From the sequence record NZ_LR134454.1: DNA of 64,000 nt, one strand, 5' to 3'. Positions 1 through 64,000 of this stretch are shown in pieces. Position 1 is the stretch's first letter; every line of letters begins with the position of its first letter. The DNA is from a plasmid. The position numbers were made by a program, and so were the translations under genes. The notes under the pieces are model-generated. The model had not been told where the DNA came from and did not search any database. It was given only the letters and a program-made list of their open reading frames with translations.

Positions 1-18
1 CGTAGAGGCAGGTATTCG

Positions 19-4618
<4,600 letters not shown>

Positions 4619-4626
<8 letters not shown>

Positions 4627-6085
4627 TCCGCAAGGCTTTCTGAAGAACAACTCGCGTGAGCTGCCGGTTCGCCGGCCGGTCCCGCTCCGGCTCCTGGACT
4701 GGAACGAGGTCTACAAGCCCTTCGACGGGACCACCCTGCGCAAGCAGGCCTCTCGGTGCATGGACTGCGGTATCCCGTTCTGCCACAACGGCTGCCCGCT
4801 GGGGAACCTGATCCCCGAGTGGAACACGCTGGCGTACAAGGGCCGCTGGTACGACGGCATCGAGCGGCTGCACGCCACGAACAACTTCCCGGAGTTCACC
4901 GGGCGGCTGTGCCCCGCGCCGTGCGAGGCGTCGTGCGTGCTCGGCATCAACCAGGATCCCGTCACGATCAAGCAGGTCGAGGTCGAGCTCATCGACAAGG
5001 CCTTCGACGAGGGCTGGGTCTCGCCGCAGCACCCGACCAAGCTGACCGGCAAGAAGATCGCCGTCGTCGGCTCGGGTCCGGCGGGCCTCGCCGCGGCGCA
5101 GCAGCTGACCCGCGGCGGCCACACGGTGACCGTCTACGAACGCGCCGACCGCATCGGCGGCCTGCTCCGCTACGGCATCCCCGAGTTCAAGATGGAGAAG
5201 CGGCACATCGATCGCCGCCTCGCCCAGATGAACGCCGAGGGCACCGTCTTCAAGACCGGCGTGAACGTGGGCGTCGACGTGACCGTCGAGCAGCTCCGCG
5301 AGGACTTCGACGCGGTCGTGCTCGCCAACGGCGCCACCGTCTGGCGCGACCTGCCGATCCCCGGCCGCGAGCTGGACGGCATCCACCAGGCGATGGAGTT
5401 CCTGCCGTGGGCCAACCGCGCCGCGGTCGGCGACGACGTCCTCGACGAGAACGGCCTGCCGCCGCTGCACGCCAAGGACAAGAAGGTCGTCATCATCGGC
5501 GGCGGCGACACCGGCGCCGACTGCCTCGGCACCTCGCTGCGCCAGGGCGCGACCAGCGTGCACCAGTTCGAGATCATGCCGGTCCCGCCGCGCGAGCGCG
5601 CCGAGTCGACCCCGTGGCCGACCTACCCGCTCATGTACCGCATCAGCTCGGCCCACGAGGAGGGCGGCGAGCGCGTCTTCTCCGTGAGCACCGAGGAGTT
5701 CGTGGGCGAGGACGGCAAGGTCACCGGCCTCAAGGCCTACGAGGTCAAGATGGAGGGCGGTCGCTTCGAGAAGGTCGAGGGCACCGACTTCACCCTCGAG
5801 GCCGACCTCGTGCTGCTCGCCATGGGCTTCGTGGGTCCGCAGCGCGACGACCTGCTCGACAAGCTCGGCGTCGAGTACAGCGAGCGCGGCAACGTCGCCC
5901 GCGGTGACGACTTCCAGTCGACGGTGCCGGGCGTCTTCGTCGCCGGCGACGCCGGCCGCGGCCAGTCGCTCATCGTGTGGGCCATCGCGGAGGGCCGCAG
6001 CGCCGCGGCCGCCGTCGACCGGTTCCTCATGGGCGACACCGCGCTGCCCGCGCCGATCGTCCCCACCGCCGCGCCGCAGCGGTAG
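4619..6085 (+). CDS. gltD: Glutamate synthase small subunit (NADPH), 488 aa
   Basis: Overlaps the gltB stop by 8 nt. Cys-rich Fe-S motif ([17 protein letters not shown]). FAD/NAD(P)-binding GxGxxG ([12 protein letters not shown]). Confidence 0.95.
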
Positions 6086-6092
6086 CGCACCG

Positions 6093-6143
6093 TCGAACGA
6101 CGAAGGCCGGCTCCCCGTGCGGGAGCCGGCCTTCGGTCGTTCG
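6093..6143. terminator. Long GC-rich hairpin between convergent gltD and the DUF937 gene (bidirectional terminator)
   Basis: Near-perfect inverted repeat cgaacgacgaaggccggctccc/gggagccggccttcggtcgttcg read directly in the sequence. Confidence 0.6.
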
Positions 6144-6148
6144 AGGGG

Positions 6149-6673
6149 CTACTTGCCCTTGAGCAGGCCGCCCAGGATGCTGCCGAGCACGTTGCCCGCG
6201 GCGTTGCCGCCGGCCTGCTGGTTGCCGCCGCCGAGCATGTTGCCCAGGATGCTGCCGAGGACGTCGCCGCCGCTCTGCTGCTGCGGGGCCGGGGCCTGCT
6301 CCTGCTGCGGAGCGGCCGCGCCACCGCTGGTCAGCTTCTTCATGACGAAGCTGATGACGATGGGCGCGAGGATCGGGAGCAGCTGCTTGACCAGGCCGTC
6401 GGTGACGCCGGAGGACAGCGGCGCGGCGGCCGCGGCGGCCACGTCGTCGGTCTTCTCGCCGAACAGGCTGGAGACGATCTGCTGGCCGTCGCCGTTGTCG
6501 GCGGCCTGGGCGAGATCGGCGGGGGCCTCGGTGGTGTCCTGCGCCTGGAGGCCGGCGAGCAGGGTCGGCACCGTCTGGTTGACGGCCTCCGAGGCGACGT
6601 CCTCCGAGACGCCGAGCTGGGCGGCGATATCCGCGAGCGGGATGGACTTGATCAGGTCGTCGAGATCGGACAC
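6149..6673 (-). CDS. DUF937-family protein (Gly/Ala/Gln-rich C-terminus)
   Basis: The track ORF runs 6149..6883. Start re-called at GTG 6673, preceded by AAGGAGAA. Opens with SDLDDLIKSIPLADIAAQLGV, typical of DUF937. Confidence 0.6.
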   Translation of the reverse strand: MSDLDDLIKSIPLADIAAQLGVSEDVASEAVNQTVPTLLAGLQAQDTTEAPADLAQAADNGDGQQIVSSLFGEKTDDVAAAAAAPLSSGVTDGLVKQLLPILAPIVISFVMKKLTSGGAAAPQQEQAPAPQQQSGGDVLGSILGNMLGGGNQQAGGNAAGNVLGSILGGLLKGK

Positions 6674-6974
6674 GGTTCTCCTTGGCGGATGTGTGAGTAC
6701 GCAAATTGCTGCACGAACACCCATAGAGTAGCCGCGGCGTGCGCGGGCGCTCGCCGGAACCCGCGTGTGAGGAGCGACACGCTTCGGGTGCGAGCGCTGG
6801 ACCGCGCGCCGAGGGAGGAATACAGTATCTGTAACCAACCGTTCCGCATCAAGATCGCACCGGAGACCGTCGTGAAGCTGCACCGTCGCACCACCCTGCT
6901 GGGCTCGAAGGCGATCTCCCGGTTGCGGAACCGCCGACTCGCGCGCTCGCTCGCCGAGGACGGCGAGCGCCTCG

Positions 6975-7835
6975 TCACCGCGTCGGACCTGCGGGTTCTC
7001 CGGGCCGGCTAGTCGCGTCCAGGATCAGCGCCGCCGTCTGCGCGGGCTGATCGACCATGGCCTGATGCCCGCTCGGCGCGATCACGGCGTAGTGCGCGTG
7101 CAGCACGTCGGCTAGTTCCCGTTGCTGCTCCAACCAGTGATTCGCCCACGGAGTGCGCCTGCCCGCGAACGCCGCGGCCACGGTGCACGGGATGCCGGCC
7201 GGGAGGGGCGTCCGCTCCCGCAGATCCGCCAGCTCGTGCGCCAGCACCGGGTAGCGGCCGTTCTCCAGGAAGGCGGCCCGGAAGTACGCCTCGGAACTGA
7301 GGATCTCGGCGTACTCGGGCGGTGGCGCGCCCGCGCCCAGCATCCGGTGGACCAGCGGGCCGAACAGGTTCATCCGCACCGCGGCCGCCGCATCGGCCGA
7401 CCGGAGGAGAGCGGCGTCGCGTACCTCGCCCGGCACGACCCATCGCGGTGAGGTCTCGACGCTGCCGTCGAGGAGGACGGATCCCGCTGTCCGGTCGGGG
7501 AATTCGCGGAGGAAGGCCTCGACGTAGAAGCTCGCCATGGAGTGCCCGACCAGCACGGCCGAGTCGATGTCCAGCGCGTCCAGCAGCTCGCGCAGGCGGG
7601 TGACCTCGGAGTCCAGGGTGGGGACGGCACCGTCGGGCCAAGGATCGGAGAGGCCGTACCCGGGCCGGTCCAGCCGGACGATGGCGCGGCTCGCGGTCAG
7701 GAGTTCCGTGACGGCGTCCCAGTCGAACCAGTTCCCGGCCAGGCCGGAGTTGAGCACGACGGGTGGGCCGCTCGCCGGGGCGATCGGTTCGTCGACCACC
7801 ACGTGGGTGCGGGTACCCGCCAGATCGAGCAGCAC
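6975..7835 (-). CDS. Alpha/beta-fold hydrolase
   Basis: 286-aa ORF with a GHSMAS nucleophile-elbow-like motif (VLVGHSMASF). Confidence 0.7.
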   Translation of the reverse strand: MLLDLAGTRTHVVVDEPIAPASGPPVVLNSGLAGNWFDWDAVTELLTASRAIVRLDRPGYGLSDPWPDGAVPTLDSEVTRLRELLDALDIDSAVLVGHSMASFYVEAFLREFPDRTAGSVLLDGSVETSPRWVVPGEVRDAALLRSADAAAAVRMNLFGPLVHRMLGAGAPPPEYAEILSSEAYFRAAFLENGRYPVLAHELADLRERTPLPAGIPCTVAAAFAGRRTPWANHWLEQQRELADVLHAHYAVIAPSGHQAMVDQPAQTAALILDATSRPGEPAGPTR

Positions 7836-7855
7836 ACCGGCGAGGATAGTCGGGC

Positions 7856-8086
7856 ATGATGGTGCGCGTGAGTGAGGCGATCGACGTGACCATCTCCGAC
7901 GATGTGATCCGGCTGGGGCAGTTCCTCAAGCTGGCGGGTCTCATCGACTCCGGGGCCGAGGCCAAGGCGGTGATCGCCGACGGCGAGGTCACGGTGAACG
8001 GCGAGGTCGACGTCCGCCGCGGCCGGCAGCTCGCGGTGGGTGACGTGGTGGAGGTCTTCGGGCGGTCCGCCCGCGTCGCGCGCTGA
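7856..8086 (+). CDS. S4-domain RNA-binding protein (YbcJ-like), 76 aa
   Basis: MMVRVSEAIDVTISDDVIRLGQFLKLAGLIDSGAEAKAVIADGEVTVNGEV... matches the small ribosome-associated S4-like protein family. Confidence 0.75.
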   Translation: MMVRVSEAIDVTISDDVIRLGQFLKLAGLIDSGAEAKAVIADGEVTVNGEVDVRRGRQLAVGDVVEVFGRSARVAR

Positions 8087-8090
8087 GCCG

Positions 8091-8810
8091 TCAGTCCTCG
8101 CGGGCGGCCGCGGCCGCCACCGCGACCCGCCCGAGGACCTGCAACTGTGCCGGGTTGTAGAGCTCGGTCAGCGCCGCGAGGAGGACGCGCTGCGCGGTGC
8201 GCTGATCGTGTCCGCCCTCGTCGGACCAGACGCCCAGGTCGGGGAAGTCCGTCACCTGCCGCAGGACGTCGGGGACGAGGCGCGCGACCACGTCCTCGAT
8301 CGTCGCGTCGTCCGCGTCGGCGGGCAGCCGGTCGAAGTCGTCGCCCGCGACGGTGCGGCCGTGCGCGGTGAGCATCCGCGCGTACTCCTCGGCCCTCGCC
8401 GGGCCCACCAGCTGGGCGAGCACGACGCTGAACTTGCGGTCGGCGGGGGAGAGGCGCTGGGCCGCCGACAGCCCGGGCGGCAGGTCCGACGGCGCCGTCG
8501 ACGTGCGCAGCGCGCGCAGGTCCTCGCGGATCGCCTGCAGCCGCTCGATGTCGGCGGCCAGCTTCGCGTCCAGCTCGGCGGCCGCGTCGTCGTCCACGTC
8601 GTCGGTGTCCATCGCGGCGATCTGCGCGAGGCTGAAACCCAGCCCCGTCATGCGGCGGATCCACACCAGCCGCACGAGATGCTCGACGCCGTAGGTCTTG
8701 TAGCCGTTGGACCGTCGTGCGGGCTCGTCCAGCAGCCCGACGTCGTGGTAGTGCCGCACGGTGCGCAGGCTGGTCCCCGCCAGCTCAGCGACCTCGCGCG
8801 TGCTCCACAT
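8091..8810 (-). CDS. MerR-family transcriptional regulator
   Basis: N-terminal HTH (REVAELAGTSLRTVRHYHDVGLL) typical of MerR. Confidence 0.8.
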   Translation of the reverse strand: MWSTREVAELAGTSLRTVRHYHDVGLLDEPARRSNGYKTYGVEHLVRLVWIRRMTGLGFSLAQIAAMDTDDVDDDAAAELDAKLAADIERLQAIREDLRALRTSTAPSDLPPGLSAAQRLSPADRKFSVVLAQLVGPARAEEYARMLTAHGRTVAGDDFDRLPADADDATIEDVVARLVPDVLRQVTDFPDLGVWSDEGGHDQRTAQRVLLAALTELYNPAQLQVLGRVAVAAAAARED

Positions 8811-8815
8811 GATCG

Positions 8816-9307
8816 CTAGCGGAGCACGATTCCGTCGTCGTCGCTGAAGAGCACATCGCCCGGGGTGAACGTCACGCCGCCGAAGGTGAGCGGGATGTCG
8901 CGCTGCCCCTCGGCGGTCTTGGTGGACTTGCGCGGGTTGGTGCCGAGCGCCTTGACGCCGATGTCCAGCGTGCCGATCACGGCGGCGTCGCGGACCGCGC
9001 CGTAGGCCACGATGCCGGCCCAGCCGTTGCCGCGGCCGAGCTCGGCGATGAGGTCGCCGACCAGCGCGGTGTGCAGCGACGGGACGCCGTTCTCGTCGGA
9101 GCCGTCGATGACCAGCACGCGGCCCTCACCGGGCTCGCCCAGGATCGACTTGAGCAGCGCGTTGTCCTGGAAGCACCTGACGGTGACGACCTCGCCGGCG
9201 AACTGCTTGCGGCCGCCGAACTGGCGGAACTGCGTGTCGCAGCTGCGCACGTCGGGGCCGATCTCGTCGACCAGGTCCGCGGTGGGGGTGAACTGCACGT
9301 CGCTCAT
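8816..9307 (-). CDS. rraA: RraA-family protein (RNase E regulator / 4-hydroxy-4-methyl-2-oxoglutarate aldolase-like)
   Basis: The track ORF is 349 aa. The real product is likely ~163 aa from [23 protein letters not shown] (ATG ~9307). The [32 protein letters not shown] region is RraA/MenG-like. Confidence 0.7.
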
Positions 9308-9446
9308 GCCGCGATCATAACGGCGCTCACGATTTCGCAATCTTGTGCGGTGGACACGTCGTGGAGCACGTCCGACTGCGCAGAACCCCACATCGTGAAC
9401 CAACCACGCTATTGAGTGAGCATCAACAAGCGGGTAATCTGGCGGC

Positions 9447-10997
9447 ATGCCAGCACCTACCCAGGCCACGTTCGACCGTCTTCGCGCCCTCGCGGCGATC
9501 GACCACCCGGAGCAGCGCGAGTCGCGCGACGTCCTCGAGGCGTTCTCCGGCGCGAAGGTCACCACGATCCCGGTGGGCACGGTCGAGGATGTGGAGAAGG
9601 CCTTCGAGCGGGCCCGCCTCGCACAGAAGCAGTGGGCGGCCCGCAGCGCGAAGGATCGCGCGGCCGTGCTGCTGAAGTTCGCCGACCTGGTGAACGAGCA
9701 CCGCGCCGAGCTCATGGACATGGTGCAGCTGGAGACCGGCAAGGCTCGACAGTACGCGCAGGAGGAGTCGCTGGACGTCGCGATGACGGCCCGCTGGTAC
9801 GGCAAGAACGCGCCGAAGATCCTGGCGGAGAAGAGCACCGACGGCATGCTGCCGGTGTTCACCAAGACCCGCGTGCGCTACCAGCCCAAGGGCGTGGTCG
9901 GCGTGATCGCGCCGTGGAACTACCCGATCACCCTCGCGGTCTCCGACGGTGTCGCCGCGCTGGCCGCCGGCAACGCCGTCGTGCTCAAGCCCGACTCGCA
10001 GACCCCGTACTGCGCCCTCGCGGCCGTCGAGCTGCTGTACCAGGCCGGCCTGCCCCGCGACCTGTTCGCCGTGGTCCCCGGCCCCGGCGGCGTCGTGGGC
10101 ACCGCGATCGTCGAGCGCGCCGACTACCTCATGTTCACCGGCTCCTCCGCCACCGGCGCCACGCTCGCCGAGCAGTGCGGCAAGCGCCTCATCGGCTTCT
10201 CCGCCGAGCTGGGCGGCAAGAATCCCATGGTGGTCACCAAGGACGCCGACATCGCGCACACGGCCGACGGTGCCGCCCGCGCCGCGTTCTCGAACTCGGG
10301 GCAGCTGTGCATCTCGATCGAGCGGATCTACGTCGAGCGGGAGATCGCCGACGAGTTCGCCCGCGCCTTCGCCGAGCGCACCGCCGCGCTCGCGCTGGGC
10401 GCCGGCTACGACTTCGAGAACGAGATGGGCTCGCTCGCGTCGAAGTCGCAGATCGACACCGTCGCCGCGCACGTGGACGACGCGGTCGCCAAGGGCGCGA
10501 CGGTGCTCGCCGGCGGCAAGGCCCGCCCCGACCTCGGCCCGTTCTTCTACGAGCCGACCGTGCTCAAGGACGTGCCGGAGGAGGCCGTCTGCTTCAAGTC
10601 GGAGACCTTCGGCCCGCTGGTCTCGATCTACCCCGTCGACTCCATCGACGAGGCCGTCGAGAAGGCCAACGACACCGAGTACGGCCTCAACGCCAGCGTT
10701 TTCGCCGGATCGTCCAAGCAGGCCCAGGAGATCGCCGAGCGGATCAACGCCGGCACCGTCAACATCAACGAGGGCTACGCCGCCGCGTGGGGCTCCACCG
10801 CCGCGCCGATGGGCGGCATGGGCATCTCGGGCGTCGGCCGCCGCCACGGCACCGAGGGCCTGCTCAAGTACTGCGAGTCGAAGACCATCGCGCAGCAGCG
10901 GATCATCGGCATCGGCGGCATCAAGGGCGTGCCGCGCAACGTCTTCCTCAACGTCGTTCCGTCGGCGATCAAGGCGCTCAAGCTGATCGGCCGTTAG
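9447..10997 (+). CDS. gabD2: Succinate-semialdehyde dehydrogenase [NADP+] (GabD2-like aldehyde dehydrogenase)
   Basis: 516 aa with aldehyde dehydrogenase motifs ([15 protein letters not shown], catalytic Cys in [12 protein letters not shown]). Strong whole-length resemblance to mycobacterial GabD2. Confidence 0.85.
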
Positions 10998-11068
10998 TCC
11001 GGCACCCGGCGATGGCCCCCTCCACGTGGAGGGGGCCATCGCCGTTCTCGAGGCCGCCGCGGCGGCGG

Positions 11069-11995
11069 CTACAGGCGGGGGCCTGACGCCCGCACGGCGG
11101 CGGTGACCGCGGTGGCGACCGCCTCGCCCTCCTCGGGGAAGGGGTGCAGCGCGGCGGCGCGAGGGACCTCGTCGACGCCGTTGATCCACGGTCGCGCGCT
11201 GCACAGCTCGTGGCCCTTCGACGGTGCCTCCATGTCGACGTACTCGGCGCGGGCGTTCACGGCGGCCCGCCGGACGGCGCCGTTGAGCCGCTCGGTGAGG
11301 ATGCTGCGCATCCACGGGATCGAGGCGGAGCGGAAGGGTGCGATCGTGGCGCAGGTCCGGTCGCCGGCGAACACGGCGGGGTAGCCGACCACGAGGATCC
11401 GCGCCTGCGGCGAGCGCTCGCGGACGGCGCGGATGATGCGCTCGTTCGCCGCGGTGATCTTCGCCAGACGGGAGGCGACGGCACCGTCGGACAGGCGGGC
11501 CGGGCGGGTGCGCTGATCGGCGGTGCAGCGAACCGCGGCCGATCGCGGCGCCACCGCGCAGGATTCGATGATGCTCGAGTAGAGGTCGCCGTCGTTGCCG
11601 CCGAGGGAGACGGTGACGAGCCTCGTGGCGGGGGTGATCCCGTCGAGCTGCGGCGCGGCGTCGTAGTAGCCGGTCTTCGCGGAGCCGGCGTGCTGGCTCG
11701 CGAAGGCGTCCCGCGTCTTGGCACCGCCGCAGGTGTTGTCCCGCAGTGCGTCCGGAGCGAGGCCCAGCGACGCGGCCACCAGCTTCGGGTAGTTGTGCGT
11801 GGACCGCCCGCAGGCGCGCTCCTGCTGCGAGGCGCCGACGGTGGCGTCGGCGGGGAGGGAGGAGTAGGAATCGCCGAGCGCGACGTAGCTGGGCGCGGCC
11901 GGGGCCGCGTGCGCCGGCGCGGCGCCGACCACGGCCGTCGTGGCGAGGACCGCCGCGCCGAGCAGGGACAGGGACGGGCGGGCGCGCATCGACAT
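11069..11995 (-). CDS. Secreted SGNH/GDSL-family hydrolase (lipase/esterase)
   Basis: Start re-called at MSMRARPSLSLLGAAVLATTAVVGAAPAHA, a signal peptide. VALGDSYSS (GDS motif), SLGGNDG block, DxxH-like C-terminus. The upstream 159 codons of the track ORF are judged non-coding. Confidence 0.7.
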   Translation of the reverse strand: MSMRARPSLSLLGAAVLATTAVVGAAPAHAAPAAPSYVALGDSYSSLPADATVGASQQERACGRSTHNYPKLVAASLGLAPDALRDNTCGGAKTRDAFASQHAGSAKTGYYDAAPQLDGITPATRLVTVSLGGNDGDLYSSIIESCAVAPRSAAVRCTADQRTRPARLSDGAVASRLAKITAANERIIRAVRERSPQARILVVGYPAVFAGDRTCATIAPFRSASIPWMRSILTERLNGAVRRAAVNARAEYVDMEAPSKGHELCSARPWINGVDEVPRAAALHPFPEEGEAVATAVTAAVRASGPRL

Positions 11996-12080
11996 GCCGC
12001 CACTGTATTGCGCGCGGCCGCGGCCCGCAGCCCGTCGAAAACCGGTTGCGGCGGCCCGGCGTGCGACGCACCCTGGAGGC

Positions 12081-12572
12081 ATGGAGGTCACGTTCGTCAA
12101 GCGCCGGAACGGGTACGACGTGCGGATCACGCGCGCGAAGGGCCCGGAGCTGGCGCCCCGCGGCGGTCCGGGCGGTCGGCCGCCGGTGCCGCACGACGCG
12201 GCGCACCTCATCGTCGAGGCCGAGGCGGGCCTGCGCGGCGGGGTGTTCGGGCGGATCGCCGACGCGAACGGCCTCGACGGGCTGTTCTGGCCCGCCGACC
12301 CGGGGGAGCGTCGCAAGGCGTCCCGCCGCAAGCGGCAGCCGACGGCCGCGCAGTCCGCGGACATGGCGCGCTCGGAGTACCTCGCGTCGCTGACCGCGGC
12401 GCTCTGGGAGGTGGAGCGCGGGCACCGGAAGCCGGAGCCCGCGTGGCCCGGCGTCCTCGAGGACGCGGACATCGATCCCGCCCTGTGCGAGCGGATCTTC
12501 GCCCGCTACGACGACTTCGCCCCGCGCTGGGCGGCGCTCCCCGACGGGGGCGAGCTCACGCTGCGCTGGTGA
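12081..12572 (+). CDS. Hypothetical protein (~163 aa)
   Basis: Start chosen at MEVTFVKRRNGYDVRITRAKG. No recognisable domain. Confidence 0.4.
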   Translation: MEVTFVKRRNGYDVRITRAKGPELAPRGGPGGRPPVPHDAAHLIVEAEAGLRGGVFGRIADANGLDGLFWPADPGERRKASRRKRQPTAAQSADMARSEYLASLTAALWEVERGHRKPEPAWPGVLEDADIDPALCERIFARYDDFAPRWAALPDGGELTLRW

Positions 12573-12584
12573 CCGCGCCCGGCC

Positions 12585-13216
12585 TCAGGCCGGGCGAGGA
12601 TCCACCGGACGACGGAGTTCCGCGCGCAGGGGCCGGTCCGCCAGCTTGATGACGAGCAGGGCCAGCGGGACGAGGACGAAGCCGATCACCGGCCCGACGA
12701 GGACCACGGTGTCGATCGGGTAGTGCAGCGCGAGGTACAGGCCGGCCGACGATCCGGTGACCGCGGTGACGGCGCAGACCACGCTCATCCACCGGATCCG
12801 GCTGCGGAACCGTGGAGACTCGTCCAGGCAGCGGTCCCACGCCGTCGGTTCGACCTTGAGCGCCTTCACGTACATCGGCCCGAGGATGCTCGCCACGAGC
12901 GGTCTGCGGGTGAACGCCGAGACGAGGAAGTACGCCGCCGCGAAGAAGCCGTCGATGGACTGTGCCGCAAGGGCGATCCGCGGCTCACCGGTGACGAGCG
13001 ACGGTATGAGGGCCACCGCGAGGATGGCGGTCGTGAACAGCTCCAGCTGCCCGACCTGGCGCGTGACGAGCATCCGCCAGGTCACGATCACCAGCCCCGT
13101 GACGATGCCGAGCACGACGCCGGTCAGCTGCGAGAGGCCACCCAGGCGGGTGGCGCTGAAGTAGGCGATGACCGGGAGGAGCCCGCCCAGGATCGCCGGG
13201 GGTGGTCGCTTCACGG
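12585..13216 (-). CDS. Integral membrane protein (~210 aa)
   Basis: Hydrophobic helices throughout (ILGGLLPVIAYFSATRLGG...). Start at GTG with a GTGA overlap onto the upstream GT2 gene stop. The track merges this with the next gene. Confidence 0.55.
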
Positions 13217-14071
13217 TCGCTCGCGCTCCGCCCCGGTGCTTCGGAAGACGTTCCGCAGCGCGAAGCCGCCGTCGCCGGTGCCGCGCAGGACGGCGAGCCG
13301 CGCCGCGTGGAAGCCGACGGTCAGCGGGAGCGCGACCGTCAGCCAGGTGGCCGTTCCCCGCCGGCCGTGGATCCAGAACGTGCGGGGCAGGTACGCGGCG
13401 TACGTCGCGTAACTGCCGACACCGGTGTAGAAGCGGCGGGGCGAGACCTCCACCACGACGTCCCGGATCAGCGCGCACTCCCCGCCCGAGTCCTGGACGC
13501 AGAGGGCGATGTCGACGTCCTCGAAGACGTCTCTGCGCATCGCGACGTGCGGCCGTATCCGGCGCCACGTCTCGGCGCGGAAGGCCATGCTCGGGCCGAA
13601 GCAGTAGCTCACCCGCTGCGCGCGTTTCTCGTTGCGCCCGAACGGGTCGTTCCACTTGTTCAGGGCGGATTGGAACCGCCGGCCGGGGAGCCCGCGGAAC
13701 TCCCCGAGGGTGGAGACGACGTCGAAGCCGCGGCCGTCGTCGGTGTCGAAGAACGTGCGAAGGCGCCGTGCCCACCCCGGAGCGACGACGGTGTCCGCGT
13801 CGATCCGGGCGATCACCGACGACGTGGCGGCGTCGAGCCCCGCGTTGCGGGCCCACACCAGGCCCTGCCGGGTCTCGCGGATCAACTTCACGACGGGGTT
13901 CGCCGCGGCGGTGGCCTCCACCAGGGCGACGGTGCGGTCTGTCGAGTTGTTGTCGACCACGATGATCTCGTCGATCTCGGAGCCTTCGGCGAGCAGTCGC
14001 TCGAGGCATTCCTCGATGACCTCGTCCTCGTTGTAGGCGGGAACGACAACAGTCAATGTGCTCTCTGCCAT
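13211..14071 (-). CDS. Family-2 glycosyltransferase
   Basis: MAESTLTVVVPAYNEDEVIEECLERL...DNNSTDRT...IDADTV - the classic GT2 (GT-A) DxD/N-terminal signature. Confidence 0.8.
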   Translation of the reverse strand: MAESTLTVVVPAYNEDEVIEECLERLLAEGSEIDEIIVVDNNSTDRTVALVEATAAANPVVKLIRETRQGLVWARNAGLDAATSSVIARIDADTVVAPGWARRLRTFFDTDDGRGFDVVSTLGEFRGLPGRRFQSALNKWNDPFGRNEKRAQRVSYCFGPSMAFRAETWRRIRPHVAMRRDVFEDVDIALCVQDSGGECALIRDVVVEVSPRRFYTGVGSYATYAAYLPRTFWIHGRRGTATWLTVALPLTVGFHAARLAVLRGTGDGGFALRNVFRSTGAERERP

Positions 14072-14225
14072 GGCGAAACGCTACGTCCGCCTCGGGACCG
14101 TCGCAGCGCGGCGACCGGTGAGACTACTCACAGGTCGCCGGCGATGTGGCGTTTGAAACACAACCGGGACGGGATCGCGGACCGTCGGCGACGGTACCGG
14201 GACGTGAGCGGCCCATCGTGAGGAC

Positions 14226-14786
14226 ATGGCTCATGTACTCACGAAATCGGCTGCCGCGCTGGTCGTCCTCGTCGCTGTGGCGGCGGTGATCGCGGCGTGT
14301 TCGGAGACGCTCCCGGGGATACCGGGAGGGGTGGAGACGGGCACCGTCGGGCAGTTGGGGGAGGCGGACGGCGTGGTGCTGGACCGGGTGGCGGTCGATG
14401 CGGATGTGCCGGCGGTGACAAGGCTCGATCCGAAGCTGCGCACGGCGATCCGGTCGGCTGCACGCGCCGCGGCCCGGGAGGGCGTCGCGATGCACCTGAC
14501 GTCGGGGTGGCGGTCCAAGCGATACCAGCAGTTCCTCTACGACGATGCTGTGCGGCGGGACGGGGCGGAGGAGGCGGCGCGGTTGGTCGCGACTCCGTCG
14601 ACCTCGGAGCACGTAACGGGCGATGCGGTGGACGTGGGGCCGACGGAGGCCGCGTACTGGATGGACCGCTACTCGGAGCGGTTCGGGTTGTGCCGCACGT
14701 ACGCGAACGAAGTGTGGCACTACGAGCTGCGGGCCGGGCGGGCGTGCCCGGAGATGGTGTCCGACGCCTCGGCGCGGCAGCGATGA
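14226..14786 (+). CDS. Peptidase M15 (VanY / D,D-carboxypeptidase-like) lipoprotein
   Basis: Signal peptide with lipobox (VIAACS). SGWRSKRYQQ and SEHVTGDAVDV Zn-binding blocks typical of M15B/VanY. Confidence 0.7.
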   Translation: MAHVLTKSAAALVVLVAVAAVIAACSETLPGIPGGVETGTVGQLGEADGVVLDRVAVDADVPAVTRLDPKLRTAIRSAARAAAREGVAMHLTSGWRSKRYQQFLYDDAVRRDGAEEAARLVATPSTSEHVTGDAVDVGPTEAAYWMDRYSERFGLCRTYANEVWHYELRAGRACPEMVSDASARQR

Positions 14787-14798
14787 GTGGGGGACCGG

Positions 14799-17700
14799 TC
14801 AGTCGGACTCGAGGAGCAGGGTCTGGGCGTGTACGGGTGCGGAATGGGGACGGATGATGCGCACGCGGCCGACCGGCTGATGGGTGAGGTGGACGCCGGG
14901 CGCCAGGCTGCCTTCCTGGCGGTCGCCGGAGAACAGCACCATCGTGGCGTTGTGCTCGCGGATCCCGCCGACGACGCTGTCATAGAGCGCGCGGCTGATG
15001 CCCGCCGACCGGCGGGCGACCACCAGGTGCAGTCCGATGTCGGCCGCGTAGGGGAGATACGGGATCAGCGGGGCCAAAGGATTGTTCGAGGTGCCGGACG
15101 CGAGCAGGTCGTAGTCGTCCACGATGAGGTAGATGTGCGGTCCGGTGAACGGCGCCGCCTGTTGTTGCAGGTCCTCCGGCGGGAGGCGCCGCTGCAGTTC
15201 TTCTGCGATCCCCGCCGCAAGGGCCCCGGCCGCGGACGGCGAGCCCGCGTATCCGCCCAGGTAGTCGTCCGGGACGAAGCCCTGCAGTGTTCGCCGGGGA
15301 TCGAAGAGGCCGATGACGAGTTGCTCGTCGGTGTGGGTCGAGACGAGTTCCTCGACGATCACGCGGAGGAGGTTCGTTTTCCCCGAACGGGATTCGCCGA
15401 TGACGAGCAGGTGCTGGTCGGTCGTCGTCGGATCGAGGACGAGCGGGGCGAGGTCGGTCTCGTTGATGCCGACGAGGAGCGGCTCGCGCTCGGGAAATCC
15501 GGAGCGGAAGCCTCGATAGGCGAGCGCGTCGGGGAGGGTGGGAACCGGCGGCATGGCCTGCCCCGCGGCACGGTGCCGCGCCACTTCGACGACCTCGTCG
15601 AAGCCCGAGTCGGACGAGAGGTGGGGGAGGGCGATCTGGGCCTGCGCGCCGAGGGGTTCCGTCGTGATGACACGGCCGGGCTGATCGGCGCGGATCAGCG
15701 TGTTCTGTGCGCGGCCGATCGTCGAATCGAGTGGATCGTTGAGGCGATGCTCGATCTTGGTGCCGATCACTGCCTGCATCGACATCCGGAGATCGGCCCA
15801 TCGCCCACCGACGATGACGACATGGATACCGAGCGCGAGACCGCGGTTGCCGATGTCCTGGACCACGTCGACGAGGTCCTCGTGGTTCTCCTTGAGGGAG
15901 GCCCAGCCGTCGATCGCGAGGACGATGTCGGCCGTCACGATCTCGGGGAACTGCTCGCCGTTTGCGATGCGCGCCCGGAGGTCGGCGATACCCTGGATTC
16001 GGCGCGACGCGAAGAACTGCTCGCGGGAATCCAGACTGCCGTGGAGATCGGCCACGATCCGGCGTGCGAGGTCGCCGTCGTAGCGCGTCGCGACACTCCC
16101 GGTGTTGGGGAGCCGCTCGAGGTCCGCGAGCGCCGTTCCGTTCGCGTCGATGACGTGGAACCCGAGCCTCGCCGGCGGGTGGCTGATCGCGCCGGCGGCG
16201 ACGATGGTCCGCAGCGTGGTCGTCTTGCCGGTCTGCGGGGCGCCCGAGATGTAGACGTTGCCCGACGTTCCTCGGAAGTCGACGGTGAGCGGTGACTGAC
16301 GTTGCCGTTTGGGCTCGTCGGCGAGGCCGATCGCGATTGCGAGGCCGTCCACGGAGTGGGTCGAGTCCGAGCCGATCTGGTCGAGGGGCAGGGTCGCCGG
16401 GAGCGGGGGCAGCCAGATGCGGCGGGACTGGAGGGCGGGCGCATCGAGCGCGTCGAGGATGACGTCGAGCGTCGTCGTGTCGGTCGGGGCGATCGTGGGT
16501 GCTGCGGAATGGCGGCCGGGATTCTCCGCGACGGGCGAGAACTCGAACCGCGACACCTCCGGCGCGGCCTCGCTCTGCACGCGCTCGACGCTGGGCCGGT
16601 ACGGGCCGGAGACGAACGCGGCCTTGAACCTCGTGAAGACGTCGGGGTCGACCTTGAGGATCGCCGAGCCCGGCACGGCGGGCAGGGTGTGCGCATCGGA
16701 CACACCGAGCGCCGTCCGGGATTCCTGTGCGGTGAACGTCCGCAGCCCGATCCGGTACGAGAGATGTGATTCGAGACCGCGGAGCCGGCCCTCCTCGAGA
16801 CGCTGAGTGGACAGGAGGAGGTGGACGCCGATCGAGCGGCCGATCCGCCCGATCTGTACGAAGAGATCGATGAAGTCGGGCTTGGCCGAGAGGATCTCAC
16901 CGAACTCGTCGATGACGACGAACAGCGCGGGGAGGGGCGGCAGCTGCTCCGCAGTGGGATCGGCGAGCCGGATCCGCCGTAGGCGTTGGTATTCGGTGAC
17001 GTTCGGCAGGTTGCCGGCATCGGCGAGGACGCGCTGACGCCGCTGGAGCTCACCGAGAAGGGCGTCGTGCAGGCGATCGACCAGCCCGAGATCGTCGGCC
17101 AGGTTGTCGACCGAGGCGCTGGTGTGGGGAAGGCGCTCGAAGCCGGCGAACGCGGCCCCGCCCTTGTAGTCGACGAGGACGAACGACAGAAGATCCGGCG
17201 GGTGCGCGATGGCCATGGAGGTGAGAAGCGTTCGAAGGAGTTCGGACTTGCCGGATCCCGTGGCGCCGACGCAGAGGCCGTGCGGCCCCATCCCGTTTTG
17301 GCCGGACTCCTTGATGTCGAGGCGGACCGGCGCGCCGGCCGCATCCGCGCCGATCGGAACGTTGAGGTGATCGCCGAGCGGCCTCGGCGTGCTCCACAGT
17401 GCCGCCGGGTCGAGGTCTGCGGGATCCCCGATGTCGTGCAGGGACGGAAGATCGAAGGTGGCTTCGAGGGCACTCGACGGGATCGGGTCCGCGACGAGGC
17501 GCAGGGGCGCGAGCCGCCTGGCGCAGACGGTGGCCAGCTCGAGGGTCCAGGCGTCGACGGTCCCGCGGTCCGTCCCCAGGATGAGACGCTTCACCCATCC
17601 CGGTCCACTGTCGAGGTCGATCCCGTTGATCGATGCCGCGGAGATCCTGCCGTCGTCACCGTCGTAGGCGGATCGCGAGCTCCGCACGGCGGTAGCGCCG

Positions 17701-18962
17701 TCGGTGGTGTCCGGCTCACCGTCAGCGTCGGAGTCGTCGCCGCCGAGAAGCCTGGTCAGGACGCCCGTCAGGTCGGTCACATCCACCTCGCCCGTCGGGG
17801 AGACGCGTACGCGGGTATCGACGTGTCCCGGCTCATCGACGCGGCGCAGTGTCTCGGTCACGAAGCAGATCCCGAGTTGTTCGGGAGAGACTCCCGGAGG
17901 TAGCAGGTCGGCCGGATCGGTGCCCGCCCCTAGGCCACTGCCGATGCGGGCCGCTTCGGTCATGATGACCACGAGGGTCGGGCCGTCCCATGCGGACTCC
18001 GAACGCGACCGGTGGCCCCGGTCGCTGAGAGCGGTGATGCGCGCGGAGATGAGTTCGACGAGCCGCGTCCGCATCTCGTCCGGATCCGTGGTGATGCGGC
18101 GGGCGGGGAAGGGGCCGTCGAAGCGCCCCGGGTCGGCCGTGTGCGGGAGCCACTTCATCCAGTCGAATCGGCCTGCTCCGGTGACGGGGTCGGGCGGTGT
18201 GCCGATGTCATCGGGCGTGGTGCACAGCATGATCTGAAGATCGGCGGGAGCGTGAAGAGCGGCGGCGCCGAGCACGAGGGCCGTGATCGTCCGTCCGGTC
18301 TCATGCCCCTCGCCCAGCACCGAGACCGTGCCGCGGAGCCGGACGGCGACCGGTACTCCGATGACCGACTCCGCGCGTTGCAGGAGCCTGTCGGCATGCG
18401 CCGCGGCGACCGGATCGGGTGGCGCGGCGGAGCCGGAGGCGCCGGGAAGGGTGACGGAACGCGCTATCGGGCCGATGCCCTCACCGATGCGGACCACGAG
18501 GAAGTCGATGTCGCCGCGGCGTCGTTCGAACAGTCGGAGGCGGTTGACCGCGATCTGCGGTAGGGCTTCGGGCGCCGGGTGGCGCCACGCCATCGCGGCA
18601 CGGTAGTCGAGGATGTCCTGGTCGATACCCACACGGAGTCGTCCGATGTAGTCGACGTACCCGAGGCGGGCCTCACGTGCTTCCCGACGGCTACCCGTGC
18701 GGGCGAAGATCACGCTGGCGATCGCGGCGAGCACCATGGAGGCGATGATGGCGACGCCGGCGAGCATCCGGATCGGGTTGTTGCCGGAGAACAGCATCGC
18801 CCCGGCGCCGATCGCCGCGCCGAGCGGGAGCACCGCGCGGACGACGGTCGATATTCCGCCCGCGCCACGGGCGGTGGCGGGGACGGCGGGGATGTCGAGG
18901 GGAGCGACGTTCAGCTCGGGGCCACGCCCGCGGGCGGGCCGGCGGAAGATTGTGACCGACAT
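14799..18962 (-). CDS. eccC: Type VII secretion FtsK/SpoIIIE-family ATPase EccC (single fused polypeptide, 1387 aa)
   Basis: Two N-terminal TM helices followed by three P-loop ATPase domains (e.g. GATGSGKSELLRTLLTSMAIAHPPD; GAPQTGKTTTLRTIVAAG; GESRSGKTNLLRVIVEELV). Size and architecture match EccC. Confidence 0.9.
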   Translation of the reverse strand: MSVTIFRRPARGRGPELNVAPLDIPAVPATARGAGGISTVVRAVLPLGAAIGAGAMLFSGNNPIRMLAGVAIIASMVLAAIASVIFARTGSRREAREARLGYVDYIGRLRVGIDQDILDYRAAMAWRHPAPEALPQIAVNRLRLFERRRGDIDFLVVRIGEGIGPIARSVTLPGASGSAAPPDPVAAAHADRLLQRAESVIGVPVAVRLRGTVSVLGEGHETGRTITALVLGAAALHAPADLQIMLCTTPDDIGTPPDPVTGAGRFDWMKWLPHTADPGRFDGPFPARRITTDPDEMRTRLVELISARITALSDRGHRSRSESAWDGPTLVVIMTEAARIGSGLGAGTDPADLLPPGVSPEQLGICFVTETLRRVDEPGHVDTRVRVSPTGEVDVTDLTGVLTRLLGGDDSDADGEPDTTDGATAVRSSRSAYDGDDGRISAASINGIDLDSGPGWVKRLILGTDRGTVDAWTLELATVCARRLAPLRLVADPIPSSALEATFDLPSLHDIGDPADLDPAALWSTPRPLGDHLNVPIGADAAGAPVRLDIKESGQNGMGPHGLCVGATGSGKSELLRTLLTSMAIAHPPDLLSFVLVDYKGGAAFAGFERLPHTSASVDNLADDLGLVDRLHDALLGELQRRQRVLADAGNLPNVTEYQRLRRIRLADPTAEQLPPLPALFVVIDEFGEILSAKPDFIDLFVQIGRIGRSIGVHLLLSTQRLEEGRLRGLESHLSYRIGLRTFTAQESRTALGVSDAHTLPAVPGSAILKVDPDVFTRFKAAFVSGPYRPSVERVQSEAAPEVSRFEFSPVAENPGRHSAAPTIAPTDTTTLDVILDALDAPALQSRRIWLPPLPATLPLDQIGSDSTHSVDGLAIAIGLADEPKRQRQSPLTVDFRGTSGNVYISGAPQTGKTTTLRTIVAAGAISHPPARLGFHVIDANGTALADLERLPNTGSVATRYDGDLARRIVADLHGSLDSREQFFASRRIQGIADLRARIANGEQFPEIVTADIVLAIDGWASLKENHEDLVDVVQDIGNRGLALGIHVVIVGGRWADLRMSMQAVIGTKIEHRLNDPLDSTIGRAQNTLIRADQPGRVITTEPLGAQAQIALPHLSSDSGFDEVVEVARHRAAGQAMPPVPTLPDALAYRGFRSGFPEREPLLVGINETDLAPLVLDPTTTDQHLLVIGESRSGKTNLLRVIVEELVSTHTDEQLVIGLFDPRRTLQGFVPDDYLGGYAGSPSAAGALAAGIAEELQRRLPPEDLQQQAAPFTGPHIYLIVDDYDLLASGTSNNPLAPLIPYLPYAADIGLHLVVARRSAGISRALYDSVVGGIREHNATMVLFSGDRQEGSLAPGVHLTHQPVGRVRIIRPHSAPVHAQTLLLESD

Positions 18963-18990
18963 GGATCTTCGTTTCTGACGTAGTGGCGCT

Positions 18991-19710
18991 TCAGTCGGTG
19001 AACGACTTCGCTTGGAAGTTGACCGCCTCGATGAACCTGGGGTCGGGGTTGTACGAGGCGACGGCCTTCTGCCAGCCCTCGGGGGTCGACATGTCGGCGC
19101 CGGCGCCGCAGAGCAGGCGTCCGAGGGTCAAGGCGGCATCGTCGAGATTGTCGGGGTTGGGCGGCGTGCTCGTGTCGGAGCTCGCGGTGATGGCCCATTG
19201 CTCCCACACGGTGGGGGCGAACAGAAGTGGGCCCATGAGAAGGTCCGCGGAAGCGTCGCCGTCGTAGAATCCGCCGTCCGTGTCCTTCGCCGCCGGCTTC
19301 TGCGCCTCGCGGAAGGAGGGCCGGACGACGGCGTCGTCCCCGAGGCTGTGACTCCGGGACGTCCCGTGATCGGAGGTGATGCGCCCGATGGCCGCCAGTG
19401 TGGCCCAACCGAGTTGGCAGCGCGGTGCGTTCTTCCCCATCACCAGGGCCGCCCAGGAGTAGGACTCCAGCGCCGTCGTCGGAGTGAGATAGGGGCCACT
19501 GTGAATGGCAGCCCACTTGGCCATCGCTGCCGCCGCACGCGGTGCCGACGGCGCGCTGGAGGCCGAGGAAGCGGGGGCGTCGGGTGTTCGCGTCAGGCGC
19601 GCGGAACATCCGGACAGGACGACGGTCAGCGCGACCGCGATGGCGACGCCGCGGACGGCACCGGTGAAGCGTGCCGAATGATGCTGCGGCGCTCGGGCTG
19701 TCGATTTCGT
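18991..19710 (-). CDS. Lipoprotein lytic transglycosylase-like protein (MltB/Slt-like domain)
   Basis: Start re-called at GTG 19710 with a GAGAGG RBS. Lipobox LSGC. C-terminal block FAPTVWEQWA...NPDNLDDAALTLGRLLCGAGADMSTPEGWQKAVASYNP resembles actinobacterial MltB-like transglycosylases. It sits 28 bp upstream of eccC. Confidence 0.6.
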   Translation of the reverse strand, partial: TKSTARAPQHHSARFTGAVRGVAIAVALTVVLSGCSARLTRTPDAPASSASSAPSAPRAAAAMAKWAAIHSGPYLTPTTALESYSWAALVMGKNAPRCQLGWATLAAIGRITSDHGTSRSHSLGDDAVVRPSFREAQKPAAKDTDGGFYDGDASADLLMGPLLFAPTVWEQWAITASSDTSTPPNPDNLDDAALTLGRLLCGAGADMSTPEGWQKAVASYNPDPRFIEAVNFQAKSFTD

Positions 19711-20018
19711 CACGGAGTGGCCTCTCGGGGTCGTGCACGCGATACCGTTGTGGAATGCAGGTCGACGATCAGGTAGCGGGTTCGCGTCAGCGGGCGCAGC
19801 GGGTGCACTGGGAACGGTCGGAACGACAGCGGATTCTGCAGGCGCATTCGCTCCGTACGAAACTGACCACTGCCGCGGTCCTGAACGGCAAACTTCCCCC
19901 GCGGTCGACGGCTTCGGTCGTGATGCTCGTGCTGTGGTCCGTCGCGATCGCGGCGATCGCCGCGGCGGCGGTGCTGGCGGGAGTGTGGATCGCCGGCTGG
20001 ATGGGTGCGAAGTCACAA

Positions 20019-21377
20019 TCAGCGCCCCAGGTCGGTACCAAGTATGTACTGGTAAATGCCCTGAGCCCAGAACAGCATGGGAATCAGCCCCAGTAGGACG
20101 AGCGCATCGACGATGTTCCAGAGCTGAGCCAGCCGTGCGCCGGTGACGGTGGGGAGCTCGAAATAGCCGAGGAACAGGATGATCACGCCGAGGAGCAGGG
20201 CGATGACCATGGTCGCGGCCGCGGTGATGAACGGTGCCGACTCCCCGATGCGCTGGTCGATCAGGGCGACCGGCACGATGAACGCACTCGTCACTGCGAC
20301 GCCGATGATCGGCGCGACGTGCCGGACCTCCGAGAAGCTTCGACTCCGCAGGAGGAAGGCCAGTCCGATGTAGGCGCCGAACGCCGCCTGCTCCCAGACG
20401 CCCGTGATCGCGAGCACGAGAACCGCTCCCACGGCGCTCGCGCAGCACGCCCACACGATCCCGTCGAGGAGGTCGGTGGCGATGACCGCCCGCCGCACGA
20501 TCTCGGGGCGACCGGGGCGCTCACGTCCGGCCTCGTACGAGGCGGCGGGAGACTCCTCCTCGGTGCGGGCCACGACGCCGCCCAGTCCCGACCAGGCCAC
20601 CGAGAGCCGTCCGGCGCAGGCGAGGCCGATGACGAGCACCGGAGAGATCCATGCCGCGAGCGCGGTGGCGTTGACTCCCAATCGGATCGCGATCACAGCG
20701 GCGATCGCGGTTCCGCCGGCGATCGACGACGAGGCGACGATCGCCCACCGGGCCGGTGACAGGACGAAGGTCGTGATGGCGATTCCGCACAGTCCGCCGC
20801 CGACGGTGGCGAGGACGACCTGTGGCCACGGGGACGCGTGGAACACCGCCGCCGAGGCGGCGGCGAAGCAGATCGGAGTGATCCAGACGAGGTGACGGGC
20901 CGGCTCCGGAGCTGCGTAGGTGGCGAGGATGAACGCGCCCATCGCGGCGGCGCATGCGCCGGCGACGAGGCCCCCGGTGACGGCGAAGGCGACGGCCGCG
21001 ACGACGACCAGCATTCCCGCGTAGCCGACGACGACGGAATGCCGGGCGTTGCCGGTCCACATCCGGCGGTCGTCCTCGACGTAGTCGGCGACCACGTCGA
21101 TCGCGGAGAAGATCTCCGGTGCGGCGACCTCGCTCGCGGCGGGCACGATGTAGAGCAGGTCCCCGTCCACGACGCCGTAGTCGCTGAGCTTTCCGTGCGC
21201 GGCGAGGGGACCGGCCGCCACCGACGCGAATTGCCATCCCGTCTCGTCGGACGGATCGAGACCGAGAACGGCGGCGACCTGGTCGACGACCTCGGCGACG
21301 GGGCGTCCGAGCGGCGCGGTGACGTCGGCGGCGTTGTCCTCCGGGCCGACAACGGTGACCCGGACGAATTCAGCCAC
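20019..21377 (-). CDS. eccD: Type VII secretion integral membrane protein EccD
   Basis: N-terminal ubiquitin-like/YukD-like soluble domain (VRVTVVGPEDNAADVTAPLGRPVAEVVDQVAAVLGL) followed by ~11 predicted TM helices. 452 aa. Confidence 0.8.
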   Translation of the reverse strand: MAEFVRVTVVGPEDNAADVTAPLGRPVAEVVDQVAAVLGLDPSDETGWQFASVAAGPLAAHGKLSDYGVVDGDLLYIVPAASEVAAPEIFSAIDVVADYVEDDRRMWTGNARHSVVVGYAGMLVVVAAVAFAVTGGLVAGACAAAMGAFILATYAAPEPARHLVWITPICFAAASAAVFHASPWPQVVLATVGGGLCGIAITTFVLSPARWAIVASSSIAGGTAIAAVIAIRLGVNATALAAWISPVLVIGLACAGRLSVAWSGLGGVVARTEEESPAASYEAGRERPGRPEIVRRAVIATDLLDGIVWACCASAVGAVLVLAITGVWEQAAFGAYIGLAFLLRSRSFSEVRHVAPIIGVAVTSAFIVPVALIDQRIGESAPFITAAATMVIALLLGVIILFLGYFELPTVTGARLAQLWNIVDALVLLGLIPMLFWAQGIYQYILGTDLGR

Positions 21378-21431
21378 GGAACGTCCCCGACCGGGCGGAG
21401 GTGCGGTGTGCGCCGTTCGACGCGTGTCCGG

Positions 21432-21728
21432 TCACGCCTGCACGCGGTTGAACAGGGCCTTGCCGGCGATGTCGGACGCCGATGCCCGCGCGGCGATACC
21501 GTCGGCGGCGCGGCCGAACTCGGCGATATTCGCGATCAGCTGCTGGGTGAAGACCCCGCCGACCTCGGCATGACCGGCCATGGCTGCGTTGACCGCCGCA
21601 CCTGCTTCCGCTCCTGCGCCGGCGACGGCGGGGCGTGCCGGGGCCGACAGCGACGCGGATACCACCCGCAGGCTGCTGCTCGCGTCGAGCAGGTCGTCGA
21701 GCGGGAACTGGGAGAACGAGGAGGTCAT
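21432..21728 (-). CDS. Small Ala-rich protein (98 aa) in the ESX operon; possible secretion-associated/PE-like helical protein
   Basis: ORF placed between the DUF4185 gene and eccD on the same strand. No WXG motif and no confident family assignment. Confidence 0.35.
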   Translation of the reverse strand: MTSSFSQFPLDDLLDASSSLRVVSASLSAPARPAVAGAGAEAGAAVNAAMAGHAEVGGVFTQQLIANIAEFGRAADGIAARASASDIAGKALFNRVQA

Positions 21729-21776
21729 CGGCTTCGGCCCTTCCGGTCGAGATGGCGTGATGCGGAGCAGGAACGG

Positions 21777-23603
21777 TCAGGACGCGGCCCGCGACGTCGC
21801 GGTGGACGACGAGGGTGCGGGCTTGCCGGTGGTGGGAGGTAGCTGGCTGGTCGGCCCGGTGGGCGCCCCTTGTGCCGGCCCGGGCGGGAGGAAGGGCGCG
21901 TTCGGGAGCGGACTCTGGCCCACGTCCGGGACCGGGATCGACGGGACCTGCGCTCCACCGGGCAGGGTGACCGGGGCCAACTGCGCCGGCGGCTTGGGAT
22001 TCTGCTTGGTGACGTTCGTGTGCATCAGGTACGTGTTGTACGAATTGAACTGAGACACGACGAAGTACAGATCGTTGCCCGAGGAACCGGGGAGGACTCG
22101 CGGTGCGTAGAGGCTGGGGTAGTCGGTGCCCGAGGCGATGATCTCGGGGTCCGACCACGGGCCGAGCGCCGACGCGGACTGACGCATCACGATGGCGTTG
22201 CGCACCATGTCCGTATTGACCATCACGAACCGCTGAACGCCGGGATGATATGCGACGTTGAAGTCGCCGAGCGCACCCCAGGCGAGGGGGGACGGGGCGG
22301 TCTTCTCCGCGGCGGAGAACTCGCCGCCGTTCCACACCTTGTACTTCGACGAGTCGAGGACGTCCTTGGTCTTGGTCTTCGACACGAACACGCCGCCGAT
22401 GCGGCCGGGCGGGCTCCCGTACAGGTAGACCTCGTCGCCGACGACGACGGCGGAGGTCATCTGGAAGGCCGTGTTCCGCTCGGAGTTGCGCCAGACGGCC
22501 TTCGGGGCCTTGAACCACGTGGAGCCACCGTCGTCCGAGTAGGCGATGCCCGAGTAGTTCGACACCCACTGCCCGGACGAAGGGCCCCAGGTCCGAATGG
22601 AGGTGTAGGTCAGGAAGGTGCGGTCGCCGATCGCGAACCCGGAGGTCGGGATGACGGTCTCTTCGGCACCCTTCGCCTTCGCGCTCTGCAGAATCTCCTT
22701 GGCGTGGCCCGGCCGGTCCGTGATGAACGAGGTGATCTTCATTCCCGCCGAGGGATTGGAGACGTCGGCCACTGCGAGCGAATTGGACCTCCAGTCGAAT
22801 CCCGTCGGTCCCGTGGTCCCCGTCCAACCGACGCCGGGGCTCTGCTGCCCGGTGCCGCCGCCGGAACCTTCCGAGGAGCTGCCCGAGCCGCCGCTGCCGG
22901 ATCCGGAACCCTGCTGGCCGCCGGCGCGAATGTTGATCAACGGGATGTCGGGCACGGGGATCTTGACCGCCGAGGGAATGATCGGCACGTTCAATCCGCT
23001 ACCGTCAACCAGCGGCGGAGTCGTGGCCTGCTCCCCGGTCGCGCGCGGGCCGCCGAACGTGTCGCCGAAGGCGACGAGGGTTCGTCCCCGCGAGTCCGCG
23101 AACGGCACGGCCCAGGCCGCGCCGGCGACTCCCCAGTTCTTGTCGGTGTGAGAATACGACTGGGCGCCAGTGATCTTCGAGACGAAGGCGTTCGTCACCG
23201 ATCGACCCTGCGGCAGAGCGGGCTGGCCGGCCCCGGGAGGCTCGGCGGCCGGTGCGGCCGGCTTCGCGGGTCCGCCCGGCCCGCCGGGACCGTTCGGTGC
23301 GGCTGTGACCACGGGGAGCCCCGGAACCCCGGGAGCGGGTGGCACGGCGTAGGGAAATGAACCCTGGGCACTGACCTGAGAGGGCTGCGCGCCCGCTTCC
23401 ACCGTCTGAGAGGGTGCTGAGGAGGTCGAGCACGCGGCGACTGTGCACACCGCCACGGAGCCGACCGCGGCGGCACGCACTCGCGAGAGGAGCGCGGACG
23501 TACCTCGAGATCGGTTGTGACGTACCGCATGTTTCGCCACGGCGTGCTCCCCGCTGGTTCTGGGTCCGCTGGAGCGCCGCTCCAGCAAACCTGAGATTTT
23601 CAT
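21777..23603 (-). CDS. Secreted/lipoprotein DUF4185-like domain protein with Gly/Ser linker and Pro-rich C-terminus (608 aa)
   Basis: Signal peptide and lipobox-like AACS. Gly/Ser linker. Core with TWGPSSGQWVSNYSGIAYSDDGGSTW and YAPRVLPGSSGNDLYFVVSQFNSYNTYLM blocks characteristic of DUF4185. Pro-rich tail. Confidence 0.55.
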   Translation of the reverse strand: MKISGLLERRSSGPRTSGEHAVAKHAVRHNRSRGTSALLSRVRAAAVGSVAVCTVAACSTSSAPSQTVEAGAQPSQVSAQGSFPYAVPPAPGVPGLPVVTAAPNGPGGPGGPAKPAAPAAEPPGAGQPALPQGRSVTNAFVSKITGAQSYSHTDKNWGVAGAAWAVPFADSRGRTLVAFGDTFGGPRATGEQATTPPLVDGSGLNVPIIPSAVKIPVPDIPLINIRAGGQQGSGSGSGGSGSSSEGSGGGTGQQSPGVGWTGTTGPTGFDWRSNSLAVADVSNPSAGMKITSFITDRPGHAKEILQSAKAKGAEETVIPTSGFAIGDRTFLTYTSIRTWGPSSGQWVSNYSGIAYSDDGGSTWFKAPKAVWRNSERNTAFQMTSAVVVGDEVYLYGSPPGRIGGVFVSKTKTKDVLDSSKYKVWNGGEFSAAEKTAPSPLAWGALGDFNVAYHPGVQRFVMVNTDMVRNAIVMRQSASALGPWSDPEIIASGTDYPSLYAPRVLPGSSGNDLYFVVSQFNSYNTYLMHTNVTKQNPKPPAQLAPVTLPGGAQVPSIPVPDVGQSPLPNAPFLPPGPAQGAPTGPTSQLPPTTGKPAPSSSTATSRAAS

Positions 23604-23772
23604 ATGGATCGCGGCGACCTTATCGCGCGGATCCGGCCCTCGCTACTTGATGTGACGAAGGGTACGTTGGTTGCGGTAACTGTTGCGAACGGTCGTAACC
23701 GCTTGTAGTGTCCTGCGCAAATTCAACCTGGGGTGTCTTGCCCCGGAAGATTCCCGGAGGGGCACGACGGCC

Positions 23773-24105
23773 ATGGGTACTCGTTTCTCAGTCGCCAATC
23801 ATGCGGTGACCACGCACGCGACCAACATCGAGCAGGTGTCTGGGGCGTTGAACGCTCAGGGCAAGCGGTTCGTCTCCGCGGTGGAGGCGTTGCCGGCGTC
23901 GTGGAAGGGGCAGTCGTTCATCGCGTGGGATCAGTTGACGACGCGGTGGGATGCTTCGTTCAAGGAGCTCAATGCGGCGTTGACGACGATCCGTGAGTCG
24001 GTGGGGCAGGCCGGGCAGCTGTACACCTCCGGTGAGCAGCAGCAGGCGGCGAACCTCGAGCAGGCGGCTCGGGGCATGGCCTGGGATCAGGCGAAGTTCC
24101 GCTGA
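23773..24105 (+). CDS. esxB: WXG100-family protein (EsxB/CFP-10-like)
   Basis: ~110 aa helical protein with a W-x-G (ASWKGQS). C-terminal EQQQAANLE resembling the CFP-10 EEQQQALSS tail, and a YxxxE (LYTSGE). Preceded by a GGAGGGG RBS. Confidence 0.65.
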   Translation: MGTRFSVANHAVTTHATNIEQVSGALNAQGKRFVSAVEALPASWKGQSFIAWDQLTTRWDASFKELNAALTTIRESVGQAGQLYTSGEQQQAANLEQAARGMAWDQAKFR

Positions 24106-24191
24106 CCCTTTCGGGCTTTCGAGCCCGACTTTTGATCTGCAGCCACGGACTTCCGTGAGCTGCGTCTGAGCCTTCCGATGAGGAGATGATC

Positions 24192-24488
24192 ATGTCTGAG
24201 ATGTATGCGTACGACGAGGGTGGCGCGGAGACCGCCGGTGATGATCTGGCGTCGATCGTCGCGGCGTTGGAAGCGAACCTGGAGCAGTTGCAGGGGTACG
24301 TGGCGTCGGTGGAGTCGCAGTGGAACGCGGATGAGCAGGTGCTCTACCGCGGCGTGCAGACCAAGTGGAACAACGCCGCGGCGTCGGTGAGCGAGATCCT
24401 CGGGCAGATGAAGACCGCGCTCGGCACGAACACCGAGCAGGTTCGTGACATGCGGTCGCAGGTGCGCTCCGCGCTGTCGCGCAACTGA
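24192..24488 (+). CDS. esxA: WXG100-family protein (EsxA-like)
   Basis: 98 aa. YRGVQTKWNNAAASVSEILGQM parallels the EsxA [22 protein letters not shown] block. RBS GAGGAG 6 nt upstream of the ATG. The W-x-G itself is degenerate (WNA). Confidence 0.6.
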   Translation: MSEMYAYDEGGAETAGDDLASIVAALEANLEQLQGYVASVESQWNADEQVLYRGVQTKWNNAAASVSEILGQMKTALGTNTEQVRDMRSQVRSALSRN

Positions 24489-24578
24489 CTGTCCTCACGA
24501 GCTCGTCATAGTCCTGAAGGCCGCGCCATGTGTGTGCGGCCGCGTCCTGTCGTTGTCTATCGAAGGATCACTGAGCTG

Positions 24579-25166
24579 ATGTCCTCCATTTTCACCCTTG
24601 CCAAGCGGCTATCGGTAGCGGCGCTGACCAGTATCGCGATCGCTGGTGCTGTCGTCGCGCCCGCGGAAGCCGTGCCGACCACGGCCGGCTGCCGTGCCGT
24701 ACCTCAACCGGCACTGACGCTGGGCGCGGAAGGCATAGTCCGAGTGGAGATTCCTGCCGCAGCTGGGTGGCACGAGGTCGCCGCCCCTCGCGGTGCGTCG
24801 CGCCTCGCGCTGGGGCGCCTCGAGGACGCGTCCGGGCAGGACGCCCTCGACGCGTGGATCGGTGTCCTCAACAGCAACACGATCACCACGTCCGCCCAAT
24901 TTGCTGATGCGGAGACTGCTCACAGGCAGGTGCTCTCCCGGCGATCAGTCGCCGGGCCCTGCGGCCTGCCCACCGAGGCGGTGACCGTGCGTCACGCAGC
25001 CACTGCGACAGAGCGTGAGTACTTCGTCAGCGGCCGCTACACGCTCGCGCAAGCGAACGGGAAGACTTTGGTCATCTACGTCGGCGCGAGCACCTACGAC
25101 CGGAACAGACTGCCGCAGCTGGAAAACGACCTTCTGCGCGGCTACGGCATCCGCCTCCCCGCGTAA
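24579..25166 (+). CDS. Small secreted protein (~195 aa), unknown function
   Basis: Start re-called at MSSIFTLAKRLSVAALTSIAIAGAVVAPAEA (Sec signal peptide). Sits between the WXG100 pair and the toxin gene. Confidence 0.5.
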   Translation: MSSIFTLAKRLSVAALTSIAIAGAVVAPAEAVPTTAGCRAVPQPALTLGAEGIVRVEIPAAAGWHEVAAPRGASRLALGRLEDASGQDALDAWIGVLNSNTITTSAQFADAETAHRQVLSRRSVAGPCGLPTEAVTVRHAATATEREYFVSGRYTLAQANGKTLVIYVGASTYDRNRLPQLENDLLRGYGIRLPA

Positions 25167-25212
25167 CGCCGACCTGCTCACTACACGTTCTCTCTAGAGA
25201 GGCCCCCTCGCG

Positions 25213-28200
25213 ATGAGTCTCGATATCAATCCCGGCGACGGCATCGTCGGGGAGCTGGAGCTACTCGGTGATCTGATCGTCGGTGGGTTCCCGGAGGCCG
25301 TGTTCACGCTGCCGGGGGTGAGCGTCGACGAGGTACTCGATCACGCCCGTCTGTATCTCGGGTTCGCGGAGGCGGCGGAGTCGGCGCATGCTCGGGTTCG
25401 TGGACTCGAGGTGCCCGAGTTCGTGGGTGTGGAGGGCGAGTTCTTCCGCGGCCGAGTCCCCGGCGAGTTGGCGATGCAGCTCGGCGCGGCGGTGGAGTCG
25501 TACTCCCGAGTCGGTTCGGGGATCAAGGAACTCGCCCGCGAACTCGACGCCTCGCAAGCCGCTTTGAAGCCTCTCGAAGCGCGGGCGCGGGCGGTGTTCG
25601 AGCACATGCAGAAGGTGTGGATCAAGGTCAACGTCCCGTTCACTGAGTACAGCGGGTTGCGCAGCGAGTGGGATGAGCTCGTCCGCGCTGCGGGTGTGGT
25701 GCACGAGCGGGTCGCGGTGGCCGGGCAGGAGGCGGCAGCGGCGATCACCGCGGGCACCGAGGCGATGGTGCCGGTCAACGACTACTTCTCCACGCTGCCT
25801 GGCGGAGCGGTGGCGGGTGGTGTTGTGGCGCAGGGTGTGCGGTCGACTGCGTCGCGTGCGGCCTCCGCTGCCGGTGGCGTGGCCGGGGCGCCGGGACGCG
25901 CCGCGAAGGCGACCGCCGACGGGCTGGGTGCCGTAGCTGGCGCGGTCACCTCGGTTCCGCAGCAGATCACCGCGCGCGGGCAGCAACTCGCGCCGCAGGT
26001 GACCCCGGACGGGATCAAGGTCGGCGACCAGCTCCTCACCGATCCGACGAGCGAGCAGGCACAGAAGCTCGTGCGGGACGGGCAGGCTACGAACATCCTC
26101 GGACTCGACCCCACTGGTGTTCCGACGGCGATGATGATGCTCGCCTCCCCGAACACCCTGCTGCGCGAGCAGCCGCGCAAGAAGGCGGCCGGGCGTAGAT
26201 GGTCGGGTGAGGAGTCGAAGGCGCAGTCGATCGCGCAGAATGCGGTCGGTCAGGTGGTCTCGGTTCCGGGACGGTTCGTCGGCGGCGCCGTCGACCGGTT
26301 CGGCAACACCATCGCCGGCAATGCCGCTCTGATCGGTGTCGGTGGTGACCCCGTCCGCGCGTGGACGGGGCTGCTCTCGAATGTCACCAGCCCCGTTGCG
26401 GGTGCTGGTCGCGCTGTAGCGTCTGCGACGCCCGAGCAGATCCTGGCCGACCCGATCGCCGCAGCCGGCTCGGCAGCCACCCACGCGCCCGCCGCGGTGC
26501 CCTTCGTCGGCTGGGTCTACGGGCTGGTGGAGTGGGCGACCAAGCCCGGCGAACTCGCCCACGAAGGCGCGAAGGAATCACTCACCTCCGCCCTCGATGC
26601 ACTCACATTGAAGAACCTCGAAGCAGGCCAGGCAGTCGCCAACACCGGCGAAGTGCAAGTCACCACCTCCGACGTGGACGTCCACGCCGACAACGGCGGA
26701 TACGTCACCTTCACCCTCCCAGACCTCGAAGGCGGAGAACCCAAAGCCTGGTACATCCTCGCCACCCCCGACAGCCCCGGAAACTTCACCACCAACGTCC
26801 CCACCGCCCCGGGTGAGGAGCTCGTCGAACGCGGCGACGGCTCCGTCGTGTTGGTCAACAGCGGAACCGGACAGATCGTCCGCACCATCAAAACGCCGTG
26901 GGCGAAAGACGCACTCGGACGCGATCAACCCACCTGGTACTCCATCGACAAGGTCGACGACCAGACGTCGACGATCACCCAACACATCGCACCGAACAAG
27001 GGAGCGCTGTATCCGCTGGTGGCGGATGCTCCTGGTGATCAGAAGACGACGACGAATCCTGACGGATCGGTCGCAACGTCAACTGAGATTGAGGGTGGCT
27101 CTGTCGATACGACGGTGAAGAACGCTGACGGGACTACTTCGTCGATGCGGAGCGTCCCCGACGGCAACGGTGGGGTGACTACATTCACGGCGAACCCTGA
27201 CGGTAGTCATTCGGTGCATTACCCCGACGGGTCGCGAGTGGAGGAGCCTGCGGCGGGGGCGAGTACACCCGCTCAGAGTTATGCTCCTGATCCGAAGTAT
27301 TCGAATCCGCAGTATCGTCAGGAGCCCGCGCAGCAGGCTCCTGCTCAGCAGGCCCCGGCGCAGCAGCCTGCGGCTCCTTCCGCACCTGCTGTTGCTCCTG
27401 CCGAGTCGTCGGTCGGTGCGGTAGACACGGCAGGACGTGACGACGGTGATTCATGGACCCAAGGCTTGCCGGGTGGCGAGTCCGCGCAGCACACCATCGT
27501 CCCCGGCACGGGCGGTCAGACTGTTGACTCTGTGGTCACCCGCCCTGATGGTTCGTCGACGAAGATCCGTTCGGTCAAAGACGGGCAAGGCGGATGGAAG
27601 ATCTGGTCCGACAACAGTGACGGCACCGCATCGTATGCAGAACGCCAGGGCTCGCTCGGCGACGTTTACACCGCCCGGTACGGCGAGTCCCCGGTGTACG
27701 GCAGCGCACCTATCGTCACCTCCAACGCGGCTCCCGACAACTCCAAAGGGCAGATCGTCGGGCAAAATCCGAACGGAACCACGTCGGTGGGCAACTTCGG
27801 GGTCCGCGACGACGGACGCGTCGGGCTGTCGGTGCGAAACCCCGACAACACTGTCTCCTCCATCGTCACTGGAACAGGTCCCGATGGCCGTCCCCACGAT
27901 GACATCACCACGTTCAACGACGGCAAGACTGAGACCAGTCACGAGGTAAACCCGTTCACAGGTGAGCGGACCGAGACCACCACCGTGCTCGACACGGGCG
28001 TGAAGGTTATCGCCGTTCTGGATCGCGATAACAACCTCATCTCCCGAGTCCAAGGCGTTGGTGGTCAGCTTGAAGGCGTGATGAACACCCCCGACGGGCA
28101 GGTGGAGATTCAGGTCCGCCCCGACGGGGTGTACGGGCGGAGCGCGAACGGGGAGTTCGTCAAGTTCCGTGAAGACGGGGAACTGCCCGATACCCGCTCC

Positions 28201-29988
28201 TTCGGGCAGAAGGCGAACGACCAGGCAGGAAAGTTCGGGTCCGCCGTCGGGGGAAGCGTGTGGGATTCCCTCAAGAGCGTCCCGCAGACCGTTGCCCACC
28301 CGGGCGAGGCAGCTTCCGGGCTCTGGGAGACAGCGAAGGGACTGGTCGGACAGGAAAAGGCCGACCGCACCGTCATCCACAACTGGACCACCTTCCTGAC
28401 GGGGACCAACGCCAATGAGTGGACCGAGGACGGGGTCGCCACCTCCCTCGGACACGCGGTTGTCGGTGTCGGCTCATGGTTCATCCCTGGCCCCGGCTGG
28501 GTCGCCAAGGTCACTCGCGCAGGGCACCTCGGCTCCACAGCAGCCCACGCCCTCGAGCACGTCGACAACGCCCGCTCCACCGCGAGCACCGCAACCCGCG
28601 CCGCCGCCATGGGAGCAGTCAGCCGCGCCCTACCAAACCTCACAGAACGCTTCCAAGGCTTCAACGCAGCCCGCGCCGCCGACATCGGCGTCGACGCTCC
28701 TGAAGCGGCACCCGCCGCAGGAAAACCCACGCCACGCGCCGAAGCTCCCGCACCCTCCGTTGCCGTCCCACGAGCGGAAGCCCCCGCCAGTCCAACGCCC
28801 GCACCTCGCGTCGAGGCACCCGCAACTACCGCCCCCCGAGCCGAGACACCTAACAACACCCCAGGGACACCGCCCCGCGCTGCGGACACACAGAACCCGT
28901 CCGTCGACACACCCCGCATCGACACCCCCGACGCACCCACCACCCCGAAGCCGGACAATCCCGCTTTCACGACCACCCCGGGAGCAGACCGCCGCGCCGC
29001 AGAGGCTGCGGCCCCCGCCGAACGCCCCGACCACCACCCGGCCTCGCCAACCGAGAAGGCCGGCGCTGACGCAGACAAGACAGTGGACACGCCGAAGGTC
29101 GGCGAAGTCGACGCCCCGAGGGCTGGCGATGTGGACACCCCCACCACCTCAGGTGCGGCGCGCGCGGATGCACCGTCCGTTGGCGACGGTGTGCCAGGCA
29201 AGGCAGCAGACCTCGACGGCGGACCGCACCCGCGCGGAGAACTCGACATCGACCTCGACAATTACTTCCACCCAGGCGAAAGTGGCGGCACCAAGTACAC
29301 CGCCGACGACGTACGCACTGCCTTCGACAACGCACCCAACAACAAGGAGGGTGTCCCTGTCGATCACCGCACCGGCGAACCACTGGTCCTCACCGACGCC
29401 GCAGGCAAACGCGGGTGGACCATGCGCCAGGACGCCGACGGAGTATGGCGCGCCGAAAACTACGCGCTGCACCCGGACGGGATGCCTAAGAAGGGCACAC
29501 CCAACAGTTACGGCTACGACGCCAACGGTGACCTCCGCAAATACGCCGAGAACAGACCGAGTCATAAACCCGAAGACATCAAAACCGTGTGGGACACTAC
29601 CCACACGGATATCAACAACCTCATCGAGTCCGGCGTCCTCCGCGACCTGCCCAAAACCGAACGACCCGACCAAACCTGGCTCCGAGCACCCGACGGAACC
29701 AAAACAAACGGCAGCGACATACGCGAAACCCTCAACACCCGCACAGGCGAGACCGAGGTATACAAGCTCGAAACCTGGAAACCCGGCGACAAACAAAACT
29801 GGGACATGGGACACATCAAGGGTGAGGAATACCGCCGAATCCACGATGACTACATGCGCGGAAAGTACAAGTCCGACGAAGACTTCGTTGAAGACTTCCG
29901 TAATTTGGACCTTTATGAGGCGGCGAATGCACCTCGCAACCGCTCCCACGTGGATGAAGACATGACTCCGCTGCCGCCGCGCCCCTGA
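25213..29988 (+). CDS. Polymorphic toxin (1591 aa): N-terminal helical domain, central degenerate repeat region, Pro/Ala-rich linker, C-terminal HNH/GH-E-like nuclease toxin domain
   Basis: Giant ORF with an AGAGAGG RBS. Central repeats of the form NPDGS..T..DG (YD/RHS-like, degenerate). Pro-rich tandem PRAEAPA-like linker at ~aa 1150-1260. C-terminus WDMGHIKGEEYRRIHDDYMRGKYKSDEDFVEDFRNLDLYEAANAPRNRSH matches the G-H-E / N-L / N-x-S-H pattern of GH-E HNH nucleases. GC drops from ~70% to ~55% across the 3' end. Confidence 0.65.
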   Translation: MSLDINPGDGIVGELELLGDLIVGGFPEAVFTLPGVSVDEVLDHARLYLGFAEAAESAHARVRGLEVPEFVGVEGEFFRGRVPGELAMQLGAAVESYSRVGSGIKELARELDASQAALKPLEARARAVFEHMQKVWIKVNVPFTEYSGLRSEWDELVRAAGVVHERVAVAGQEAAAAITAGTEAMVPVNDYFSTLPGGAVAGGVVAQGVRSTASRAASAAGGVAGAPGRAAKATADGLGAVAGAVTSVPQQITARGQQLAPQVTPDGIKVGDQLLTDPTSEQAQKLVRDGQATNILGLDPTGVPTAMMMLASPNTLLREQPRKKAAGRRWSGEESKAQSIAQNAVGQVVSVPGRFVGGAVDRFGNTIAGNAALIGVGGDPVRAWTGLLSNVTSPVAGAGRAVASATPEQILADPIAAAGSAATHAPAAVPFVGWVYGLVEWATKPGELAHEGAKESLTSALDALTLKNLEAGQAVANTGEVQVTTSDVDVHADNGGYVTFTLPDLEGGEPKAWYILATPDSPGNFTTNVPTAPGEELVERGDGSVVLVNSGTGQIVRTIKTPWAKDALGRDQPTWYSIDKVDDQTSTITQHIAPNKGALYPLVADAPGDQKTTTNPDGSVATSTEIEGGSVDTTVKNADGTTSSMRSVPDGNGGVTTFTANPDGSHSVHYPDGSRVEEPAAGASTPAQSYAPDPKYSNPQYRQEPAQQAPAQQAPAQQPAAPSAPAVAPAESSVGAVDTAGRDDGDSWTQGLPGGESAQHTIVPGTGGQTVDSVVTRPDGSSTKIRSVKDGQGGWKIWSDNSDGTASYAERQGSLGDVYTARYGESPVYGSAPIVTSNAAPDNSKGQIVGQNPNGTTSVGNFGVRDDGRVGLSVRNPDNTVSSIVTGTGPDGRPHDDITTFNDGKTETSHEVNPFTGERTETTTVLDTGVKVIAVLDRDNNLISRVQGVGGQLEGVMNTPDGQVEIQVRPDGVYGRSANGEFVKFREDGELPDTRSFGQKANDQAGKFGSAVGGSVWDSLKSVPQTVAHPGEAASGLWETAKGLVGQEKADRTVIHNWTTFLTGTNANEWTEDGVATSLGHAVVGVGSWFIPGPGWVAKVTRAGHLGSTAAHALEHVDNARSTASTATRAAAMGAVSRALPNLTERFQGFNAARAADIGVDAPEAAPAAGKPTPRAEAPAPSVAVPRAEAPASPTPAPRVEAPATTAPRAETPNNTPGTPPRAADTQNPSVDTPRIDTPDAPTTPKPDNPAFTTTPGADRRAAEAAAPAERPDHHPASPTEKAGADADKTVDTPKVGEVDAPRAGDVDTPTTSGAARADAPSVGDGVPGKAADLDGGPHPRGELDIDLDNYFHPGESGGTKYTADDVRTAFDNAPNNKEGVPVDHRTGEPLVLTDAAGKRGWTMRQDADGVWRAENYALHPDGMPKKGTPNSYGYDANGDLRKYAENRPSHKPEDIKTVWDTTHTDINNLIESGVLRDLPKTERPDQTWLRAPDGTKTNGSDIRETLNTRTGETEVYKLETWKPGDKQNWDMGHIKGEEYRRIHDDYMRGKYKSDEDFVEDFRNLDLYEAANAPRNRSHVDEDMTPLPPRP

Positions 29989-30010
29989 ACCGCCTGTTAG
30001 GATCACCCAC

Positions 30011-30553
30011 ATGGACGACCACTGGTACTCCTCCGCCTACCCCGCCGCCAGTATGGGCACTTACGACAACTTCATCGCAGTCTACGAGGGCAGTGAAGAC
30101 GAAGCGTCAATCCAGAATCACACGGAACCCAAAGATAACACCCTACTCTGGAAAGCTGCGCACAATAGGAATGTTGACGCACGGCTAGCTATCTGCAATA
30201 GGCTCATCGATGACGGTATCGATGTGGCATATGAGGACAACAAGACGAACGTCTTACACTTGTACTTCAGTAACCGCACCTTCGAGCCCGAGAAGGAGGC
30301 GCCTCTTCTGCGTAGGTTACTGGAAGGTGGGGCGGATCTGAACCTCCAGCCCAGTAAAGGCTACTCCCCCCTAATGACCTTCATGACTAACCCGCGCCTG
30401 TTACCCGATGAAGTGAAGGTTCCGTTTTTTAATGTGCTTTTGGAGTTTCCTGAGTTTGTGTATCGGGAGCCTGACGGTTCGTTGCGGTGGCCGATGATCC
30501 CGTCGCTGACAGCGTGTATTGAGGCGCATGAGGCGAAGGCGGGTGGGCGGTGA
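30011..30553 (+). CDS. Ankyrin-repeat protein; candidate immunity protein for the upstream toxin
   Basis: 180 aa, ~50% GC. Ankyrin-like repeats (LLWKAAHNRNVDARLAICNRLIDDGIDV...; LLRRLLEGGADLNLQPSKGYSPLM). Sits 22 bp after the toxin stop. Confidence 0.55.
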   Translation: MDDHWYSSAYPAASMGTYDNFIAVYEGSEDEASIQNHTEPKDNTLLWKAAHNRNVDARLAICNRLIDDGIDVAYEDNKTNVLHLYFSNRTFEPEKEAPLLRRLLEGGADLNLQPSKGYSPLMTFMTNPRLLPDEVKVPFFNVLLEFPEFVYREPDGSLRWPMIPSLTACIEAHEAKAGGR

Positions 30554-31371
30554 CGGTGGTGCCGGGTCATCTGACGCGGGTGTACGGGGCTTCGGTTGCT
30601 CGGTTTGAGCCGCTGTTCGAAGGCGCGGTGGAGGTCGAGGTCCGCGCTCACGACGGCATGCAAAGGCGGCGGACAGTAACCACCGACGGGTTGTCGGTGA
30701 TCGTCGACGGTGTACCTGTGGAGTTAGCAGTTGAGGTCTCCGCTAAGGATCAGGTCGGCACGGCTGCGGTAGCGATCAGCACCGTCGCCCGAGACATTGT
30801 TGATAATCGGCGGCGTCCACCCCTCGAAGTGGTGTCACGGCTCCCCCGCCCGCTGGTGGAGGGAACACGACTGCGGGCGATCATCGCGTCGGGATCGCGG
30901 TTCGGAGCGGACGCTGATGTGATTGTTGAGAGCGCGGGTGATCGGGTCGTCCAGGTGGTGACGTTGCGGTTGCTGACATGGGCAGAAGCGAACGTGGTCG
31001 ATGATCGTGGCTGGAACGCCTTCCTCACCACGGTCGGCAGTCCCGATGAGGTGCTCGACACACAGCGCGTCACCGACGCTGCACGCCCCACTGTCGCTGA
31101 ATTGGGAAACCTGCCGATACTGGTCTCGAAGCAGCACTACGACCACCCGCCCCGGTTCGTCGGGTTGATGGATGTCGACGGCAGACTCACCTTCACCTCT
31201 ACCACCGGACGTGAAAGCCCGGAATACATGGCAGACCCATCCAACCGCGAAATATGGGGCATCAACAGCTACCTCCAAGACTTCCCGTGGGTCGAATCCT
31301 TCATCACCACCGCCGCCCCCGGCGACGATGCCGTATTCACCGATCAGTCAGGTGACTTCGCTTGGGAGTAG
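30550..31371 (+). CDS. Hypothetical protein (273 aa), translationally coupled to the ankyrin gene
   Basis: GTGA start/stop overlap with the ankyrin ORF. No recognisable domain. Intermediate GC. Confidence 0.4.
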   Translation: MTVVPGHLTRVYGASVARFEPLFEGAVEVEVRAHDGMQRRRTVTTDGLSVIVDGVPVELAVEVSAKDQVGTAAVAISTVARDIVDNRRRPPLEVVSRLPRPLVEGTRLRAIIASGSRFGADADVIVESAGDRVVQVVTLRLLTWAEANVVDDRGWNAFLTTVGSPDEVLDTQRVTDAARPTVAELGNLPILVSKQHYDHPPRFVGLMDVDGRLTFTSTTGRESPEYMADPSNREIWGINSYLQDFPWVESFITTAAPGDDAVFTDQSGDFAWE

Positions 31372-31669
31372 AAACCCTCCCGCCGTTCAGTCGTCACCAG
31401 TAGTTGCTTCATGAGCGGCGCACCGCCACCGCGTACCCTCACCATCGGTACGGATGCATGCTGGCGACGTACAGGTCGGTGACCACATTTCTACCGCGAC
31501 GACGACGGCGACTTACCGTTCGCGGCGCAGGCTGGAGATGTGCCCTTTCAGTCAGACGCAGCAACTCCGACAAACCTGGGACGCTCCGGAGTGCCGTCGA
31601 ATGAATCTCCCCCGGGAGTGGTGGAAGGTCTGAAATCTGAATTGCCCCGGAAGCAGGAGTAGCCACCCC

Positions 31670-32407
31670 ATGAGAAAGTCCCGCCCAATCCACGAACCTC
31701 CCGAGCCGGTTCCCGTGGACCCACGGCCAAGTCGCCTCGAAACCGACCTCGCCACCCTCGAGATCGGCCACGGCTTCACCCTCGGCAACCCCGCCTACCC
31801 CCCGCACGGCAATTCCGAAGGCGACCGAGTCGTCTACCTCACCCGCCCTAGTACCGTCCCCGGATGCGACGACGTCATCGAATACACCATCCATGGCCGA
31901 GGACGTTCCGGAGTCATCGACGGCGCAGCGTACATCGCCCACCCTGCCATGCGCGAAATCGCCCAGCGCGACCCCCAACAATACGGATTCACCCCCGGAA
32001 CCTGGCTCAGCAACTCATTTCACCGAAATATGCTGCACATCGAATGGGCAGGCGCACCAGCATCTGTAAAGTTCCGTGCCAACGCCACCGAGGAGAGCGT
32101 CCACTGGGGTTACAGTGTTGCGCTCGACTACGCTACTTCTTACTACCCCCGACGCTCGGACGAAGAATTCTTCCCTCTTTATCGCACTTTCGAATCGATC
32201 GAGCGTGGGGCGTATGCCATCCTAGAGCGAGGAAAGAGGATTGCCAAACCGCGGTTTTCTCGCGAGCAGGCATTTGTTATCTACGCGATGTTTGTTGGTG
32301 AGCATGAGAGCGCACACCGCATGTACACCACACTGCAGCGATTCGAAGCACCCGAAGCAACCAGCTTCTCGAACGCCATCGAAGTGATCTTTGGGCGATT
32401 GCCGTAA
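31670..32407 (+). CDS. Hypothetical protein (245 aa) in the low-GC island
   Basis: ORF with GGAGTAG upstream. 3' half falls to <50% GC. No family recognised; may be an orphan toxin/immunity module. Confidence 0.35.
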   Translation: MRKSRPIHEPPEPVPVDPRPSRLETDLATLEIGHGFTLGNPAYPPHGNSEGDRVVYLTRPSTVPGCDDVIEYTIHGRGRSGVIDGAAYIAHPAMREIAQRDPQQYGFTPGTWLSNSFHRNMLHIEWAGAPASVKFRANATEESVHWGYSVALDYATSYYPRRSDEEFFPLYRTFESIERGAYAILERGKRIAKPRFSREQAFVIYAMFVGEHESAHRMYTTLQRFEAPEATSFSNAIEVIFGRLP

Positions 32408-32528
32408 GCAGTTCGGCTTCAAGGGCTCGACGCAAGAGATGTGTTGCTAGCTCTTCGGGATGGATGCTGACTGCGGCTCAAAAGATAAAACGATACAACG
32501 ACAAACTCAATGGGGAGTGGAAACAATA

Positions 32529-33011
32529 ATGAGAACGGTGCTTCGATATTCGCTGCGGATCGCGATTGCCGCGTGTGTGGTCGCACCCGTGGCAGGGTGC
32601 GGTCTCGAGCATGCTGGAAATGCACCTACGACGTACGTTCGTCCCGGGCACACGCTGCCGGCATCGACCACGTCAGTGAGTTCGCCGACTGCCGTAAGCT
32701 CGTCCGTTCCGGAACCGACGACCGTCCCTACGATCGCAGATACCTGCTCCGGGAGCTACTGGTACGGCGACGCGGTCAACACGCACGTATGGATCGGACG
32801 GCGCGTCGCGCAGGACGCCAGGATTGTCGTGACGACCACCGACGGGAAGGTCAGTTCATGGACGAACACCGTCACGTCCGACGACGGGTACGCCCGTAAG
32901 GGCTGGTACAGCGAGTCCACGACGCCGTTGCTCGGCACTCCGGTGGCGACGGTCAAACGTGTCGACCTCCAGATCGACGGTCGAACCTGCCCGATCCGAA
33001 AGACGGGATAG
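32529..33011 (+). CDS. Small lipoprotein (160 aa)
   Basis: MRTVLRYSLRIAIAACVVAPVAGCG: signal peptide with lipobox. AT-rich upstream region and GGGGAG RBS. Confidence 0.5.
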   Translation: MRTVLRYSLRIAIAACVVAPVAGCGLEHAGNAPTTYVRPGHTLPASTTSVSSPTAVSSSVPEPTTVPTIADTCSGSYWYGDAVNTHVWIGRRVAQDARIVVTTTDGKVSSWTNTVTSDDGYARKGWYSESTTPLLGTPVATVKRVDLQIDGRTCPIRKTG

Positions 33012-33060
33012 TCAGACCGGCCGGTGAGTCGCCGACCTATCGCGAAGCGGCAGCGGTGGA

Positions 33061-33766
33061 CTAGGAGCTGACGCCGAGGCGGTTGAGGAGGTCGGCGTCG
33101 ATGCCGTCGAGCTCGCGGGCGATGGCCTGGTGCGCCGGGCGGCGGCGCGCGGGCGGCATCGACTCGGACGCGGTGATGGCGGTGCCCAGGTCGTCGAGGC
33201 GCTGCGCCACGGCGGCGGTGAAGGACTTGGTCTCCGCATCGGGGTGCGTGGCCGCCAGCTGGTCCAGCGAGCGACGGGCCGCCGCGACGCGGGCCGAGAG
33301 GCCGCCGCCGTAGCCGGCGAACGCCGCGACCTCGTCGACGGGCACGCCGAGGCGCGAGGCCTTGGCCGCATCGAGCTGGTTCCGGCCGGCCTGCGCCGCC
33401 CGGTAGGCGATCGGCACCACGACAGGCGCCAGCAGGCGCGCGGTCGAGATGTAGCGCTTGAGCCGCGCCTCGGAGAGGAGCTTGCCGTCGACGGCCGCGC
33501 GGGCCTGGGTCTCGGCGATCTTCAGGTTCGCCGCATCGGCCTTGCCCTGCGCCTTCGCCACGATCTTCGAGCGCTGCAGGTCGGCCTTCAGCGCCTTGCG
33601 CTCGCTCTTCGACGCGTTCTTCACGACGCGCTTGGCGTCACGGTCCGCGTTCTTGGCGGCGAGCTTCGCCTCGAGGCGCCCCTTGGACTTGAGCGCCTTG
33701 GCCTGCGCGCGGCGCTCCGCGCGGGAGGACTTCGTCTTCTTGCCGAACAAACCCATCAGTGCACGT
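33061..33766 (-). CDS. Lys/Ala/Arg-rich conserved hypothetical protein (235 aa)
   Basis: Real start MGLFGKKTKSSRAERRAQAKALKSKG... The upstream ~820 codons of the 1058-aa track ORF are antisense to the RecB-like gene and rejected. Confidence 0.5.
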
Positions 33767-33852
33767 CCTTGTAGGTCAGTACTGCCGTCCGGTACAGCAT
33801 TGCACAGCGCGGCTCCGCGGGTTGTCGGTGCCGCCCGCCATACTGCTAAGCA

Positions 33853-35400
33853 GTGGACATCGACCAGGGCATCAAGACGACTCCGGTGAGCGCGCGCTCG
33901 CTCACCGGTTGTCGGCACCGTCTGGCGCTCGAGGCCCGCGCCCCGCAGGGCGAGCCCGACCCGGGCATGGCGCTCCGGGTCGAGGCGGCCGCCGTCTTCC
34001 GCGCGTCCGTCCGCGACCGGCTGCCAGGGCTCACCGTCATCGAGCCCGGGGAGGGCGCGGTGCGCCGCACCCTCGCCGCGATGGAGGCCGGTGCCGATCG
34101 GATCTGGAACGCCGTGCTGCCCACCGCGCACGATCGCCGCGGCCACAGCGAGCTCCTCGTCCGCCTCGCCGACGGCTACATCCCCGTCATCGTCGTCAAC
34201 CACAAGACCTGCGACCCCGGCGCCGGCGCCGTGACGTCGCCGCTGGACCGCTGGGAGCCCCGCGAGGACGCGACGGTCCGCTCCCGCCAGCACCGCGGCG
34301 ACCAGATGCGCCTCGCGCACCTCACCCGGATGCTGCAGGACGCGGGCTTCGCGTCCCGGACGCTGCTCGGCGGGAGCATCGGGGTCGACGGTGCGCGCAT
34401 CGTCGTCCAGGAGGTCGGGCCGCTCCTGGCCGCCTACGACGAGCGGTTCGCGGACCGTCGGGCCGTCCTGGCCGGCACCGTGGAGACCGAGCCCGTGCGG
34501 GTGGCCGAGTGCCGACGGTGCCCCTGGTGGCCGCAGTGCGCGCAGACCCTGACGCTCGCGCGGGACGTGAGCCTGGTGGCCGACGGGCGTTCGGCGCCCG
34601 GGCTGCGCGAGGCGGGCATCGGCACCGTCGACCAGCTGGCCGAGTACGTGGGGCCCCAGCCCGAGGACGTGCCCGTGCCCATCGCCGACCTGCGGGCCAT
34701 GGCCCGCGCGTGGCGGGACGGGCAGGTGCTCGTGCGGCGGCAGCCCGAGGTGAAGGTGCGCCGGGCCGACGTCGAGGTCGACGTCGATATGGAGAGCTAC
34801 CAGGAGTACGGCGCCTACCTGTGGGGCACGTGGCTGCGGCGCGACGGCGTCGACCTCGGCTACCGGCCCTTCGTCACCTGGGACCCCGTGCCCACGCGCG
34901 ACGAGGCCCGCTCGTTCGCCGAGTTCTGGGCCTTCCTCATGGACCGTCGCGCGGAGGCGCACGCCGCGGGCAAGACCTTCGCCGCGTACTGCTACTCGCA
35001 GAACGCCGAGAACAAGTGGCTGCTGGCCTCCGCGGACCGGTTCGCGGGCGAGCCGGGCGTGCCCGTGCGGCGGGCCGTGGAGGAATTCATCGCCTCGCCC
35101 GAGTGGGTCGACATGTTCGACGCCGTCGGCGACGCCTTCCTCTCCCTCGAGGGCCGAGGCCTGAAGAAGGTGGCGCCCGTCGCCGGATTCCATTGGCGCG
35201 ACGCGGAGGCCGGCGGCGAGGCGTCGATGCTCTGGTACCGCGTGGGCGTCGGGATCGACGCCGGCTTCGCCGACGAGGACCGGGCCGTCCAGCGGCAGCG
35301 GATCCTCGACTACAACGAGGACGACGTGAAGGCCACCGCGGCGCTCCGCGCGTTCATGTCGAGCGAGAAGGTGCTCGCGCTGCCGGTGGTGGGCGGCTAG
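33853..35400 (+). CDS. TM0106-family RecB-like putative nuclease
   Basis: 515 aa. Cys cluster CRRCPWWPQC. C-terminal RNase-H-like block with YNEDDVKAT typical of the TIGR03491/TM0106 family. Confidence 0.6.
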   Translation: MDIDQGIKTTPVSARSLTGCRHRLALEARAPQGEPDPGMALRVEAAAVFRASVRDRLPGLTVIEPGEGAVRRTLAAMEAGADRIWNAVLPTAHDRRGHSELLVRLADGYIPVIVVNHKTCDPGAGAVTSPLDRWEPREDATVRSRQHRGDQMRLAHLTRMLQDAGFASRTLLGGSIGVDGARIVVQEVGPLLAAYDERFADRRAVLAGTVETEPVRVAECRRCPWWPQCAQTLTLARDVSLVADGRSAPGLREAGIGTVDQLAEYVGPQPEDVPVPIADLRAMARAWRDGQVLVRRQPEVKVRRADVEVDVDMESYQEYGAYLWGTWLRRDGVDLGYRPFVTWDPVPTRDEARSFAEFWAFLMDRRAEAHAAGKTFAAYCYSQNAENKWLLASADRFAGEPGVPVRRAVEEFIASPEWVDMFDAVGDAFLSLEGRGLKKVAPVAGFHWRDAEAGGEASMLWYRVGVGIDAGFADEDRAVQRQRILDYNEDDVKATAALRAFMSSEKVLALPVVGG

Positions 35401-36338
35401 GGCCTGCCGGCCATGAACTTCTGCATGTCGGCGAGGACGCGCTCCGCGGCGACGGTGGAGGCGTTGAGGAACCAGGGGTCGACGTCGACCTCGAAGGCGC
35501 GTCCGCGCTCGACGACCGGCAACTTCTTCCACAGCGCCGCCTCCGTCATGTCGCGCGAGGCCTTCGGGAACGAGTAGAACAGCCAGTCGGCGTCGAGCAT
35601 CCCCACCTCCTCCGGCGACAGCGCGCGGCTCGCGACGTCGGAGAAGCGCTGGGCCGCAGGGCGGGTCAGGCCGGCATCCGTGCCGACGATGCTCGCCAGG
35701 GCCAGCGTCCCGAAGTACAGGTACTGATCGCCGCGCGCCCGGACCAGCGAGACGGTCGCGGCGTCGCCGCGCGACTGCGCCCACGCGCGGGCGCGGCCCG
35801 CGTAGTCGGCGAGCAGCTTCTCGCCGGACTGCTTTCGCTTCAGCGCCTCGGCGACGGTCGTCAGGTCGGTCTTGAACGCCTCCGAGCCGCCCGCGGTGAG
35901 CACGGTGGGGGCCATCTTCGCCAGCTGCTCGTTGAGGGACTTGTCGGCCCGCTTGTTCGACAGGATCAGGTCGGGCTTGAGTGCGGCGATCTTCTCCGGG
36001 TCCGGCGTCATCCGCTCGCCGACGATCTGGATCGCGTCGAGGTCGTACTTCGCGCCGAAGGCGTCGCGGATGAACTGGGGGATCCCGGTGCTGTTGCTCG
36101 CCTCCGGGGCGACCACCGCGAGGCCGACCGGCACCGTTCCCAGCGCGAGGCAGTGATCCAGGTGTCCGGTGGAGAGCGCGACCACCCGCTTCGGGCCGTC
36201 GTCGCCCGTCTGCGCGGACGTGCCGTCGGCGCCGCACGCGGACAGCGCGGCCGCGGCGCCCAGGCCGCCCGCGCCGAGGAGCAGCGATCGTCGGCTGAGG
36301 GGGCGGCGCATCGGGGAGCGAGGACTCGGGGAGGTCAT
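35397..36338 (-). CDS. ABC transporter substrate-binding lipoprotein (Fe3+-siderophore/FecB-FepB-like)
   Basis: Tat-like/lipoprotein signal (RRSLLLGAGGLGAAAALSACG). Periplasmic binding protein fold motifs (KRVVALSTGHLDHCLALG). Confidence 0.7.
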   Translation of the reverse strand: MTSPSPRSPMRRPLSRRSLLLGAGGLGAAAALSACGADGTSAQTGDDGPKRVVALSTGHLDHCLALGTVPVGLAVVAPEASNSTGIPQFIRDAFGAKYDLDAIQIVGERMTPDPEKIAALKPDLILSNKRADKSLNEQLAKMAPTVLTAGGSEAFKTDLTTVAEALKRKQSGEKLLADYAGRARAWAQSRGDAATVSLVRARGDQYLYFGTLALASIVGTDAGLTRPAAQRFSDVASRALSPEEVGMLDADWLFYSFPKASRDMTEAALWKKLPVVERGRAFEVDVDPWFLNASTVAAERVLADMQKFMAGRP

Positions 36339-36419
36339 CGCTTTAGGTTAGGCTAAGGATAGTTGGCGCGACGCGCGACCCCGCCAACCAGCAAGGCGCT
36401 CGGGATCTGCTCGGGAGGG

Positions 36420-37535
36420 CTAGGCCTGGGCCTGGCGCAGGTGCGCGCGACGCAGGGCGTCGGCGAAGCTGCCGCTGCCCAGGAGCGCGACGCCACCGAG
36501 GATGGCGATCATCGCGGGGGAGAGCTGCCGCGCCGTCTCCGCCGCGACCGGCGCCACGCGCTGCGCCGACGTGTACGCCGCCGCGAAGACGGTGCTGTTG
36601 CCGTTGCTGCCGGAGCTCTGCTCCGCCGGCGTGCGGTCGGTGTTCGACGGTGCCGGGGCCGCGGGGGCCGGAGCCGCCGGCTTCGGGGCGGCGGGCTTCG
36701 GTGCCGGTGCAGGCGCGGGAGCCGGAAGGACCGGGCCGGCCACGACGACCGGCGGGACGATGACCGGCGCGACGACGGCCGGGGCCACGGGTGCCGCTGC
36801 GCCGACGCCTGCGGCCGGAGCCGAGGGGCGGGCGTCGCTGCTGCTGCTCGTGGAGCCGCTGTCCTTGGTCGAACCCGGCGACTCGGGGAGCGGGTTGCCC
36901 GTGCGCACGCCGCTGCCGCTGGAGATGGGGGCGCCGCCCGAGCCGGTCGAATTGGTGGAACCGGTCGACGAGCTCGACGACGAGCCGGAATCGGAGCCGC
37001 CCGCGCTGGGGATCGTGGGCGAGGTCGCGGTGCCCGTCGAGCCGCCGCTGCTCGAGCCGCCCCCGCCGAAGATGCCGCCGATGATGCCGATCAGGCCGCC
37101 GCCGTGGCCGTGGCCCTTGTCCTTGCCGTTGTCGCCCTCTTCCTTATCGGGCTTGTTGCTGCCCGTCTCGGTCTCGTCACCCGTCGTCGTGCCGCCGCCG
37201 TTCGGCGAGCCGGTGTCGGTGGAGGAGTCGCCCGAGCCACTGCCGCGAGAGGAGCTGCTGCCGGCTCCGACGCCGCTGCCACCGCCGCTCCGGGAGTCGT
37301 TGCCCGTCGCGCGGCCGGCGCTGCCCGTGGTGGACGCATCGTCGTTCGAACCTCTCGACGATGCGGACGAGGAGCCGTCCGTGCTCTGCGAGGTCGAGCT
37401 GCCGGATCCGGAGCCACTGTCGGAATCCGACGAATCGGGGGTCGCCCAGGCGGGCGCGGAGGCGATGGCGCCGAGGGCGAGAGCGGTGATGCCGATGGCC
37501 CGGAGACGTCGGGAGAGATGGGTCGGACGCGACAC
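36420..37535 (-). CDS. Secreted Ser/Gly/Thr-rich low-complexity protein with C-terminal hydrophobic anchor
   Basis: GTG start with a GGAAGGGG RBS. Signal peptide ending AWA. ~250 aa of S/G/T/D low complexity, then an A/P/V-rich segment (PAPAPAPKPAAPKPAAPAP), then a C-terminal hydrophobic helix plus RRAHLRQAQA. Confidence 0.55.
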   Translation of the reverse strand: MSRPTHLSRRLRAIGITALALGAIASAPAWATPDSSDSDSGSGSGSSTSQSTDGSSSASSRGSNDDASTTGSAGRATGNDSRSGGGSGVGAGSSSSRGSGSGDSSTDTGSPNGGGTTTGDETETGSNKPDKEEGDNGKDKGHGHGGGLIGIIGGIFGGGGSSSGGSTGTATSPTIPSAGGSDSGSSSSSSTGSTNSTGSGGAPISSGSGVRTGNPLPESPGSTKDSGSTSSSSDARPSAPAAGVGAAAPVAPAVVAPVIVPPVVVAGPVLPAPAPAPAPKPAAPKPAAPAPAAPAPSNTDRTPAEQSSGSNGNSTVFAAAYTSAQRVAPVAAETARQLSPAMIAILGGVALLGSGSFADALRRAHLRQAQA

Positions 37536-37716
37536 AACACACCCCTTCCGCTATTCGTGCACAGGCGTAGGTAAGAATACAGTATCCGCGCTCATGGGTG
37601 ATAGCCGATCACGAAGCGGTCGTGTTCCATGGCGAAGTGCGCTATAGTGTGATCGAGGCTTGTGGACTCGCAATAAGATGTGTTCAGCGAGTCCGGAGTG
37701 CCGGTGATAGAGAGGG

Positions 37717-38208
37717 ATGGCACAAGTGGATACAGGTAATAAGTACGACAGCGACGCTCTGGTGGGCCAGGGCCTGTTCGCGAGTCGTCTCGAGGAGCTG
37801 TTCCGCACGGTGCCCGGCCCGAACGGTCGCGCATTCACCGCGAAGGCGATCGCCCAGCGTTCGACCGCCCTGGGCTTCCGCCTGGGCGAGTCCTACCTGA
37901 GCCAGCTCCGTTCCGGCAAGGCGAAGTCGCCGTCCTTCCGCACCGTCGAGGGCATCTCGGCCGCGTTCGGCGTCGACGTGCACTACTTCCTCGAGGACGA
38001 GGCCGCCCAGCGCACGCGCGACCAGATCCACCTCATGCGCCTCCAGGCCGACACCAAGGTGCAGATGGCCGCGTTCCGCCTGGCAGGGCTCTCGCCCGAC
38101 TCGGTGAACATGGTCAACGAGCTCATCAAGGTGTTGCGAGTGCAGCAGGGCTTGCCCGCCGACCCGCCCGAGCTTCCCGTAGACTCGCGCGAAAACGAGG
38201 GGCTCTAG
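37717..38208 (+). CDS. espR: EspR-like nucleoid-associated HTH (XRE-type) transcriptional regulator
   Basis: FASRLEELFRTVPGPNGRAFTAKAIAQRS...SYLSQLRSGKAKSPSFRTVEGISAAFGVDVHYFLEDEA aligns closely to M. tuberculosis EspR (FAARLNRLFDTV...PYLSQLRSGNRTNPSGATMAALANFF...YFTDDE). Confidence 0.7.
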   Translation: MAQVDTGNKYDSDALVGQGLFASRLEELFRTVPGPNGRAFTAKAIAQRSTALGFRLGESYLSQLRSGKAKSPSFRTVEGISAAFGVDVHYFLEDEAAQRTRDQIHLMRLQADTKVQMAAFRLAGLSPDSVNMVNELIKVLRVQQGLPADPPELPVDSRENEGL

Positions 38209-38297
38209 CCTCAGCGGCTGACGCGTCGCGGCCCTCCGGGCCGCCGTGAGTGTGCCTCCGGCACCGTCGTCCCTCTACGACCGTGTGGAGGTGGGCT

Positions 38298-38810
38298 GTG
38301 CGTTCCGTCAAAGCGCTGCGCCGCCTGTGTGAGAACGAGGTGCGCAGCCTCGACCTGGACCTGCCCTTCGACGCGGTCCAGCTGTGCGAGAAGTACGGCA
38401 AGCGCCGCGGCCGCGACATCCTGGTGATCTCGCAGCCGCTGCCCGTCGGCATGCCGAACGGCCTGTGGCTCGTCGGCGACGACGCGGACTACTTCTTCTA
38501 CCAGGCCAATACGTCGCGCACGCACCGCGACCAGATCATCATCCATGAGTTCGGCCACCTCATCGCAGGCCACCAGAACGCCGGTCCAACAGCGGCCGCA
38601 CCGCAGACCGCGGAGATGTCCTCCCCGGAGGCCGACGCCGCGCTGCACCGCACCTGTTACGACGACGAGCACGAGTGGGAGGCCGAGATGATCGCCTCCA
38701 TCATTCTCGGCTGGGCGTCCGAAGCCGGCGCGCTCGCCGGTCGCACCGCCAAGCACGACAGTCTGCGCGGCATCCAGCGCGCCCTGGGAGGTCATTCCCG
38801 GTGGCTGTGA
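38298..38810 (+). CDS. HEXXH metallopeptidase-like protein (ImmA/IrrE-like), partner of the EspR-like gene
   Basis: GTG start with a GGAGGTGG RBS. Motif IIIHEFGHLIAGH (HEXXH). Immediately downstream of the XRE/EspR-like regulator. Confidence 0.5.
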   Translation: MRSVKALRRLCENEVRSLDLDLPFDAVQLCEKYGKRRGRDILVISQPLPVGMPNGLWLVGDDADYFFYQANTSRTHRDQIIIHEFGHLIAGHQNAGPTAAAPQTAEMSSPEADAALHRTCYDDEHEWEAEMIASIILGWASEAGALAGRTAKHDSLRGIQRALGGHSRWL

Positions 38811-39913
38811 AGCTCGTGAACGTACTCGGCGTCGCGTTCTTCACCCTGGTGTTGTGCTGGCGCATCGACCGGCTCTACCGCGCGAAGGCCGGGATCCAGG
38901 CCGTCGCGGTCACTGTCGCCATCGCCGCGCTGACGCTCGCCGTGCTCCTGCTCGGCTCGCCGATCGCGCCCACCATCGACGGTGCGTTGTGGCGGGGCGC
39001 CTCCCGCCTCGGCGGCTACGCCTCGCTCGCCCTGGGCGTCGCCGCGTTGGCCGTCGCCTTCTTCTACGGCCCCACCGAATCGGCCCGCCAACGTCGCGCG
39101 GGGATGGAGGCCATCCCGCTCATCGCCGCGGTCGTCGGCCTGTCCGTCGCCATGAACGTGACGCCGCCGTCGCTGCGCGACGCGAGCCTCGACACCCTCA
39201 CCGTGCAGGAACTGGGCTTCGCCGTCTTCTTCGTCATCGCCGGCGGCTATCTGATGTACGGGCTCGCGGACTGCGTCCTCTCGCTGACCCGGCTCATGCC
39301 CTTCGCCGACGGCTACCTCACGACGTCGCTGCGGCTCATGTCCGCGGGCCTCGCGATCACCGCCGTCGGCTCCCTCGCGCAGGTCGCGTTCGTGCTCACC
39401 AGCGCGGGCCACGTGGCCTCCTGGCCGGTCCTGCTGAGCCTGTCGCAGGCCTGCACCGCGGGCGGCATCCTGCTGTTCGTCGTGGGCCTGAGCTACCCGG
39501 GCGTGCGCGGCTTCGTCGTGCAGATGCAGTACCGCAAGAAGCACCGCCGGGACTACAAGCGGCTCGAGCCGCTCTGGACGCTGCTCACCACCGCGGTCCC
39601 CGAGGTCGTGCTCGATGCGGGTAAGGCGCGCCGCGACCCGCACCTGCGCTTCCAGCGCCGGGTCGTCGAGATCCGCGACGTGCTGGTCCAGCTCAGCCCG
39701 TACCTGCCCGACGACTTCGGCGACGGCGTGCCCGAGGAGAACGTGCACAACCTGCTCGTGGCGATCGACCTGCGCAACGAGGCCGGGGCGGCGCCGGCAC
39801 CGTCGAGCATGGTGCTTCCGCCCGACGGCCCCTCCATCGACGACGACGCCGCCCCGCTCCTCGTCCTGTCGGACGCGGTCGGGGCGACGCCGGCGGAGGA
39901 ACTGCAGATCTAG
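38807..39913 (+). CDS. Integral membrane protein (368 aa)
   Basis: GTGA overlap with the upstream gene. ~8 predicted TM helices in the N-terminal 250 aa, soluble C-terminal tail. Confidence 0.55.
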   Translation: MKLVNVLGVAFFTLVLCWRIDRLYRAKAGIQAVAVTVAIAALTLAVLLLGSPIAPTIDGALWRGASRLGGYASLALGVAALAVAFFYGPTESARQRRAGMEAIPLIAAVVGLSVAMNVTPPSLRDASLDTLTVQELGFAVFFVIAGGYLMYGLADCVLSLTRLMPFADGYLTTSLRLMSAGLAITAVGSLAQVAFVLTSAGHVASWPVLLSLSQACTAGGILLFVVGLSYPGVRGFVVQMQYRKKHRRDYKRLEPLWTLLTTAVPEVVLDAGKARRDPHLRFQRRVVEIRDVLVQLSPYLPDDFGDGVPEENVHNLLVAIDLRNEAGAAPAPSSMVLPPDGPSIDDDAAPLLVLSDAVGATPAEELQI

Positions 39914-39995
39914 CGCGGAGCCATCCGAATGGCTGCGATCCCGCGGCCATTCGGGTGGCCGAGCAGGTCTAGCGCGGAGCCATCCGAATGGCCCC
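39905..39995. repeat. 25-bp direct repeat (ctagcgcggagccatccgaatggc x2) flanking a hairpin (ccgaatggc...gccattcgg) between convergent genes
   Basis: Read directly. The second copy overlaps the 3' end of the SDR gene. The hairpin is a plausible intrinsic terminator. Confidence 0.55.
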
Positions 39996-40727
39996 GTCCA
40001 TGCGGATCGTCTCGCCGTTCATGTAGTCGTGCTGCGAGAGGAAGTACGCGAGATCGGCGTACTCGGACGGCTCGCCCAGACGCTGCGGGAACGGGACGCC
40101 CGCCTCGAGGGTCTGCTTGAACTCCGGGGTCACGCCCGCGAGCATCGGGGTGTTGATGATGCCCGGCGCGATGGTGTTCACGCGGATGCCGAACTGCGCC
40201 AGGTCGCGCGCGGCGGTGATGGTCATGGCGTGCACGCCGCCCTTGGAGGCGGTGTAGGCGATCTGGCCGATCTGGCCCTCGAAGGCCGCGACCGAGGCGG
40301 TGTTGACGATGAGGCCGCGGGAGCCCTGCTCGTCGACGGCCTCCTGCTTGCTCATCTGGTCGGCGGCCAGGCGCATCACGTTGAACGTGCCCACGAGGTT
40401 GATGTTGATGACCGTCTGGAACAGGTCCAGCGCGTGCGGGCCGTTCTTCGACAGGATGCGGCCGGCCCAGCCGACGCCGGCGCAGTTGACGGCCACGCGC
40501 AGCGGGCCGGCCTTGACGGCCTCGGCGATCGCGGCGAGGACCTCGTCCTCCTTGGTCACGTCGGTCGCGACGAGGTGCACGTTCTCGACCGGGGTCGCCT
40601 TGTCGATCGACGGCTGCAGGTCGAGGCCGAAGACGGTGGCGCCCGCATCGGCGAAACGCTTCGCGGTGGCGGCGCCGAGGCCGGATGCGCCACCGGTGAC
40701 GATGACGGAGGAGCCGGAGACGTCCAT
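39969..40727 (-). CDS. SDR-family 3-hydroxyacyl-CoA dehydrogenase (HSD17B10-like)
   Basis: TGGASGLGAAT Rossmann motif. YTASKGGV catalytic YxxxK. 252 aa. Confidence 0.8.
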   Translation of the reverse strand: MDVSGSSVIVTGGASGLGAATAKRFADAGATVFGLDLQPSIDKATPVENVHLVATDVTKEDEVLAAIAEAVKAGPLRVAVNCAGVGWAGRILSKNGPHALDLFQTVININLVGTFNVMRLAADQMSKQEAVDEQGSRGLIVNTASVAAFEGQIGQIAYTASKGGVHAMTITAARDLAQFGIRVNTIAPGIINTPMLAGVTPEFKQTLEAGVPFPQRLGEPSEYADLAYFLSQHDYMNGETIRMDGAIRMAPR

Positions 40728-40786
40728 GGCTGATTCCCTTCTGTAGTGGAGCGCACTCGCCGGAGGGCGGCGCGACCCACCTCACA

Positions 40787-41518
40787 TTAGTGAAGGGCGG
40801 TTCTTCCGGGCCCGGGGGTGCTCTCCTCCGGGACCTCCGGGTTCGACGGTGCCGCCGCCGCGCGGTGCGCCCGGTGCACGACGAGCCCGCCGCCGATCAT
40901 CGTGACGGCGACGACCAGCCCGGTGACGATGCGGCTGATGCCGTCGAGCTCCGGCCAGGCCTCCGCCAGGAGCCAGGCGCCGAAGCCGAAGAACAGGATC
41001 GTCGCGCCGATCGCGATGGCGCGCTCGGGCAGCCGCGAGCCGAGCAGGGCACCCACCGCGATGGCGAGGGCGTCGGCCGCGACCATGCCGAGCGTCGAGC
41101 CGACCCACACGCCGAACCAGTTGTGCTGCGTGGTGAGGGTGATCGTGGCGAGCATCGTCTTGTCGCCGAGCTCGGCCAGGAAGAATGCGGAGGCGACGGC
41201 GAGGAAGACGGAGCGGGTGACGCGGTCCGCGGTGCCGCTCTCGTCGTCGGAGAGGGTGTCGCCGCGCCAGGTCCAGAAGGCGAAGACCAGCATGGAGATG
41301 CCCGCGACGGCCGTGATGAGCTGGGTGGGGATGGCGGAGCCGAGCGCGAAGCCGATGCCGACCGAGGCGATGTGGGTGAGGGCGGTGGCGGCGGTGATGC
41401 CCAGCAGCACGACCCACCACTTGAAGCGGGCGGCGAAGGTCATCGCCATGAGCTGGGACTTGTCGCCGAGCTCGGCGACGAAGACGACGGCGAAACTGAT
41501 GAGCAACGCGTTGAGCAC
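40787..41518 (-). CDS. GDT1/UPF0016 (TMEM165-like) family cation (Mn2+/Ca2+) transporter
   Basis: Start re-called at GTG 41518 (AGGAGG 8 nt upstream). Two E-x-G-D-(KR)-(TS) motifs (ELGDKSQL, ELGDKTML) diagnostic of UPF0016. Confidence 0.75.
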   Translation of the reverse strand: MLNALLISFAVVFVAELGDKSQLMAMTFAARFKWWVVLLGITAATALTHIASVGIGFALGSAIPTQLITAVAGISMLVFAFWTWRGDTLSDDESGTADRVTRSVFLAVASAFFLAELGDKTMLATITLTTQHNWFGVWVGSTLGMVAADALAIAVGALLGSRLPERAIAIGATILFFGFGAWLLAEAWPELDGISRIVTGLVVAVTMIGGGLVVHRAHRAAAAPSNPEVPEESTPGPGRTALH

Positions 41519-41529
41519 GGTGCGAACCT

Positions 41530-41715
41530 CCTGCGAAGACCTGTGCCACACGGATCCGACCGTCGGACCGCGCAAGTGGCACAAAGGTCTCGCCCACCGG
41601 AAGCCGTTGCTCCGGTTCGTGCGGCCGGGCTCTCGCCAGTGTGTCGACCGCGCGATTGGGGGCTACTCCCCTTCGTGCGAGTTCCAGGTTAGTCGTATGG
41701 TCTCGAAATAACAAG
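41530..41715 (-). ncRNA. Candidate yybP-ykoY (Mn2+) riboswitch leader of the UPF0016 gene
   Basis: Minus-strand leader contains GAAGGGGAGUAGCC (the conserved GGGGAGUAG core of the Mn riboswitch) and a downstream stem GUGGCACAGGUC/GACCUUUGUGCCAC next to the RBS. The family is known to control UPF0016/MntP/TerC genes. Confidence 0.45.
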
Positions 41716-41821
41716 TAGCGCAGGAGTTTTGAAGCCCTGTCTCGATTCTTCACGGGCCCGGCGCGAGGGTTTCGGGTGCCCGGATCCGACGGTGCCGGGC
41801 GCCCGGCGCGGTGCCGCGTGG

Positions 41822-42427
41822 TCAGTCGCGGACGGCGAGGAGCTGCGCCATGGGGAAGCGGTAGTCCTTGTCGCGGAAGACGATCCGCCACGCTTCTTCG
41901 AAGCCGGCCTCGGCGAGGACGCGGGCGAACTCGTCGGGGTGCCAGCGCCAGGCGGGCGCGACGGCGTGGTCGAAGGCGAGCGGCGGGCCGGGCTCGTCGG
42001 CCGCCTGGAAGGCCACGAGGACCGGCGTGCCCGCGTCGACGAGGGCCGACCAGGCGCGCACCGTCGAGCGGACCTCGCCCGGTTCCACGTGGATCAGGCT
42101 GAACCGGGCGAGGATCGCGGCGATCGGGCCGTCGGGCAGGGCGGCGAGGGAGGCGTCACCGTCGACGAGGGGCAGCGCCGGGTGCAGGCGTCGCGCGTGC
42201 GCGAGCATGCCGGGGCTGGGGTCGACGCCGATCACGTCCAGGCCGCGTCCGGCCAGGTCGGAGGCGACGTGGCCGAGGCCGCAGCCGACGTCCACCGTCC
42301 GGCCCGGGCGACCCGCGGCGGCCTCCGCGAAGGCCGCCGCGGCGTGCCGCTCGATGGGGTACTGGTACGGCTCCGGGAACATCGCGGCGTAGGTGTCGGC
42401 GAGGGCGTCGTATCCCGGTTGTGTCAT
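41822..42427 (-). CDS. Class I SAM-dependent methyltransferase
   Basis: VDVGCGLGHVASDLA (motif I) and a Rossmann-like fold. Confidence 0.7.
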   Translation of the reverse strand: MTQPGYDALADTYAAMFPEPYQYPIERHAAAAFAEAAAGRPGRTVDVGCGLGHVASDLAGRGLDVIGVDPSPGMLAHARRLHPALPLVDGDASLAALPDGPIAAILARFSLIHVEPGEVRSTVRAWSALVDAGTPVLVAFQAADEPGPPLAFDHAVAPAWRWHPDEFARVLAEAGFEEAWRIVFRDKDYRFPMAQLLAVRD

Positions 42428-42551
42428 GCGCCCACCCTCGCATCGACCACTGACACGAAGCGGTTCGCCGGCAGCCGGGTGCGGCGGGAACGACGAAACC
42501 CCGCCGGCGCGGATGCGCTGGACGGGGTCTCGAGGCTGAGGGAAGAAGGAC

Positions 42552-43154
42552 TCAGGCGGTGGCGGCGGCGTAGCGCGCGGCGACGTCGTCCCAGTTCACG
42601 ACGTTCCACCAGGCCTTGACGTAGTCGGCCTTGACGTTCTTGTACTGCAGGTAGAAGGCGTGCTCCCACATGTCGAGCATGAGCAGCGGGGTCAGGCCGA
42701 TGGAGATGTTGCCCTGCTGGTCGGTGAGCTGCTGCAGCACGAGGCGCTTGCCGATGTGGTCGTAGGCCAGCACGGACCAGCCGGAGCCCTGCAGCGTCAT
42801 GGCGACGGCGGTGAAGTGGGCCTGGAACTTGTCGAAGCCGCCGAACTGCTCGTCGATGGCCGCGGCCAGGTCGCCGACCGGCTTGTCGCCACCGTTGGGC
42901 GACAGGTTCTTCCAGAAGATGGAGTGGTTGGTGTGGCCACCGAGGTGGAAGGCGAGGTTCTTGGAGAGCAGGGGCGCCTTGGTCGCGATCGAGCCGTCCT
43001 CGCGGGCCTCCGCGAGCTGCTCGAGGGCCTGGTTGGCGCCGGCGACGTAGGCGGCGTGGTGCTTGCTGTGGTGCAGCTCCATGATCTCGCCCGAGATGTG
43101 GGGCGCGAGCGCGCTGTAGTCGTAGTCGAGGTCCGGCAGAGTGTAGACGGCCAC
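42552..43154 (-). CDS. sodA: Superoxide dismutase [Mn/Fe]
   Basis: [17 protein letters not shown] and QGSGW motifs. 200 aa. Confidence 0.95.
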
Positions 43155-43734
43155 GTCTTTCCCTTCGATTGCGGAAGCGATCGCTTCCTGGTTGGTCCTT
43201 CGTACCCTTCCAGCCTTTCTTATCTGGAATGGTTCCGCAATAAGGACGGCCGAAAGCGCATGAAGTGCGGTTGAGGTTCTCGGCGGGATCGGCGCAGGCC
43301 GACGGTGCGCCGACCGGCGGAACCCGCGCGGTTCGCCCGCGAGGCGGGGCGGATCAGCCCAGGACGACGATGAGCACCAACGCGATCGCGAGCACGGCCA
43401 CGGTGAGCAGCGTGCGGGTCAGCGAGCGCGAGAAGTACACGGTGCACGAGCTGCGCGACGCGGCGTCGGGCCCGGTGGCGAGGGAATGGGTGTGCTTGAC
43501 CGTCATCGCGCCGCCTTCCGTGTGTTGCACCTGTGAAGCTCGTCACAGATGTGGTGTGGAACACTGTAGCGGACCTACACAGCAGTAGGAAATCGATCGC
43601 ACGGAACCGCCGGAAACGGCGTCCGTGGACAGTCGGGCGCCGAATGTCCGATGTTTGTTGTTCATTCAAGCAAATGTGACCTACTAGACCGATGGATTGA
43701 TTTACGGCGTCCACCTGCGCAGGCGCCGCGTCGA

Positions 43735-43761
43735 CCGATAGAAACGCGGCCGCTTTCTATC
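43735..43761. promoter_or_regulatory. 27-bp palindrome cgatagaaacgcggccgctttctatcg just upstream of the 43770 gene (candidate operator)
   Basis: Perfect 9-bp arms (cgatagaaa/tttctatcg) read directly. No U-tract follows, so an operator is more likely than a terminator. Confidence 0.4.
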
Positions 43762-43769
43762 GCAAACGC

Positions 43770-44204
43770 TTGGATTCCCGAGTCCGGCGCGGGACGATGG
43801 TGGACATGACCGGAACCAGCTTCGGGGCGCGCACCCAGCGCCTCAGCGGTGATCGGGCCGGCCGCGTTCGCACCCTCGTCGGCGGCCGCCAGACCCGCGC
43901 CGACATCGTCGTGTCGATGACACTGCTCGTCGTGTCGTTCACCGCGACGATCATCAATCTCGTCCTCGCGGTGCGTGCGATGCCCTCGATCCGCGAGTGC
44001 GCAGCGATGGCGTGCACGTACACGGGCACGTTCGACGTGCTGGCCATCACCTTCCTCACGTCGCTGCTGCTCGGCACGACCTTCGGCGCGCACGCCGTAC
44101 TCAACCTGCTCAACCGGCGCAACGCCTGGGGCTATGCGCTGCTCGACGCCCTCGTCTCGTTCGGCTGCGTGTTCGGCGGCCTCGCCTTCGCGTCCACGCT
44201 CTGA
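43770..44204 (+). CDS. Hypothetical membrane protein (~135-144 aa)
   Basis: Four predicted TM helices. Start may be the downstream MVDMTG. Confidence 0.45.
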   Translation: MDSRVRRGTMVDMTGTSFGARTQRLSGDRAGRVRTLVGGRQTRADIVVSMTLLVVSFTATIINLVLAVRAMPSIRECAAMACTYTGTFDVLAITFLTSLLLGTTFGAHAVLNLLNRRNAWGYALLDALVSFGCVFGGLAFASTL

Positions 44205-44238
44205 GGCGCCCGGTCGGCGGCGCTAGCCTGGTGTCCAT

Positions 44239-44656
44239 GACCACGACCGCGCCCTCGGCATCCTCGCGCTTGCGGGCGTCCGCGTGGCCGCTGGCCGCCG
44301 CGGCGGGCACGGGCGCCGTCGTCCTCGCGCTGCACCTGCGCGATCCGCACGTCCAGAACAGCTGGGGCGTCTGCCCGCTGTACGCCGCGACGGGCCTGTA
44401 CTGCCCCGGCTGCGGGGGCCTGCGCGCCGTCAACGACGTCACCAACGGCGACTTCCTCGCCGCACTCGGCTCGAACGCGCTGATCTACCCGGCCGGCGCC
44501 GTGCTGGTGTGGCTCTGGCTCGGCTGGCTCGGCCGCCGGGCCGGCTTCACGGTCCCCGCGGTGCCGCAGAACAAGTACCTGTGGATCAGCGTCGGCGTAC
44601 TGACCCTCGTGTGGACCGTCGCGCGGAACTTCCCCGGATCGCCGCTCGCCCCCTGA
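44239..44656 (+). CDS. DUF2752-family membrane protein
   Basis: CPLYAATGLYCPGCGGLRA motif typical of DUF2752. The upstream part of the track ORF is rejected. Confidence 0.55.
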
Positions 44657-44703
44657 CCAGCGGCGATGACCGGGTGTCGGATTCGCCCGCTACCGTCGGG
44701 GCC

Positions 44704-45612
44704 ATGAGTCCCCTCGTGACCGAACTGCAGGACGCGGCGAAGGCCGCCAGCCACCGCGTGCGCGCCGCCCTCGGGCAGGCCGGGGGCGTCGTCCCCGTCG
44801 TGCGCCTCGAAGGCCCCATCGCGGCGCCCGCCATGTCGGGCGGGCTCGGCCGCGGCACGCTCAACCTGGCCGGGGTCGAGTCGGTGCTCCGCCGCGCCTT
44901 CGAGACCGACGACGCCGTCGCCGTCGCGCTGGTCCTCAACAGCCCCGGCGGTTCGCCCGCGCAGTCCGAGCTCATCGCCACCCGGATCCGGCAGCTCGCG
45001 GCGAAGCACGAGCTGCCCGTGCTCGCCTTCTGCGAGGACGTCGCCGCGTCGGGCGGGTACTGGCTGGCCTGCGCCGCCGACGAGATCTTCGTGACCACCA
45101 CCTCGATCGTCGGGTCGATCGGCGTCATCTCCGCGAGCTTCGGGGCGAAGGAGCTGATCGGCAAGATCGGCCTCGAGCGCCGCGTCTTCACCGAGGGCGA
45201 CGCCAAGCACCGGCTCGACATGTTCGAGGACGTCCGTGAGGGCGACATCGAGTGGCTCCACGGGATCCAGGGCGATATCCACAGCGCCTTCCGCGAGTGG
45301 GTGACCAGCCGCCGCGGCGACCGCCTCGGCGAGGACCCGGCCCTGTTCACCGGCGAGGTGTGGATCGGCCGCAAGGCCGTCGACCTGGGGCTCGCCGACG
45401 GTGTCGGCACCCTGCGCGGCGTGCTCGACGAGCGCTTCCCCGACGCCGAGGTCGAGGCCATGCACACCCCGAAGCCCCTGCTGGCACGCCTCCTGGGCGG
45501 CGGCACCGCGATCGACGGGGCAGGCCTCGCCGCGTCCGTCACGGCCGGCGTGCTCGACGGCGCGCTCGCCGGCCTGCAGCGCCGCGGCCTGTGGGCCAAT
45601 TTCGGGGCTTGA
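44704..45612 (+). CDS. S49-family peptidase (SppA-like)
   Basis: Start re-called at MSPLVTELQ. LVLNSPGGS and ASGGYWLA Ser/Lys-dyad region typical of S49. Confidence 0.7.
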   Translation: MSPLVTELQDAAKAASHRVRAALGQAGGVVPVVRLEGPIAAPAMSGGLGRGTLNLAGVESVLRRAFETDDAVAVALVLNSPGGSPAQSELIATRIRQLAAKHELPVLAFCEDVAASGGYWLACAADEIFVTTTSIVGSIGVISASFGAKELIGKIGLERRVFTEGDAKHRLDMFEDVREGDIEWLHGIQGDIHSAFREWVTSRRGDRLGEDPALFTGEVWIGRKAVDLGLADGVGTLRGVLDERFPDAEVEAMHTPKPLLARLLGGGTAIDGAGLAASVTAGVLDGALAGLQRRGLWANFGA

Positions 45613-45744
45613 CATGCTCGATCCACAGGGCGCGGAATCCGCGCTGGTGAAGCGCTCACAGCACAACCCTCAAGTTGTGGATGAGCCTGTGGAAACTGTG
45701 GATGAATCGTCGGCGGCCCCCGCTGCCCGTGGAAGACTGGAGCC

Positions 45745-46095
45745 ATGACGGACTACCCCGCCGACGGTCCGATCCCCGTCGACGCCCTGCCCGAGGACCT
45801 CGCCGCCGCGCCGGGCCTCACCGTGCTCGACGTCCGTGACCCGGGCGAATGGGACCTCGGGCACGCCCCCGGCGCCGTGCACCTGCCGCTGCCCGACCTG
45901 CCCGTCCGCTTCGAGGAGATCGACCTCGACGCCCAGGTGTACGTGATCTGCCGCGGCGGCGGGCGCTCCGAGCAGGCCGTGCGCTACCTCGAGACCGTGG
46001 GGATCGAGGCCGCCGTGGTGGACGGCGGGATGATCGCCTGGGCGTCCGCCGGCCGCCCCGTCGTGCGACCGGACGGCAGCCAAGGGGCCGTCTGA
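45745..46095 (+). CDS. Rhodanese-like sulfurtransferase domain protein
   Basis: 116 aa. Active-site loop ICRGGGRS. Confidence 0.8.
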   Translation: MTDYPADGPIPVDALPEDLAAAPGLTVLDVRDPGEWDLGHAPGAVHLPLPDLPVRFEEIDLDAQVYVICRGGGRSEQAVRYLETVGIEAAVVDGGMIAWASAGRPVVRPDGSQGAV

Positions 46096-46928
46096 TGCAC
46101 CCGAACCCCGCGCGCACCGCGCAGCCCCGCGCCCGGTTCCGCTGGCTCGCCCGGCGACCGCCCGAGACGCTGCCGGTACCGGGCCGCGCACCGTCGGCCC
46201 CGAAGCCGACGCCGCGCTACCCGGCGACTCCGCGCTGGGGCCTGCGCCAGGACTTCACCCCGGCGGCGCCCGCCGCCCCGACCACCGCCGAGGCCGCGGC
46301 CGACGCGACCCCCTTCGTCCTGCGCCTGACCACCGGCATCGTGCTCGCCGCGGCGGTCGTCGAGGCGCTGGCCTACCTCCTGCTGGTGATCAACCGGTCC
46401 GGTCCCGTGCCGGGGTGGCTCGCGGGCGTCGCCACCGTCGCGGTCTTCGCGATCGGCTGGCTGGCGGTGATCGCGGTGATCGCGCTGTTCGTGGTGCTCA
46501 CGCTGTGGCTGCGGGTCTCGCGGGAGCGGGCCTTCGCGGCCCTGGGGACCCGCGAACCCCGTCCGGCGTGGCAGCTGTGGGTGTACTGCCTGGTCCCGGT
46601 GGTGAACCTGGCCGCCGCGCCCGTCCTCGTTCTGGAGCTGGCCGACGCGCAGCGCCGCGCGGCGGGGGAGGCGACGGATCGTCGCGCGATGTTCATCCGG
46701 CGATGGTGGGCCGCGTGGGTCGCGCTGACTATCGTCACCGTGGGGTGCGTGGCGTACTCACGCGCGGCCGGCGGCCTGCAGCACGGCGCCGACGCGATGG
46801 TCTACACCGCGCTGACCTACCTGCTGAGCGGGGTGTTCCTGCTGGTCACGGCACGGTTGGTCCGCATGATCGACGGGGGGCCGACGGCCCGGGAGCTGGA
46901 GGACGGGACGCGATGGTTGGCGGCGTAG
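46094..46928 (+). CDS. DUF4328-like membrane protein
   Basis: ATGA overlap with the rhodanese stop. Pro-rich N-terminus then 4 TM helices (WQLWVYCLVPVVNL...). Confidence 0.45.
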
Positions 46929-47671
46929 CGGGGATCGTGGCCCATCGGGGCGCCAGCGGCGAGTTCCCCGAACACACCATGAGCGCCTTCGAGGCCGCCG
47001 TCACCGAGGGCGCCGACGCCATCGAGTGCGACGTCCGGCTCACCAAGGACCAGCACCTCGTCTGCCTCCACGACCGCACCGTCGAGCGCACGTCCGACGG
47101 GACCGGCGCCGTCTCCGAACTCGACCTCGCAGACCTGAAGACGATGGACTTCGGCTCGTGGAAGCGGCCCGGCCACCCCGAGCCGGTGGTCACGCTCGAC
47201 GAGCTGATCGAGCTGGCCCGCACGTCCGGCCGCAAGCTCTTCGTCGAGACCAAGCACCCCGTCCGCTTCGGCGGCATGGTCGAGCAGAAGCTGCTCGCCG
47301 CCCTGCAGCGCCACGGGCTCACCAAGCCCGACGACCTCGCCGACGCGCCCGTCGTCGTCATCTCCTTCTCCGGCTCCGCGATCTGGCGCGTGCGCCGCAA
47401 CGCCCCGGGCGTCCCCGCCGTGCTGCTCGGCGAGGCCTCCCGGCTACTCGGCGGGGGAGCGGCCACCGCGGTCCGCGCGCAGGGCATCGGGCCGTCGGTG
47501 GACTCGCTGCGCGAGCGGCCCGACACCGTCGCCAAGGCCCGGGCCGCGGGCCGGTTCACCTACTGCTGGACCGTCGATTCCGAGGCCGACGTGGCCCTGT
47601 GCAACGGCCTCGGCGTCGAGTGGATCGCCACCAACCACCCGGCCCGTACGCGGTCCTGGCTGCGGGGATAG
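46922..47671 (+). CDS. Glycerophosphodiester phosphodiesterase
   Basis: IVAHRGASGEFPEHTMSAFEAAVTEGADAIECDVRLTKDQHLVCLHD - canonical GDPD N-terminal signature. Confidence 0.85.
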   Translation, partial: GVAGIVAHRGASGEFPEHTMSAFEAAVTEGADAIECDVRLTKDQHLVCLHDRTVERTSDGTGAVSELDLADLKTMDFGSWKRPGHPEPVVTLDELIELARTSGRKLFVETKHPVRFGGMVEQKLLAALQRHGLTKPDDLADAPVVVISFSGSAIWRVRRNAPGVPAVLLGEASRLLGGGAATAVRAQGIGPSVDSLRERPDTVAKARAAGRFTYCWTVDSEADVALCNGLGVEWIATNHPARTRSWLRG

Positions 47672-47680
47672 GCTTTCCGC

Positions 47681-48577
47681 ATGGGTAGACGCGAACGCAA
47701 TGCCACTCCCCGCGAGGGATCGAACCGTGCCGAGAAGGTGGCCGCGCAGCGCGCCCGCGCCGAGGCCAGCACCGCGGACACCAGCCGTCCCTTCGAGGGC
47801 CTGGCCGCCGAGTGCGACATCGTCGCGCTCCGCAACTTCGTGCCCAGCGCGACCGCACCGCTGACGGTCGCCGGCGCGAACCGCGAGATCCGCCTCGCGA
47901 CGGTGCTCCCCGGCGCCGCGCAGGCTCTGGTCCGTGAGGAGGCCGACGGGGTCATCGGCTACGCCGCCCTGCAGACCGCCACCCGCCCGCTGCAGCCCGG
48001 GGCCGCGCTCGCCGGCGCCGCCCGCTTCGCCGCCGACGCCGCGGTGGGAGAGGCGCTGTCGGAGGAGTCCGACGGTGCGCTGCTCGAGGTCCTCGCCGCC
48101 GACGCGCCGCTCGAGGTCACCGTGCACAAGGACTTCGACTGGTGGCTCGCGGGCGAGGCCGACGCCCAGACCCGGCAGCTCGTCGAGCACGCCAACTCGC
48201 TCATCACCCCCGCCGCGCGCCTCGACCTGGGCGCCGACGGCGTCGGCGCGCCGTGGTGGGCCGACACCGGCTCCAAGGCGCACCTGCGCTGGGTGCACCC
48301 CGCGCCGGAGGACGAGCTGATGGCCGCCCTGGCCCGCGTGCACGCCGCCGGCGGCCTCACCGTGGGCGAGGGCTCGCGGTTCGCCGGCTCGTTCCGCTCC
48401 GACGGCCTGCTCGTGCCCGTCTTCGACCTCGACCGCGAGTCGCATCCCGACGAGTGGGTGGCCGGCACCGTCGAGCTGGCGAAGCGTCTCGCCGAGGCCC
48501 TGACCGACGACTCCGAGCTCACCGCCGCGCAGCGGCGCTCCCGCGACGGCCTGCGCGGCCGCCAGGTCTCGCTGTAG
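47681..48577 (+). CDS. Conserved actinobacterial hypothetical protein (298 aa)
   Basis: ORF with a basic N-terminus. No enzymatic motifs recognised. Confidence 0.45.
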   Translation: MGRRERNATPREGSNRAEKVAAQRARAEASTADTSRPFEGLAAECDIVALRNFVPSATAPLTVAGANREIRLATVLPGAAQALVREEADGVIGYAALQTATRPLQPGAALAGAARFAADAAVGEALSEESDGALLEVLAADAPLEVTVHKDFDWWLAGEADAQTRQLVEHANSLITPAARLDLGADGVGAPWWADTGSKAHLRWVHPAPEDELMAALARVHAAGGLTVGEGSRFAGSFRSDGLLVPVFDLDRESHPDEWVAGTVELAKRLAEALTDDSELTAAQRRSRDGLRGRQVSL

Positions 48578-48607
48578 ACCGGCCCGGCTGACCCCGCTCC
48601 GGCGGGG

Positions 48608-49267
48608 TCAGCCGTGGAAGCGGTCGCCGAGGGCGCCGCGCAGGTACGCGAGGATCGTCTGCCGCACGTCGTAGCTCTCGGCGCTCGGATCCAGCGCGCC
48701 GAGGGCGCGGGCGAGCCGAGGCCGGTCGATGACGTGCTGCGGGATCTCCCGCTCGTACCACGCGCTCGACGTCGGGCGGGCGTCGCGCATCGCCTGGTTG
48801 GTGCGCACGGTGACCTCGCCGATCGTGAACCGCCACAACCCCAGAAGCAGGTGCAGCGACTCGTCCTCGGGGATGCCGATCTCGTCCGTGGTCCGCAGGA
48901 ACTCGTCGAACGACCACGCGGAGTAGGCGTCGATGATCTCGTCGGCCGAGAGCACGTCGATCACCCACGGGTGCCGGGTGAGGTGGTCGATCACGATGAG
49001 CGGCAGCTGCACCAGCCGCTCGTGCGGATCCTCGGCCAGCTCCGGCACCGGCGTGTTCCACGACTGGTGCTCGAGCACGGCGCCGAGCAGGTCGTTCTTC
49101 GAATCGAAGTAGTGGTAGATGCCCATGGCGCTGATGTCGAGGCGCGCCGCGAGGGTGCGCATCGAGAACTTCAGCGGGCCGTCGGTGGTGAGGATGTCGG
49201 CCGCGGCGGCGACCACCTGCTCCCGGTTCACCTTCGGCGGACGGCCGATACGGCCGCGTTCAGTCAT
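48608..49267 (-). CDS. TetR-family transcriptional regulator
   Basis: HTH FSMRTLAARLDISAMGIYHYF. Confidence 0.8.
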   Translation of the reverse strand: MTERGRIGRPPKVNREQVVAAAADILTTDGPLKFSMRTLAARLDISAMGIYHYFDSKNDLLGAVLEHQSWNTPVPELAEDPHERLVQLPLIVIDHLTRHPWVIDVLSADEIIDAYSAWSFDEFLRTTDEIGIPEDESLHLLLGLWRFTIGEVTVRTNQAMRDARPTSSAWYEREIPQHVIDRPRLARALGALDPSAESYDVRQTILAYLRGALGDRFHG

Positions 49268-49276
49268 GGCGCCACC

Positions 49277-50758
49277 TTAACCGGTTCCCGGGGTCCCACT
49301 GAGGAGGCGAGCGGGAACGGGCTGGTCGGCGGCGAGCAGGCCGAAGAACTCGTCCGTGTTCTTGCCCCACGCGAGGGAGTCCCCATCGCTGGTGTACTCG
49401 CTGCCCGCGGTGGGGGTCGTGGTGGTCACGGTGCTGCCGCTCATCGCCCACGCGAGGCGCGCGAGGTCCCACAGGTGCGTGTCCTTGTCGACAGACAGCG
49501 CCTCGACCACCGCGTTGGACAGGCCCCACATCTCGAACGGGTTCAGCAGCGTCGTCGGCGAGGTCGCCTCCTTGAACAGCGCCGACATGAACTCGCGCTG
49601 GTGCACCACCCGATCGAGGTCGGCGTTCGGGGTGGCGCGGGTGCGGACGTAGCCGAGGGCCTGCGCGCCGTCGAGCGTCTGGCAGCCCGCCTTGATCCGC
49701 AGGCCCGCCTTCGGGTCGTTGATCGGGTACTTCGGGCACATCTCGACACCGCCGATGGCGTCGACCATGGTCGCGAAGCCGCCGAAACCGATCTCCGCGT
49801 AGTGGTCGATGCGCAGGCCGGCGGCCTTCTCGAAGGTCTGCACGAGCAGCTGCGCGCCGGCCGCGTCGCCGTTGCCCGACGTGCTGCCGAGGAAGTAGGC
49901 GGCGTTGATCTTGTGCCCGCCCTGCCCCGGGATCTGCACGTAGAGGTCGCGGGGGATCGAGACCACGGTCGCGTCGCCGGACTTCGGAACGTGCACCAGC
50001 ATGATCGTGTCGGTGCGGGCGCCGCCCAGGTCGCCGCCGGTGGCGAGCGCCTTCTGTTGCGCGGGGGTGAGGCCCTCGCGGGCGTCGGTGCCCACGAGCA
50101 GCCAGTTCGTGCCCGGCGTGTCGGCGACGCGGCCCGCGTACGAGGCGAGGGCGTCGATCCGCGTGAGCTTGCCGTCGAAATAGATCGTGCCCGCGACCGT
50201 GCCCACGAGCAGAAGCACGAGGAAGACGCCCAGCCAGCGGAAGGGGTGCAGCTTGCGCTTGCGCCGGACCTTCTTCGGCGCGGGGGCCTGGGGTGCGGGG
50301 GCGGCGGACCGTCGACCGGGCTCCCGGTCCCGGCTGCGGTTCTTGGTGCGCGGCGGGCGCGGGGGCGGGGGGACGCGCCCGTCGCTGCTGCCCCGGGCCC
50401 CGACGGGGCGCTTGACCTCGCTCGCGGGGACGGGCTCGGGTTCCTGACGGGGCGCCCAAGCCCGGCGGGGCTGCGGCTGCGGCTGCGGCCGCTCGACGCG
50501 GGTGGCGCGGGGCTGGGCGGGCGCGGGCGGCTGCGGCGCCCCCTGCGGTGGCCCGGGCCGACGGGGCGGTTGCTGCGCCGCGCGCGGCTGCGGCTGCGGG
50601 GGCGGGCCGGGCCGCTGGCCCGGTCGCGGGCGGGGGATGCCCTGCGGGTGCCGGGGCGCGCGGGAGCGCGGGTCGCCCTCGGGGACCTGCGACCAGGCGA
50701 GGTTCCGCTCGTCGCGCGGTCGTTCGTCGTTCACGCACATCGACTGTACGGGCCGCAA
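49277..50758 (-). CDS. LytR-CpsA-Psr (LCP) family cell-wall polymer transferase with Pro/Arg-rich cytoplasmic N-terminus
   Basis: TM anchor FRWLGVFLVLLLVG, then LCP core (TDTIMLVHVP...SIPRDLYV...GFGGFATMVDAIGGVEMC). Confidence 0.8.
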   Translation of the reverse strand: MRPVQSMCVNDERPRDERNLAWSQVPEGDPRSRAPRHPQGIPRPRPGQRPGPPPQPQPRAAQQPPRRPGPPQGAPQPPAPAQPRATRVERPQPQPQPRRAWAPRQEPEPVPASEVKRPVGARGSSDGRVPPPPRPPRTKNRSRDREPGRRSAAPAPQAPAPKKVRRKRKLHPFRWLGVFLVLLLVGTVAGTIYFDGKLTRIDALASYAGRVADTPGTNWLLVGTDAREGLTPAQQKALATGGDLGGARTDTIMLVHVPKSGDATVVSIPRDLYVQIPGQGGHKINAAYFLGSTSGNGDAAGAQLLVQTFEKAAGLRIDHYAEIGFGGFATMVDAIGGVEMCPKYPINDPKAGLRIKAGCQTLDGAQALGYVRTRATPNADLDRVVHQREFMSALFKEATSPTTLLNPFEMWGLSNAVVEALSVDKDTHLWDLARLAWAMSGSTVTTTTPTAGSEYTSDGDSLAWGKNTDEFFGLLAADQPVPARLLSGTPGTG

Positions 50759-50800
50759 CTGAGAAATCGTCTCAGCGCGTGATCCGGGTCGCAGGCCGGG

Positions 50801-51580
50801 TCAGCCGAGGAAGCCCAGGTGCGGGCGGAGCAGCGCGTAGCCGACGAAGGCCACGACATCGAGCAGGAAGTGGGCGACGACCAGCGGCCACAGCTTCCGC
50901 CAGCGGTCGTACGCGGCGCCGAAGATCACGCCCATCACCAGGTTCCCCAGACCCGCGCCGAAGCCCTGGTAGAGGTGGTACGAGCCGCGGAGCACCGAGG
51001 ACGCCGCGATGGAACCGGCCCGCCCGACGCCGAGCTGCCGCAGCCGGGTCATGAGGTAGCCGACGACGACGACCTCCTCGGCGACGGCGTTCCCGGCCGC
51101 GAGCAGGACGTACGTGAGGATCCGCCACCACTGCACGTCGCCCGACGCCGGTACGACGCTCGCGGTGACGCCCAGCGCGCGGCCGGCCGCGTACAGCGCC
51201 AGGCCGGGGATGCCGATGAGCGCCGCGAGGCCGGTGCCCAGCCCGATGTCGCGCAGCAGCTCCCGCCGCGGCCGGCGCAGCGCGAAGCCGATGTCGGCGA
51301 ACCGGATCCCGGAGCGGTACAGCAGGTACAGCGCCAGCGCGGCCCAGCCGAAGAGCTGCACCGCGCCGAGGACCTGGAGCAGGAAGTCGATCACCGCGTG
51401 CGGGCTGCGGACGGGGTTGAGCGTCACCGTCGTCCCGCGGACCCCGGGGCCGAGCTGATAGCCGATGAGGCGGACCGTCGAATACAGTCCCGACCAGGCT
51501 AAAGTCACCAGCAGCACGATCGCGACCTCGGCGCGCAGCGGGCGCCGCTCGGCGGTCGGGACGGGCTCGGGGGCGCTCAC
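50801..51580 (-). CDS. CPBP-family intramembrane metalloprotease (CAAX/Abi)
   Basis: EEVVVVGYL, FGAAYD and HFLLD motif blocks of the CPBP family. Multiple TM helices. Confidence 0.65.
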   Translation of the reverse strand: MSAPEPVPTAERRPLRAEVAIVLLVTLAWSGLYSTVRLIGYQLGPGVRGTTVTLNPVRSPHAVIDFLLQVLGAVQLFGWAALALYLLYRSGIRFADIGFALRRPRRELLRDIGLGTGLAALIGIPGLALYAAGRALGVTASVVPASGDVQWWRILTYVLLAAGNAVAEEVVVVGYLMTRLRQLGVGRAGSIAASSVLRGSYHLYQGFGAGLGNLVMGVIFGAAYDRWRKLWPLVVAHFLLDVVAFVGYALLRPHLGFLG

Positions 51581-51644
51581 CGGGACACCCTAACCGGGCA
51601 CCGTTACGATTGCCCGGTCCTGCAGCGAGTGAAGGGGTCCCAGC

Positions 51645-53108
51645 GTGTCCGCTCCCACCACCGAGCCCCAGCTGGGGCCCATCGACCGGTACTTCCGCAT
51701 CTCCGAGCGCGGTTCGACGGTGCCCCGCGAGCTCCGCGGCGGGCTCGTCACGTTCTTCACGATGGCCTACATCGTGGTGCTCAACCCGATCATCATCGGC
51801 GGCGTCGTCGGCAACAGCAAGAACGTCGACGTGCTCGGCAACGTGCTGCCCACCGCGCAGGTCGCCGCCGTCACCGCGCTCGCCGCGGGCCTGATGTGCA
51901 TCGTCTTCGGCGCGATCGTCAACTACCCCTTCGGCATCGCCGCCGGCCTCGGCGTGAACAGCCTCCTGGCCGTGAGCATCGCGCCGCAGGTCACCTGGCC
52001 CGAGGCCATGGGACTCGTGGTGATCGACGGCATCATCATCGTGCTGCTCGGCGTCACCGGCTTCCGCACCGCCGTCTTCCGCGCCATCCCCGCCGAGCTC
52101 AAGGCCGCGATCGCCGCCGGTATCGGCTGCTTCATCGCGTTCATCGGCTTCGTCGACGCGGGCTTCGTCCGGCGCATCCCCGACGCGGCCGGCACGACGG
52201 TGCCCGTCGGCCTCGGCATCGGCAACTCCGTCGCCGCCTGGCCGACCGCGGTCTTCGTCTTCGGCGTGCTGCTCATCGGCGTGCTCGTGGTCCGCAAGGT
52301 GCCCGGCGCGATCCTGCTGGGCATCGTCATCACCACGATCGTCGCCCTGATCGTGCAGAAGGTGGCCGGCCTAGGCCCGTCGTTCAAGGACCCGCACGGC
52401 TGGAGCCTGAACATCCCCGAGCTCCCGTCCTCGCTGGGCGGCCTGCCGGATCTGTCGCTGGTCGGCGAGGTCGACGTCTTCGGCGCGTTCACGCGGATCG
52501 GCGTGCTCGCCGCGTCGGTGCTGGTCTTCGCGCTGGTGCTGTCGAACTTCTTCGACGCCATGGGCACCATCACGGGCCTGACGAAGGAGGCGGACCTGAT
52601 GCGCGAGGACGGCACCGTACCCAACATCGGCAAGGCGCTCGCCGTCGAGGGCGCGGGCGCGATCGTCGGCGGCGGCGCCTCGGCCTCGTCGAACACCGTC
52701 TTCGTGGAGTCCGCCTCGGGCATCGCGGAGGGCGCCCGGACGGGTCTCGCGAACATCGTGACCGGCGTGCTGTTCCTCGCCGCGATGTTCTTCACCCCGC
52801 TCTACGAGGTGGTCCCGTCCGAGGCCGCCGCTCCCGCGCTGGTCATCGTGGGCGCCATGATGCTGGGCCAGCTCAAGGACATCGACTGGACCAAGTTCTA
52901 CGTGGTCCTGCCCGTGTTCCTCACCGTGGTCTCGATGCCGTTCACCTACTCGATCGCGAACGGCATCGGCATCGGCTTCATCACCTGGGTCGTGATGGCC
53001 GTGGCGCGCGGGAAGGCCAAGGAGGTCCACCCGCTGCTCTGGATCGTCTCCGGGCTGTTCCTGTTGTACTTCGCCAAGGAGCCGATCGAGGTGCTGTTCG
53101 GGATCTGA
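51645..53108 (+). CDS. NCS2-family purine (adenine/guanine/hypoxanthine) permease, AzgA/PbuG-like
   Basis: 487 aa. N-terminal FRISERGSTVPRELRGGLVTFFTMAYIVVLNP is diagnostic of the AzgA subfamily. Confidence 0.8.
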   Translation: MSAPTTEPQLGPIDRYFRISERGSTVPRELRGGLVTFFTMAYIVVLNPIIIGGVVGNSKNVDVLGNVLPTAQVAAVTALAAGLMCIVFGAIVNYPFGIAAGLGVNSLLAVSIAPQVTWPEAMGLVVIDGIIIVLLGVTGFRTAVFRAIPAELKAAIAAGIGCFIAFIGFVDAGFVRRIPDAAGTTVPVGLGIGNSVAAWPTAVFVFGVLLIGVLVVRKVPGAILLGIVITTIVALIVQKVAGLGPSFKDPHGWSLNIPELPSSLGGLPDLSLVGEVDVFGAFTRIGVLAASVLVFALVLSNFFDAMGTITGLTKEADLMREDGTVPNIGKALAVEGAGAIVGGGASASSNTVFVESASGIAEGARTGLANIVTGVLFLAAMFFTPLYEVVPSEAAAPALVIVGAMMLGQLKDIDWTKFYVVLPVFLTVVSMPFTYSIANGIGIGFITWVVMAVARGKAKEVHPLLWIVSGLFLLYFAKEPIEVLFGI

Positions 53109-53114
53109 CGGGAG

Positions 53115-53954
53115 CTACCTCCCGTCGCCGCCGGAGGGGTCGCCCGACGGTGCCTGATCGTCGAGCCTCGGCGCGCGGCCGCGGCCCGCCTTCTCGGCGG
53201 CCTTCGCGTCCTTCTCCGCCTGCTTGGCGATGGCCTTGGCCTCCTTCTCGACGGCCTTCTGCTGCTTCTTCTTCGCACGCTTGCGGCGCTGTACCTCGAG
53301 GAAGATCGCGAGAGCGATCGCGGCGACCACGCCGATGACGACGCCGATCAGCGTGGACCAGCGGAAGCCGGCGGCGTTCTGGTCGAGCTTGGTGCGGGCG
53401 TAGTTCGCGCCGCTGCCGGTGCCGATGGCGACGGCCAGGGTCATGAGGTTCGGCACCGCCACGACCACGGCGATGAGCCCCAGGACGGTCGCGATCTTCG
53501 GGTGGCTGGCCGCACGCTTCGCTGCGGACCACAGGATCAGGAGGGGGAGCCCGGCGCAGAGGAAGCCGATGCCCAACCCGAAGACGGTGCCCTTGAGGGT
53601 GCCGCCGTCGGTGCCGACCCAGCCGACGAGCATGTCCGCCCACTTGCGCGGGAGGTACGCGGCGAGCGCGAAGTAGGCGGCGATCAGCACCGCCACGAGG
53701 ATCGCGGCGACGATCGCGCGCTTGAGCCACTTCTTCGCAGCATCGCCCGCGCGGGTGGCGGCGTCGCCGGCCGCGGTCTTCGCTCGCGTGGCCACGTCGT
53801 CCGCGTGGGTCTTGGCGCGGGTGGTCGCGTCGTCGACGTGGGTCCTCGCGCGGGTCGCCGCGTCGTCGACGTGCGTCTTCGCGCGCGCGGCGAAAGCGGG
53901 CTTCGACTCGCCTTCGGGCTGGTCGGGGGTCGGATCGTCCGGTGTGGCGCTCAT
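53115..53954 (-). CDS. Hypothetical membrane protein with N-terminal THVDDATTRA repeats and Lys-rich C-terminus
   Basis: Repeated (A)(T)RA(K/R)THVDDA motif at ~aa 25-65. Six TM helices. KKKQQKAVEKEAKAIAKQAEKDAKAAEK tail. Confidence 0.5.
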   Translation of the reverse strand: MSATPDDPTPDQPEGESKPAFAARAKTHVDDAATRARTHVDDATTRAKTHADDVATRAKTAAGDAATRAGDAAKKWLKRAIVAAILVAVLIAAYFALAAYLPRKWADMLVGWVGTDGGTLKGTVFGLGIGFLCAGLPLLILWSAAKRAASHPKIATVLGLIAVVVAVPNLMTLAVAIGTGSGANYARTKLDQNAAGFRWSTLIGVVIGVVAAIALAIFLEVQRRKRAKKKQQKAVEKEAKAIAKQAEKDAKAAEKAGRGRAPRLDDQAPSGDPSGGDGR

Positions 53955-54032
53955 CGCACCAATCTATCCCGTCCTTTGCCGACGCACATGGTGTACGTTT
54001 GTACATGTACAGACGTCCATAAGGAGTGAACG

Positions 54033-54599
54033 ATGACCGCAGCACCCCGCCGCCGCGACCCCGAGCGCCGCCGCCGCGAGATCGTCGAGGCTGCCGCGGC
54101 GATCGTCGTGGAGCTGGGCCCCGACGCGCTGACCCACCGCAAGGTCGCCGCGCGCGCCGGCGTGCCGCTCGGTTCGACGACCCAGTACTTCGCGACGCTC
54201 GATGACCTGCGGGCCGCCGCACTGTCCTCCCTGATCCTCGAGGCGGAGCAATGGCTCGATGCGCTGGAGGAGACCTTCGTGCGGGAGGGGGCTTCGCCGT
54301 CGGCCTACGCGGCCGCGGTGCACCGCTACCTGTGCGACCCCCAGCTCGTCGGGGCTGATTTCGCCCTGACCTGCGCCGCGCCCCTGCATCCCGGGCTCAA
54401 GGAGCTCAGCGACCGGTGGGCGGCGGACTTCGCCGAGACGCTCGAGCGGTACGTCACGCCCGAGAGCGCCGCCGCCGTCGGCATGTTCACGGACGGCGCG
54501 ACCATGCACACCACCCTCACCGGGCAGCCGGCCGACCCGGGACTGCTCGACCGCGCGATCACCGCGCTCTGGAAGCCACGACAGGAGACGACGGAATGA
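54033..54599 (+). CDS. TetR-family transcriptional regulator
   Basis: HTH LTHRKVAARAGVPLGSTTQYF. Confidence 0.8.
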   Translation: MTAAPRRRDPERRRREIVEAAAAIVVELGPDALTHRKVAARAGVPLGSTTQYFATLDDLRAAALSSLILEAEQWLDALEETFVREGASPSAYAAAVHRYLCDPQLVGADFALTCAAPLHPGLKELSDRWAADFAETLERYVTPESAAAVGMFTDGATMHTTLTGQPADPGLLDRAITALWKPRQETTE

Positions 54600-56125
54600 C
54601 CGACATCCAGACCCCGCCGGTGGCGTCCGCCACGCGACGGTGGGCGGCGGCCCTCCTGCTCTCGGCGAGCCTGCTCGTCATCACCGTGGACATGACGATC
54701 CTCAACATCGCCGTCCCCGATCTTGCGGCCGACTTGCGACCGACCGCCGCGCAGCAGCTGTGGATCATCGACGTCTACTCGCTGGTGCTCGCGGGCCTGC
54801 TCGTGTCGACGAGTTCGCTCGGGGATCGCTTCGGGCGCAAGCGGATGCTGCTCCTCGGCTACGTCGTGTTCGGCGTCGCGTCGGCCTTGGTGCTGTGGGC
54901 GGAGACGCCCGGCCAGGTGATCGCGCTGCGCGCGGCGCTCGGCGTCGGCGGCGCGATGATCATGCCCACCACGCTGACGATGTTGCGCGTGATCTTCACC
55001 GATCCCGCGGAGCGCGCGAAGGCCCTCGGCCTGTGGGCCGCGGTCTCGGGCGTCGGCGCCGCGGTCGGCCCGATCGTGGGCGGCGTCCTGCTCGAGAACT
55101 TCTCCTGGCGCGCGGCTTTCATGGTCAACGTGCCCATCATGGCCGTCGTGCTGATCATCGGGATCTTCCTGCTCCCCGAGTCGAAGGTCGCGACGACCGG
55201 GGCGTGGGACTGGCTCGGCGCGCTCATGTCGATCACCGGGATGGTGGCGCTGGTCTGGGCCATCAAACGGTTCGCCAAGGATCACACGTTGCTGTCGGGT
55301 CCGGGCCTCCTCGCGCTGCTGCTCGCGGTCGTCGTGCTCGGACTGTTCGTCCGGCGGTCGCTGCGCCGCGCGAACCCGCTGCTCGACGTGCGGCTGTTCG
55401 AGCGCCGGCAGTTCTCCGCGGGCATCCTCGCGGCGCTGGGCGTGATGTTCGCGATGGCCGCGGCCCTGCTGCTGCTCGCGCAGTGGATGCAGCTCGTCGC
55501 GGGCTACGGGCCCATCGAGACCGGCGTGCGGCTGTTGCCCGTCGCCGTGGCCGCGGTCGTCGCGTCGCTGGCCGCGCCGTGGTTGGCGAACGTGCTGGGT
55601 GCCCGGGTGGTGCTCGCGGGCGGCCTGGTCGCGGCGGCGATCGGGATGGTGCTCATCGCCGCCCCTGCGCAGCTGGACTACGTGGGACTGTTGGCGCCGC
55701 TGGTCCTCGTGGGCCTCGGCATGGGCGCGATGACGGTGGCCTCCGCGATGATCATGTCGGGCACGCCGGAGGAGAAGGCGGGCAACGCCGCCGCGCTCGA
55801 GGAGACCAGCTACGACCTGGGCAACGTGCTCGGCGTCGCGATCCTCGGCAGCGTCGCGGCGATGCTCTACACCGCCGACGCCGACTTCGGTTCGATCCCC
55901 GGGGTCGACGCCGCCACGGCGGGCGCGGCCGGGGAGTCACTGGGCGCCGCGATGGCGATCGCCCAGCAGGCAGGCCTGCCCGCCCTCGCCGAGCACGCGA
56001 CCACCGGCTTCACCGCGTCGCTGCAGACCACCGGCCTCGTCGGCGGCGTCATCCTGCTCGCCGTCGCCGTGGGCGTCTACGCGCTCACGCCGAAGGGCAC
56101 CGACATCACGCAGCAGGCGCACTGA
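54596..56125 (+). CDS. MFS transporter (DHA2/14-TM drug:H+ antiporter-like)
   Basis: ATGA overlap with the TetR stop. LGDRFGRKRMLL (MFS motif A). ~14 TM helices. Confidence 0.8.
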   Translation: MTDIQTPPVASATRRWAAALLLSASLLVITVDMTILNIAVPDLAADLRPTAAQQLWIIDVYSLVLAGLLVSTSSLGDRFGRKRMLLLGYVVFGVASALVLWAETPGQVIALRAALGVGGAMIMPTTLTMLRVIFTDPAERAKALGLWAAVSGVGAAVGPIVGGVLLENFSWRAAFMVNVPIMAVVLIIGIFLLPESKVATTGAWDWLGALMSITGMVALVWAIKRFAKDHTLLSGPGLLALLLAVVVLGLFVRRSLRRANPLLDVRLFERRQFSAGILAALGVMFAMAAALLLLAQWMQLVAGYGPIETGVRLLPVAVAAVVASLAAPWLANVLGARVVLAGGLVAAAIGMVLIAAPAQLDYVGLLAPLVLVGLGMGAMTVASAMIMSGTPEEKAGNAAALEETSYDLGNVLGVAILGSVAAMLYTADADFGSIPGVDAATAGAAGESLGAAMAIAQQAGLPALAEHATTGFTASLQTTGLVGGVILLAVAVGVYALTPKGTDITQQAH

Positions 56126-56169
56126 CCCGGGCGGCTCACGATGTCGGGTTTCGGTGAGGAGGACGTGCG

Positions 56170-57135
56170 TCAGAACACCTCCGTGTCATCAGAACTCGAG
56201 ATCCTGAGCCGACTCGTCCGGGGCGCGCGATGGCGCCGCGTGCGCACGAGGTCCATGATGTCGGCGAACACCGCGTCCCAGCCGAACATCACCTCGGCGT
56301 AGTCGATCCGCAGCACGCGGTAGCCGCTCATCGTCGCGACGCGATCCCGCCGGTTGTCCTCGGTGCGCTGCGCATCGTTGTGGAACTCCCGGCTGTCGCA
56401 CTCGAGGATCAGCTTCTCGCCGACGAGCAGGTCCACGCGGCCGAGCCCCTCGATCACCACCTGACTGCGCACCAGGACGTGGTGGTTCTGGAGCCGGATG
56501 CGGGTCACGGACTCGGTGCCGGAGCCCGCCAGCGGGTCGAGGCGATCGAGCAGGCGCAGCACGCGCTGTGGCGCGCCGTCGAGGATCTCCCGCAGGTCGG
56601 CCTCGGAGTACGGATTCGGCATCCGCAGCGTCGAATCCAGCACCGCCACCAGGTAGTCATCGGACAGGCAGTTGGCCGCGCACTGCAGCGCCACGGGAAG
56701 GGGATCGACCGATCGGGCCGGCGTAGCCAGCCCGTGGTGCGAGTGGCAGCGGGCGGAGCGATCGGTCGAGCCGGGTGTGCTCGGCGTTCCGCCCGCTCGA
56801 CCGCGCGCCCGCCCCGTCCTGGCGCGGCTCGCCGCTGCCGCCGGCGCGCGGTGCACCGGCCAGCGGACGTGGCTGCGGGTGATGCCGGGCGGGACCCAGA
56901 CGCCCGGGGCGAACCGCAGAGCGGAGACGCAGGTCAGCGCGGCACCGCTGCGTACCGCCGCCACGACCGCGGGATCCGCCCCCGTGATCGCGTACCAACC
57001 CCGCCGGATCACCGTGAGGGTGCCGGCGTGGCGCAGGGCGCTGATCTCCCGCGGATCGGCGCCGTGCGCGATCAGCCGTGCCCGGGAGACGACGCCGCCG
57101 TCCGCAAGGGCGGCGATCAGCTCGATGAGGTCCAT
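56170..57135 (-). CDS. DUF559 (Vsr-like endonuclease fold) protein with AbiEi-like N-terminal domain
   Basis: C-terminal block VDLLVGEKLILECDSREFHNDAQRTEDNRRDRVATMSGYRVLRIDYAEVM characteristic of DUF559. Confidence 0.6.
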   Translation of the reverse strand: MDLIELIAALADGGVVSRARLIAHGADPREISALRHAGTLTVIRRGWYAITGADPAVVAAVRSGAALTCVSALRFAPGVWVPPGITRSHVRWPVHRAPAAAASRARTGRARGRAGGTPSTPGSTDRSARCHSHHGLATPARSVDPLPVALQCAANCLSDDYLVAVLDSTLRMPNPYSEADLREILDGAPQRVLRLLDRLDPLAGSGTESVTRIRLQNHHVLVRSQVVIEGLGRVDLLVGEKLILECDSREFHNDAQRTEDNRRDRVATMSGYRVLRIDYAEVMFGWDAVFADIMDLVRTRRHRAPRTSRLRISSSDDTEVF

Positions 57136-57307
57136 GCCGCAACGGTGCCCCGCCGCACGGGCGCGGCCGCCCGGCCGAGGGCGGTCATCCCCAATAAGCG
57201 TACGAAACCTTCGTCCGGCCGCCGACTACTTCACAATGTCGAGTTCTGCGAGGGTGCGTGTGCGTGGGAGCACGTCCACCGCTGCAGAACTCGAGATCGT
57301 GAGGAGA

Positions 57308-58042
57308 TCAGCTCGCGCGGAGGCCGTTGAGGAAGGGGCAGCCCAGCAGGATGCGGATGCCGCGCTGCAGGGCGGCCATGTCGTGGGCGGGCTGTGCGAA
57401 GTTCAGCCGCACGTCGACGTCGGAGAGCTCGTGGTGCTCGGCGCGCAGGCGGATGCCGAAGCGGTCGATGCCCAGCAGCCGGATCCGGTGGTTGCGCAGC
57501 TTGCCCGGCAGGCGGCGGGCGAGCTGCCCGACCATCTCCGGGTGGCCGCTCTCGACGTGAGCGAGCCACGCGATCTCATAGCCCGCGAAGGGATCCGGCT
57601 CGGCGGCGGCCAGTTCCTCGCCCGTCACCGACGAGGCGCCCGCGGCGTCGGCGAGGACGGCCGTCTCGATCGGCATGGTCAGCAGCCGGGAGCCGTTGCC
57701 CACGTCGAGCAGTTCCTCGAGCGGGTTGTCCACGGCGACGCGGGCGGCGAGGGCCGCGCCGTCGGCCACCTCGGACAGGCGGCCGGAGAGCCAGACGAGG
57801 GAGCGGGTGCGCTCGCGCAGCGGCAGCGGCGAGATGTCGTTGATCTCGACCATGGCGCGCACGCCCTCGAGCCACGGGACGTCGTCGGGGACGGCCACCA
57901 CGAGCCGGTCGCCCAGTACGTGGTGCAGCGCGACGGTGATCGGCTCGTAGCCGTCCGCCGCGAGGACCGCGGCATGGGGGACGGCCGCGATGGTGCGGAC
58001 GCGCTCGGCCGGTGTCGGCTCGGCGATGGTCGGGGCGCTCAT
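57308..58042 (-). CDS. Hypothetical protein (244 aa)
   Basis: ORF with no clear motif. Possibly DUF2470/PNPOx-like. Confidence 0.4.
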   Translation of the reverse strand: MSAPTIAEPTPAERVRTIAAVPHAAVLAADGYEPITVALHHVLGDRLVVAVPDDVPWLEGVRAMVEINDISPLPLRERTRSLVWLSGRLSEVADGAALAARVAVDNPLEELLDVGNGSRLLTMPIETAVLADAAGASSVTGEELAAAEPDPFAGYEIAWLAHVESGHPEMVGQLARRLPGKLRNHRIRLLGIDRFGIRLRAEHHELSDVDVRLNFAQPAHDMAALQRGIRILLGCPFLNGLRAS

Positions 58043-58126
58043 GACGACTCCTCTCGCTCGGTGGTTGTCATGAAGGTAACCCTAACCTAATGCGGTGAGC
58101 AACCCCGGGCAAGAGTTAGGGTCACT

Positions 58127-58525
58127 GTGATGGCGATCGAACTGGAGTTGCTCGCGCCCCCGCGCGAGCCGATGTCCCTGGTCGACGGTCTGGCTGTGGC
58201 GGTACCGTCGGACCGCCCGAGCTGCACCTACGCGCCCGGCGATCCCACGGCGCTCGCGGAGTTCCTCGTGCACGGCGTGCACGACGAGGGGCCCGGCTTC
58301 GAGATCGCGGTGGCGAACGCCGACGAGGCCGTGGCGGTCCTGTGCGCCACCGTCGCGGCGCTGACCGGCGACGACATCCCGGCCGCCCTCGCCGCACCCG
58401 ACGAGGCGCGGCTGGCCGCGCTCAACCCCATGGCGCAGGACGCGGTGCGTGAGCGACTGCGCCACGTCGTGACGCCCGACCCGCAGGCGCTCACCGACCG
58501 CCTGCACGCGCTGGGCCTGCGGTAA
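58127..58525 (+). CDS. Hypothetical protein (132 aa)
   Basis: ORF only. Confidence 0.35.
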   Translation: MMAIELELLAPPREPMSLVDGLAVAVPSDRPSCTYAPGDPTALAEFLVHGVHDEGPGFEIAVANADEAVAVLCATVAALTGDDIPAALAAPDEARLAALNPMAQDAVRERLRHVVTPDPQALTDRLHALGLR

Positions 58526-58526
58526 C

Positions 58527-59507
58527 TCAGGACACCTGGTCGACGGGGACGGTCCAGGCCGTCCGGCACACCTCGAGGGTGGGGGAGAGGCGGCCGCGGT
58601 CGAACCAGCTCTGCGCCGTGCCGCGGGCCAGGACGGGCTCGTTCGACGTCGCGGAGATGATCGTCCACGACGCGGACTCGGCGGAGGCCTCGTCCAGGTC
58701 GCGCGCCTGGATGCCGTGGCCCACCAGTTTCGCGAGCGTGCCGCCCGCGAGACACAGGTCCTGGACGTGGCGGCGACGCAGGTGCTCACCGCCCTGAGGG
58801 CTGGTCGGTCCGCCCGCCAGGCGGACGAGGGCATCGACGTCGGCGGCGACGCCGCTGCGGCGCTCCGTGCGCCCCGCCACGTCGAGCGCGAGCCACATCA
58901 GTGCGCCGCCCGCCTGGTTGCCGATGCCCGCGCGGGCCCGGTCGTAGTTCATGAACGTCACGCCGTCGCAGGTGATGATGCTGTCGATGCGCCGGCTCGC
59001 CGTGCACGCCCCGCCGACGGTGCCGTCGGCCGCGGGGACGACGACGTCCACCCGGACGGCGGGCAGGCCCCACATGCCGCCGAGGCACGCGACCGCGGCG
59101 TCGGCGAACGCCTCCATCGCGGCCTGGTCGGTCGACCACGCCGGGAGCGGGCACGCCGCCGGCGCGGTGAGAGTCGTCGTGAACAGGCTGTTCGCGGTGA
59201 TCTGATCGATGCTGGGCGCGGGCGGCGGCGTGGCCGCGCCGGTGATCCCGGGCAGCGGCGCCGCATCGTCCCGGCCGGACTTCGAGACCGCGGCCCAGCC
59301 GACGGCGCCCGCGAGGAGGACGACGGCGACGGCCAGCGTCAGCCAGCCGGCGAGTCCGAGGCGGCGCGGGTTCCGCACGTCGCCGGTGCCGTACAGGCCG
59401 TTCGTGTACGGGCTGCCGGTGGGCAGCCGGTCCGAGCGCCACGGATTCGGGCCCGTCGGTGCCGGTCCGGAACTGATCCGGTCCAGTGGGTTCTCGTCCT
59501 CCGCCAT
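58527..59507 (-). CDS. Hypothetical membrane-anchored protein (~327 aa)
   Basis: Start chosen at MAEDENPLD. Single TM helix (LAGWLTLAVAVVLLAGAVGWAAV) followed by an extracytoplasmic domain. Confidence 0.4.
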   Translation of the reverse strand: MAEDENPLDRISSGPAPTGPNPWRSDRLPTGSPYTNGLYGTGDVRNPRRLGLAGWLTLAVAVVLLAGAVGWAAVSKSGRDDAAPLPGITGAATPPPAPSIDQITANSLFTTTLTAPAACPLPAWSTDQAAMEAFADAAVACLGGMWGLPAVRVDVVVPAADGTVGGACTASRRIDSIITCDGVTFMNYDRARAGIGNQAGGALMWLALDVAGRTERRSGVAADVDALVRLAGGPTSPQGGEHLRRRHVQDLCLAGGTLAKLVGHGIQARDLDEASAESASWTIISATSNEPVLARGTAQSWFDRGRLSPTLEVCRTAWTVPVDQVS

Positions 59508-59594
59508 GCGCCCTCCCGCTTCTGCAAGAACGAAATGACTGTACTGAATCACCGGAGGCCCGCCCCGACGCGGTCACCCCGCTAGGCTCGTGGC

Positions 59595-60527
59595 GTGACG
59601 CGCATCGCCTACTTCGGCCCCGAGGGGACGTTCACCGAGATGGCGCTGCTCCAGTGCCAGGACCTCGCCGCCCGTGGCGTGATGGCGGTGCCGGGCGTCG
59701 AGCTCGTCGGGGCCGAGCGGATCAGCGCCCCCAGTCAGGTGGCCGCCCTCGAGATGGTGGCCGACGGTGCCGCGGACCTCGCGTGCGTGCCCATCGAGTC
59801 GTCGGTCGAGGGGCCCGTGACCCCCACGCTGGACACCCTGGGTTTCGGTGCGCCGCTGCAGATCTTCGCCGAGACCGACCTGGCCGTGGCCTTCTCCATC
59901 GCCTCCCCGAAGCCGCTCGACGAGGCGCGCACCGTGGGCGCCTATCCCGTGGCGGCGGCGCAGGTGCGTGCCTGGCTCGCCGCGAACATGCCGCAGGCGC
60001 AGGTGGTTCCGGCCGCCTCGAACGCCGCGGCCGCGCTGGACGTGGCCGAGGGGCGCATCGACGCCGGCGTCACGACCGCCCTCGCCGCCCGGATGTACGA
60101 CGTGCCCGAGGCCGCCACCGGTGTGGCGGACGTCGCCGACGCCCGCACGCGGTTCGTGCTGTGCGGCAAGCCCGGTCCGGCGCCGGCGCGCACCGGCAGC
60201 GACTGCACCGCCGTGGTGATCGACGTGCCCAGCCGGCCCGGATCCCTGGCCCTGGCCATGGCTGAATTCGCTTTGCGCGGTGTCGATCTCACCCGCATCG
60301 AGTCGCGGCCCAAGCGAACGGTGTTCGGCAGCTACGTCTTCCACTTCGACTGCGTCGGCCACATCGACGATCCCGCGGTCGGTGAGGCGCTGCGCGCCCT
60401 GCACCGCGTGTGCGACGACGTCCGGTTCCTCGGCTCCTGGCCGCGTCCCGGCGGGCCGGGCACGGCCCCCGTCGACCCCGGCGACTCCGAGGAGTGGTTC
60501 GACGGCCTGCGCAGGGGCGAACGATGA
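59595..60527 (+). CDS. pheA: Prephenate dehydratase
   Basis: IAYFGPEGTFTE start. ESRP motif (TRIESRPKR). C-terminal ACT domain. 310 aa. Confidence 0.9.
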   Translation: MTRIAYFGPEGTFTEMALLQCQDLAARGVMAVPGVELVGAERISAPSQVAALEMVADGAADLACVPIESSVEGPVTPTLDTLGFGAPLQIFAETDLAVAFSIASPKPLDEARTVGAYPVAAAQVRAWLAANMPQAQVVPAASNAAAALDVAEGRIDAGVTTALAARMYDVPEAATGVADVADARTRFVLCGKPGPAPARTGSDCTAVVIDVPSRPGSLALAMAEFALRGVDLTRIESRPKRTVFGSYVFHFDCVGHIDDPAVGEALRALHRVCDDVRFLGSWPRPGGPGTAPVDPGDSEEWFDGLRRGER

Positions 60528-61153
60528 CGGGCCTGCTGCACCTGGTCCGGCACGGCCAGACCACCGCGAACGTCGCGCGGATCCTCGACACCCGCCCGCC
60601 CGGCGCACCGCTCACGCCCGAGGGCGCCGAGCAGGCGCGCCGGTACGGCGTCGAGCGCCCCGACGCCGCGCCCGCCGTGCTGCTGAGCTCGGTCGCGCGC
60701 CGCGCGCAGGAGACGGCCGGGCACATCGCCGAGGCCTGGGGTGTCGAGACCGCCGCGATCGACGGGGTGCACGAGGTGCAGGCCGGCGACCTCGAGGGGT
60801 TCCACGACGAGGAATCCATCAAGGTCTTCCAGGACGTCGTGCGGCGCTGGTACTCCGGCGAGGCGACCGCCGCGATGCCCGGCGGCGAGAGCGCCGAGGA
60901 CCTGCTCGCGCGGTACCTGCCCGCCGTCGACGCGATCCGCGCCGAGCACCTCCCGCGGGGCGACGCCTACCTCGTCAGCCACGGGGCCGCCATCCGGCTC
61001 GTCGGCTTCCACCTGTCCGGGGTCGACGGTGCCTACGCCCACAAGCATCACCTGCCCAACACCGGGGAGATCGTGCTCCGGCCCGTGGACGGCGGTCGCT
61101 GGGAGCTCGTGAGCTGGGCCGACGCCCCGTCGCACCTGGATCCGATGGGCTAG
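60524..61153 (+). CDS. Histidine phosphatase (phosphoglycerate mutase-like) family protein
   Basis: ATGA overlap with pheA. LVRHGQT catalytic RHG motif. SHG later. Confidence 0.8.
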   Translation: MTGLLHLVRHGQTTANVARILDTRPPGAPLTPEGAEQARRYGVERPDAAPAVLLSSVARRAQETAGHIAEAWGVETAAIDGVHEVQAGDLEGFHDEESIKVFQDVVRRWYSGEATAAMPGGESAEDLLARYLPAVDAIRAEHLPRGDAYLVSHGAAIRLVGFHLSGVDGAYAHKHHLPNTGEIVLRPVDGGRWELVSWADAPSHLDPMG

Positions 61154-61159
61154 GACCCG

Positions 61160-61867
61160 TCAGCTGAAGGCGGCCTCGATGGCGATGGTCGCGGCGGCGG
61201 CGAAGCTCTTCTCGCGGTCCTCGGACGGCATCGCCTCCTCGCGGAAGAGGTGGTCGCTCACCGTGAGCACCGTCAGGGCCTCGCGGCCCTCCGCCGCGGC
61301 GACGGCGTAGAGCGCGGCGGTCTCCATGTCGACGCCGAGGACGCCGTGGTCGCGCAGCCCCTCGTGCAGGCCCGGTCGCGCCAGGTAGAAGTGGTCCGAG
61401 GAGTACACCGGGCCCACCCGCACCGGCGTCCCGGCCCGCTCGGCGGCGTCCACCGCGGCGCGGAGCAGCGGGTACGACGCGGCGGGCGCGAACTTCACAC
61501 CGGGGATGCGCGGGTCGTTGATCGCGGAGTCGGTGTGCGCGGCGGTCGCGACGATCACGTCGCCCAGCGCCAGGTCGTCCTGGAAGCCGCCCGACGTGCC
61601 GACCCGGATGATCCGCTGGACGCCGTACTCGCGGTACAGCTCCGTGGCGTAGATCGTCATCGTCGGCATGCCCATGCCGGAACCCATCACCGAGATCGGC
61701 CGACCCCCGACGGTGCCGGTGTACGCCTCCATGCCGCGCACCTCGTTGACGAGGCGGGCGTCGTCGAACAGCGTCTCCGCGATGCGCCGGGCGCGCCGCG
61801 GGTCGCCCGGCATGAGGACGGCGGGCGCGTAGGCGTCGGGGGCGGCGGAGTTGTGCGGGGTCGGCAT
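61160..61867 (-). CDS. deoD: Purine nucleoside phosphorylase, DeoD-type
   Basis: MGSGMGMPT, GTSGG and VDMETAAL motifs of the PNP/UDP-1 family. 235 aa. Confidence 0.85.
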   Translation of the reverse strand: MPTPHNSAAPDAYAPAVLMPGDPRRARRIAETLFDDARLVNEVRGMEAYTGTVGGRPISVMGSGMGMPTMTIYATELYREYGVQRIIRVGTSGGFQDDLALGDVIVATAAHTDSAINDPRIPGVKFAPAASYPLLRAAVDAAERAGTPVRVGPVYSSDHFYLARPGLHEGLRDHGVLGVDMETAALYAVAAAEGREALTVLTVSDHLFREEAMPSEDREKSFAAAATIAIEAAFS

Positions 61868-61939
61868 GCGGATTCCTTTCAGGCCCAGCCCGGGTCGTGG
61901 AGTCGGTGGCGGCGATTCCGGAGGGATGTGCCCGTCCGG

Positions 61940-62284
61940 TCAGGCCCAACCCAGGTCGTGCAATCGGTGGTCGTCGATACCAAAATGATGGCCGATCTCG
62001 TGCAGCACGGTCACCCGGATCTCGTGGCGCAACTGCTCCTCGGTGTCGCAGATGTCCATGAGCGCTTCGCGGTAGATGGTGATGGTGTCGGGCAAGGTGC
62101 CCACGTAGTTCCAGTCGCGCTCGGTGAGCGCGATGCCCTCGTACAGGCCGAGCAGCGTCGGCTCGTCCTCGTTGCGGTCGCGGACCAGCACCACCACGTT
62201 GTCCATGGCCTCGGCGAGCTCGGGCGGGACGTCGTCGAGGGCGTCCGAGACCCACTCCTGGAAGGCGCGGCGGGAGACGTGCAC
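61940..62284 (-). CDS. Zn-dependent metallopeptidase-family small protein (zincin-like, HEXXH)
   Basis: VLHEIGHHFG motif. 114 aa. Confidence 0.7.
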   Translation of the reverse strand: MHVSRRAFQEWVSDALDDVPPELAEAMDNVVVLVRDRNEDEPTLLGLYEGIALTERDWNYVGTLPDTITIYREALMDICDTEEQLRHEIRVTVLHEIGHHFGIDDHRLHDLGWA

Positions 62285-62287
62285 GGG

Positions 62288-63292
62288 CTACCGGCCGGGC
62301 GCGGGGGCCGGGGCGGGGGCGCCGGGCAAGGTGGGCATGACGGGCTTCTTGCCGTCGATGAGCAGGTCGGGGGACTTCGCGGAGCCCGTGATCGGGGTGA
62401 ACGTGTTCCCGTCCTTCGACGAGGCGAGGAAGCAGATCACCGAGCGCGACCCGGCGGTCCACGACGGCTGGGAGAGCTTGTTCCAGGCCAGCTGCAGGCC
62501 CGACTTGCGCAGCCCGTCCTGCGAGCCGAACCAGCCCGTCGTGCGCGACGGGCAGATCCGGCTCAGGTACTCCTCCTGCTGCCGGTCGGTGGGCCACGAC
62601 GCGTCGGGGAAGGCCTGCCGCATGTCGATCACGGCGGTCACCTCGATGCCGTGCGGCTGCGCGCAGCCGACGGGGCCGCTGAACTGGCCGCGCGCGTCCA
62701 GCCCGATGCAGGTGCCCGGCGGCCAGGTCAGCGACTTGTCCTGATTCACCACCTTGCCCTGCACCTCCAGGGGGTTGCCGGCACCGTCGGACACCTGGAT
62801 GCCGCAGCGCATCGTCCGGTCGCCCGACGCCCACGCCTTCTCGCCCGGCGCGAGCAGGCCCATCTGGAACCGGCCCTTCGGGTCGAGGCGGGTGCCGAGG
62901 TACTCGGTGACGACGGGCGGGCACAGCTGGTCGCGCTGCGCGGCGATCACCGACTGCGTCGGGTACGGGGCGTTCTCCGGCAGGCTGCGCGCGGGCTCGC
63001 CCGCGACCTCGAACTTGTGCGGCTGCAGGCAGTCGACGGGTGCCATCGTCGTGGGGTCCTTGTCCCAGGTCAGGCACGTGCCGGGCTTGGACCGGGCGAG
63101 GGTGGTGCCGGCGGCGGCGAGCCGCGGCGCCTTCTCCTCGTTCTTCGGTTCGAACGCGCCCGTGAAGTACAGGCCCGCGCCGATCGCGAGCGCGCCCACG
63201 ATCACCGCGGCCAGGACGGCGCGCACGGTGAGGGCGCCGGCGCGCCCCGTCGTCGAGGCGGGTGCGGGCTGGGTTTCGGTGTCGTCGGCCAT
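62288..63292 (-). CDS. Septum-formation family membrane-anchored protein
   Basis: N-terminal TM helix followed by paired Cys-containing repeats (CLTWDKD...CLQPH; CIGLDARGQFSGPVGCAQPH) typical of the septum formation domain. Confidence 0.6.
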   Translation of the reverse strand: MADDTETQPAPASTTGRAGALTVRAVLAAVIVGALAIGAGLYFTGAFEPKNEEKAPRLAAAGTTLARSKPGTCLTWDKDPTTMAPVDCLQPHKFEVAGEPARSLPENAPYPTQSVIAAQRDQLCPPVVTEYLGTRLDPKGRFQMGLLAPGEKAWASGDRTMRCGIQVSDGAGNPLEVQGKVVNQDKSLTWPPGTCIGLDARGQFSGPVGCAQPHGIEVTAVIDMRQAFPDASWPTDRQQEEYLSRICPSRTTGWFGSQDGLRKSGLQLAWNKLSQPSWTAGSRSVICFLASSKDGNTFTPITGSAKSPDLLIDGKKPVMPTLPGAPAPAPAPGR

Positions 63293-63378
63293 CGCCCTCC
63301 ATCATGCCCGGTCCGGGCCGGGACGGGTGGGCGGTGTAGCGGTTGGGGCGGGTCGACGGTGCCGTAATAGGCTGGTCG

Positions 63379-64000
63379 GGTGATCGACGTCAAGCTGGTA
63401 CGCGAGAACCCGGACCGTGTACGCGCCTCGCAGCGCGCCCGTGGAGAGGACCCGGCGCTGGTCGACGCCCTGCTGTCCGCCGACGCGGACCGTCGGGCCG
63501 CGGTGCTGGCGGCCGACACGCTGCGGGCCGAGCACAAGGCCTCGTCGAAGTCGATCGGCAAGGCGGCGCCCGAGGACCGCAAGGCCCTCGTCGCCGCGGC
63601 GGGCGAGCTCGCCGCGAAGGTCAAGGAGGCCGAGGTCGCGCAGAGCCGCGCCGACGAGGTCTTCGACGAGGTCGCGCGGAAGATCGGCAACGTCATCATC
63701 GACGGGGTGCCCGCCGGCGGCGAGGACGACTTCGAGGTGCTCGAGCACGTGGGCGAGATCCCCGAGATCGAGAACCCCAAGGATCACCTCGAGCTGGCCG
63801 AGGGCCTGGGCCTGCTCGACATGGAGCGCGGCGCCAAGGTCTCGGGCTCGCGGTTCTACTTCATGAAGGGCTACGGCGCGCTGTTCCAGATGGCGCTGCT
63901 GCAGCTCGCGGTGCAGAAGGCCGTGGCCAACGGCTTCACGCTGATGATCCCGCCCGTGCTGGTCAAGCCCGAGGTCATGGCGGGCACCGGCTTCCTCGGC
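63379..64000 (+). CDS. serS: Seryl-tRNA synthetase (N-terminal part; continues beyond the window)
   Basis: GTG start. N-terminal coiled-coil ([13 protein letters not shown]...). Class II core motif begins (GSRFYFMKG). Confidence 0.9.

Follow-up and report, generated by a model that had tools for sequence, protein, structure and literature searches.

Positions 14799-33011 of the analysed DNA (a stretch of 64,000 nucleotides, hereafter the window) very probably represent an ESX-associated polymorphic toxin-immunity island, chromosomally located in a Tsukamurella species. The minus strand encodes eccC, a lipoprotein, eccD, a 98-aa ORF (sm98) and a DUF4185 protein, and on the plus strand lie two WXG100 genes (esx1 and esx2), a signal-peptide protein (p212), a 1591-aa toxin, an ankyrin-repeat gene and three more ORFs; nearly all the genes listed in the initial annotation were found in place. 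The same order (eccC-lipoprotein-eccD-sm98-DUF4185, then esx1-esx2-p212-toxin) and a conserved right flank are present in the loci of four further Tsukamurella species, the conserved flank restarting at ~33012 in L001, L004 and L007. As all the related loci (from sputum, ocular and other clinical isolates) belong to a single genus and share 83-99% identity, the conserved synteny largely reflects shared ancestry. The locus adjoins ecc genes and is flanked by housekeeping genes.

The collapse in GC content noticed earlier over the toxin 3' end and the downstream genes holds (from ~0.70 to 0.58-0.62, across 29-33 kb), and a fall at the toxin cassette is seen in every homologous locus too. The DUF4185 and esx1 genes diverge from an intergenic region (23604-23772) presumed to hold the promoters, in which no consensus sigma-70 promoter site was found; position 23706, within it, is the left edge of a 5.6-kb deletion in other strains (junction in L013-L015).

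Conserved trunk, exchangeable tips and co-inherited predicted immunity

Comparison of the related loci supports the view that the 1591-aa protein (25213-29988, plus strand), which has a GH-E nuclease domain at its C-terminal end, is a polymorphic toxin with C-terminal domains swapped between species. Its trunk (aa 1-605; 25213-27027), made up of a helical domain, linkers rich in Ala/Gly and, at ~aa 480-605, a beta-rich domain, shows 87-96% protein identity in eight Tsukamurella loci; alignment A1 is near-invariant through aa 605 and then diverges completely, and in six loci the similarity stops abruptly at 27027-27042. The relatives of the toxin fall into seven separate 50%-identity clusters, with lengths of 1003-1745 aa and 93-98% identity over aa 1-200. 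The variable middle (27028-29346, plus strand), Asp-Gly-rich and beta-rich and followed by a Pro-rich linker, had no Pfam match and is common only to T. ocularis L007 (through position 28964, aa 1250).

The first 200 residues (25213-25812) appear to form a helical, T7SS-substrate-type targeting domain with a PPE-like fold, distantly related to T7SS_signal, an assignment supported by homology and modelling. No direct Pfam match to PF21725 (T7SS_signal), LXG or WXG100 was obtained for this domain; among its distant phmmer matches, 26 of 37 carry PF21725, joined to tips as diverse as Gln_amidase, RNAse_A_bac, Ntox15, deaminase and RHS. The AF2 model is all-helical (pLDDT 89), and a Foldseek search against the PDB placed PPE41, PPE15 and PPE4 on top (TM 0.5-0.74, with weak E-values of 0.07-0.15).

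The C-terminal cassette (aa 1379-1591; 29347-29988, plus strand) carries a GH-E nuclease domain of the HNH/EndoVII superfamily, and the earlier reading of this end as an HNH/GH-E-like nuclease is borne out by PF14410 (aa 1526-1579; 1.7e-10, 41.8 bits, cutoff 25). Across 17 homologues WDMG, N177, S179, H180 and D182-E183 are invariant, and the GH-E histidine (H135) and R178 are kept in at least 90%; the structural model was poor (pLDDT 67) and the fold search gave nothing informative. The left edge of the cassette (29347-29363) recurs in three independent contexts. The trunk is conserved and the tips differ by locus: GH-E in the window and L001, ADP-ribosyltransferase (ART) in L004 and P0004, Colicin-DNase/WHH in L005, Endonuclea_NS_2 in L007 and P0003, and tips of unknown type in L002 and L003.

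The ankyrin-repeat gene (30011-30553, plus strand; 180 aa) is predicted to encode the cognate immunity protein for the GH-E tip. Its product fell under the Pfam cutoff and matched PDB ankyrin proteins by phmmer (2.3e-9, with many further matches). Homologues follow the GH-E tips of L001, L012, L013-L015 and the oral-metagenome loci L016-L019 (the latter at 33-35% identity, E about 1e-20); loci with other tips lack the gene and have other small ORFs instead (DUF6985, a weak SUKH-1 match). The pairing of GH-E with ankyrin is seen in three Tsukamurella contexts and also in T7SS-type oral-metagenome loci that are only distantly related (five contexts in all), which supports the immunity role first suggested for the ankyrin protein, a companion of GH-E tips and of no other. 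The following gene (30550-31371, plus strand; 4-bp overlap with the ankyrin gene) encodes a weakly SUFU-like 273-aa protein (PF05076, 2.4e-3, under cutoff) and co-occurs with GH-E and ankyrin in L001, L012 and L013-L015 only; we propose that it may serve the GH-E cassette as an accessory or further immunity gene. Further downstream, p245 (31670-32407, plus strand), a low-GC gene for a strain-variable cytoplasmic protein, had no family or PDB match and has a weak homologue in L004 only, and p183 (32460-33011, plus strand; probable start M24), the right end of the variable island, encodes a small predicted lipoprotein (V-A-G-C lipobox) with no family match. Both are possibly orphan immunity genes, p183 against an envelope-acting toxin.

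WXG100 pair, ESX genes and the putative route of export

The WXG100 pair lies directly upstream of the toxin, as first described. The EsxB-like esx1 (23773-24105, plus strand; start at ~23773) matched PF06013 (1.2e-13) and TIGR03930 (1.9e-14) above cutoff, combines in its translation W-K-G (WxG) with an export-type Y-T-S-G-E (YxxxE), and keeps 97-100% identity between species as well as in second copies. The second WXG100 gene, esx2 (24186-24488, plus strand), has a degenerate motif (W-N-A), matched PF06013 above cutoff (4.2e-7, 30.6 bits) and is 99-100% conserved. Between it and the toxin lies p212 (24528-25166, plus strand; 212 aa, probable start M18 at 24579), which has a Sec-type signal peptide (a hydrophobic segment, then A-x-A), no match in Pfam, NCBIfam or PDB, and only 41-84% identity between species, against 99-100% for the flanking esx2. 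It is missing from the secondary copies L003 and L006; as these second esx1-esx2-toxin copies are located away from any ecc genes, adjacency to the latter is not required.

On the minus strand, eccC (14799-18962; 1387 aa) encodes a single-chain EccCa+EccCb ATPase (TIGR03924, 7e-205; TIGR03925, 5.5e-185) with two N-terminal transmembrane helices, three FtsK/SpoIIIE domains (PF01580 matches three times) and three intact Walker A motifs (GATGSGKS, GAPQTGKT, GESRSGKT), and shares 91-99% identity with its counterparts in four other Tsukamurella loci. The eccD product (20019-21377, minus strand) joins a YukD ubiquitin-like domain to a polytopic EccD membrane domain (PF19053, 6e-21; PF08817, 2.7e-12) and is very divergent, scoring 82 bits on TIGR03920 (under the cutoff of 95) and sharing only 29-33% identity with EccDs outside Tsukamurella. 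Of the Corynebacteriales ESX core initially proposed, eccC and eccD thus stand, but EccB, EccE and MycP were found nowhere within the 64-kb window, so that a canonical stand-alone T7SSa is excluded for the adjacent cluster.

The lipoprotein gene between them (18991-19713, minus strand) had been called a lytic transglycosylase, of which the homology and the lipobox hold and the catalytic residue does not. It matched annotated lytic (murein) transglycosylases by tblastn (E 1e-12 to 2e-34 among the matches listed), had no match in Pfam, NCBIfam or PDB sequences, and keeps a signal peptide and an L-S/T-G-C lipobox in all seven orthologues. In the alignments GxxES reads GRITS and MGPMQFIPETW reads MGPLLFAPTVW; the catalytic Glu is replaced by Thr (E-S motif by T-S/T-T), and we predict a pseudo-enzyme. 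The Ala/Gly-rich sm98 (21432-21728, minus strand), with no predicted transmembrane segment and no family match (Pfam, NCBIfam), is syntenic, with 88-100% conservation, in all Tsukamurella loci as well as in the divergent L010. The DUF4185 gene (21777-23603, minus strand; PF13810, 9.3e-78) encodes a homologue of GH183 family endo-D-arabinanases, its N-terminal region (...VAVCTVAACSTS) ending in a lipobox-like AAC motif; DUF4185 corresponds to the GH183 arabinan-degrading enzymes (PMC10115798), and housekeeping GH183 enzymes carry Sec signals (PMC13444075).

We infer from this gene content that the 1591-aa protein is the secreted effector, whose PPE-like or LXG-like helical N-terminal domain would bundle with both co-transcribed WXG100 proteins, esx1 supplying the WxG and YxxxE motifs of a composite export signal read by an EccC ATPase. 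The 605-aa trunk and the variable middle would act as a delivery scaffold, and the last ~210 residues as an exchangeable GH-E DNase cassette that would kill recipient cells devoid of the antidote; in the producer, the nuclease would be neutralised by the ankyrin protein (encoded 22 bp 3' of the toxin), with the overlapping SUFU-like gene presumably part of the same cassette. Recombination would exchange the low-GC cassettes, with breakpoints fixed after aa ~605 and at aa ~1379. The divergent eccC and eccD, the pseudo-lytic-transglycosylase, the 98-aa protein and the GH183 lipoprotein most likely form a toxin-dedicated translocase module with local cell-wall accommodation, probably teaming with EccB and MycP from a canonical ESX-4 locus elsewhere.

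A less likely reading, worth keeping in view, accepts the island as real and has the toxin exported by a canonical ESX-4-type system encoded elsewhere, the adjacent eccC/eccD being a decaying or differently used remnant and their adjacency a historical accident. The missing EccB, EccE and MycP speak for it, as do the secondary toxin copies apart from ecc genes, T. pulmonis (which lacks the whole cluster and retains the cassette) and a second EccC, 37% identical, that adjoins rplM-rpsI-glmM in T. tyrosinosolvens, a neighbourhood which we take to be the classical ESX-4 position in mycobacteria. It also agrees with the degraded ESX region of T. paurometabola (Newton-Foot 2016) and the ESX-4 dependence of EatA export in M. 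abscessus (PMC13444075). Nonetheless, both eccC and eccD have kept an intact ORF of full length, their protein conservation of 91-99% across five species argues for purifying selection and against decay, and the order eccC-lipoprotein-eccD-sm98 is kept even in the 71%-identical L010.

An effector aimed at eukaryotic hosts or predators (macrophages, amoebae) instead of competing bacteria seems improbable. The Colicin-DNase/WHH, GH-E and Endonuclea_NS_2 tips are typical antibacterial ones, each allele has a small ORF specific to its tip behind it, and GH-E and ankyrin are inherited together across taxa. Conflict between bacteria is typically marked by dedicated immunity and by tips that swap from strain to strain, although the immunity evidence is not decisive here, as CpnT of M. 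tuberculosis has an immunity factor too. In favour of a eukaryotic target, Tsukamurella are opportunistic pathogens whose related loci come from clinical isolates, one allele has an ADP-ribosyltransferase tip, and CpnT, which acts through its TNT tip in such a manner, is ESX-4-dependent and has a PE/PPE-like N-terminus with an esx pair before it (PMC13444075). Still harder to credit is an intracellular toxin-antitoxin or abortive-infection module in which the large N-terminal part would be irrelevant to secretion, even if the GH-E cassette (as a 211-213-aa ORF) and its two downstream genes stand alone in three Logan samples (L013-L015) and T. pulmonis (L012), where the esx genes and aa 1-1378 of the toxin are missing. 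In these cases the delivery part has been cleanly deleted (junctions at 23706/29349, in L012 at an eccC remnant), and the simplest reading is decay with immunity retained; the conserved state, seen in six species loci, is the full-length form, and the N-terminal family is fused to many secreted-toxin tips. The RHS/YD-repeat shell implied by the label 'RHS-like', suggested by the size of the protein, its Asp-Gly-rich, beta-rich middle and the RHS repeats of a distant N-terminal homologue (P0011), has a negligible probability and is refuted at the sequence level: no third of the toxin gave a match to RHS_repeat, RHS or DUF6531/YD at E<=5, and conservation among alleles does not extend to the middle region.

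Relation to known systems

The catalogue of ESX-linked polymorphic toxins by Zhang et al. 2012 (Biol Direct 7:18) reportedly includes GH-E, along with ankyrin-type, SUKH and SuFu-type immunity families. Precedents for the arrangement exist (Zhang 2012; Dedrick 2021; Benedict 2026), and the novelty at first attributed to it has to be withdrawn: the same order (WXG100 genes, toxin, immunity gene) was described for M. abscessus prophages (PMC8092301), and Esx-associated toxins with Tap helpers, HNH/EndoVII nucleases included, across Mycobacteriales (PMC13444075).

The LXG toxins and Lap/WXG helpers of the firmicute T7SSb (TelA-C, EsaD/EsaG) are built on the same logic as the locus: a helical domain at the N-terminus for targeting, partner proteins that are small and helical, a tip that can be exchanged and is often a nuclease, and an immunity gene downstream, with orphan immunity genes besides. 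The locus differs by the lack of an LXG Pfam match, by actinobacterial EccC/EccD in place of EssA/B/C and EsaA, and by a cell envelope that includes a mycomembrane. The esxE-esxF-cpnT genes of M. tuberculosis likewise pair WXG100 genes, immediately upstream, with a large ESX-dependent toxin that has a PE/PPE-like N-terminus, an enzymatic C-terminal toxin domain and a dedicated antitoxin. However, the CpnT tip is a TNT NAD+ glycohydrolase and not a GH-E DNase, it is neutralised by IFT, which does not belong to the ankyrin proteins, it is not known to show such strain-to-strain polymorphism, and esx2 reached only 41 bits on the 'pore-forming ESAT-6 family' model NF035935, far under the cutoff of 100. 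Actinobacterial PF21725 toxins have a homologous N-terminal helical domain (phmmer E 1e-7 to 1e-3), from which the Tsukamurella domain has diverged too far for a direct Pfam match, and here a long genus-specific trunk follows it.

The polymorphic toxin-immunity cassettes of M. abscessus prophages (Dedrick et al., mBio 2021, PMC8092301) also combine an ESAT-6-like WXG100 gene with a toxin whose T7SS motif is N-terminal and whose C-terminal domains vary, and with an immunity gene that changes along with the tip (some immunity proteins being lipoproteins). Their toxins are ~50 kDa, prophage-borne and located by att junctions, whereas the present locus is chromosomal, and its toxin trunk had no tblastn match in 50,697 phage records. 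Finally, the EatA toxins, with TapA1/TapA2 helpers and EatI immunity, belong to a wider Tap-linked set in Mycobacteriales (Benedict et al., Nat Commun 2026, PMC13444075; its main text does not mention Tsukamurella). Both systems occur in mycolic-acid bacteria, HNH/EndoVII nucleases are among the commonest payloads there, and toxins with cytoplasmic targets are matched by cytoplasmic immunity proteins. In contrast to Eat/Tap, the partners here score above the Pfam/TIGRFAM cutoffs as genuine WXG100 proteins, the toxin has 1591 aa and a 605-aa conserved trunk (400-1000 aa being typical there), a hypervariable, putatively exported p212 is added between helpers and toxin, the locus adjoins its own divergent eccC/eccD (Eat loci are scattered and use ESX-4), and the GH183 gene encodes a lipoprotein neighbour and not a payload.

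Gene content and genomic setting

The genes, picked by frame-specific GC3, form two divergently transcribed arrays. On the minus strand lie eccC (14799-18962; 1387 aa, three FtsK domains and two transmembrane helices; TIGR03924 7e-205, TIGR03925 5.5e-185), a lipobox-bearing homologue of lytic transglycosylases recognised by tblastn (18991-19713), eccD (20019-21377; YukD and EccD domains), the 98-aa ORF sm98 (21432-21728) and a 608-aa DUF4185 protein (21777-23603; PF13810 9.3e-78, as the initial annotation had it). The plus strand carries the WXG100 genes esx1 (~23773-24105) and esx2 (24186-24488), followed by p212 (24528-25166; a 212-aa protein with a signal peptide), the predicted toxin (25213-29988; 1591 aa), a 180-aa ankyrin protein (30011-30553), a weakly SUFU-like 273-aa protein encoded directly after the ankyrin gene with a 4-bp overlap, and two unassigned ORFs, p245 (31670-32407) and p183 (32460-33011; a predicted lipoprotein), which end the array at 33011. 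Neither Pfam nor NCBIfam returned a match for sm98, p212, p245 or p183, and no PDB sequence matched the transglycosylase-like lipoprotein, p212, p245 or p183. The ORF and domain calls reproduce the gene list and layout proposed from the sequence for 14799-33011, the term "RHS-like" for the toxin excepted; the reported collapse of GC content across the toxin 3' end and the genes behind it is equally real (0.58-0.62 across 29-33 kb, against ~70% for the window), and the right limit at 33011 agrees with the conserved right flank, which restarts at ~33012.

Housekeeping genes flank the locus on both sides (gltB, gltD and genes for an aldehyde dehydrogenase, a GDSL lipase, a GT2 glycosyltransferase and VanY on the left; an RNase-H-like gene, a substrate-binding protein, sodA, glpQ, an LCP protein and pheA on the right). 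The closest sequences come from Tsukamurella, with core genes 95-99% identical in T. hominis and T. sp. M9C. We take the order pheA, DUF5926, LCP, glpQ, sodA, then gltD and gltB to correspond to the Rv3838c-Rv3859c region of M. tuberculosis, the window being presumably syntenic with its pheA-glpQ1-sodA...gltD-gltB stretch; the ESX/toxin island interrupts this order between the sodA side and the gltBD side. Positional orthology with mycobacterial ESX-1 was considered and rejected, since the cluster sits between sodA and gltBD and not beyond gltB.

Some features of the borders deserve mention. The gene of a VanY-type D-Ala-D-Ala carboxypeptidase (14226-14786, plus strand), located between the GT2 gene and eccC, is missing from one related contig (L013), in which GT2 abuts eccC, so that 14135-14811 represents an indel bordering the ESX block. 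At the opposite end, 33012-33800 is 95-99% identical in T. hominis, T. sp. M9C and T. ocularis, and in it long ORFs, with atypical codon-position GC, overlap on opposite strands. A scan for promoters and terminators yielded no more of either than expected from shuffled sequence; one terminator-like element, a GC hairpin plus T-run, was noted at 24111-24128 (plus strand), right behind the stop codon of esx1 and ahead of esx2.

A large predicted toxin with a conserved trunk and exchangeable tips

A word-indexed search with toxin aa 1-500 recovered a single partial match from T. spumae, as the candidates were swamped by low-complexity Ala/Gly stretches. An exhaustive phmmer search with aa 1-200 overcame this and retrieved seven separate 50%-identity clusters (93-98% identity over the query; lengths of 1003-1745 aa), whose alignment is near-invariant across residues 1-605 and unalignable beyond. 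A scan of one genome per species located eight Tsukamurella loci: at the DNA level, similarity to the window ends at 27027-27042 (aa 605-610) in six of the eight, and extends to 28964 (aa 1250) in T. ocularis (L007). The trunk (aa 1-605) is 87-96% identical among related loci, and the drop in GC at the toxin 3' end and onward recurs in every locus. The C-terminal tip is GH-E in the window and in T. hominis, an ADP-ribosyltransferase (ART) in T. sp. M9C, Colicin-DNase/WHH in T. spumae and Endonuclea_NS_2 in T. ocularis; the tips of T. sputi and of a second T. ocularis copy matched no known family. On these comparisons the toxin is polymorphic, with a conserved N-terminal region joined to differing predicted toxin domains (at least four identifiable families) in related strains, which is the strain-to-strain variation of the C-terminus expected at the outset.

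The first 1100 residues matched nothing in Pfam or NCBIfam, the sole Pfam match of the protein being GH-E (PF14410, aa 1526-1579). An RHS/YD-repeat toxin, as implied by the original "RHS-like" label, is rejected, with no RHS/YD match at E<=5 in any toxin segment.

Second esx1-esx2-toxin copies occur in T. ocularis, T. sp. M9C and T. spumae (L003, L006 and L008); they lack p212, are not located beside ecc genes and lie mostly at contig ends, which suggests a repeat that breaks assemblies. In T. spumae, a transposase-type HTH gene at a contig end, just past a DUF6985 immunity candidate (L005, 14896-15393), points to IS activity within the variable island. Neither orphan toxin fragments nor repeats of toxin DNA were found in 29989-33900, and a test for prophage origin found no relatives of the trunk in phage genomes. 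Among plasmid records, the match to the trunk was confined to the beta domain (aa 507-605) in two Rhodococcus records. One of them, a Rhodococcus sp. BH4 plasmid (L011, 5441-9895), encodes a 738-aa hypothetical protein with 37% identity to this domain, preceded by an MspA-family porin gene and two small ORFs, and may represent a related toxin locus.

The toxin N-terminus looks like that of a T7SS substrate, judging from remote homology and a structural model. Directly, aa 1-200 matched no Pfam family at E<=5, PF21725 (T7SS_signal) included. The phmmer search reached 37 distant relatives (E 1e-7 to 1e-3), 26 of which carry PF21725 at residues ~1-160, fused to payloads such as Gln_amidase, RNAse_A_bac, Ntox15, deaminase, Endonuclea_NS_2 and RHS. 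An AlphaFold2 model of aa 1-200, built on the relatives' alignment, is confidently helical (pLDDT 89), and its top PDB matches are chains of PE/PPE complexes, namely PPE41, PPE15 and PPE4 (TM 0.5-0.74, probability 1.0, with weak E-values of 0.07-0.15). The adjoining Esx1 and Esx2 both exceed the WXG100 cutoff (PF06013, 51.5 and 30.6 bits against 27.3), are 97-100% conserved between species and also accompany the second toxin copies L003 and L006; the Esx1 translation contains the motifs W-K-G and Y-T-S-G-E (YxxxE). Compared with NF035935 (the EsxE/EsxF pore-forming ESAT-6 family), Esx2 scored 41.2 bits, below the cutoff of 100. Taking PE/PPE, Lap/LXG and Tap/EatA complexes as models, we infer that the toxin together with Esx1 and Esx2 may constitute a composite export signal.

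The GH-E cassette and its candidate immunity genes

The nuclease domain predicted for the C-terminus was confirmed by profile search: GH-E (PF14410, HNH/EndoVII superfamily) scored 41.8 bits against a cutoff of 25 (E 1.7e-10). Across 17 tip sequences W131-D132-M133-G134, R176, N177, S179, H180, D182 and E183 (tip numbering) are invariant, and the histidine H135 and R178 are kept in at least 90%. The tip has no sequence relative in PDB; its AF2 model, based on a 16-sequence alignment, reached a pLDDT of 67 (below 50 in the catalytic segment), and Foldseek returned no meaningful match against PDB.

The tip (aa 1379-1591) behaves as a cassette whose left edge, starting at a P-V-D-H-R-x-G motif, recurs at 29347-29363 in three independent contexts. 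Searches with it uncovered stand-alone GH-E ORFs of 211-213 aa in other Tsukamurella assemblies. In contigs from three Logan samples (L013-L015) a clean 5.6-kb deletion of 23707-29348 has removed esx1, esx2, p212 and toxin aa 1-1378 and joined the ecc/DUF4185 block straight to the cassette, leaving a 211-aa GH-E ORF that starts with GTG, together with the ankyrin gene and the 273-aa gene. In T. pulmonis (AP025457.1, 9677-12036) all that is left of eccC is 333 bp from its 3' end, fused to the GH-E cassette and two downstream genes at a chromosomal site unrelated to the window flanks; the secretion genes are lost while the cassette and immunity genes are kept.

That the gene behind the toxin encodes ankyrin repeats was upheld by phmmer against PDB (2.3e-9 to ANK-N5C, with more than 100 ankyrin/DARPin chains at E<1); in Pfam, Ank_2 reached 20.9 bits, under its cutoff of 27.3. 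The 273-aa protein scored 18.2 bits with the SUFU profile PF05076 (cutoff 25; E 2.4e-3) and has no sequence relative in PDB. Homologues of both proteins were found only with GH-E tips (50% and 37% identity in T. hominis), and the pairing of ankyrin gene and GH-E tip extends to five contexts. All the stand-alone GH-E loci (L012-L015) retain a 176-179-aa ankyrin gene and a 273-aa gene, and in oral-metagenome contigs, which also carry ESAT6-like, DUF6507 and TY-Chap3 genes, GH-E tips of ~40% identity precede proteins of 189-190 aa that share 33-35% identity with the ankyrin protein (E ~1e-20). Other tips are followed by different small ORFs (DUF6985, a weak SUKH-1 match, or unknown ORFs). That the GH-E/ankyrin pair recurs from context to context argues strongly, at the genomic level, for the ankyrin protein as cognate immunity factor of the GH-E tip, the role assigned to it in the initial annotation.

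A reduced ESX module and its relation to described systems

The window EccC has all three Walker A motifs intact and lies far over the cutoffs of TIGR03924 and TIGR03925. EccD is recognised by PF19053 (6e-21) and PF08817 (2.7e-12), falls slightly below the cutoff of TIGR03920 (82 bits against 95), and shares only 29-33% identity with EccDs outside Tsukamurella. Pfam scans of most long ORFs (~45) of the 64-kb window found no EccB (DUF690), MycP (Peptidase_S8) or EccE, leaving a reduced ESX cluster of eccC and eccD. T. tyrosinosolvens encodes another EccC, of 37% identity (L023, NZ_LR134467.1, 77-3634), beside rplM-rpsI-glmM, a neighbourhood that we take to be the classical ESX-4 position in mycobacteria. 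An ESX-4EVOL cluster is listed for T. paurometabola by Newton-Foot et al. (PMC4791881) and, therefore, the genus has a canonical system elsewhere. We note that the PLSDB "plasmid" records of T. tyrosinosolvens strain NCTC13231 resemble chromosome fragments.

A comparable actinobacterial locus was observed on an ENA metagenome contig (L009, 4971-15114), with EccC and EccD only, no EccB or MycP within 10 kb, and neighbours encoding a SHOCT protein, an AAA ATPase and an eCIS_core protein of 576 aa that faintly matches ADP-ribosyltransferase. Reduced EccC/EccD clusters next to toxin-like genes may be recurrent.

When the accessory lipoprotein of the module was compared by tblastn with annotated plasmid records, it showed 31-39% identity to lytic transglycosylases (E 1e-12 to 2e-34 among the matches listed, most of them annotated as such), and its lipobox is conserved. 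The motif G(M/F/S)(V/I)ES of these enzymes, whose Glu we take to be the catalytic acid of the family, is R(I/L)T(S/T) in all seven Tsukamurella-type orthologues, and MGPMQFIPETW is replaced by MGPLLFAPTVW. The designation as a lytic transglycosylase thus stands as homology and probably not as activity: because the presumed catalytic Glu is replaced, the lipoprotein is probably a non-catalytic peptidoglycan-binding module, a pseudo-enzyme. DUF4185 is the GH183 endo-D-arabinanase family (PMC10115798); housekeeping members bear Sec signals (PMC13444075), and the protein in the window has a lipobox-like N-terminus. By analogy with EssH of T7SSb, a role of the DUF4185 protein and the lipoprotein in wall remodelling near the secretion machine is plausible. 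The exported p212, which the secondary esx-toxin copies lack, has 41-84% identity from species to species, against 87-100% for its neighbours.

These elements permit a reading that we consider, as a whole, unlikely: the block of eccC, pseudo-transglycosylase lipoprotein, eccD, sm98 and GH183 would be a distinct, reduced "satellite" ESX module dedicated to the toxin, which may so far be found only in Tsukamurella and one close relative. Under such a scheme the toxin-dedicated EccC/EccD pair would plug into the EccB and MycP of ESX-4, the catalytically dead transglycosylase would have been recruited as a peptidoglycan anchor, and the GH183 arabinanase would locally open the arabinogalactan layer, whereby unusually large polymorphic toxins (1000-1750 aa) could pass the mycolata envelope; the hypervariable p212 could act as a strain-specific surface partner or as a receptor-side delivery factor. 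If true, this would be an actinobacterial counterpart of the pairing of EssC variants with toxin suites, and of the EssH hydrolase, in T7SSb. With the toxin beside its own eccC/eccD, a probably dead transglycosylase and an arabinanase, two questions from 2026 work become directly testable, namely which machine exports large cytoplasm-targeting toxins and how these get through the arabinogalactan-peptidoglycan layer. For genetics the locus is a very clean example: its recombination boundaries are fixed, at least four of the tips can be identified, and the nuclease-ankyrin pair is well supported.

The general concept is already in print. In M. abscessus, prophages combine a WXG100 gene with a toxin gene, whose product has a T7SS motif, and an immunity gene (PMC8092301). 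Benedict et al. (2026) demonstrated the ESX-4-dependent delivery of EatA, with the helpers TapA1/TapA2 and the immunity protein EatI, and reported similar loci, HNH/EndoVII nucleases included, across Mycobacteriales and Actinomycetota (PMC13444075). Because of these two precedents, the statement in the initial annotation that the arrangement is undescribed does not hold; its interpretation was largely right in substance, over-claimed in novelty and wrong on RHS. LXG toxins of T7SSb resemble the toxin in architecture only, as no Pfam match to the LXG domain (PF04740) was obtained at its N-terminus. The likeness to the Eat/Tap loci lies in the gene order, the helical model and the immunity pairing: small helical partner gene(s), a toxin with a predicted elongated helical N-domain, then immunity. 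With this locus, Tsukamurella would join the mycolic-acid bacteria in which ESX-dependent toxins acting between bacteria have lately been recognised, and what is particular to the window locus is the very large toxin with a genus-specific trunk of 605 aa, the bona fide WXG100 helpers, the extra p212 gene and the adjoining divergent, reduced eccC/eccD module with its probably dead transglycosylase and GH183 lipoprotein.

Follow-up and report, generated by a model that had tools for sequence, protein, structure and literature searches.

Gene content of the locus

The window, that is, the whole 64,000-nucleotide stretch of DNA analysed, contains a gene for a modular protein of 1591 aa that lies beside components of a T7SS (Table 1). 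The frame picked out by a sequence-only reading is a real gene. It starts with ATG, and its product is identical to NCBI WP_068740522.1 ('GH-E family nuclease [Tsukamurella tyrosinosolvens]'); UniProt and NCBI both name the identical protein as a GH-E nuclease. Neither a Sec signal nor a transmembrane segment was seen in the 1591-aa sequence, and a Tat signal is likewise absent.

Table 1 Features of the toxin gene and its surroundings
Feature	Position	Strand	Basis or remark
EccC, T7SS motor ATPase, 1387 aa	14799..18962	-	three FtsK/SpoIIIE domains
Predicted lipoprotein, 240 aa	18991..19713	-	lipobox LSGC; sequence and hydropathy
EccD, T7SS membrane component	20019..21377	-	YukD ubiquitin-like and EccD transmembrane domains
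Small Ala-rich protein (p98), 98 aa	21432..21728	-	88-100% identical in 5 loci
DUF4185 (= GH183 endo-D-arabinanase family) protein	21777..23603	-	lipoprotein signal; Pfam DUF4185, E 9e-78
EsxB-like WXG100 protein, 110 aa	23773..24105	+	from Met31 of ORF 23683-24105
EsxA-like WXG100/ESAT-6 family protein, 100 aa	24186..24488	+	
LpqN-like secreted protein or lipoprotein, 195 aa from Met18	24528..25166	+	signal peptide; UniProt name 'Lipoprotein LpqN'
Polymorphic toxin gene (predicted)	25213..29988	+	1591 aa, identical to WP_068740522.1
Putative helical T7SS-targeting domain, aa 24-193	25282..25791	+	divergent PF21725 T7SS_signal relative
F-V-G-V-E-G loop motif, aa 70-75, predicted WxG/LxG equivalent	25420..25437	+	alignment and model
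Conserved family 'trunk', aa 261-606	25993..27030	+	last 100 aa a beta-rich domain
Variable Ser/Thr/Gly-rich region with PDG(S/T) motifs, aa 607-1010	27031..28242	+	motif enrichment, TRF
Pre-toxin region, aa 1011-1170	28243..28722	+	no family assigned
Pro/Ala-rich linker with PRAEAP repeats, aa 1171-1341	28723..29235	+	contains C-terminal cassette recombination junction
Toxin module, aa 1342-1591; GH-E HNH/EndoVII core aa 1526-1579 (29788-29949)	29236..29985	+	Pfam GH-E
Ankyrin-repeat protein, 180 aa	30011..30553	+	no signal peptide; predicted cognate immunity (Imm-ank type)
SUFU-like protein, 273 aa	30550..31371	+	second candidate immunity protein (Imm-SuFu type)
Protein of variable low-GC3 cassette, 245 aa	31670-32407	+	GC3 0.67
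Lipoprotein of variable low-GC3 cassette, 183 aa	32460-33011	+	lipobox VAGC; GC3 0.70
DUF6474 gene	33061..33774	-	right-hand conserved flank of variable region; Pfam DUF6474, E 1.3e-66

The T7SS components are well defined by profile matches. EccC is recognised by TIGR03924 (EccCa, E 7e-205), TIGR03925 (EccCb, E 5.5e-185) and Pfam FtsK_SpoIIIE (E 3e-65), and EccD by Pfam EccD (E 6e-21) and YukD (E 2.7e-12), with TIGR03920 (E 3e-23, 82.3 bits) staying below its cut-off of 94.95. Accompanying them are the 240-aa lipoprotein, which matches no Pfam or NCBIfam family and is 84-99% identical in 5 other Tsukamurella loci, the 98-aa Ala-rich protein, which also matches no family, and the DUF4185 protein, whose gene is embedded in the T7SS locus and whose translation shows the lipobox VAAC; DUF4185 and GH183 co-occur in PMC10115798. 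The two proteins proposed to be WXG100 members upstream of the toxin both exceed the Pfam cut-off of 27.3 bits. The EsxB-like protein (PF06013, E 1.2e-13, 51.5 bits; TIGR03930, E 1.9e-14) carries W-K-G and the C-terminal motif Y-T-S-G-E (YxxxE). In the EsxA-like protein (E 4e-7, 30.6 bits; NCBIfam ESAT6_3 falls short of its threshold at E 1.4e-10), W-N-A takes the place of WxG.

Six Tsukamurella T7SS-locus copies keep the gene order esxB-esxA-(lpqN-like)-toxin beside eccC/eccD. The EsxB-like protein is 97-100% identical before the toxin copies of those loci in which its gene is complete, and the LpqN-like protein is hypervariable (41-84% identity between loci, compared with 99-100% for EsxA and 90-98% for the toxin N-terminus). 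Every complete satellite copy of the toxin seen comes with its own duplicate of the esxB-esxA pair: pairs 99-100% identical precede the toxin in satellites L002, where they are rearranged, and L009, and at the contig end in L006 the 3' end of esxA is visible. This duplication along with the toxin speaks against two other readings: that the toxin reaches the outside or the cell surface by some other route, its esx/ecc neighbours being there by coincidence, or that the adjacent T7SS has decayed and no longer delivers it. In favour of such readings, the window ORFs scanned yielded no homologue of EccB or MycP, so that the adjacent T7SS gene set looks incomplete, and some satellite copies lie far from eccC (L002); Pfam grades the signal family to which we relate the N-terminus below (PF21725) as a 'putative' T7SS secretion signal only, and a literature search on it found no paper. 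However, genes for the absent components may lie at another site in the 4.9-Mb genome, the toxin lacks the signals of the Sec and Tat routes, and the layout of the T7SS locus is maintained in at least 5 species with flanks at 84-100% protein identity, which argues for purifying selection. We consider another route or a decayed system improbable and favour export by the T7SS.

Putative T7SS-targeting domain at the N-terminus

The N-terminal domain is a divergent relative of the catalogued Pfam family PF21725 ('Putative T7SS secretion signal domain'). Direct searches do not reveal this: aa 1-210 have no Pfam or NCBIfam match even at E<=5, as the sequence-only reading had anticipated, and a word-index search returned Tsukamurella proteins only. 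The PF21725 HMM itself gives no direct match to aa 1-210 at E<=5, the link being transitive or by profile-profile comparison. On these grounds the first ~200 aa could be taken for a new T7SS-targeting family without relatives, a proposal that is already contradicted by phmmer, profile and hhalign matches. An exhaustive phmmer search (library 1.8 billion) found 38 proteins (120-2238 aa) matched at their extreme N-terminus with E-values from 8e-7 to 1e-3, residues ~4-113 of the relatives corresponding to 24-183 of the query, and PF21725 matches 27 of them. When 10 of the relatives were scanned one by one, 4 passed the PF21725 cut-off; P0021, P0022, P0025 and P0030, with phmmer E-values of 1.0e-6, 1.5e-6, 8.8e-6 and 2.3e-5 against the same library, score 45, 36, 45.4 and 28.3 bits at a cut-off of 27. 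The query scores 96.6 bits over aa 24-183 against a profile built from the 38 relatives, and hhalign, used for the profile-profile comparison, aligned the N-terminus with the PF21725-positive proteins at a probability of 98.3% (E 2.6e-14, 157 columns, aa 25-182). An F/W-x-G-x-E-G motif and the helix pattern are also common to the toxin and PF21725-type relatives; G72 and E74 do not vary across a 21-sequence alignment (A2), in which residue 70 is either F or W. A family without relatives is accordingly highly unlikely.

Members of PF21725, an actinobacterial family that NCBI names 'putative T7SS-secreted protein', resemble the toxin in the extreme N-terminal position of the domain, in its helix pattern, in the loop motif and in the varied toxin domains that come after the domain (at the C-termini of the relatives, Gln_amidase, RHS, Ntox15, deaminase, Endonuclea_NS_2 and RNase A_bac). 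The toxin differs in being too divergent for the Pfam HMM, in its 24-aa N-terminal extension and in lacking the insert between helices 2 and 3 that most members carry. Its closest N-terminal relatives beyond the genus are long Nocardia toxins, which the Pfam model also misses.

The expectation that the N-terminus is all-helical agrees with the AF2 model, in which aa 38-193 form three long helices (38-65, 73-137 and 143-193) at moderate confidence (pLDDT 55-74); the mean pLDDT of the model is low (40), and the helical bundle is therefore putative. In the loop between helices 1 and 2, F-V-G-x-E-G replaces WxG/LxG. In Foldseek the helices come closest to PPE proteins from PE-PPE-EspG complexes, PPE15 and PPE4 (probability 0.99, TM 0.65-0.72, RMSD 3.3-4.5 A), at non-significant E-values of 0.2-0.5 for a moderate-confidence model. 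This likeness and the WxG equivalent in the helix 1-helix 2 loop recall PE/PPE and CpnT-type T7SSa substrates; by contrast, the toxin sequence matches neither PPE nor PE, and no gene for EspG was observed. A description of the domain as functionally equivalent to LXG is fair. The LXG/Lap toxins of Bacillota T7SSb (Whitney 2017; Klein 2024) likewise combine an N-terminal helical targeting domain bearing an x-G loop with small helical partners, a C-terminal polymorphic toxin and adjacent immunity. The present system differs from them in its T7SSa-type machinery (EccC/EccD), in having no match to the LXG profile (PF04740) at E<=5, with F-V-G in the equivalent loop, and in that no DUF3130- or DUF3958-type Lap genes were recognised.

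Exchange of C-termini and the long middle region

Sequence comparison identifies the protein as a probable classic polymorphic toxin, with a conserved N-terminal part, alternative C-termini and co-varying downstream immunity-type genes. A total of 16 Tsukamurella homologues share aa 1-606 or parts thereof at 77-96% identity, and their C-termini vary (Endonuclease_NS_2, PF13930; ADP-ribosyltransferase, PF03496/PF01129; divergent GH-E, PF14410; or unknown), with multiple toxin paralogues per genome. The proposed swapping of C-terminal modules is thus seen directly: P0001/L010 of T. ocularis shows 91% identity across aa 1-1325 before switching to Endonuclea_NS_2, the homology ending at about aa 1260-1325, inside the Pro/Ala linker, and for other homologues the point of divergence lies near aa 606 or 710. 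The codon-usage argument first offered for swapping, namely that more codons end in A or T over the final ~800 nt, is weak. A drop in GC3 exists there (0.73 against 0.82 for aa 1-606), yet the drop is modest and not unique to the C-terminus, GC3 being 0.59 at aa 607-750 and 0.71 at aa 1171-1341. Total GC falls to 0.55-0.57 at 29500-30500, mostly from codon positions 1 and 2 (0.62 and 0.42), and this fall therefore reflects amino-acid composition.

Between the N-terminal domain and the linker lie three segments of differing conservation. Identity in the trunk is 85-96% among T7SS-locus copies and 66-71% for satellite paralogues; no Pfam family matches the trunk, its AF2 model has pLDDT mostly <50, and a Rhodococcus plasmid protein shares 37% identity with its aa 507-605. 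The variable region that follows has a near-identical counterpart (99%) in T. ocularis L010 alone and resembles some paralogues at about 30% identity, and the pre-toxin region shows no Pfam match at E<=5 and no similarity to the other PF21725-type proteins collected. As described earlier from the sequence, a Q/A/P tandem repeat is present (TRF, 3.1 copies of a 15-nt unit at 27328-27374, encoding (A)QQAP x3), and the PRAEAPA linker is apparent as PR(A/V)E(A/T)P at aa 1174, 1186, 1198 and 1208, with PRIDTP at 1234, in a Pro/Ala-rich context.

The variable region had been described as carrying about 15 NPDG(S/T) repeats of a degenerate YD/RHS-like type. The motifs are real and far above chance, but fewer: aa 607-1015 contain 8 PDG and 11 loose [PDNS][DN]G[STNRQKE] motifs, compared with means of 0.35 (maximum 3) and 0.93 (maximum 6) in 5000 shuffles. 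Such enrichment might suggest that the middle of the protein is a degenerate RHS/YD shell enclosing the C-terminal toxin, as in Rhs and Tc toxins, all the more since architectures combining a PF21725-like N-terminus with RHS exist, the distant N-terminal relative P0029 having true RHS repeats. The RHS likeness itself is not supported, however. Searched as an isolated segment, aa 607-1010 give no RHS_repeat (PF05593), RHS or DUF6531 match even at E<=5, and the PDG(S/T) motif is without the Tyr-Asp signature of YD repeats. The mere 8-11 motifs are irregularly spaced (9-107 aa) and extend over ~400 aa, two features that look unlike a regular repeat shell given the size that an RHS cocoon needs. 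The region is also variable and dispensable among paralogues (P0003, P0008 and P0010 have 1 PDG each). There is very little chance that the region is such a shell.

GH-E nuclease module and candidate immunity genes

The C-terminal segment WDMGHIKGEEY...RNRSH, read from the sequence as GH-E, is matched by Pfam GH-E (PF14410) on aa 1526-1579 (E 1.7e-10, 41.8 bits against a cut-off of 25, model positions 13-65 of 68), and more strongly when the C-terminus is scanned as a fragment (E 1.9e-11, 44.9 bits). The whole module is 51-53% identical over about 240 aa to the C-terminus of P0003/L001/L004. G1533-H1534, E1539, N1576, S1578-H1579 and E1582 are all present and invariant with respect to the 53%-identical P0003 module; conserved GH, E, N and E residues are tabulated for Tox-GH-E (Zhang 2012, PMC3482391), of which N1576 and E1582 would be the last N and E. 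AF2 modelled the C-terminus with low confidence (mean pLDDT 53; 24-67 over the core), Foldseek with this model gave no match at E<=0.001, and no sequence relative of the module was found in the PDB; the beta-beta-alpha-metal fold of an HNH/EndoVII core is thus only predicted here.

Like Tox-GH-E, the toxin joins a conserved N-terminus to a variable C-terminus with a GH-E HNH/EndoVII core above the Pfam cut-off. Its conserved module is longer, at ~250 aa, owing to a ~185-aa extension N-terminal to the 68-position Pfam core that is common to P0003, and RHS, FilH and HINT elements are lacking. Zhang et al. 2012 (PMC3482391) list Imm-ank and Imm-SuFu as the immunity partners of Tox-GH-E, which are exactly the two gene types found downstream here, and the T7SS among its export routes. 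The ankyrin-repeat protein has a best phmmer E-value of 2.3e-9 against PDB ankyrin-repeat proteins (123 chains at E<=1) and reaches 20.9 bits with Pfam Ank_2 (E 5.5e-4), below the cut-off of 27.3; the SUFU-like protein reaches 18.2 bits with Pfam SUFU (PF05076, E 0.0024, model positions 41-171 of 172), below the cut-off of 25. Orthologues of the two occur only with a GH-E C-terminus (L001 and L004), at 50% and 34% identity respectively compared with 51% for the toxin module, the ankyrin gene placed after the other GH-E toxin and the SUFU-like gene in the same position as here. The ankyrin-repeat protein is thus the predicted cognate immunity protein and the SUFU-like protein a second candidate. 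Farther downstream, the 245-aa and 183-aa cassette genes have no family matches and are absent from L001 and L004, a relative of the former (36% identity) being present in L007, and the DUF6474 gene is 98-99.6% identical in 4 other loci.

These associations also speak to the target. Tsukamurella species are opportunistic pathogens, and the protein could in principle be a host-directed virulence factor like CpnT/TNT of M. tuberculosis. ESX-4-dependent CpnT indeed acts on the host (PMC13444075). Against a host-directed role, immunity-type genes for cytoplasmic proteins adjoin the toxin module and co-vary with it, the C-termini are polymorphic with several paralogues per genome, and the catalogue of polymorphic-toxin nucleases includes GH-E, partnered by Imm-ank and Imm-SuFu (PMC3482391). 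We regard host targeting as very improbable and an interbacterial target as the better reading.

A probable interbacterial toxin of the T7SS

With the Pfam GH-E match, the EccC/EccD and WXG100 neighbours and the swapped C-termini, the original description of a modular T7SS-associated toxin with a GH-E HNH-type C-terminus holds. We estimate a probability of roughly 80% that the whole locus encodes a T7SS-exported polymorphic antibacterial toxin of Tsukamurella tyrosinosolvens with adjoining immunity genes. It is a good example of a kind of system already known, not a new kind, and the gain in annotation is modest, since public databases already give the C-terminal domain its name; what mainly changes is that the N-terminus is placed in the PF21725 family, as opposed to a new one.

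A close parallel in locus layout is the Eat locus (EatA-TapA1/A2-EatI) of Mycobacterium abscessus, for which Benedict et al. 2026 (PMC13444075) describe ESX-4-dependent delivery of a toxin with a helical N-terminus, small upstream partners and downstream immunity, as well as HNH/ENDO-type payloads in Eat-like loci across Mycobacteriales. Both systems belong to the T7SSa of Mycobacteriales and have an elongated helical N-terminal domain in the toxin, small helical genes directly upstream and immunity downstream. They differ in the payload (here a predicted cytoplasm-acting nuclease, in Eat a GH183 arabinanase), the immunity protein (here predicted to be cytoplasmic, in Eat a lipoprotein), the upstream partners (here canonical WXG100 proteins of EsxB/EsxA type at a core T7SS locus, in Eat dedicated Tap proteins) and toxin size (1591 aa against 400-1000 aa described as typical).

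Under the mechanism that we propose, the N-terminal helices, whose F-V-G loop substitutes for WxG/LxG, would form a bundle with a small helical partner, most likely the EsxB-like protein, which has YxxxE, and/or EsxA. The pair would present a composite signal to EccC, and the toxin would be exported without a Sec signal. The long middle part may aid exit from the producer and entry into a neighbouring mycolate cell, where the C-terminal nuclease, probably using H1534 as its general base, would degrade target DNA. Within the producer's own cytoplasm, protection would come from binding of the nuclease by the ankyrin-repeat protein, perhaps joined by the SUFU-like one, and recombination at about aa 606, at about aa 710 and within the Pro/Ala linker would swap toxin/immunity cassettes between strains.

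More tentatively, the ~1000 residues between the targeting domain and the nuclease (trunk, PDG-motif region and pre-toxin region), which have no detectable relatives beyond Tsukamurella except for the 100-aa beta domain found in Rhodococcus plasmid proteins, could conceivably constitute a previously undescribed delivery module, a doubtful suggestion at present. If true, this module would carry a cytoplasm-acting toxin over the mycomembrane and cell wall of the target, and it might act with two lipoproteins of the same locus, the hypervariable LpqN-like protein and the GH183 arabinanase. How cytoplasm-targeting T7SSa toxins cross the envelopes of predator and prey is an open question (Benedict et al. 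2026, PMC13444075). The first experimental proof of antibacterial toxins delivered by an actinobacterial T7SSa dates from 2026 and concerns a cell-wall enzyme only (PMC13444075). The Tsukamurella locus offers a clean natural example with a predicted cytoplasm-acting nuclease at a core T7SS locus, at least 3 visible recombination junctions and two candidate immunity genes downstream, and would be a convenient system for asking whether EsxA and EsxB are themselves the targeting partners of the toxin and how such toxins cross the mycolate envelope.

Polymorphism of the toxin across Tsukamurella

On comparative sequence evidence, the toxin encoded on this Tsukamurella tyrosinosolvens plasmid is a polymorphic toxin. 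Its 16 homologues, all from Tsukamurella, have aa 1-606 or parts of it in common at 77-96% identity and then diverge. Specifically, P0001 from T. ocularis is 91% identical up to aa 1325 and continues into an Endonuclea_NS_2 domain, P0006 ends in ADP-ribosyltransferase domains, and P0003 carries another GH-E C-terminus. Homology breaks off near aa 606, near aa 710 and, inside the P/A linker, at about aa 1260-1325. Comparison of the window's proteins with 11 Tsukamurella loci by tblastn revealed a fixed gene frame common to six loci (table).

Features of the toxin locus and their identity to the window in the compared Tsukamurella loci
Feature	Position	Strand	Matches or signals	Identity (%)
EccC	upstream of toxin	minus	TIGR03924/03925, E 1e-185 or better	84-100 (EccC to GH183)
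p240, 240-aa lipoprotein	upstream of toxin	minus		84-100 (EccC to GH183)
EccD	upstream of toxin	minus		84-100 (EccC to GH183)
p98, 98-aa protein	21432-21728	minus		84-100 (EccC to GH183)
DUF4185 (GH183 endo-D-arabinanase family) protein	21777-23603	minus	lipobox	84-100 (EccC to GH183)
EsxB-like WXG100 protein	23773-24105, before toxin	plus	W-K-G, Y-T-S-G-E	97-100 (EsxB and EsxA)
EsxA-like protein	24186-24488, before toxin	plus		97-100 (EsxB and EsxA)
LpqN-like secreted protein or lipoprotein, 195/212 aa	24528-25166, directly before toxin	plus	UniProt name LpqN	41-84
Toxin	25213-29988	plus	ATG start, 1591 codons	
Toxin aa 1-215				90-98
Toxin trunk (aa 216-606)				85-96
Toxin middle and C-terminus				variable
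Ankyrin-repeat protein, 180 aa	downstream of toxin		best PDB ankyrin match E 2.3e-9	variable
SUFU-like protein, 273 aa	downstream of toxin		SUFU E 0.0024, under cut-off	variable
p245, 245-aa protein without known family, and 183-aa lipoprotein	31670-33011, downstream	plus		variable
DUF6474 gene	3' of the four downstream genes		conserved	98-99.6

Satellite copies of the toxin, remote from eccC, occur in L002, L009 and L006. A 99-100% identical esxB-esxA pair lies 5' of the toxin in L009, the same pair is present in rearranged form in L002, and only the 3' end of esxA is visible in L006, which is at a contig end. As esxBA thus lies beside satellite toxins, the esxBA-toxin unit appears to move as a block. 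In L002 (6700-7700; Tsukamurella sp. DT100, GCA_049844855.1), esxA is in two pieces: codons 1-39 lie with the entire esxB on the minus strand, and codons 41-100 are plus-strand, immediately 5' of the toxin, an arrangement that looks like an inversion with its breakpoint within esxA. Besides an HTH_17 gene, the same region carries numerous small unknown genes and may therefore be a mobile element.

The reading frame proposed from the sequence is present and sits in a run of same-strand genes in a GC3-based gene map of the window (70% G+C). A lower GC3 had also been proposed for the 3' end of the gene. Segment by segment, GC3 amounts to 0.82 (aa 1-606), 0.59 (aa 607-750), 0.78 (aa 751-1170), 0.71 (aa 1171-1341) and 0.73 (aa 1342-1591), so that the 3' end is indeed slightly below the 5' end but is not the lowest segment; the minimum (aa 607-750) lies right after the first recombination junction. 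Total GC drops to about 0.55 at 29.5-30.5 kb, chiefly via codon positions 1 and 2. GC3 was dropped as the chief proof of module swapping, the comparative evidence being far stronger.

A PF21725-type N-terminal domain

The sequence-only reading saw in the N-terminal ~200 aa a candidate for a new family, and no direct Pfam or NCBIfam match was found for the N-terminus. However, exhaustive phmmer searching of 1.8 billion representatives matched aa 25-135/185 to the very N-terminal ends of 38 proteins from outside Tsukamurella (120-2238 aa long, E 8e-7 to 1e-3), 27 of which match PF21725, the Pfam "Putative T7SS secretion signal domain"; among ten scanned individually, P0021, P0022, P0025 and P0030 exceed its gathering score. 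A profile built from the relatives' N-termini scores the toxin at 96.6 bits over aa 24-183, a value that is partly circular because likeness to the toxin guided the choice of its sequences. A cleaner test, hhalign of four Tsukamurella N-termini against seven PF21725-positive proteins, gave a probability of 98.3% (E 2.6e-14, 157 columns). These results contradict the idea of a new family, which we rejected: the N-terminus belongs with PF21725-type domains. NCBI labels such proteins "putative T7SS-secreted protein", and the C-termini of the PF21725-type relatives are toxin domains (glutamine deamidase, RHS, Ntox15, deaminase, Endonuclea_NS_2 and RNase A-like). Outside the genus, the nearest relatives are long toxins of Nocardia huaxiensis, whose annotations name their C-terminal domains alone. 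Our literature search returned no paper on PF21725.

Invariant alignment positions are F31, F51, G72, E74, L90, L111 and A160, and aa 70-75 form the motif F/W-(V/I)-G-x-E-(G/A). AF2 placed this motif in a loop between helices 38-65 and 73-137, followed by helix 143-193 (pLDDT 55-74). In the model of aa 1-620 (20-row alignment; mean pLDDT 40), only aa 30-190 reach 55-74. Word-index searching had yielded two proteins with the N-terminus alone and seven with the N-terminal family alignment, too few for a deep alignment, which limited both AF2 runs. Foldseek found no PDB match to the aa 1-620 model at E<=0.001; the best geometric matches were PPE15 and PPE4 of PE-PPE-EspG complexes (probability 0.99, TM 0.65-0.72, RMSD 3.3-4.5 A), with non-significant E-values, so that the likeness of the predicted N-terminal helices to PPE15 and PPE4 is suggestive only. 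Separately, aa 10-51 of the toxin are matched at 13 distinct places along the 2890-aa protein P0019 (phmmer, E 7.9e-7), which suggests a repeat protein whose unit resembles the toxin's extreme N-terminal segment.

The GH-E nuclease module and its downstream genes

The GH-E assignment of the C-terminus was borne out by Pfam PF14410 (aa 1526-1579, E 1.7e-10, 41.8 bits versus a cut-off of 25). The identical public protein, WP_068740522.1, is already named "GH-E family nuclease [Tsukamurella tyrosinosolvens]", so this annotation is not new. The toxin module extends beyond the Pfam core, in that some 250 aa (1342-1591) can be aligned to the P0003 C-terminus at 51-53% identity, with G1533-H1534, E1539, N1576, S1578-H1579 and E1582 invariant. 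PDB sequence searches with the whole protein and with the C-terminus gave no meaningful match, and the AF2 model of aa 1340-1591 (2-row alignment) had a mean pLDDT of 53 and returned only noise from Foldseek.

The ankyrin and SUFU-like genes co-vary with the GH-E module. The ankyrin protein encoded 3' of P0003 is 50% identical to that of the window and the SUFU-like protein 34%, and tblastn detected neither gene in compared loci whose toxin has another C-terminal domain. For Tox-GH-E, Zhang et al. 2012 (PMC3482391) give the motif "GH, E, N, E", name T7SS (WXG, LXG, LDXD) among the routes of export, and enter Imm-SuFu and Imm-ank as immunity families; the present locus fits this description point by point. 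The 245-aa protein and the 183-aa lipoprotein are absent from other GH-E loci, and a 36%-identical relative of p245 occupies the same position in L007, 3' of an ADP-ribosyltransferase toxin. These two genes might have an orphan-immunity or an accessory role.

T7SS genes of the locus

The toxin gene is genomically coupled to esxBA and eccC/eccD. The T7SS-type content of the locus is restricted to EccC, EccD, the 240-aa lipoprotein and the 98-aa protein. Pfam and NCBIfam scans of ORFs around eccC/eccD (window 9000-48600) found no homologue of EccB, MycP or EccE, and around the toxin the set of T7SS genes therefore looks incomplete or split. GC3 is 0.92-0.98 in backbone genes, 0.85-0.88 in T7SS genes and 0.67-0.89 in the esx-to-lipoprotein stretch; this stretch (23683-33011) is lower than both the T7SS core and the backbone.

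Five other loci likewise keep the GH183 lipoprotein gene between eccD and esxB. EatA, the first proven T7SSa antibacterial toxin (PMC13444075), belongs to the GH183 enzyme family. The copy here carries a Sec/lipobox signal in place of a helical T7SS domain. The LpqN-like protein is hypervariable among the six Tsukamurella loci (41-84% identity), whereas the genes on either side of it are much better conserved (99-100% for EsxA, 90-98% for toxin aa 1-215). The type of LpqN-like allele does not follow the toxin C-terminus: identity is 52% in L010, where the toxin middle is 99% identical, versus 84% in L007 with its ADP-ribosyltransferase toxin.

The middle region

Between the N-terminal domain and the toxin module lie the trunk (to aa 606), a PDG region (607-1010), a pre-toxin segment (1011-1170) and the P/A linker (1171-1341). 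The linker was recovered as described, with PR(A/V)E(A/T)P four times at aa 1174-1213 and PRIDTP at 1234, as was the Q/A/P tandem repeat (TRF, 15-nt unit, 3.1 copies, 27328-27374). PDG motifs are truly enriched, but "about 15" was too high: aa 607-1015 hold 8 PDG and 11 looser motifs, irregularly spaced (shuffle expectation 0.35 and 0.93).

The reading of this region as a YD/RHS shell was rejected, as aa 216-1340 gave no profile match, RHS/YD included. Comparison of the trunk, PDG and pre-toxin segments with the other collected proteins of PF21725 type revealed no similarity, a phage collection yielded no relative, and the AF2 model is unreliable across the middle. The central approximately 1000 aa are genus-specific; the one relationship found outside the genus concerns a beta-rich 100-aa segment (aa 507-605), which is 37% identical to a 738-aa hypothetical protein of Rhodococcus megaplasmids. 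In L012 (4441-8895; Rhodococcus sp. BH4 plasmid NZ_CP014942.1), this protein has the beta-domain motif PWA-DALGR-PTWY...LYP-AD and has two small unknown genes and a porin gene of the MspA family upstream of it; Pfam scans of four genes there (738-aa, two small upstream, 174-aa downstream) gave no match. The middle region may have a role in crossing the envelope, though that it is a new envelope-crossing delivery module seems unlikely.

A proposed mode of action

The observations of the sequence-only reading were thus largely confirmed, and its interpretation was supported in part. No paper on T7SS toxins of Tsukamurella came up in our literature search. Three elements already described come together in the locus: Tox-GH-E plus Imm-ank/Imm-SuFu (2012), the PF21725 domain (Pfam) and the architecture of T7SSa toxin loci, for which experiments on EatA provided the proof in 2026 (PMC13444075). 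Drawing on what is established for WXG100, LXG and PE-PPE substrates and on Benedict et al. 2026 (PMC13444075), we propose that the N-terminal helices would pair with a small helical partner, creating a composite F-x-G + YxxxE signal for EccC. The toxin would then be exported and delivered into neighbouring cells, where the nuclease would degrade DNA, while in the producer the cytoplasmic ankyrin protein, and possibly also the SUFU-like protein, would neutralise it.

Follow-up and report, generated by a model that had tools for sequence, protein, structure and literature searches.

The low-GC stretch in the window (the whole 64-kb stretch of Tsukamurella tyrosinosolvens DNA that was analysed) is, as judged from domain and homology comparisons, the variable 3' part of a gene for a polymorphic toxin. 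The locus as a whole can very probably be read as a type VII (ESX-like) polymorphic toxin locus with an exchangeable end, composed of a GH-E nuclease tip, an ankyrin-repeat protein (ank180) and a SUFU-like protein (orf273), and with an orphan gene, orf245. The features of the locus are listed in Table 1.

Table 1. Features of the toxin locus (window coordinates)
Feature	Coordinates	Strand	Basis or remark
EccC-like type VII secretion ATPase	14799..18962	-	Pfam FtsK_SpoIIIE E 3.2e-65 over three stretches
EccD-like membrane component with YukD domain	20019..21377	-	Pfam EccD E 6.2e-21, YukD E 2.7e-12
WXG100 protein 1	23773..24105	+	Pfam WXG100 E 1.2e-13; TIGR03930 E 1.9e-14
WXG100 protein 2	24186..24488	+	Pfam WXG100 E 4.2e-7, 30.6 bits vs cut-off 27.3
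Signal-peptide protein between WXG pair and toxin	24528..25166	+	same position conserved in T. hominis
Toxin N-terminal and central region, aa 1-1379	25213..29348	+	trafficking/stalk part conserved between alleles
Toxin C-terminal module, aa ~1380-1591, GH-E HNH/EndoVII nuclease	29349..29988	+	PF14410
ank180, 180-aa ankyrin-repeat protein, prime candidate for GH-E immunity	30011..30553	+	AF2, Foldseek, profile, synteny
orf273, 273-aa SUFU-like protein (Imm-SuFu type), putative second immunity-type gene of the cassette	30550..31371	+	Pfam, homologue, motif, synteny
Unique 274-bp spacer between the two cassettes	31372..31645	.	no similarity to any of the fetched loci except in the last 24 nt
Vestigial 3' end of another toxin allele, PEAGVATP then TGA	31646..31673	+	TGA overlaps orf245 ATG
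orf245, orphan immunity candidate for another toxin C-terminus	31670..32407	+	T. paurometabola synteny
160-aa lipoprotein, lipobox VAGC, conserved right-flank gene	32529..33011	+	flank homology across alleles

Secretion context and the toxin

The locus contains EccC, EccD, DUF4185 and two WXG100 genes, then a 1591-aa toxin, while neither EccB nor MycP was seen among the locus ORFs scanned (a part of all ORFs there). For WXG100 protein 1 the ATG at 23773, rather than the beginning of the listed ORF at 23683, fits the 110-aa T. hominis homologue, and the 90% UniRef cluster of the signal-peptide protein has a member named 'Lipoprotein LpqN'. It is presumed that the conserved N-terminal and central part of the toxin would be exported by the adjacent EccC/EccD with the two WXG100 proteins; this route is predicted, and toxin aa 1-396 gave no Pfam match at E<=1, thus no secretion domain was matched. 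The central region is closed by an Ala/Pro/Thr/Asp-rich linker (aa ~1131-1379, by composition).

At E 1.7e-10 and 41.8 bits (cut-off 25) the tip of the toxin matches GH-E (PF14410), which bears out the original prediction of a toxin C-terminus within the low-GC island. The core of the match is aa 1526-1579 (nt 29788-29949), and the motif residues G1533-H1534, E1538/E1539, N1576 and D/E 1581-1583 are intact in the alignment and by position lookup. In NCBI the protein bears the name 'GH-E family nuclease', and for a T. ocularis allele in its 90% cluster the name is 'DNA/RNA non-specific endonuclease'. From family membership it is predicted that this HNH-fold nuclease would degrade nucleic acid in the target cell, the producer being protected by immunity genes expressed from the toxin's own operon.

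Base composition and layout of the low-GC stretch

The mean GC of the window is 0.702 (SD of 400-bp windows 0.045). In a scan of all 64 kb only the 400-bp windows starting at 29401-30201 and 31801-32401 were below 0.60, the regions spanning 29401-30600 and 31801-32800, and the lowest value (0.5425) is ~3.5 SD under the mean. A GC drop with its minimum in the ankyrin ORF had been noted earlier and is confirmed by these windows and by the GC of single ORFs: 0.543 for ank180, 0.592 for orf245, 0.598 for toxin aa 1331-1591, 0.625 for orf273 and 0.636 for the lipoprotein. GC3 is 0.67-0.75 in the low-GC ORFs vs ~0.95 in core genes. In all five ORFs third codon positions take most of the substitutions against homologues, which marks them as genuine coding frames (per codon position 16/8/42 for GH-E, 17/11/46 for ank, 23/9/76 for orf273, 29/23/61 for orf245 and 3/2/11 for the lipoprotein).

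The gap of 22 nt after the toxin stop and the GTGA overlap behind it were also found as described: the last base of the stop is 29988, ank begins with an ATG at 30011 that is preceded by AGGA at a distance of 8 nt, and the ank TGA (30551-30553) overlaps with the orf273 GTG (30550-30552). T. pulmonis and a metagenomic Tsukamurella have this 4-bp overlap as well. From gene geometry, translational coupling of toxin, ank and orf273 is predicted.

The low-GC 'island' is a composite of one cassette (29349-31371), the 274-bp spacer, a second cassette (31646-32412) and a conserved flank from 32467. Its horizontal acquisition is plausible from GC, GC3 and presence or absence among species, with no donor identified. 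GC and GC3 below the rest of the genome would also suit the leftover of an unrelated mobile genetic element, be it a prophage, an IS or an integrative element, with ORFs unconnected to the toxin, and the T. paurometabola copy of orf245 has a resolvase and a DNA methylase in its vicinity. Such an origin is nevertheless extremely improbable, since the left boundary coincides precisely with the start of the C-terminal domain within the toxin gene, the genes are of toxin/immunity families, neither 29200-33100 nor its immediate surroundings contain an integrase, transposase, tRNA or flanking repeat, and a search of a plasmid collection gave no match.

Allele exchange among Tsukamurella lineages

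Four lineages of Tsukamurella have the GH-E tip, ank and the SUFU-like gene together as one cassette. Three other lineages have their left homology breakpoints at 29347, 29349 and 29363, two of them with the remainder of the toxin deleted, and the right end (31371) is the orf273 stop codon. The T. hominis locus has 92-97% nucleotide identity as far as 27029 and then once more from 33058 onwards, and the interval between is diverged (amino acid identity of 56.5% for GH-E, 51% for ank and 37% for the SUFU-like protein), the toxin being 94.7% identical over aa 1-606. Replacement of the allele is seen in T. paurometabola, where a paralogue of 1858 aa has 75% identity over aa 1-347, then 52%, then 30%, so that a common N-terminus is followed by an unrelated C-terminus and then by orf244; locus L011 carries a further tip, then Imm49.

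Candidate immunity proteins of the GH-E cassette

The ankyrin fold of ank180, proposed at the outset, is confirmed by an AF2 model (pLDDT 92, pTM 0.88) and by matches of its family profile to ANK chains in the PDB, with E down to 8.6e-23. DARPins and ANK proteins were found by Foldseek at TM 0.5-0.6. The best Foldseek match is 3T8K (TM 0.68, 17-18% identity over the structural alignment), a function-unassigned structure of Lebu_0176 of Leptotrichia buccalis, which the profile also matches over its full length (E 3.7e-18, residues 4-178 vs 10-181). As a single sequence ank180 is under every Pfam Ank cut-off. A phmmer search gave 1899 relatives, among them a family of ~170-220-aa proteins.

An ank homologue lies directly 3' of GH-E in loci L001-L006, L013, L014, L016-L019, L024 and L027-L032, with Propionibacteriaceae, Zimmermannella, Sanguibacter and Nocardioides genomes among the carriers. 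Homologues thus do occur in toxin/immunity contexts of unrelated actinobacteria, which removes the objection that they might never do so. GH-E and ank identities fall in step (91/88, 83/66, 56.5/51 and ~35-40/~35-41%), and in 6/13 genome loci ank is present without GH-E. It is predicted that ank180 is most likely the protein which binds and blocks the nuclease tip.

Orf273 is read as a SUFU-like, immunity-type protein. Its Pfam SUFU match (E 2.4e-3, 18.2 bits) is below the cut-off of 25, a 41% homologue named 'suppressor of fused domain protein' matches SUFU with E 3.6e-4, and the invariant G47xS49, E58 and E62 agree with the published Imm-SuFu motif (PMC3482391). The AF2 model is of low confidence (pLDDT 38.6) and no SUFU chain was found with its profile in the PDB. 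The gene follows ank in 4/4 Tsukamurella GH-E cassettes, in line with the earlier suggestion of an additional immunity module, and it would be the second immunity-type protein of this cassette.

Two immunity-type genes stand behind one toxin, therefore synteny cannot tell which of them is cognate. Orf273 could be the true GH-E immunity protein, with ank as an accessory (tip stabiliser or chaperone before export) or as immunity to another toxin: Imm-SuFu is listed first for Tox-GH-E and SuFu is widely linked to HNH-fold toxins (PMC3482391), no Tsukamurella cassette is without orf273, and a bioRxiv survey speculates that ankyrin-associated proteins are Rhs toxin chaperones. This arrangement is, however, quite unlikely, as outside Tsukamurella GH-E is always followed directly by the ank homologue, and then usually by Imm33, with no SUFU-like gene detected beside them, and orf273 homologues in Serinibacter and a metagenome stand alone, without a toxin. 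Moreover, in T. pulmonis a hypervariable patch (29830-30200) runs from the tail of GH-E into the head of ank, and orf273, outside it, is 92% identical.

It is also conceivable, although unlikely, that immunity to this GH-E clade needs ank together with an Imm33 or SUFU-like partner as an obligate three-gene module. The order GH-E, ank, Imm33 is found in 7/7 complete non-Tsukamurella contexts, solo ank loci are without adjacent Imm33, Ank-SuFu and SuFu-Imm33 fusions have been reported (PMC3482391), and the overlap of ank with orf273 would fit. Nevertheless, 47 nt separate the two genes in T. hominis, and polyimmunity arrays that combine unrelated immunity genes occur commonly (PMC3482391). The cassettes are related by descent, therefore the linkage may be hitch-hiking, and those outside Tsukamurella, being mutually related, are not fully independent observations. 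For Imm33, the last ~100 aa of orf273 give a weak, non-significant signal (Pfam E 0.094; hhalign P 0.003, probability 4-5%).

The second cassette and the right flank

No Rfam family, tRNA or terminator-like site was found in the spacer, and behind it homology to loci L009, L010, L011 and L012 starts exactly at 31646. The L009 toxin ends in ...HPEAGAATP* with the same ATGA overlap. An 82% homologue of orf245 in T. paurometabola overlaps by 4 bp the stop of the 1858-aa paralogous toxin, which has a different tip; this speaks for the early idea of an orphan immunity gene, for which orf245 is a candidate. It has no Pfam, NCBIfam or PDB match and belongs to no known family. In CdiA-CT/CdiI and Rhs orphan modules toxin tip and immunity gene are exchanged together, as one cassette, at a fixed junction, and orphan immunity genes downstream still carry a piece of the 3' end of the toxin that was displaced. 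The 8 displaced-toxin codons upstream of orf245 are alike, whereas secretion system and repeats differ, the vestige is just 24 nt and no conserved junction peptide (VENN or PxxxxDPxGL equivalent) was identified.

For the lipoprotein, 32529 (MRTVLRY...) is the most likely start, in place of 32460. Homology of the right flank is 94.4% from 32467 in T. paurometabola (L033/L034, both without toxin), and the gene is also found beside the Imm49 allele (L011) and a 1321-aa-toxin allele, keeping its position beside three different toxin/immunity alleles; it is absent from T. hominis, where homology resumes at 33058. Unmoved across alleles and in a strain that has lost the toxin, with ~94% identity of the flank, it is therefore a resident gene of the flank and no acquired cassette, and its proposed role as an acquired immunity or toxin module is not supported.

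Comparison with known systems

For Tox-GH-E, T7SS (WXG) has been listed as the export route and Imm-SuFu and Imm-ank as immunity proteins (Zhang et al. 2012 Biol Direct, PMC3482391), and a GH-E toxin of an actinobacterium that has WXG-like domains at its N-terminus was described before (Zhang, Iyer, Aravind 2011 NAR, PMC3113570), the published support being wholly computational. Systems such as Srot_0310 of Segniliparus rotundus are alike in PF14410, the listed secretion route, both immunity superfamilies, the actinobacterial host and the long N-terminal region before a C-terminal GH-E. In contrast to them, both immunity-type genes stand here together, in fixed order and overlapping, ank is of a compact ~180-aa subfamily missed by single-sequence Pfam Ank models, and the toxin N-terminus, where a WXG-like domain is described for Srot_0310, gave no Pfam match over aa 1-396 at E<=1. 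Firmicute T7SSb LXG/EsaD-type toxins, e.g. S. aureus EsaD-EsaG (PMC9484751), are likewise type VII-linked nucleases with a polymorphic C-terminus, immunity directly downstream and extra non-cognate immunity genes, but the machinery in the window is actinobacterial EccC/EccD, no LXG domain was detected, and immunity would be ankyrin and SUFU-like rather than EsaG/DUF600.

Loci of this kind are well known in bacterial warfare and largely annotated already, and Tox-GH-E with Imm-ank/Imm-SuFu has been known since Zhang et al. 2012. In Tsukamurella 29349-31371 acts as one lower-GC recombination unit, exchanged or lost as a block between lineages, and orf245, which would have remained from, or come in with, another toxin allele, may guard its carrier against neighbours bearing that allele.

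The variable end of the locus

The low-GC stretch is the end at which this polymorphic locus varies. Across strains a shared N-terminal and central region is joined to alternative, unrelated C-terminal domains, as in polymorphic toxin systems sensu Zhang/Aravind: a T. paurometabola paralogue of 1858 aa is 75% identical over the first 347 aa and has an unrelated C-terminus, another allele (comparison locus L011) carries a different toxin tip followed by Imm49, and a T. ocularis allele in the toxin's 90% cluster is named "DNA/RNA non-specific endonuclease". As far as 27029, and once more from 33058 onwards, the T. hominis locus is collinear with the window at 92-97%; between these points it has a diverged GH-E domain (56.5% at the amino acid level), ankyrin gene (51%) and SUFU-like gene (37%), orf245 and the lipoprotein gene being absent from this interval. 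In metagenomic Tsukamurella the segment 23706-29349 (WXG pair and toxin body) is lost and a 211-aa GH-E ORF, the ankyrin gene and the 273-aa gene are kept, while in T. pulmonis, in another neighbourhood, the ~330 bp 3' end of EccC is fused directly to the GH-E tip, the ankyrin gene and the 273-aa gene. For each of the three lineages, homology with the window sets in at 29347-29363, that is at toxin aa ~1380, just past an Ala/Pro-rich linker, and in the two closer ones (T. pulmonis and the metagenome) it runs precisely as far as the orf273 stop codon (31371). These shared edges make 29349-31371 one cassette, and GC falls at its left edge. It appears to be a recurrent event that secretion genes are lost and immunity genes kept. 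T. pulmonis and T. paurometabola have independently kept only ~330 bp from the 3' end of EccC, joined to the end of the locus that carries toxin tip and immunity genes.

The GC content of the window is 0.702 (SD of 400-bp windows 0.045) and, of all its 400-bp windows, only those starting at 29401-30201 and 31801-32401 fall below 0.60, with a minimum of 0.5425. The original prediction of a low-GC stretch in which the ankyrin ORF is the lowest agrees with both the sliding-window and the per-ORF values, and the gene geometry described there is likewise present: 22 nt separate the toxin stop, ending at 29988, from the ankyrin ATG at 30011, with AGGA upstream of this ATG, and GTGA at 30550-30553 is the ankyrin TGA overlapping the GTG of orf273. 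GC3 is 0.67-0.75 in the low-GC ORFs versus ~0.95 in core genes. In all five ORFs third codon positions take most of the substitutions relative to homologues, so the five frames are considered coding. A minus-strand 180-aa ORF (31439-31981) was rejected as a gene, since it is the plus-strand orf245 that has third-position-biased substitutions and conserved homologues.

Features of the locus (window coordinates unless a comparison locus is named)
Feature	Position	Strand	GC	Remark
EccC-type FtsK/SpoIIIE ATPase	14799-18962	minus
EccC 3' remnant, counterpart in the window	14811-15157
EccC 3' remnant, T. pulmonis (L001)	6990-7322
Stretch with the EccC 3' remnant, T. paurometabola (L033)	541-6828
EccD	20019-21377	minus		YukD domain
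DUF4185 protein				upstream of the toxin, same locus
WXG100 genes (two)	23773-24105 and 24186-24488
Signal-peptide protein	24528-25166			between WXG100 pair and toxin
Toxin	25213-29988	plus	0.598 (aa 1331-1591)	1591 aa
Ankyrin-repeat protein (ank180)	30011-30553	plus	0.543 (lowest)	180 aa
orf273	30550-31371	plus	0.625	SUFU-like
orf245	31670-32407	plus	0.592	candidate orphan immunity gene
Lipoprotein	32529-33011	plus	0.636	160 aa

Predicted nuclease tip and ankyrin protein

An HNH/EndoVII nuclease domain of the GH-E type lies within the C-terminal ~210 aa of the 1591-aa protein; PF14410 matches it at aa 1526-1579 (41.8 bits vs cut-off 25, E 1.7e-10), and the existing NCBI name of the toxin is "GH-E family nuclease". 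The Tox-GH-E family is marked by conserved GH, E, N and E residues (PMC3482391 Table 2), and these are present in the tip, where WDMG1533-H1534, E1538/E1539, RN1576RSH and DED1581-1583 are kept across seven aligned GH-E tips. A PDB sequence search with the tip gave no relatives. The tip is a predicted metal-dependent nuclease.

Taken as a single sequence, ank180 does not reach the Pfam cut-off (best Ank_2, 20.9 bits vs 27.3; all five Ank models below). An exhaustive phmmer search returned 1899 relatives, many of them long proteins matched in multiple stretches, as with repeats, and many others proteins of ~170-220 aa that align over their whole length (36-52% identity). The motifs NRLLDDGAD and EAPLLRRLLxGGADxN occur in a 36-sequence family alignment, with which AlphaFold (AF2) gave a model of three short-helix/long-helix pairs (pLDDT 92, pTM 0.88). 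In Foldseek the top hit was PDB entry 3T8K (TM 0.68), with DARPins and natural ankyrin proteins next (probability 1.00, TM 0.5-0.68), and the family profile matched ANK chains of the PDB at E 8.6e-23 to 1e-9. The model, the Foldseek result and the profile matches together confirm the ankyrin fold, as had been proposed for this ORF from its sequence. 3T8K is a structural-genomics protein (Lebu_0176 of Leptotrichia buccalis) with no function assigned; the family profile covers its full length (E 3.7e-18), which makes it a member of the ank180 family and possibly an immunity protein against GH-E.

Relatives of ank180 were also considered in their genomic context. Three distant homologues (41-46% identity) in metagenomic loci each lie directly after a GH-E domain and are followed by Imm33; the first stands after a 653-aa toxin (L013), the second after a partial toxin ORF of 398 aa to the contig end (L014) and the third (L016-19) after a 175-aa orphan fragment of GH-E that itself follows another WXG-type nuclease toxin. 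The actinobacterial contig L016 is a textbook orphan-cassette array, comprising at 1704-7013 a WXG-type Endonuclea_NS_2 toxin, a GAD-like/Tdi1 immunity gene, the orphan GH-E fragment, the ankyrin gene and Imm33. A genome scan, limited to one genome per species, gave 13 loci, which are a biased sample because a single peptide pattern from a 10-sequence alignment was used. GH-E is directly upstream of the ankyrin gene in seven of them (Propionibacteriaceae, four loci of Zimmermannella bifida, Sanguibacter and Nocardioides), with Imm33 downstream in all four GH-E loci on contigs long enough to show it, and in the remaining six (Streptomyces, Microbacterium) the ankyrin gene stands solo among unrelated genes. 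The same GH-E neighbour is found in the metagenomic loci L013, L014 and L016-19 and in four Tsukamurella lineages; the GH-E/ankyrin cassettes found are related to one another. The original prediction was to be given up if ankyrin homologues never occurred in toxin or immunity contexts, and their position directly after GH-E in distant genomes, though the sample is biased, removes this objection.

In every GH-E context found the ankyrin gene lies immediately downstream of the toxin tip and co-varies with it, the GH-E/ankyrin identities falling in parallel (91/88, 83/66 and 56.5/51%). From its position and co-variation ank180 is a candidate cognate immunity protein with a predicted protective function. 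In T. pulmonis a hypervariable patch (window 29830-30200 against L001) extends from the final ~50 aa of GH-E into the initial ~60 aa of the ankyrin protein. Such a patch fits an interface replaced as a pair, although it is also what simple adjacency of the two segments would produce. At the nucleotide level the T. pulmonis cassette is a mosaic, with 37-60% identity in the patch and 80-97% in both flanks.

The SUFU-like gene

orf273 accompanies GH-E and the ankyrin gene in all four Tsukamurella lineages, and its more distant homologues stand alone. Neither orf273 (18.2 bits) nor its Serinibacter homologue (41%; 20.9 bits) reaches the cut-off of 25 for PF05076 (SUFU), and the T. hominis homologue has no match to Pfam SUFU; one source names the Serinibacter protein "suppressor of fused domain protein". 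The published Imm-SuFu motifs are GxS, E, E and DxxR (PMC3482391), which G47-x-S49, E58 and E62, invariant in six homologues, fit; D82 is also invariant, but its spacing to R departs from DxxR. The AF2 model, built from four sequences only, has a pLDDT of 38.6, and the family profile found no SUFU chain in the PDB, only a chance match to EsxG (E 0.34). Likeness of the C-terminal ~100 aa to Imm33 (PF09951) was weak in Pfam (E 0.094, 13 bits vs cut-off 25.4) and not significant with hhalign (probability 4-5%, P 0.003-0.008) or in hmmsearch with an eight-sequence Imm33 profile (E 0.013-0.48); ESPEYmAD..N alone resembles the DTSEYLnD.sN of Imm33. Given sub-threshold SUFU matches, motif residues, weak Imm33 likeness and a low-confidence model, orf273 is best described as "SUFU-like", with no claim of SUFU membership.

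orf245 and the lipoprotein gene

Four other loci share homology with the orf245 region from precisely 31646 onwards, in the case of T. paurometabola as far as 32412. The T. paurometabola homologue (82%) has its start codon overlapping the stop of the paralogous 1858-aa toxin, and the window keeps the last eight codons of that toxin (PEAGVATP vs PEAGAATP) with the same ATGA overlap. The downstream position, the toxin vestige and a homologue coupled to another toxin allele make orf245 a candidate orphan immunity gene, in line with what had been suggested for it. It has no Pfam or NCBIfam family and no PDB sequence relative. The second toxin copy of T. paurometabola (L009, 4428-10735) comprises the 1858-aa toxin with a ~450-aa unannotated C-terminus and the orf245 homologue; these adjoin a resolvase and a DNA methylase and may lie on a mobile element. 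Pfam gives no family for the tips of L009 or L011, and by inspection of motifs only, the tips of T. paurometabola (GELL...RPD...ESK) and L011 (D...ENK, beside Imm49) would have the look of PD-(D/E)xK nucleases.

The lipoprotein, which most likely starts at 32529 (MRTVLRY..., lipobox VAGC) and has no Pfam or NCBIfam match, is a resident flank gene that was lost in T. hominis. In toxin-less T. paurometabola strains flank homology (94.4%) runs from 32467 through the lipoprotein into DUF6474 and an RNase H-like gene, with an 83-bp relic of orf245 just upstream (L033), and the gene is also present with the Imm49 allele and with an allele encoding a 1321-aa toxin. Its presence beside different alleles and where the toxin is missing speaks against the earlier view of an acquired module. 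NCBI records of T. tyrosinosolvens annotate in this place a 60-aa fragment, likely an under-annotation, and those of T. paurometabola a full 161-aa "Lipoprotein".

Type VII setting

The proteins of the locus are 100% identical to Tsukamurella tyrosinosolvens entries. An EccC-type ATPase, EccD and a WXG100 pair are encoded together with the toxin, which is the setting of a type VII (ESX-like) locus, and the same EccC/EccD/WXG100 arrangement is found in T. hominis and metagenomic Tsukamurella. No EccB or MycP was recognised among the scanned ORFs of the block 14226-33058, which has EccC and EccD and may represent a minimal type VII locus, possibly an acquired one. The toxin shows no WXG-like or LXG N-terminal targeting domain, Pfam having no family at E<=1 for aa 1-396. 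Across the block (VanY to DUF6474) GC3 is 0.72-0.90 vs ~0.95 in core genes. The signal-peptide protein is kept in T. hominis, and UniRef calls a member of its 90% cluster LpqN.

Plasmid origin was rejected, as the plasmid collection gave no match and the carriers are 4.9-Mb chromosomes, though one source labels the proteins "(plasmid)". A mobile element was rejected as well, the boundaries showing no tRNA, Rfam family, terminator, meaningful direct or inverted repeat, integrase or transposase. A T. hominis segment just upstream of DUF6474 (L002, 10182-10270) resembles window 14180-14240 and 14760-14786 (77% and 89%), both flanks of VanY, as if the ends of the ESX block share a sequence.

Interpretation and significance

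The locus would encode a nuclease toxin with predicted type VII export, a cassette-encoded ankyrin protein acting as immunity to the nuclease tip, the SUFU-like orf273 as a second immunity-type protein and orf245 as one orphan immunity gene. As a whole this toxin-immunity system is proposed with good confidence; that ank180 is the sole cognate immunity protein is somewhat favoured. The original interpretation of the stretch as a toxin/immunity end was largely right, apart from the lipoprotein, which belongs to the resident flank. It is also conceivable, but improbable, that one actinobacterial clade of GH-E nucleases has an obligate two-protein immunity in place of a single protein (a compact ~180-aa ankyrin protein of the 3T8K kind and an Imm33-type partner, in Tsukamurella at the SUFU-like C-terminus), and that a minimal type VII system of EccC and EccD carries the toxin from one mycolic-acid bacterium to another; if true, it would mean an antibacterial role for an ESX-like system in Mycobacteriales.

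Much of this is already known. Zhang et al. 2012 (PMC3482391) listed for Tox-GH-E export by T7SS (WXG, LXG, LDXD) and the immunity proteins Imm-SuFu and Imm-ank, described SuFu fusions to ankyrin repeats and to Imm33, and paired Tox-REase-1 with Imm49, and an actinobacterial GH-E toxin with WXG-like N-terminal domains (Srot_0310) was reported by Zhang et al. 2011 (PMC3113570). As the toxin already bears its NCBI name and the GH-E/Imm-ank/Imm-SuFu association was published in 2012, current understanding of such toxin systems is unchanged by the Tsukamurella locus. The new points are modest: a subfamily of compact ankyrin proteins linked to GH-E, one of which (3T8K) has a solved structure, the fixed order of GH-E, ankyrin gene and Imm33 or SUFU-like gene, and the orf245 family. 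The literature search found no paper tying Tsukamurella to type VII toxins.

To our knowledge, experimental work on type VII polymorphic toxins comes almost entirely from Firmicutes. Three things here can be tested: the toxin tip, defined as aa 1380-1591, with its two candidate protectors; a family of ~180-aa ankyrin proteins, so far unannotated and linked to GH-E nucleases, for which 3T8K is a solved and unexplained structure; and a family-less immunity candidate, orf245, paired with an uncharacterised T. paurometabola toxin tip. The locus is a clean and compact actinobacterial example in a mycolic-acid bacterium that is also an opportunistic pathogen, and its natural alleles, deletions and orphan genes map the units of recombination.
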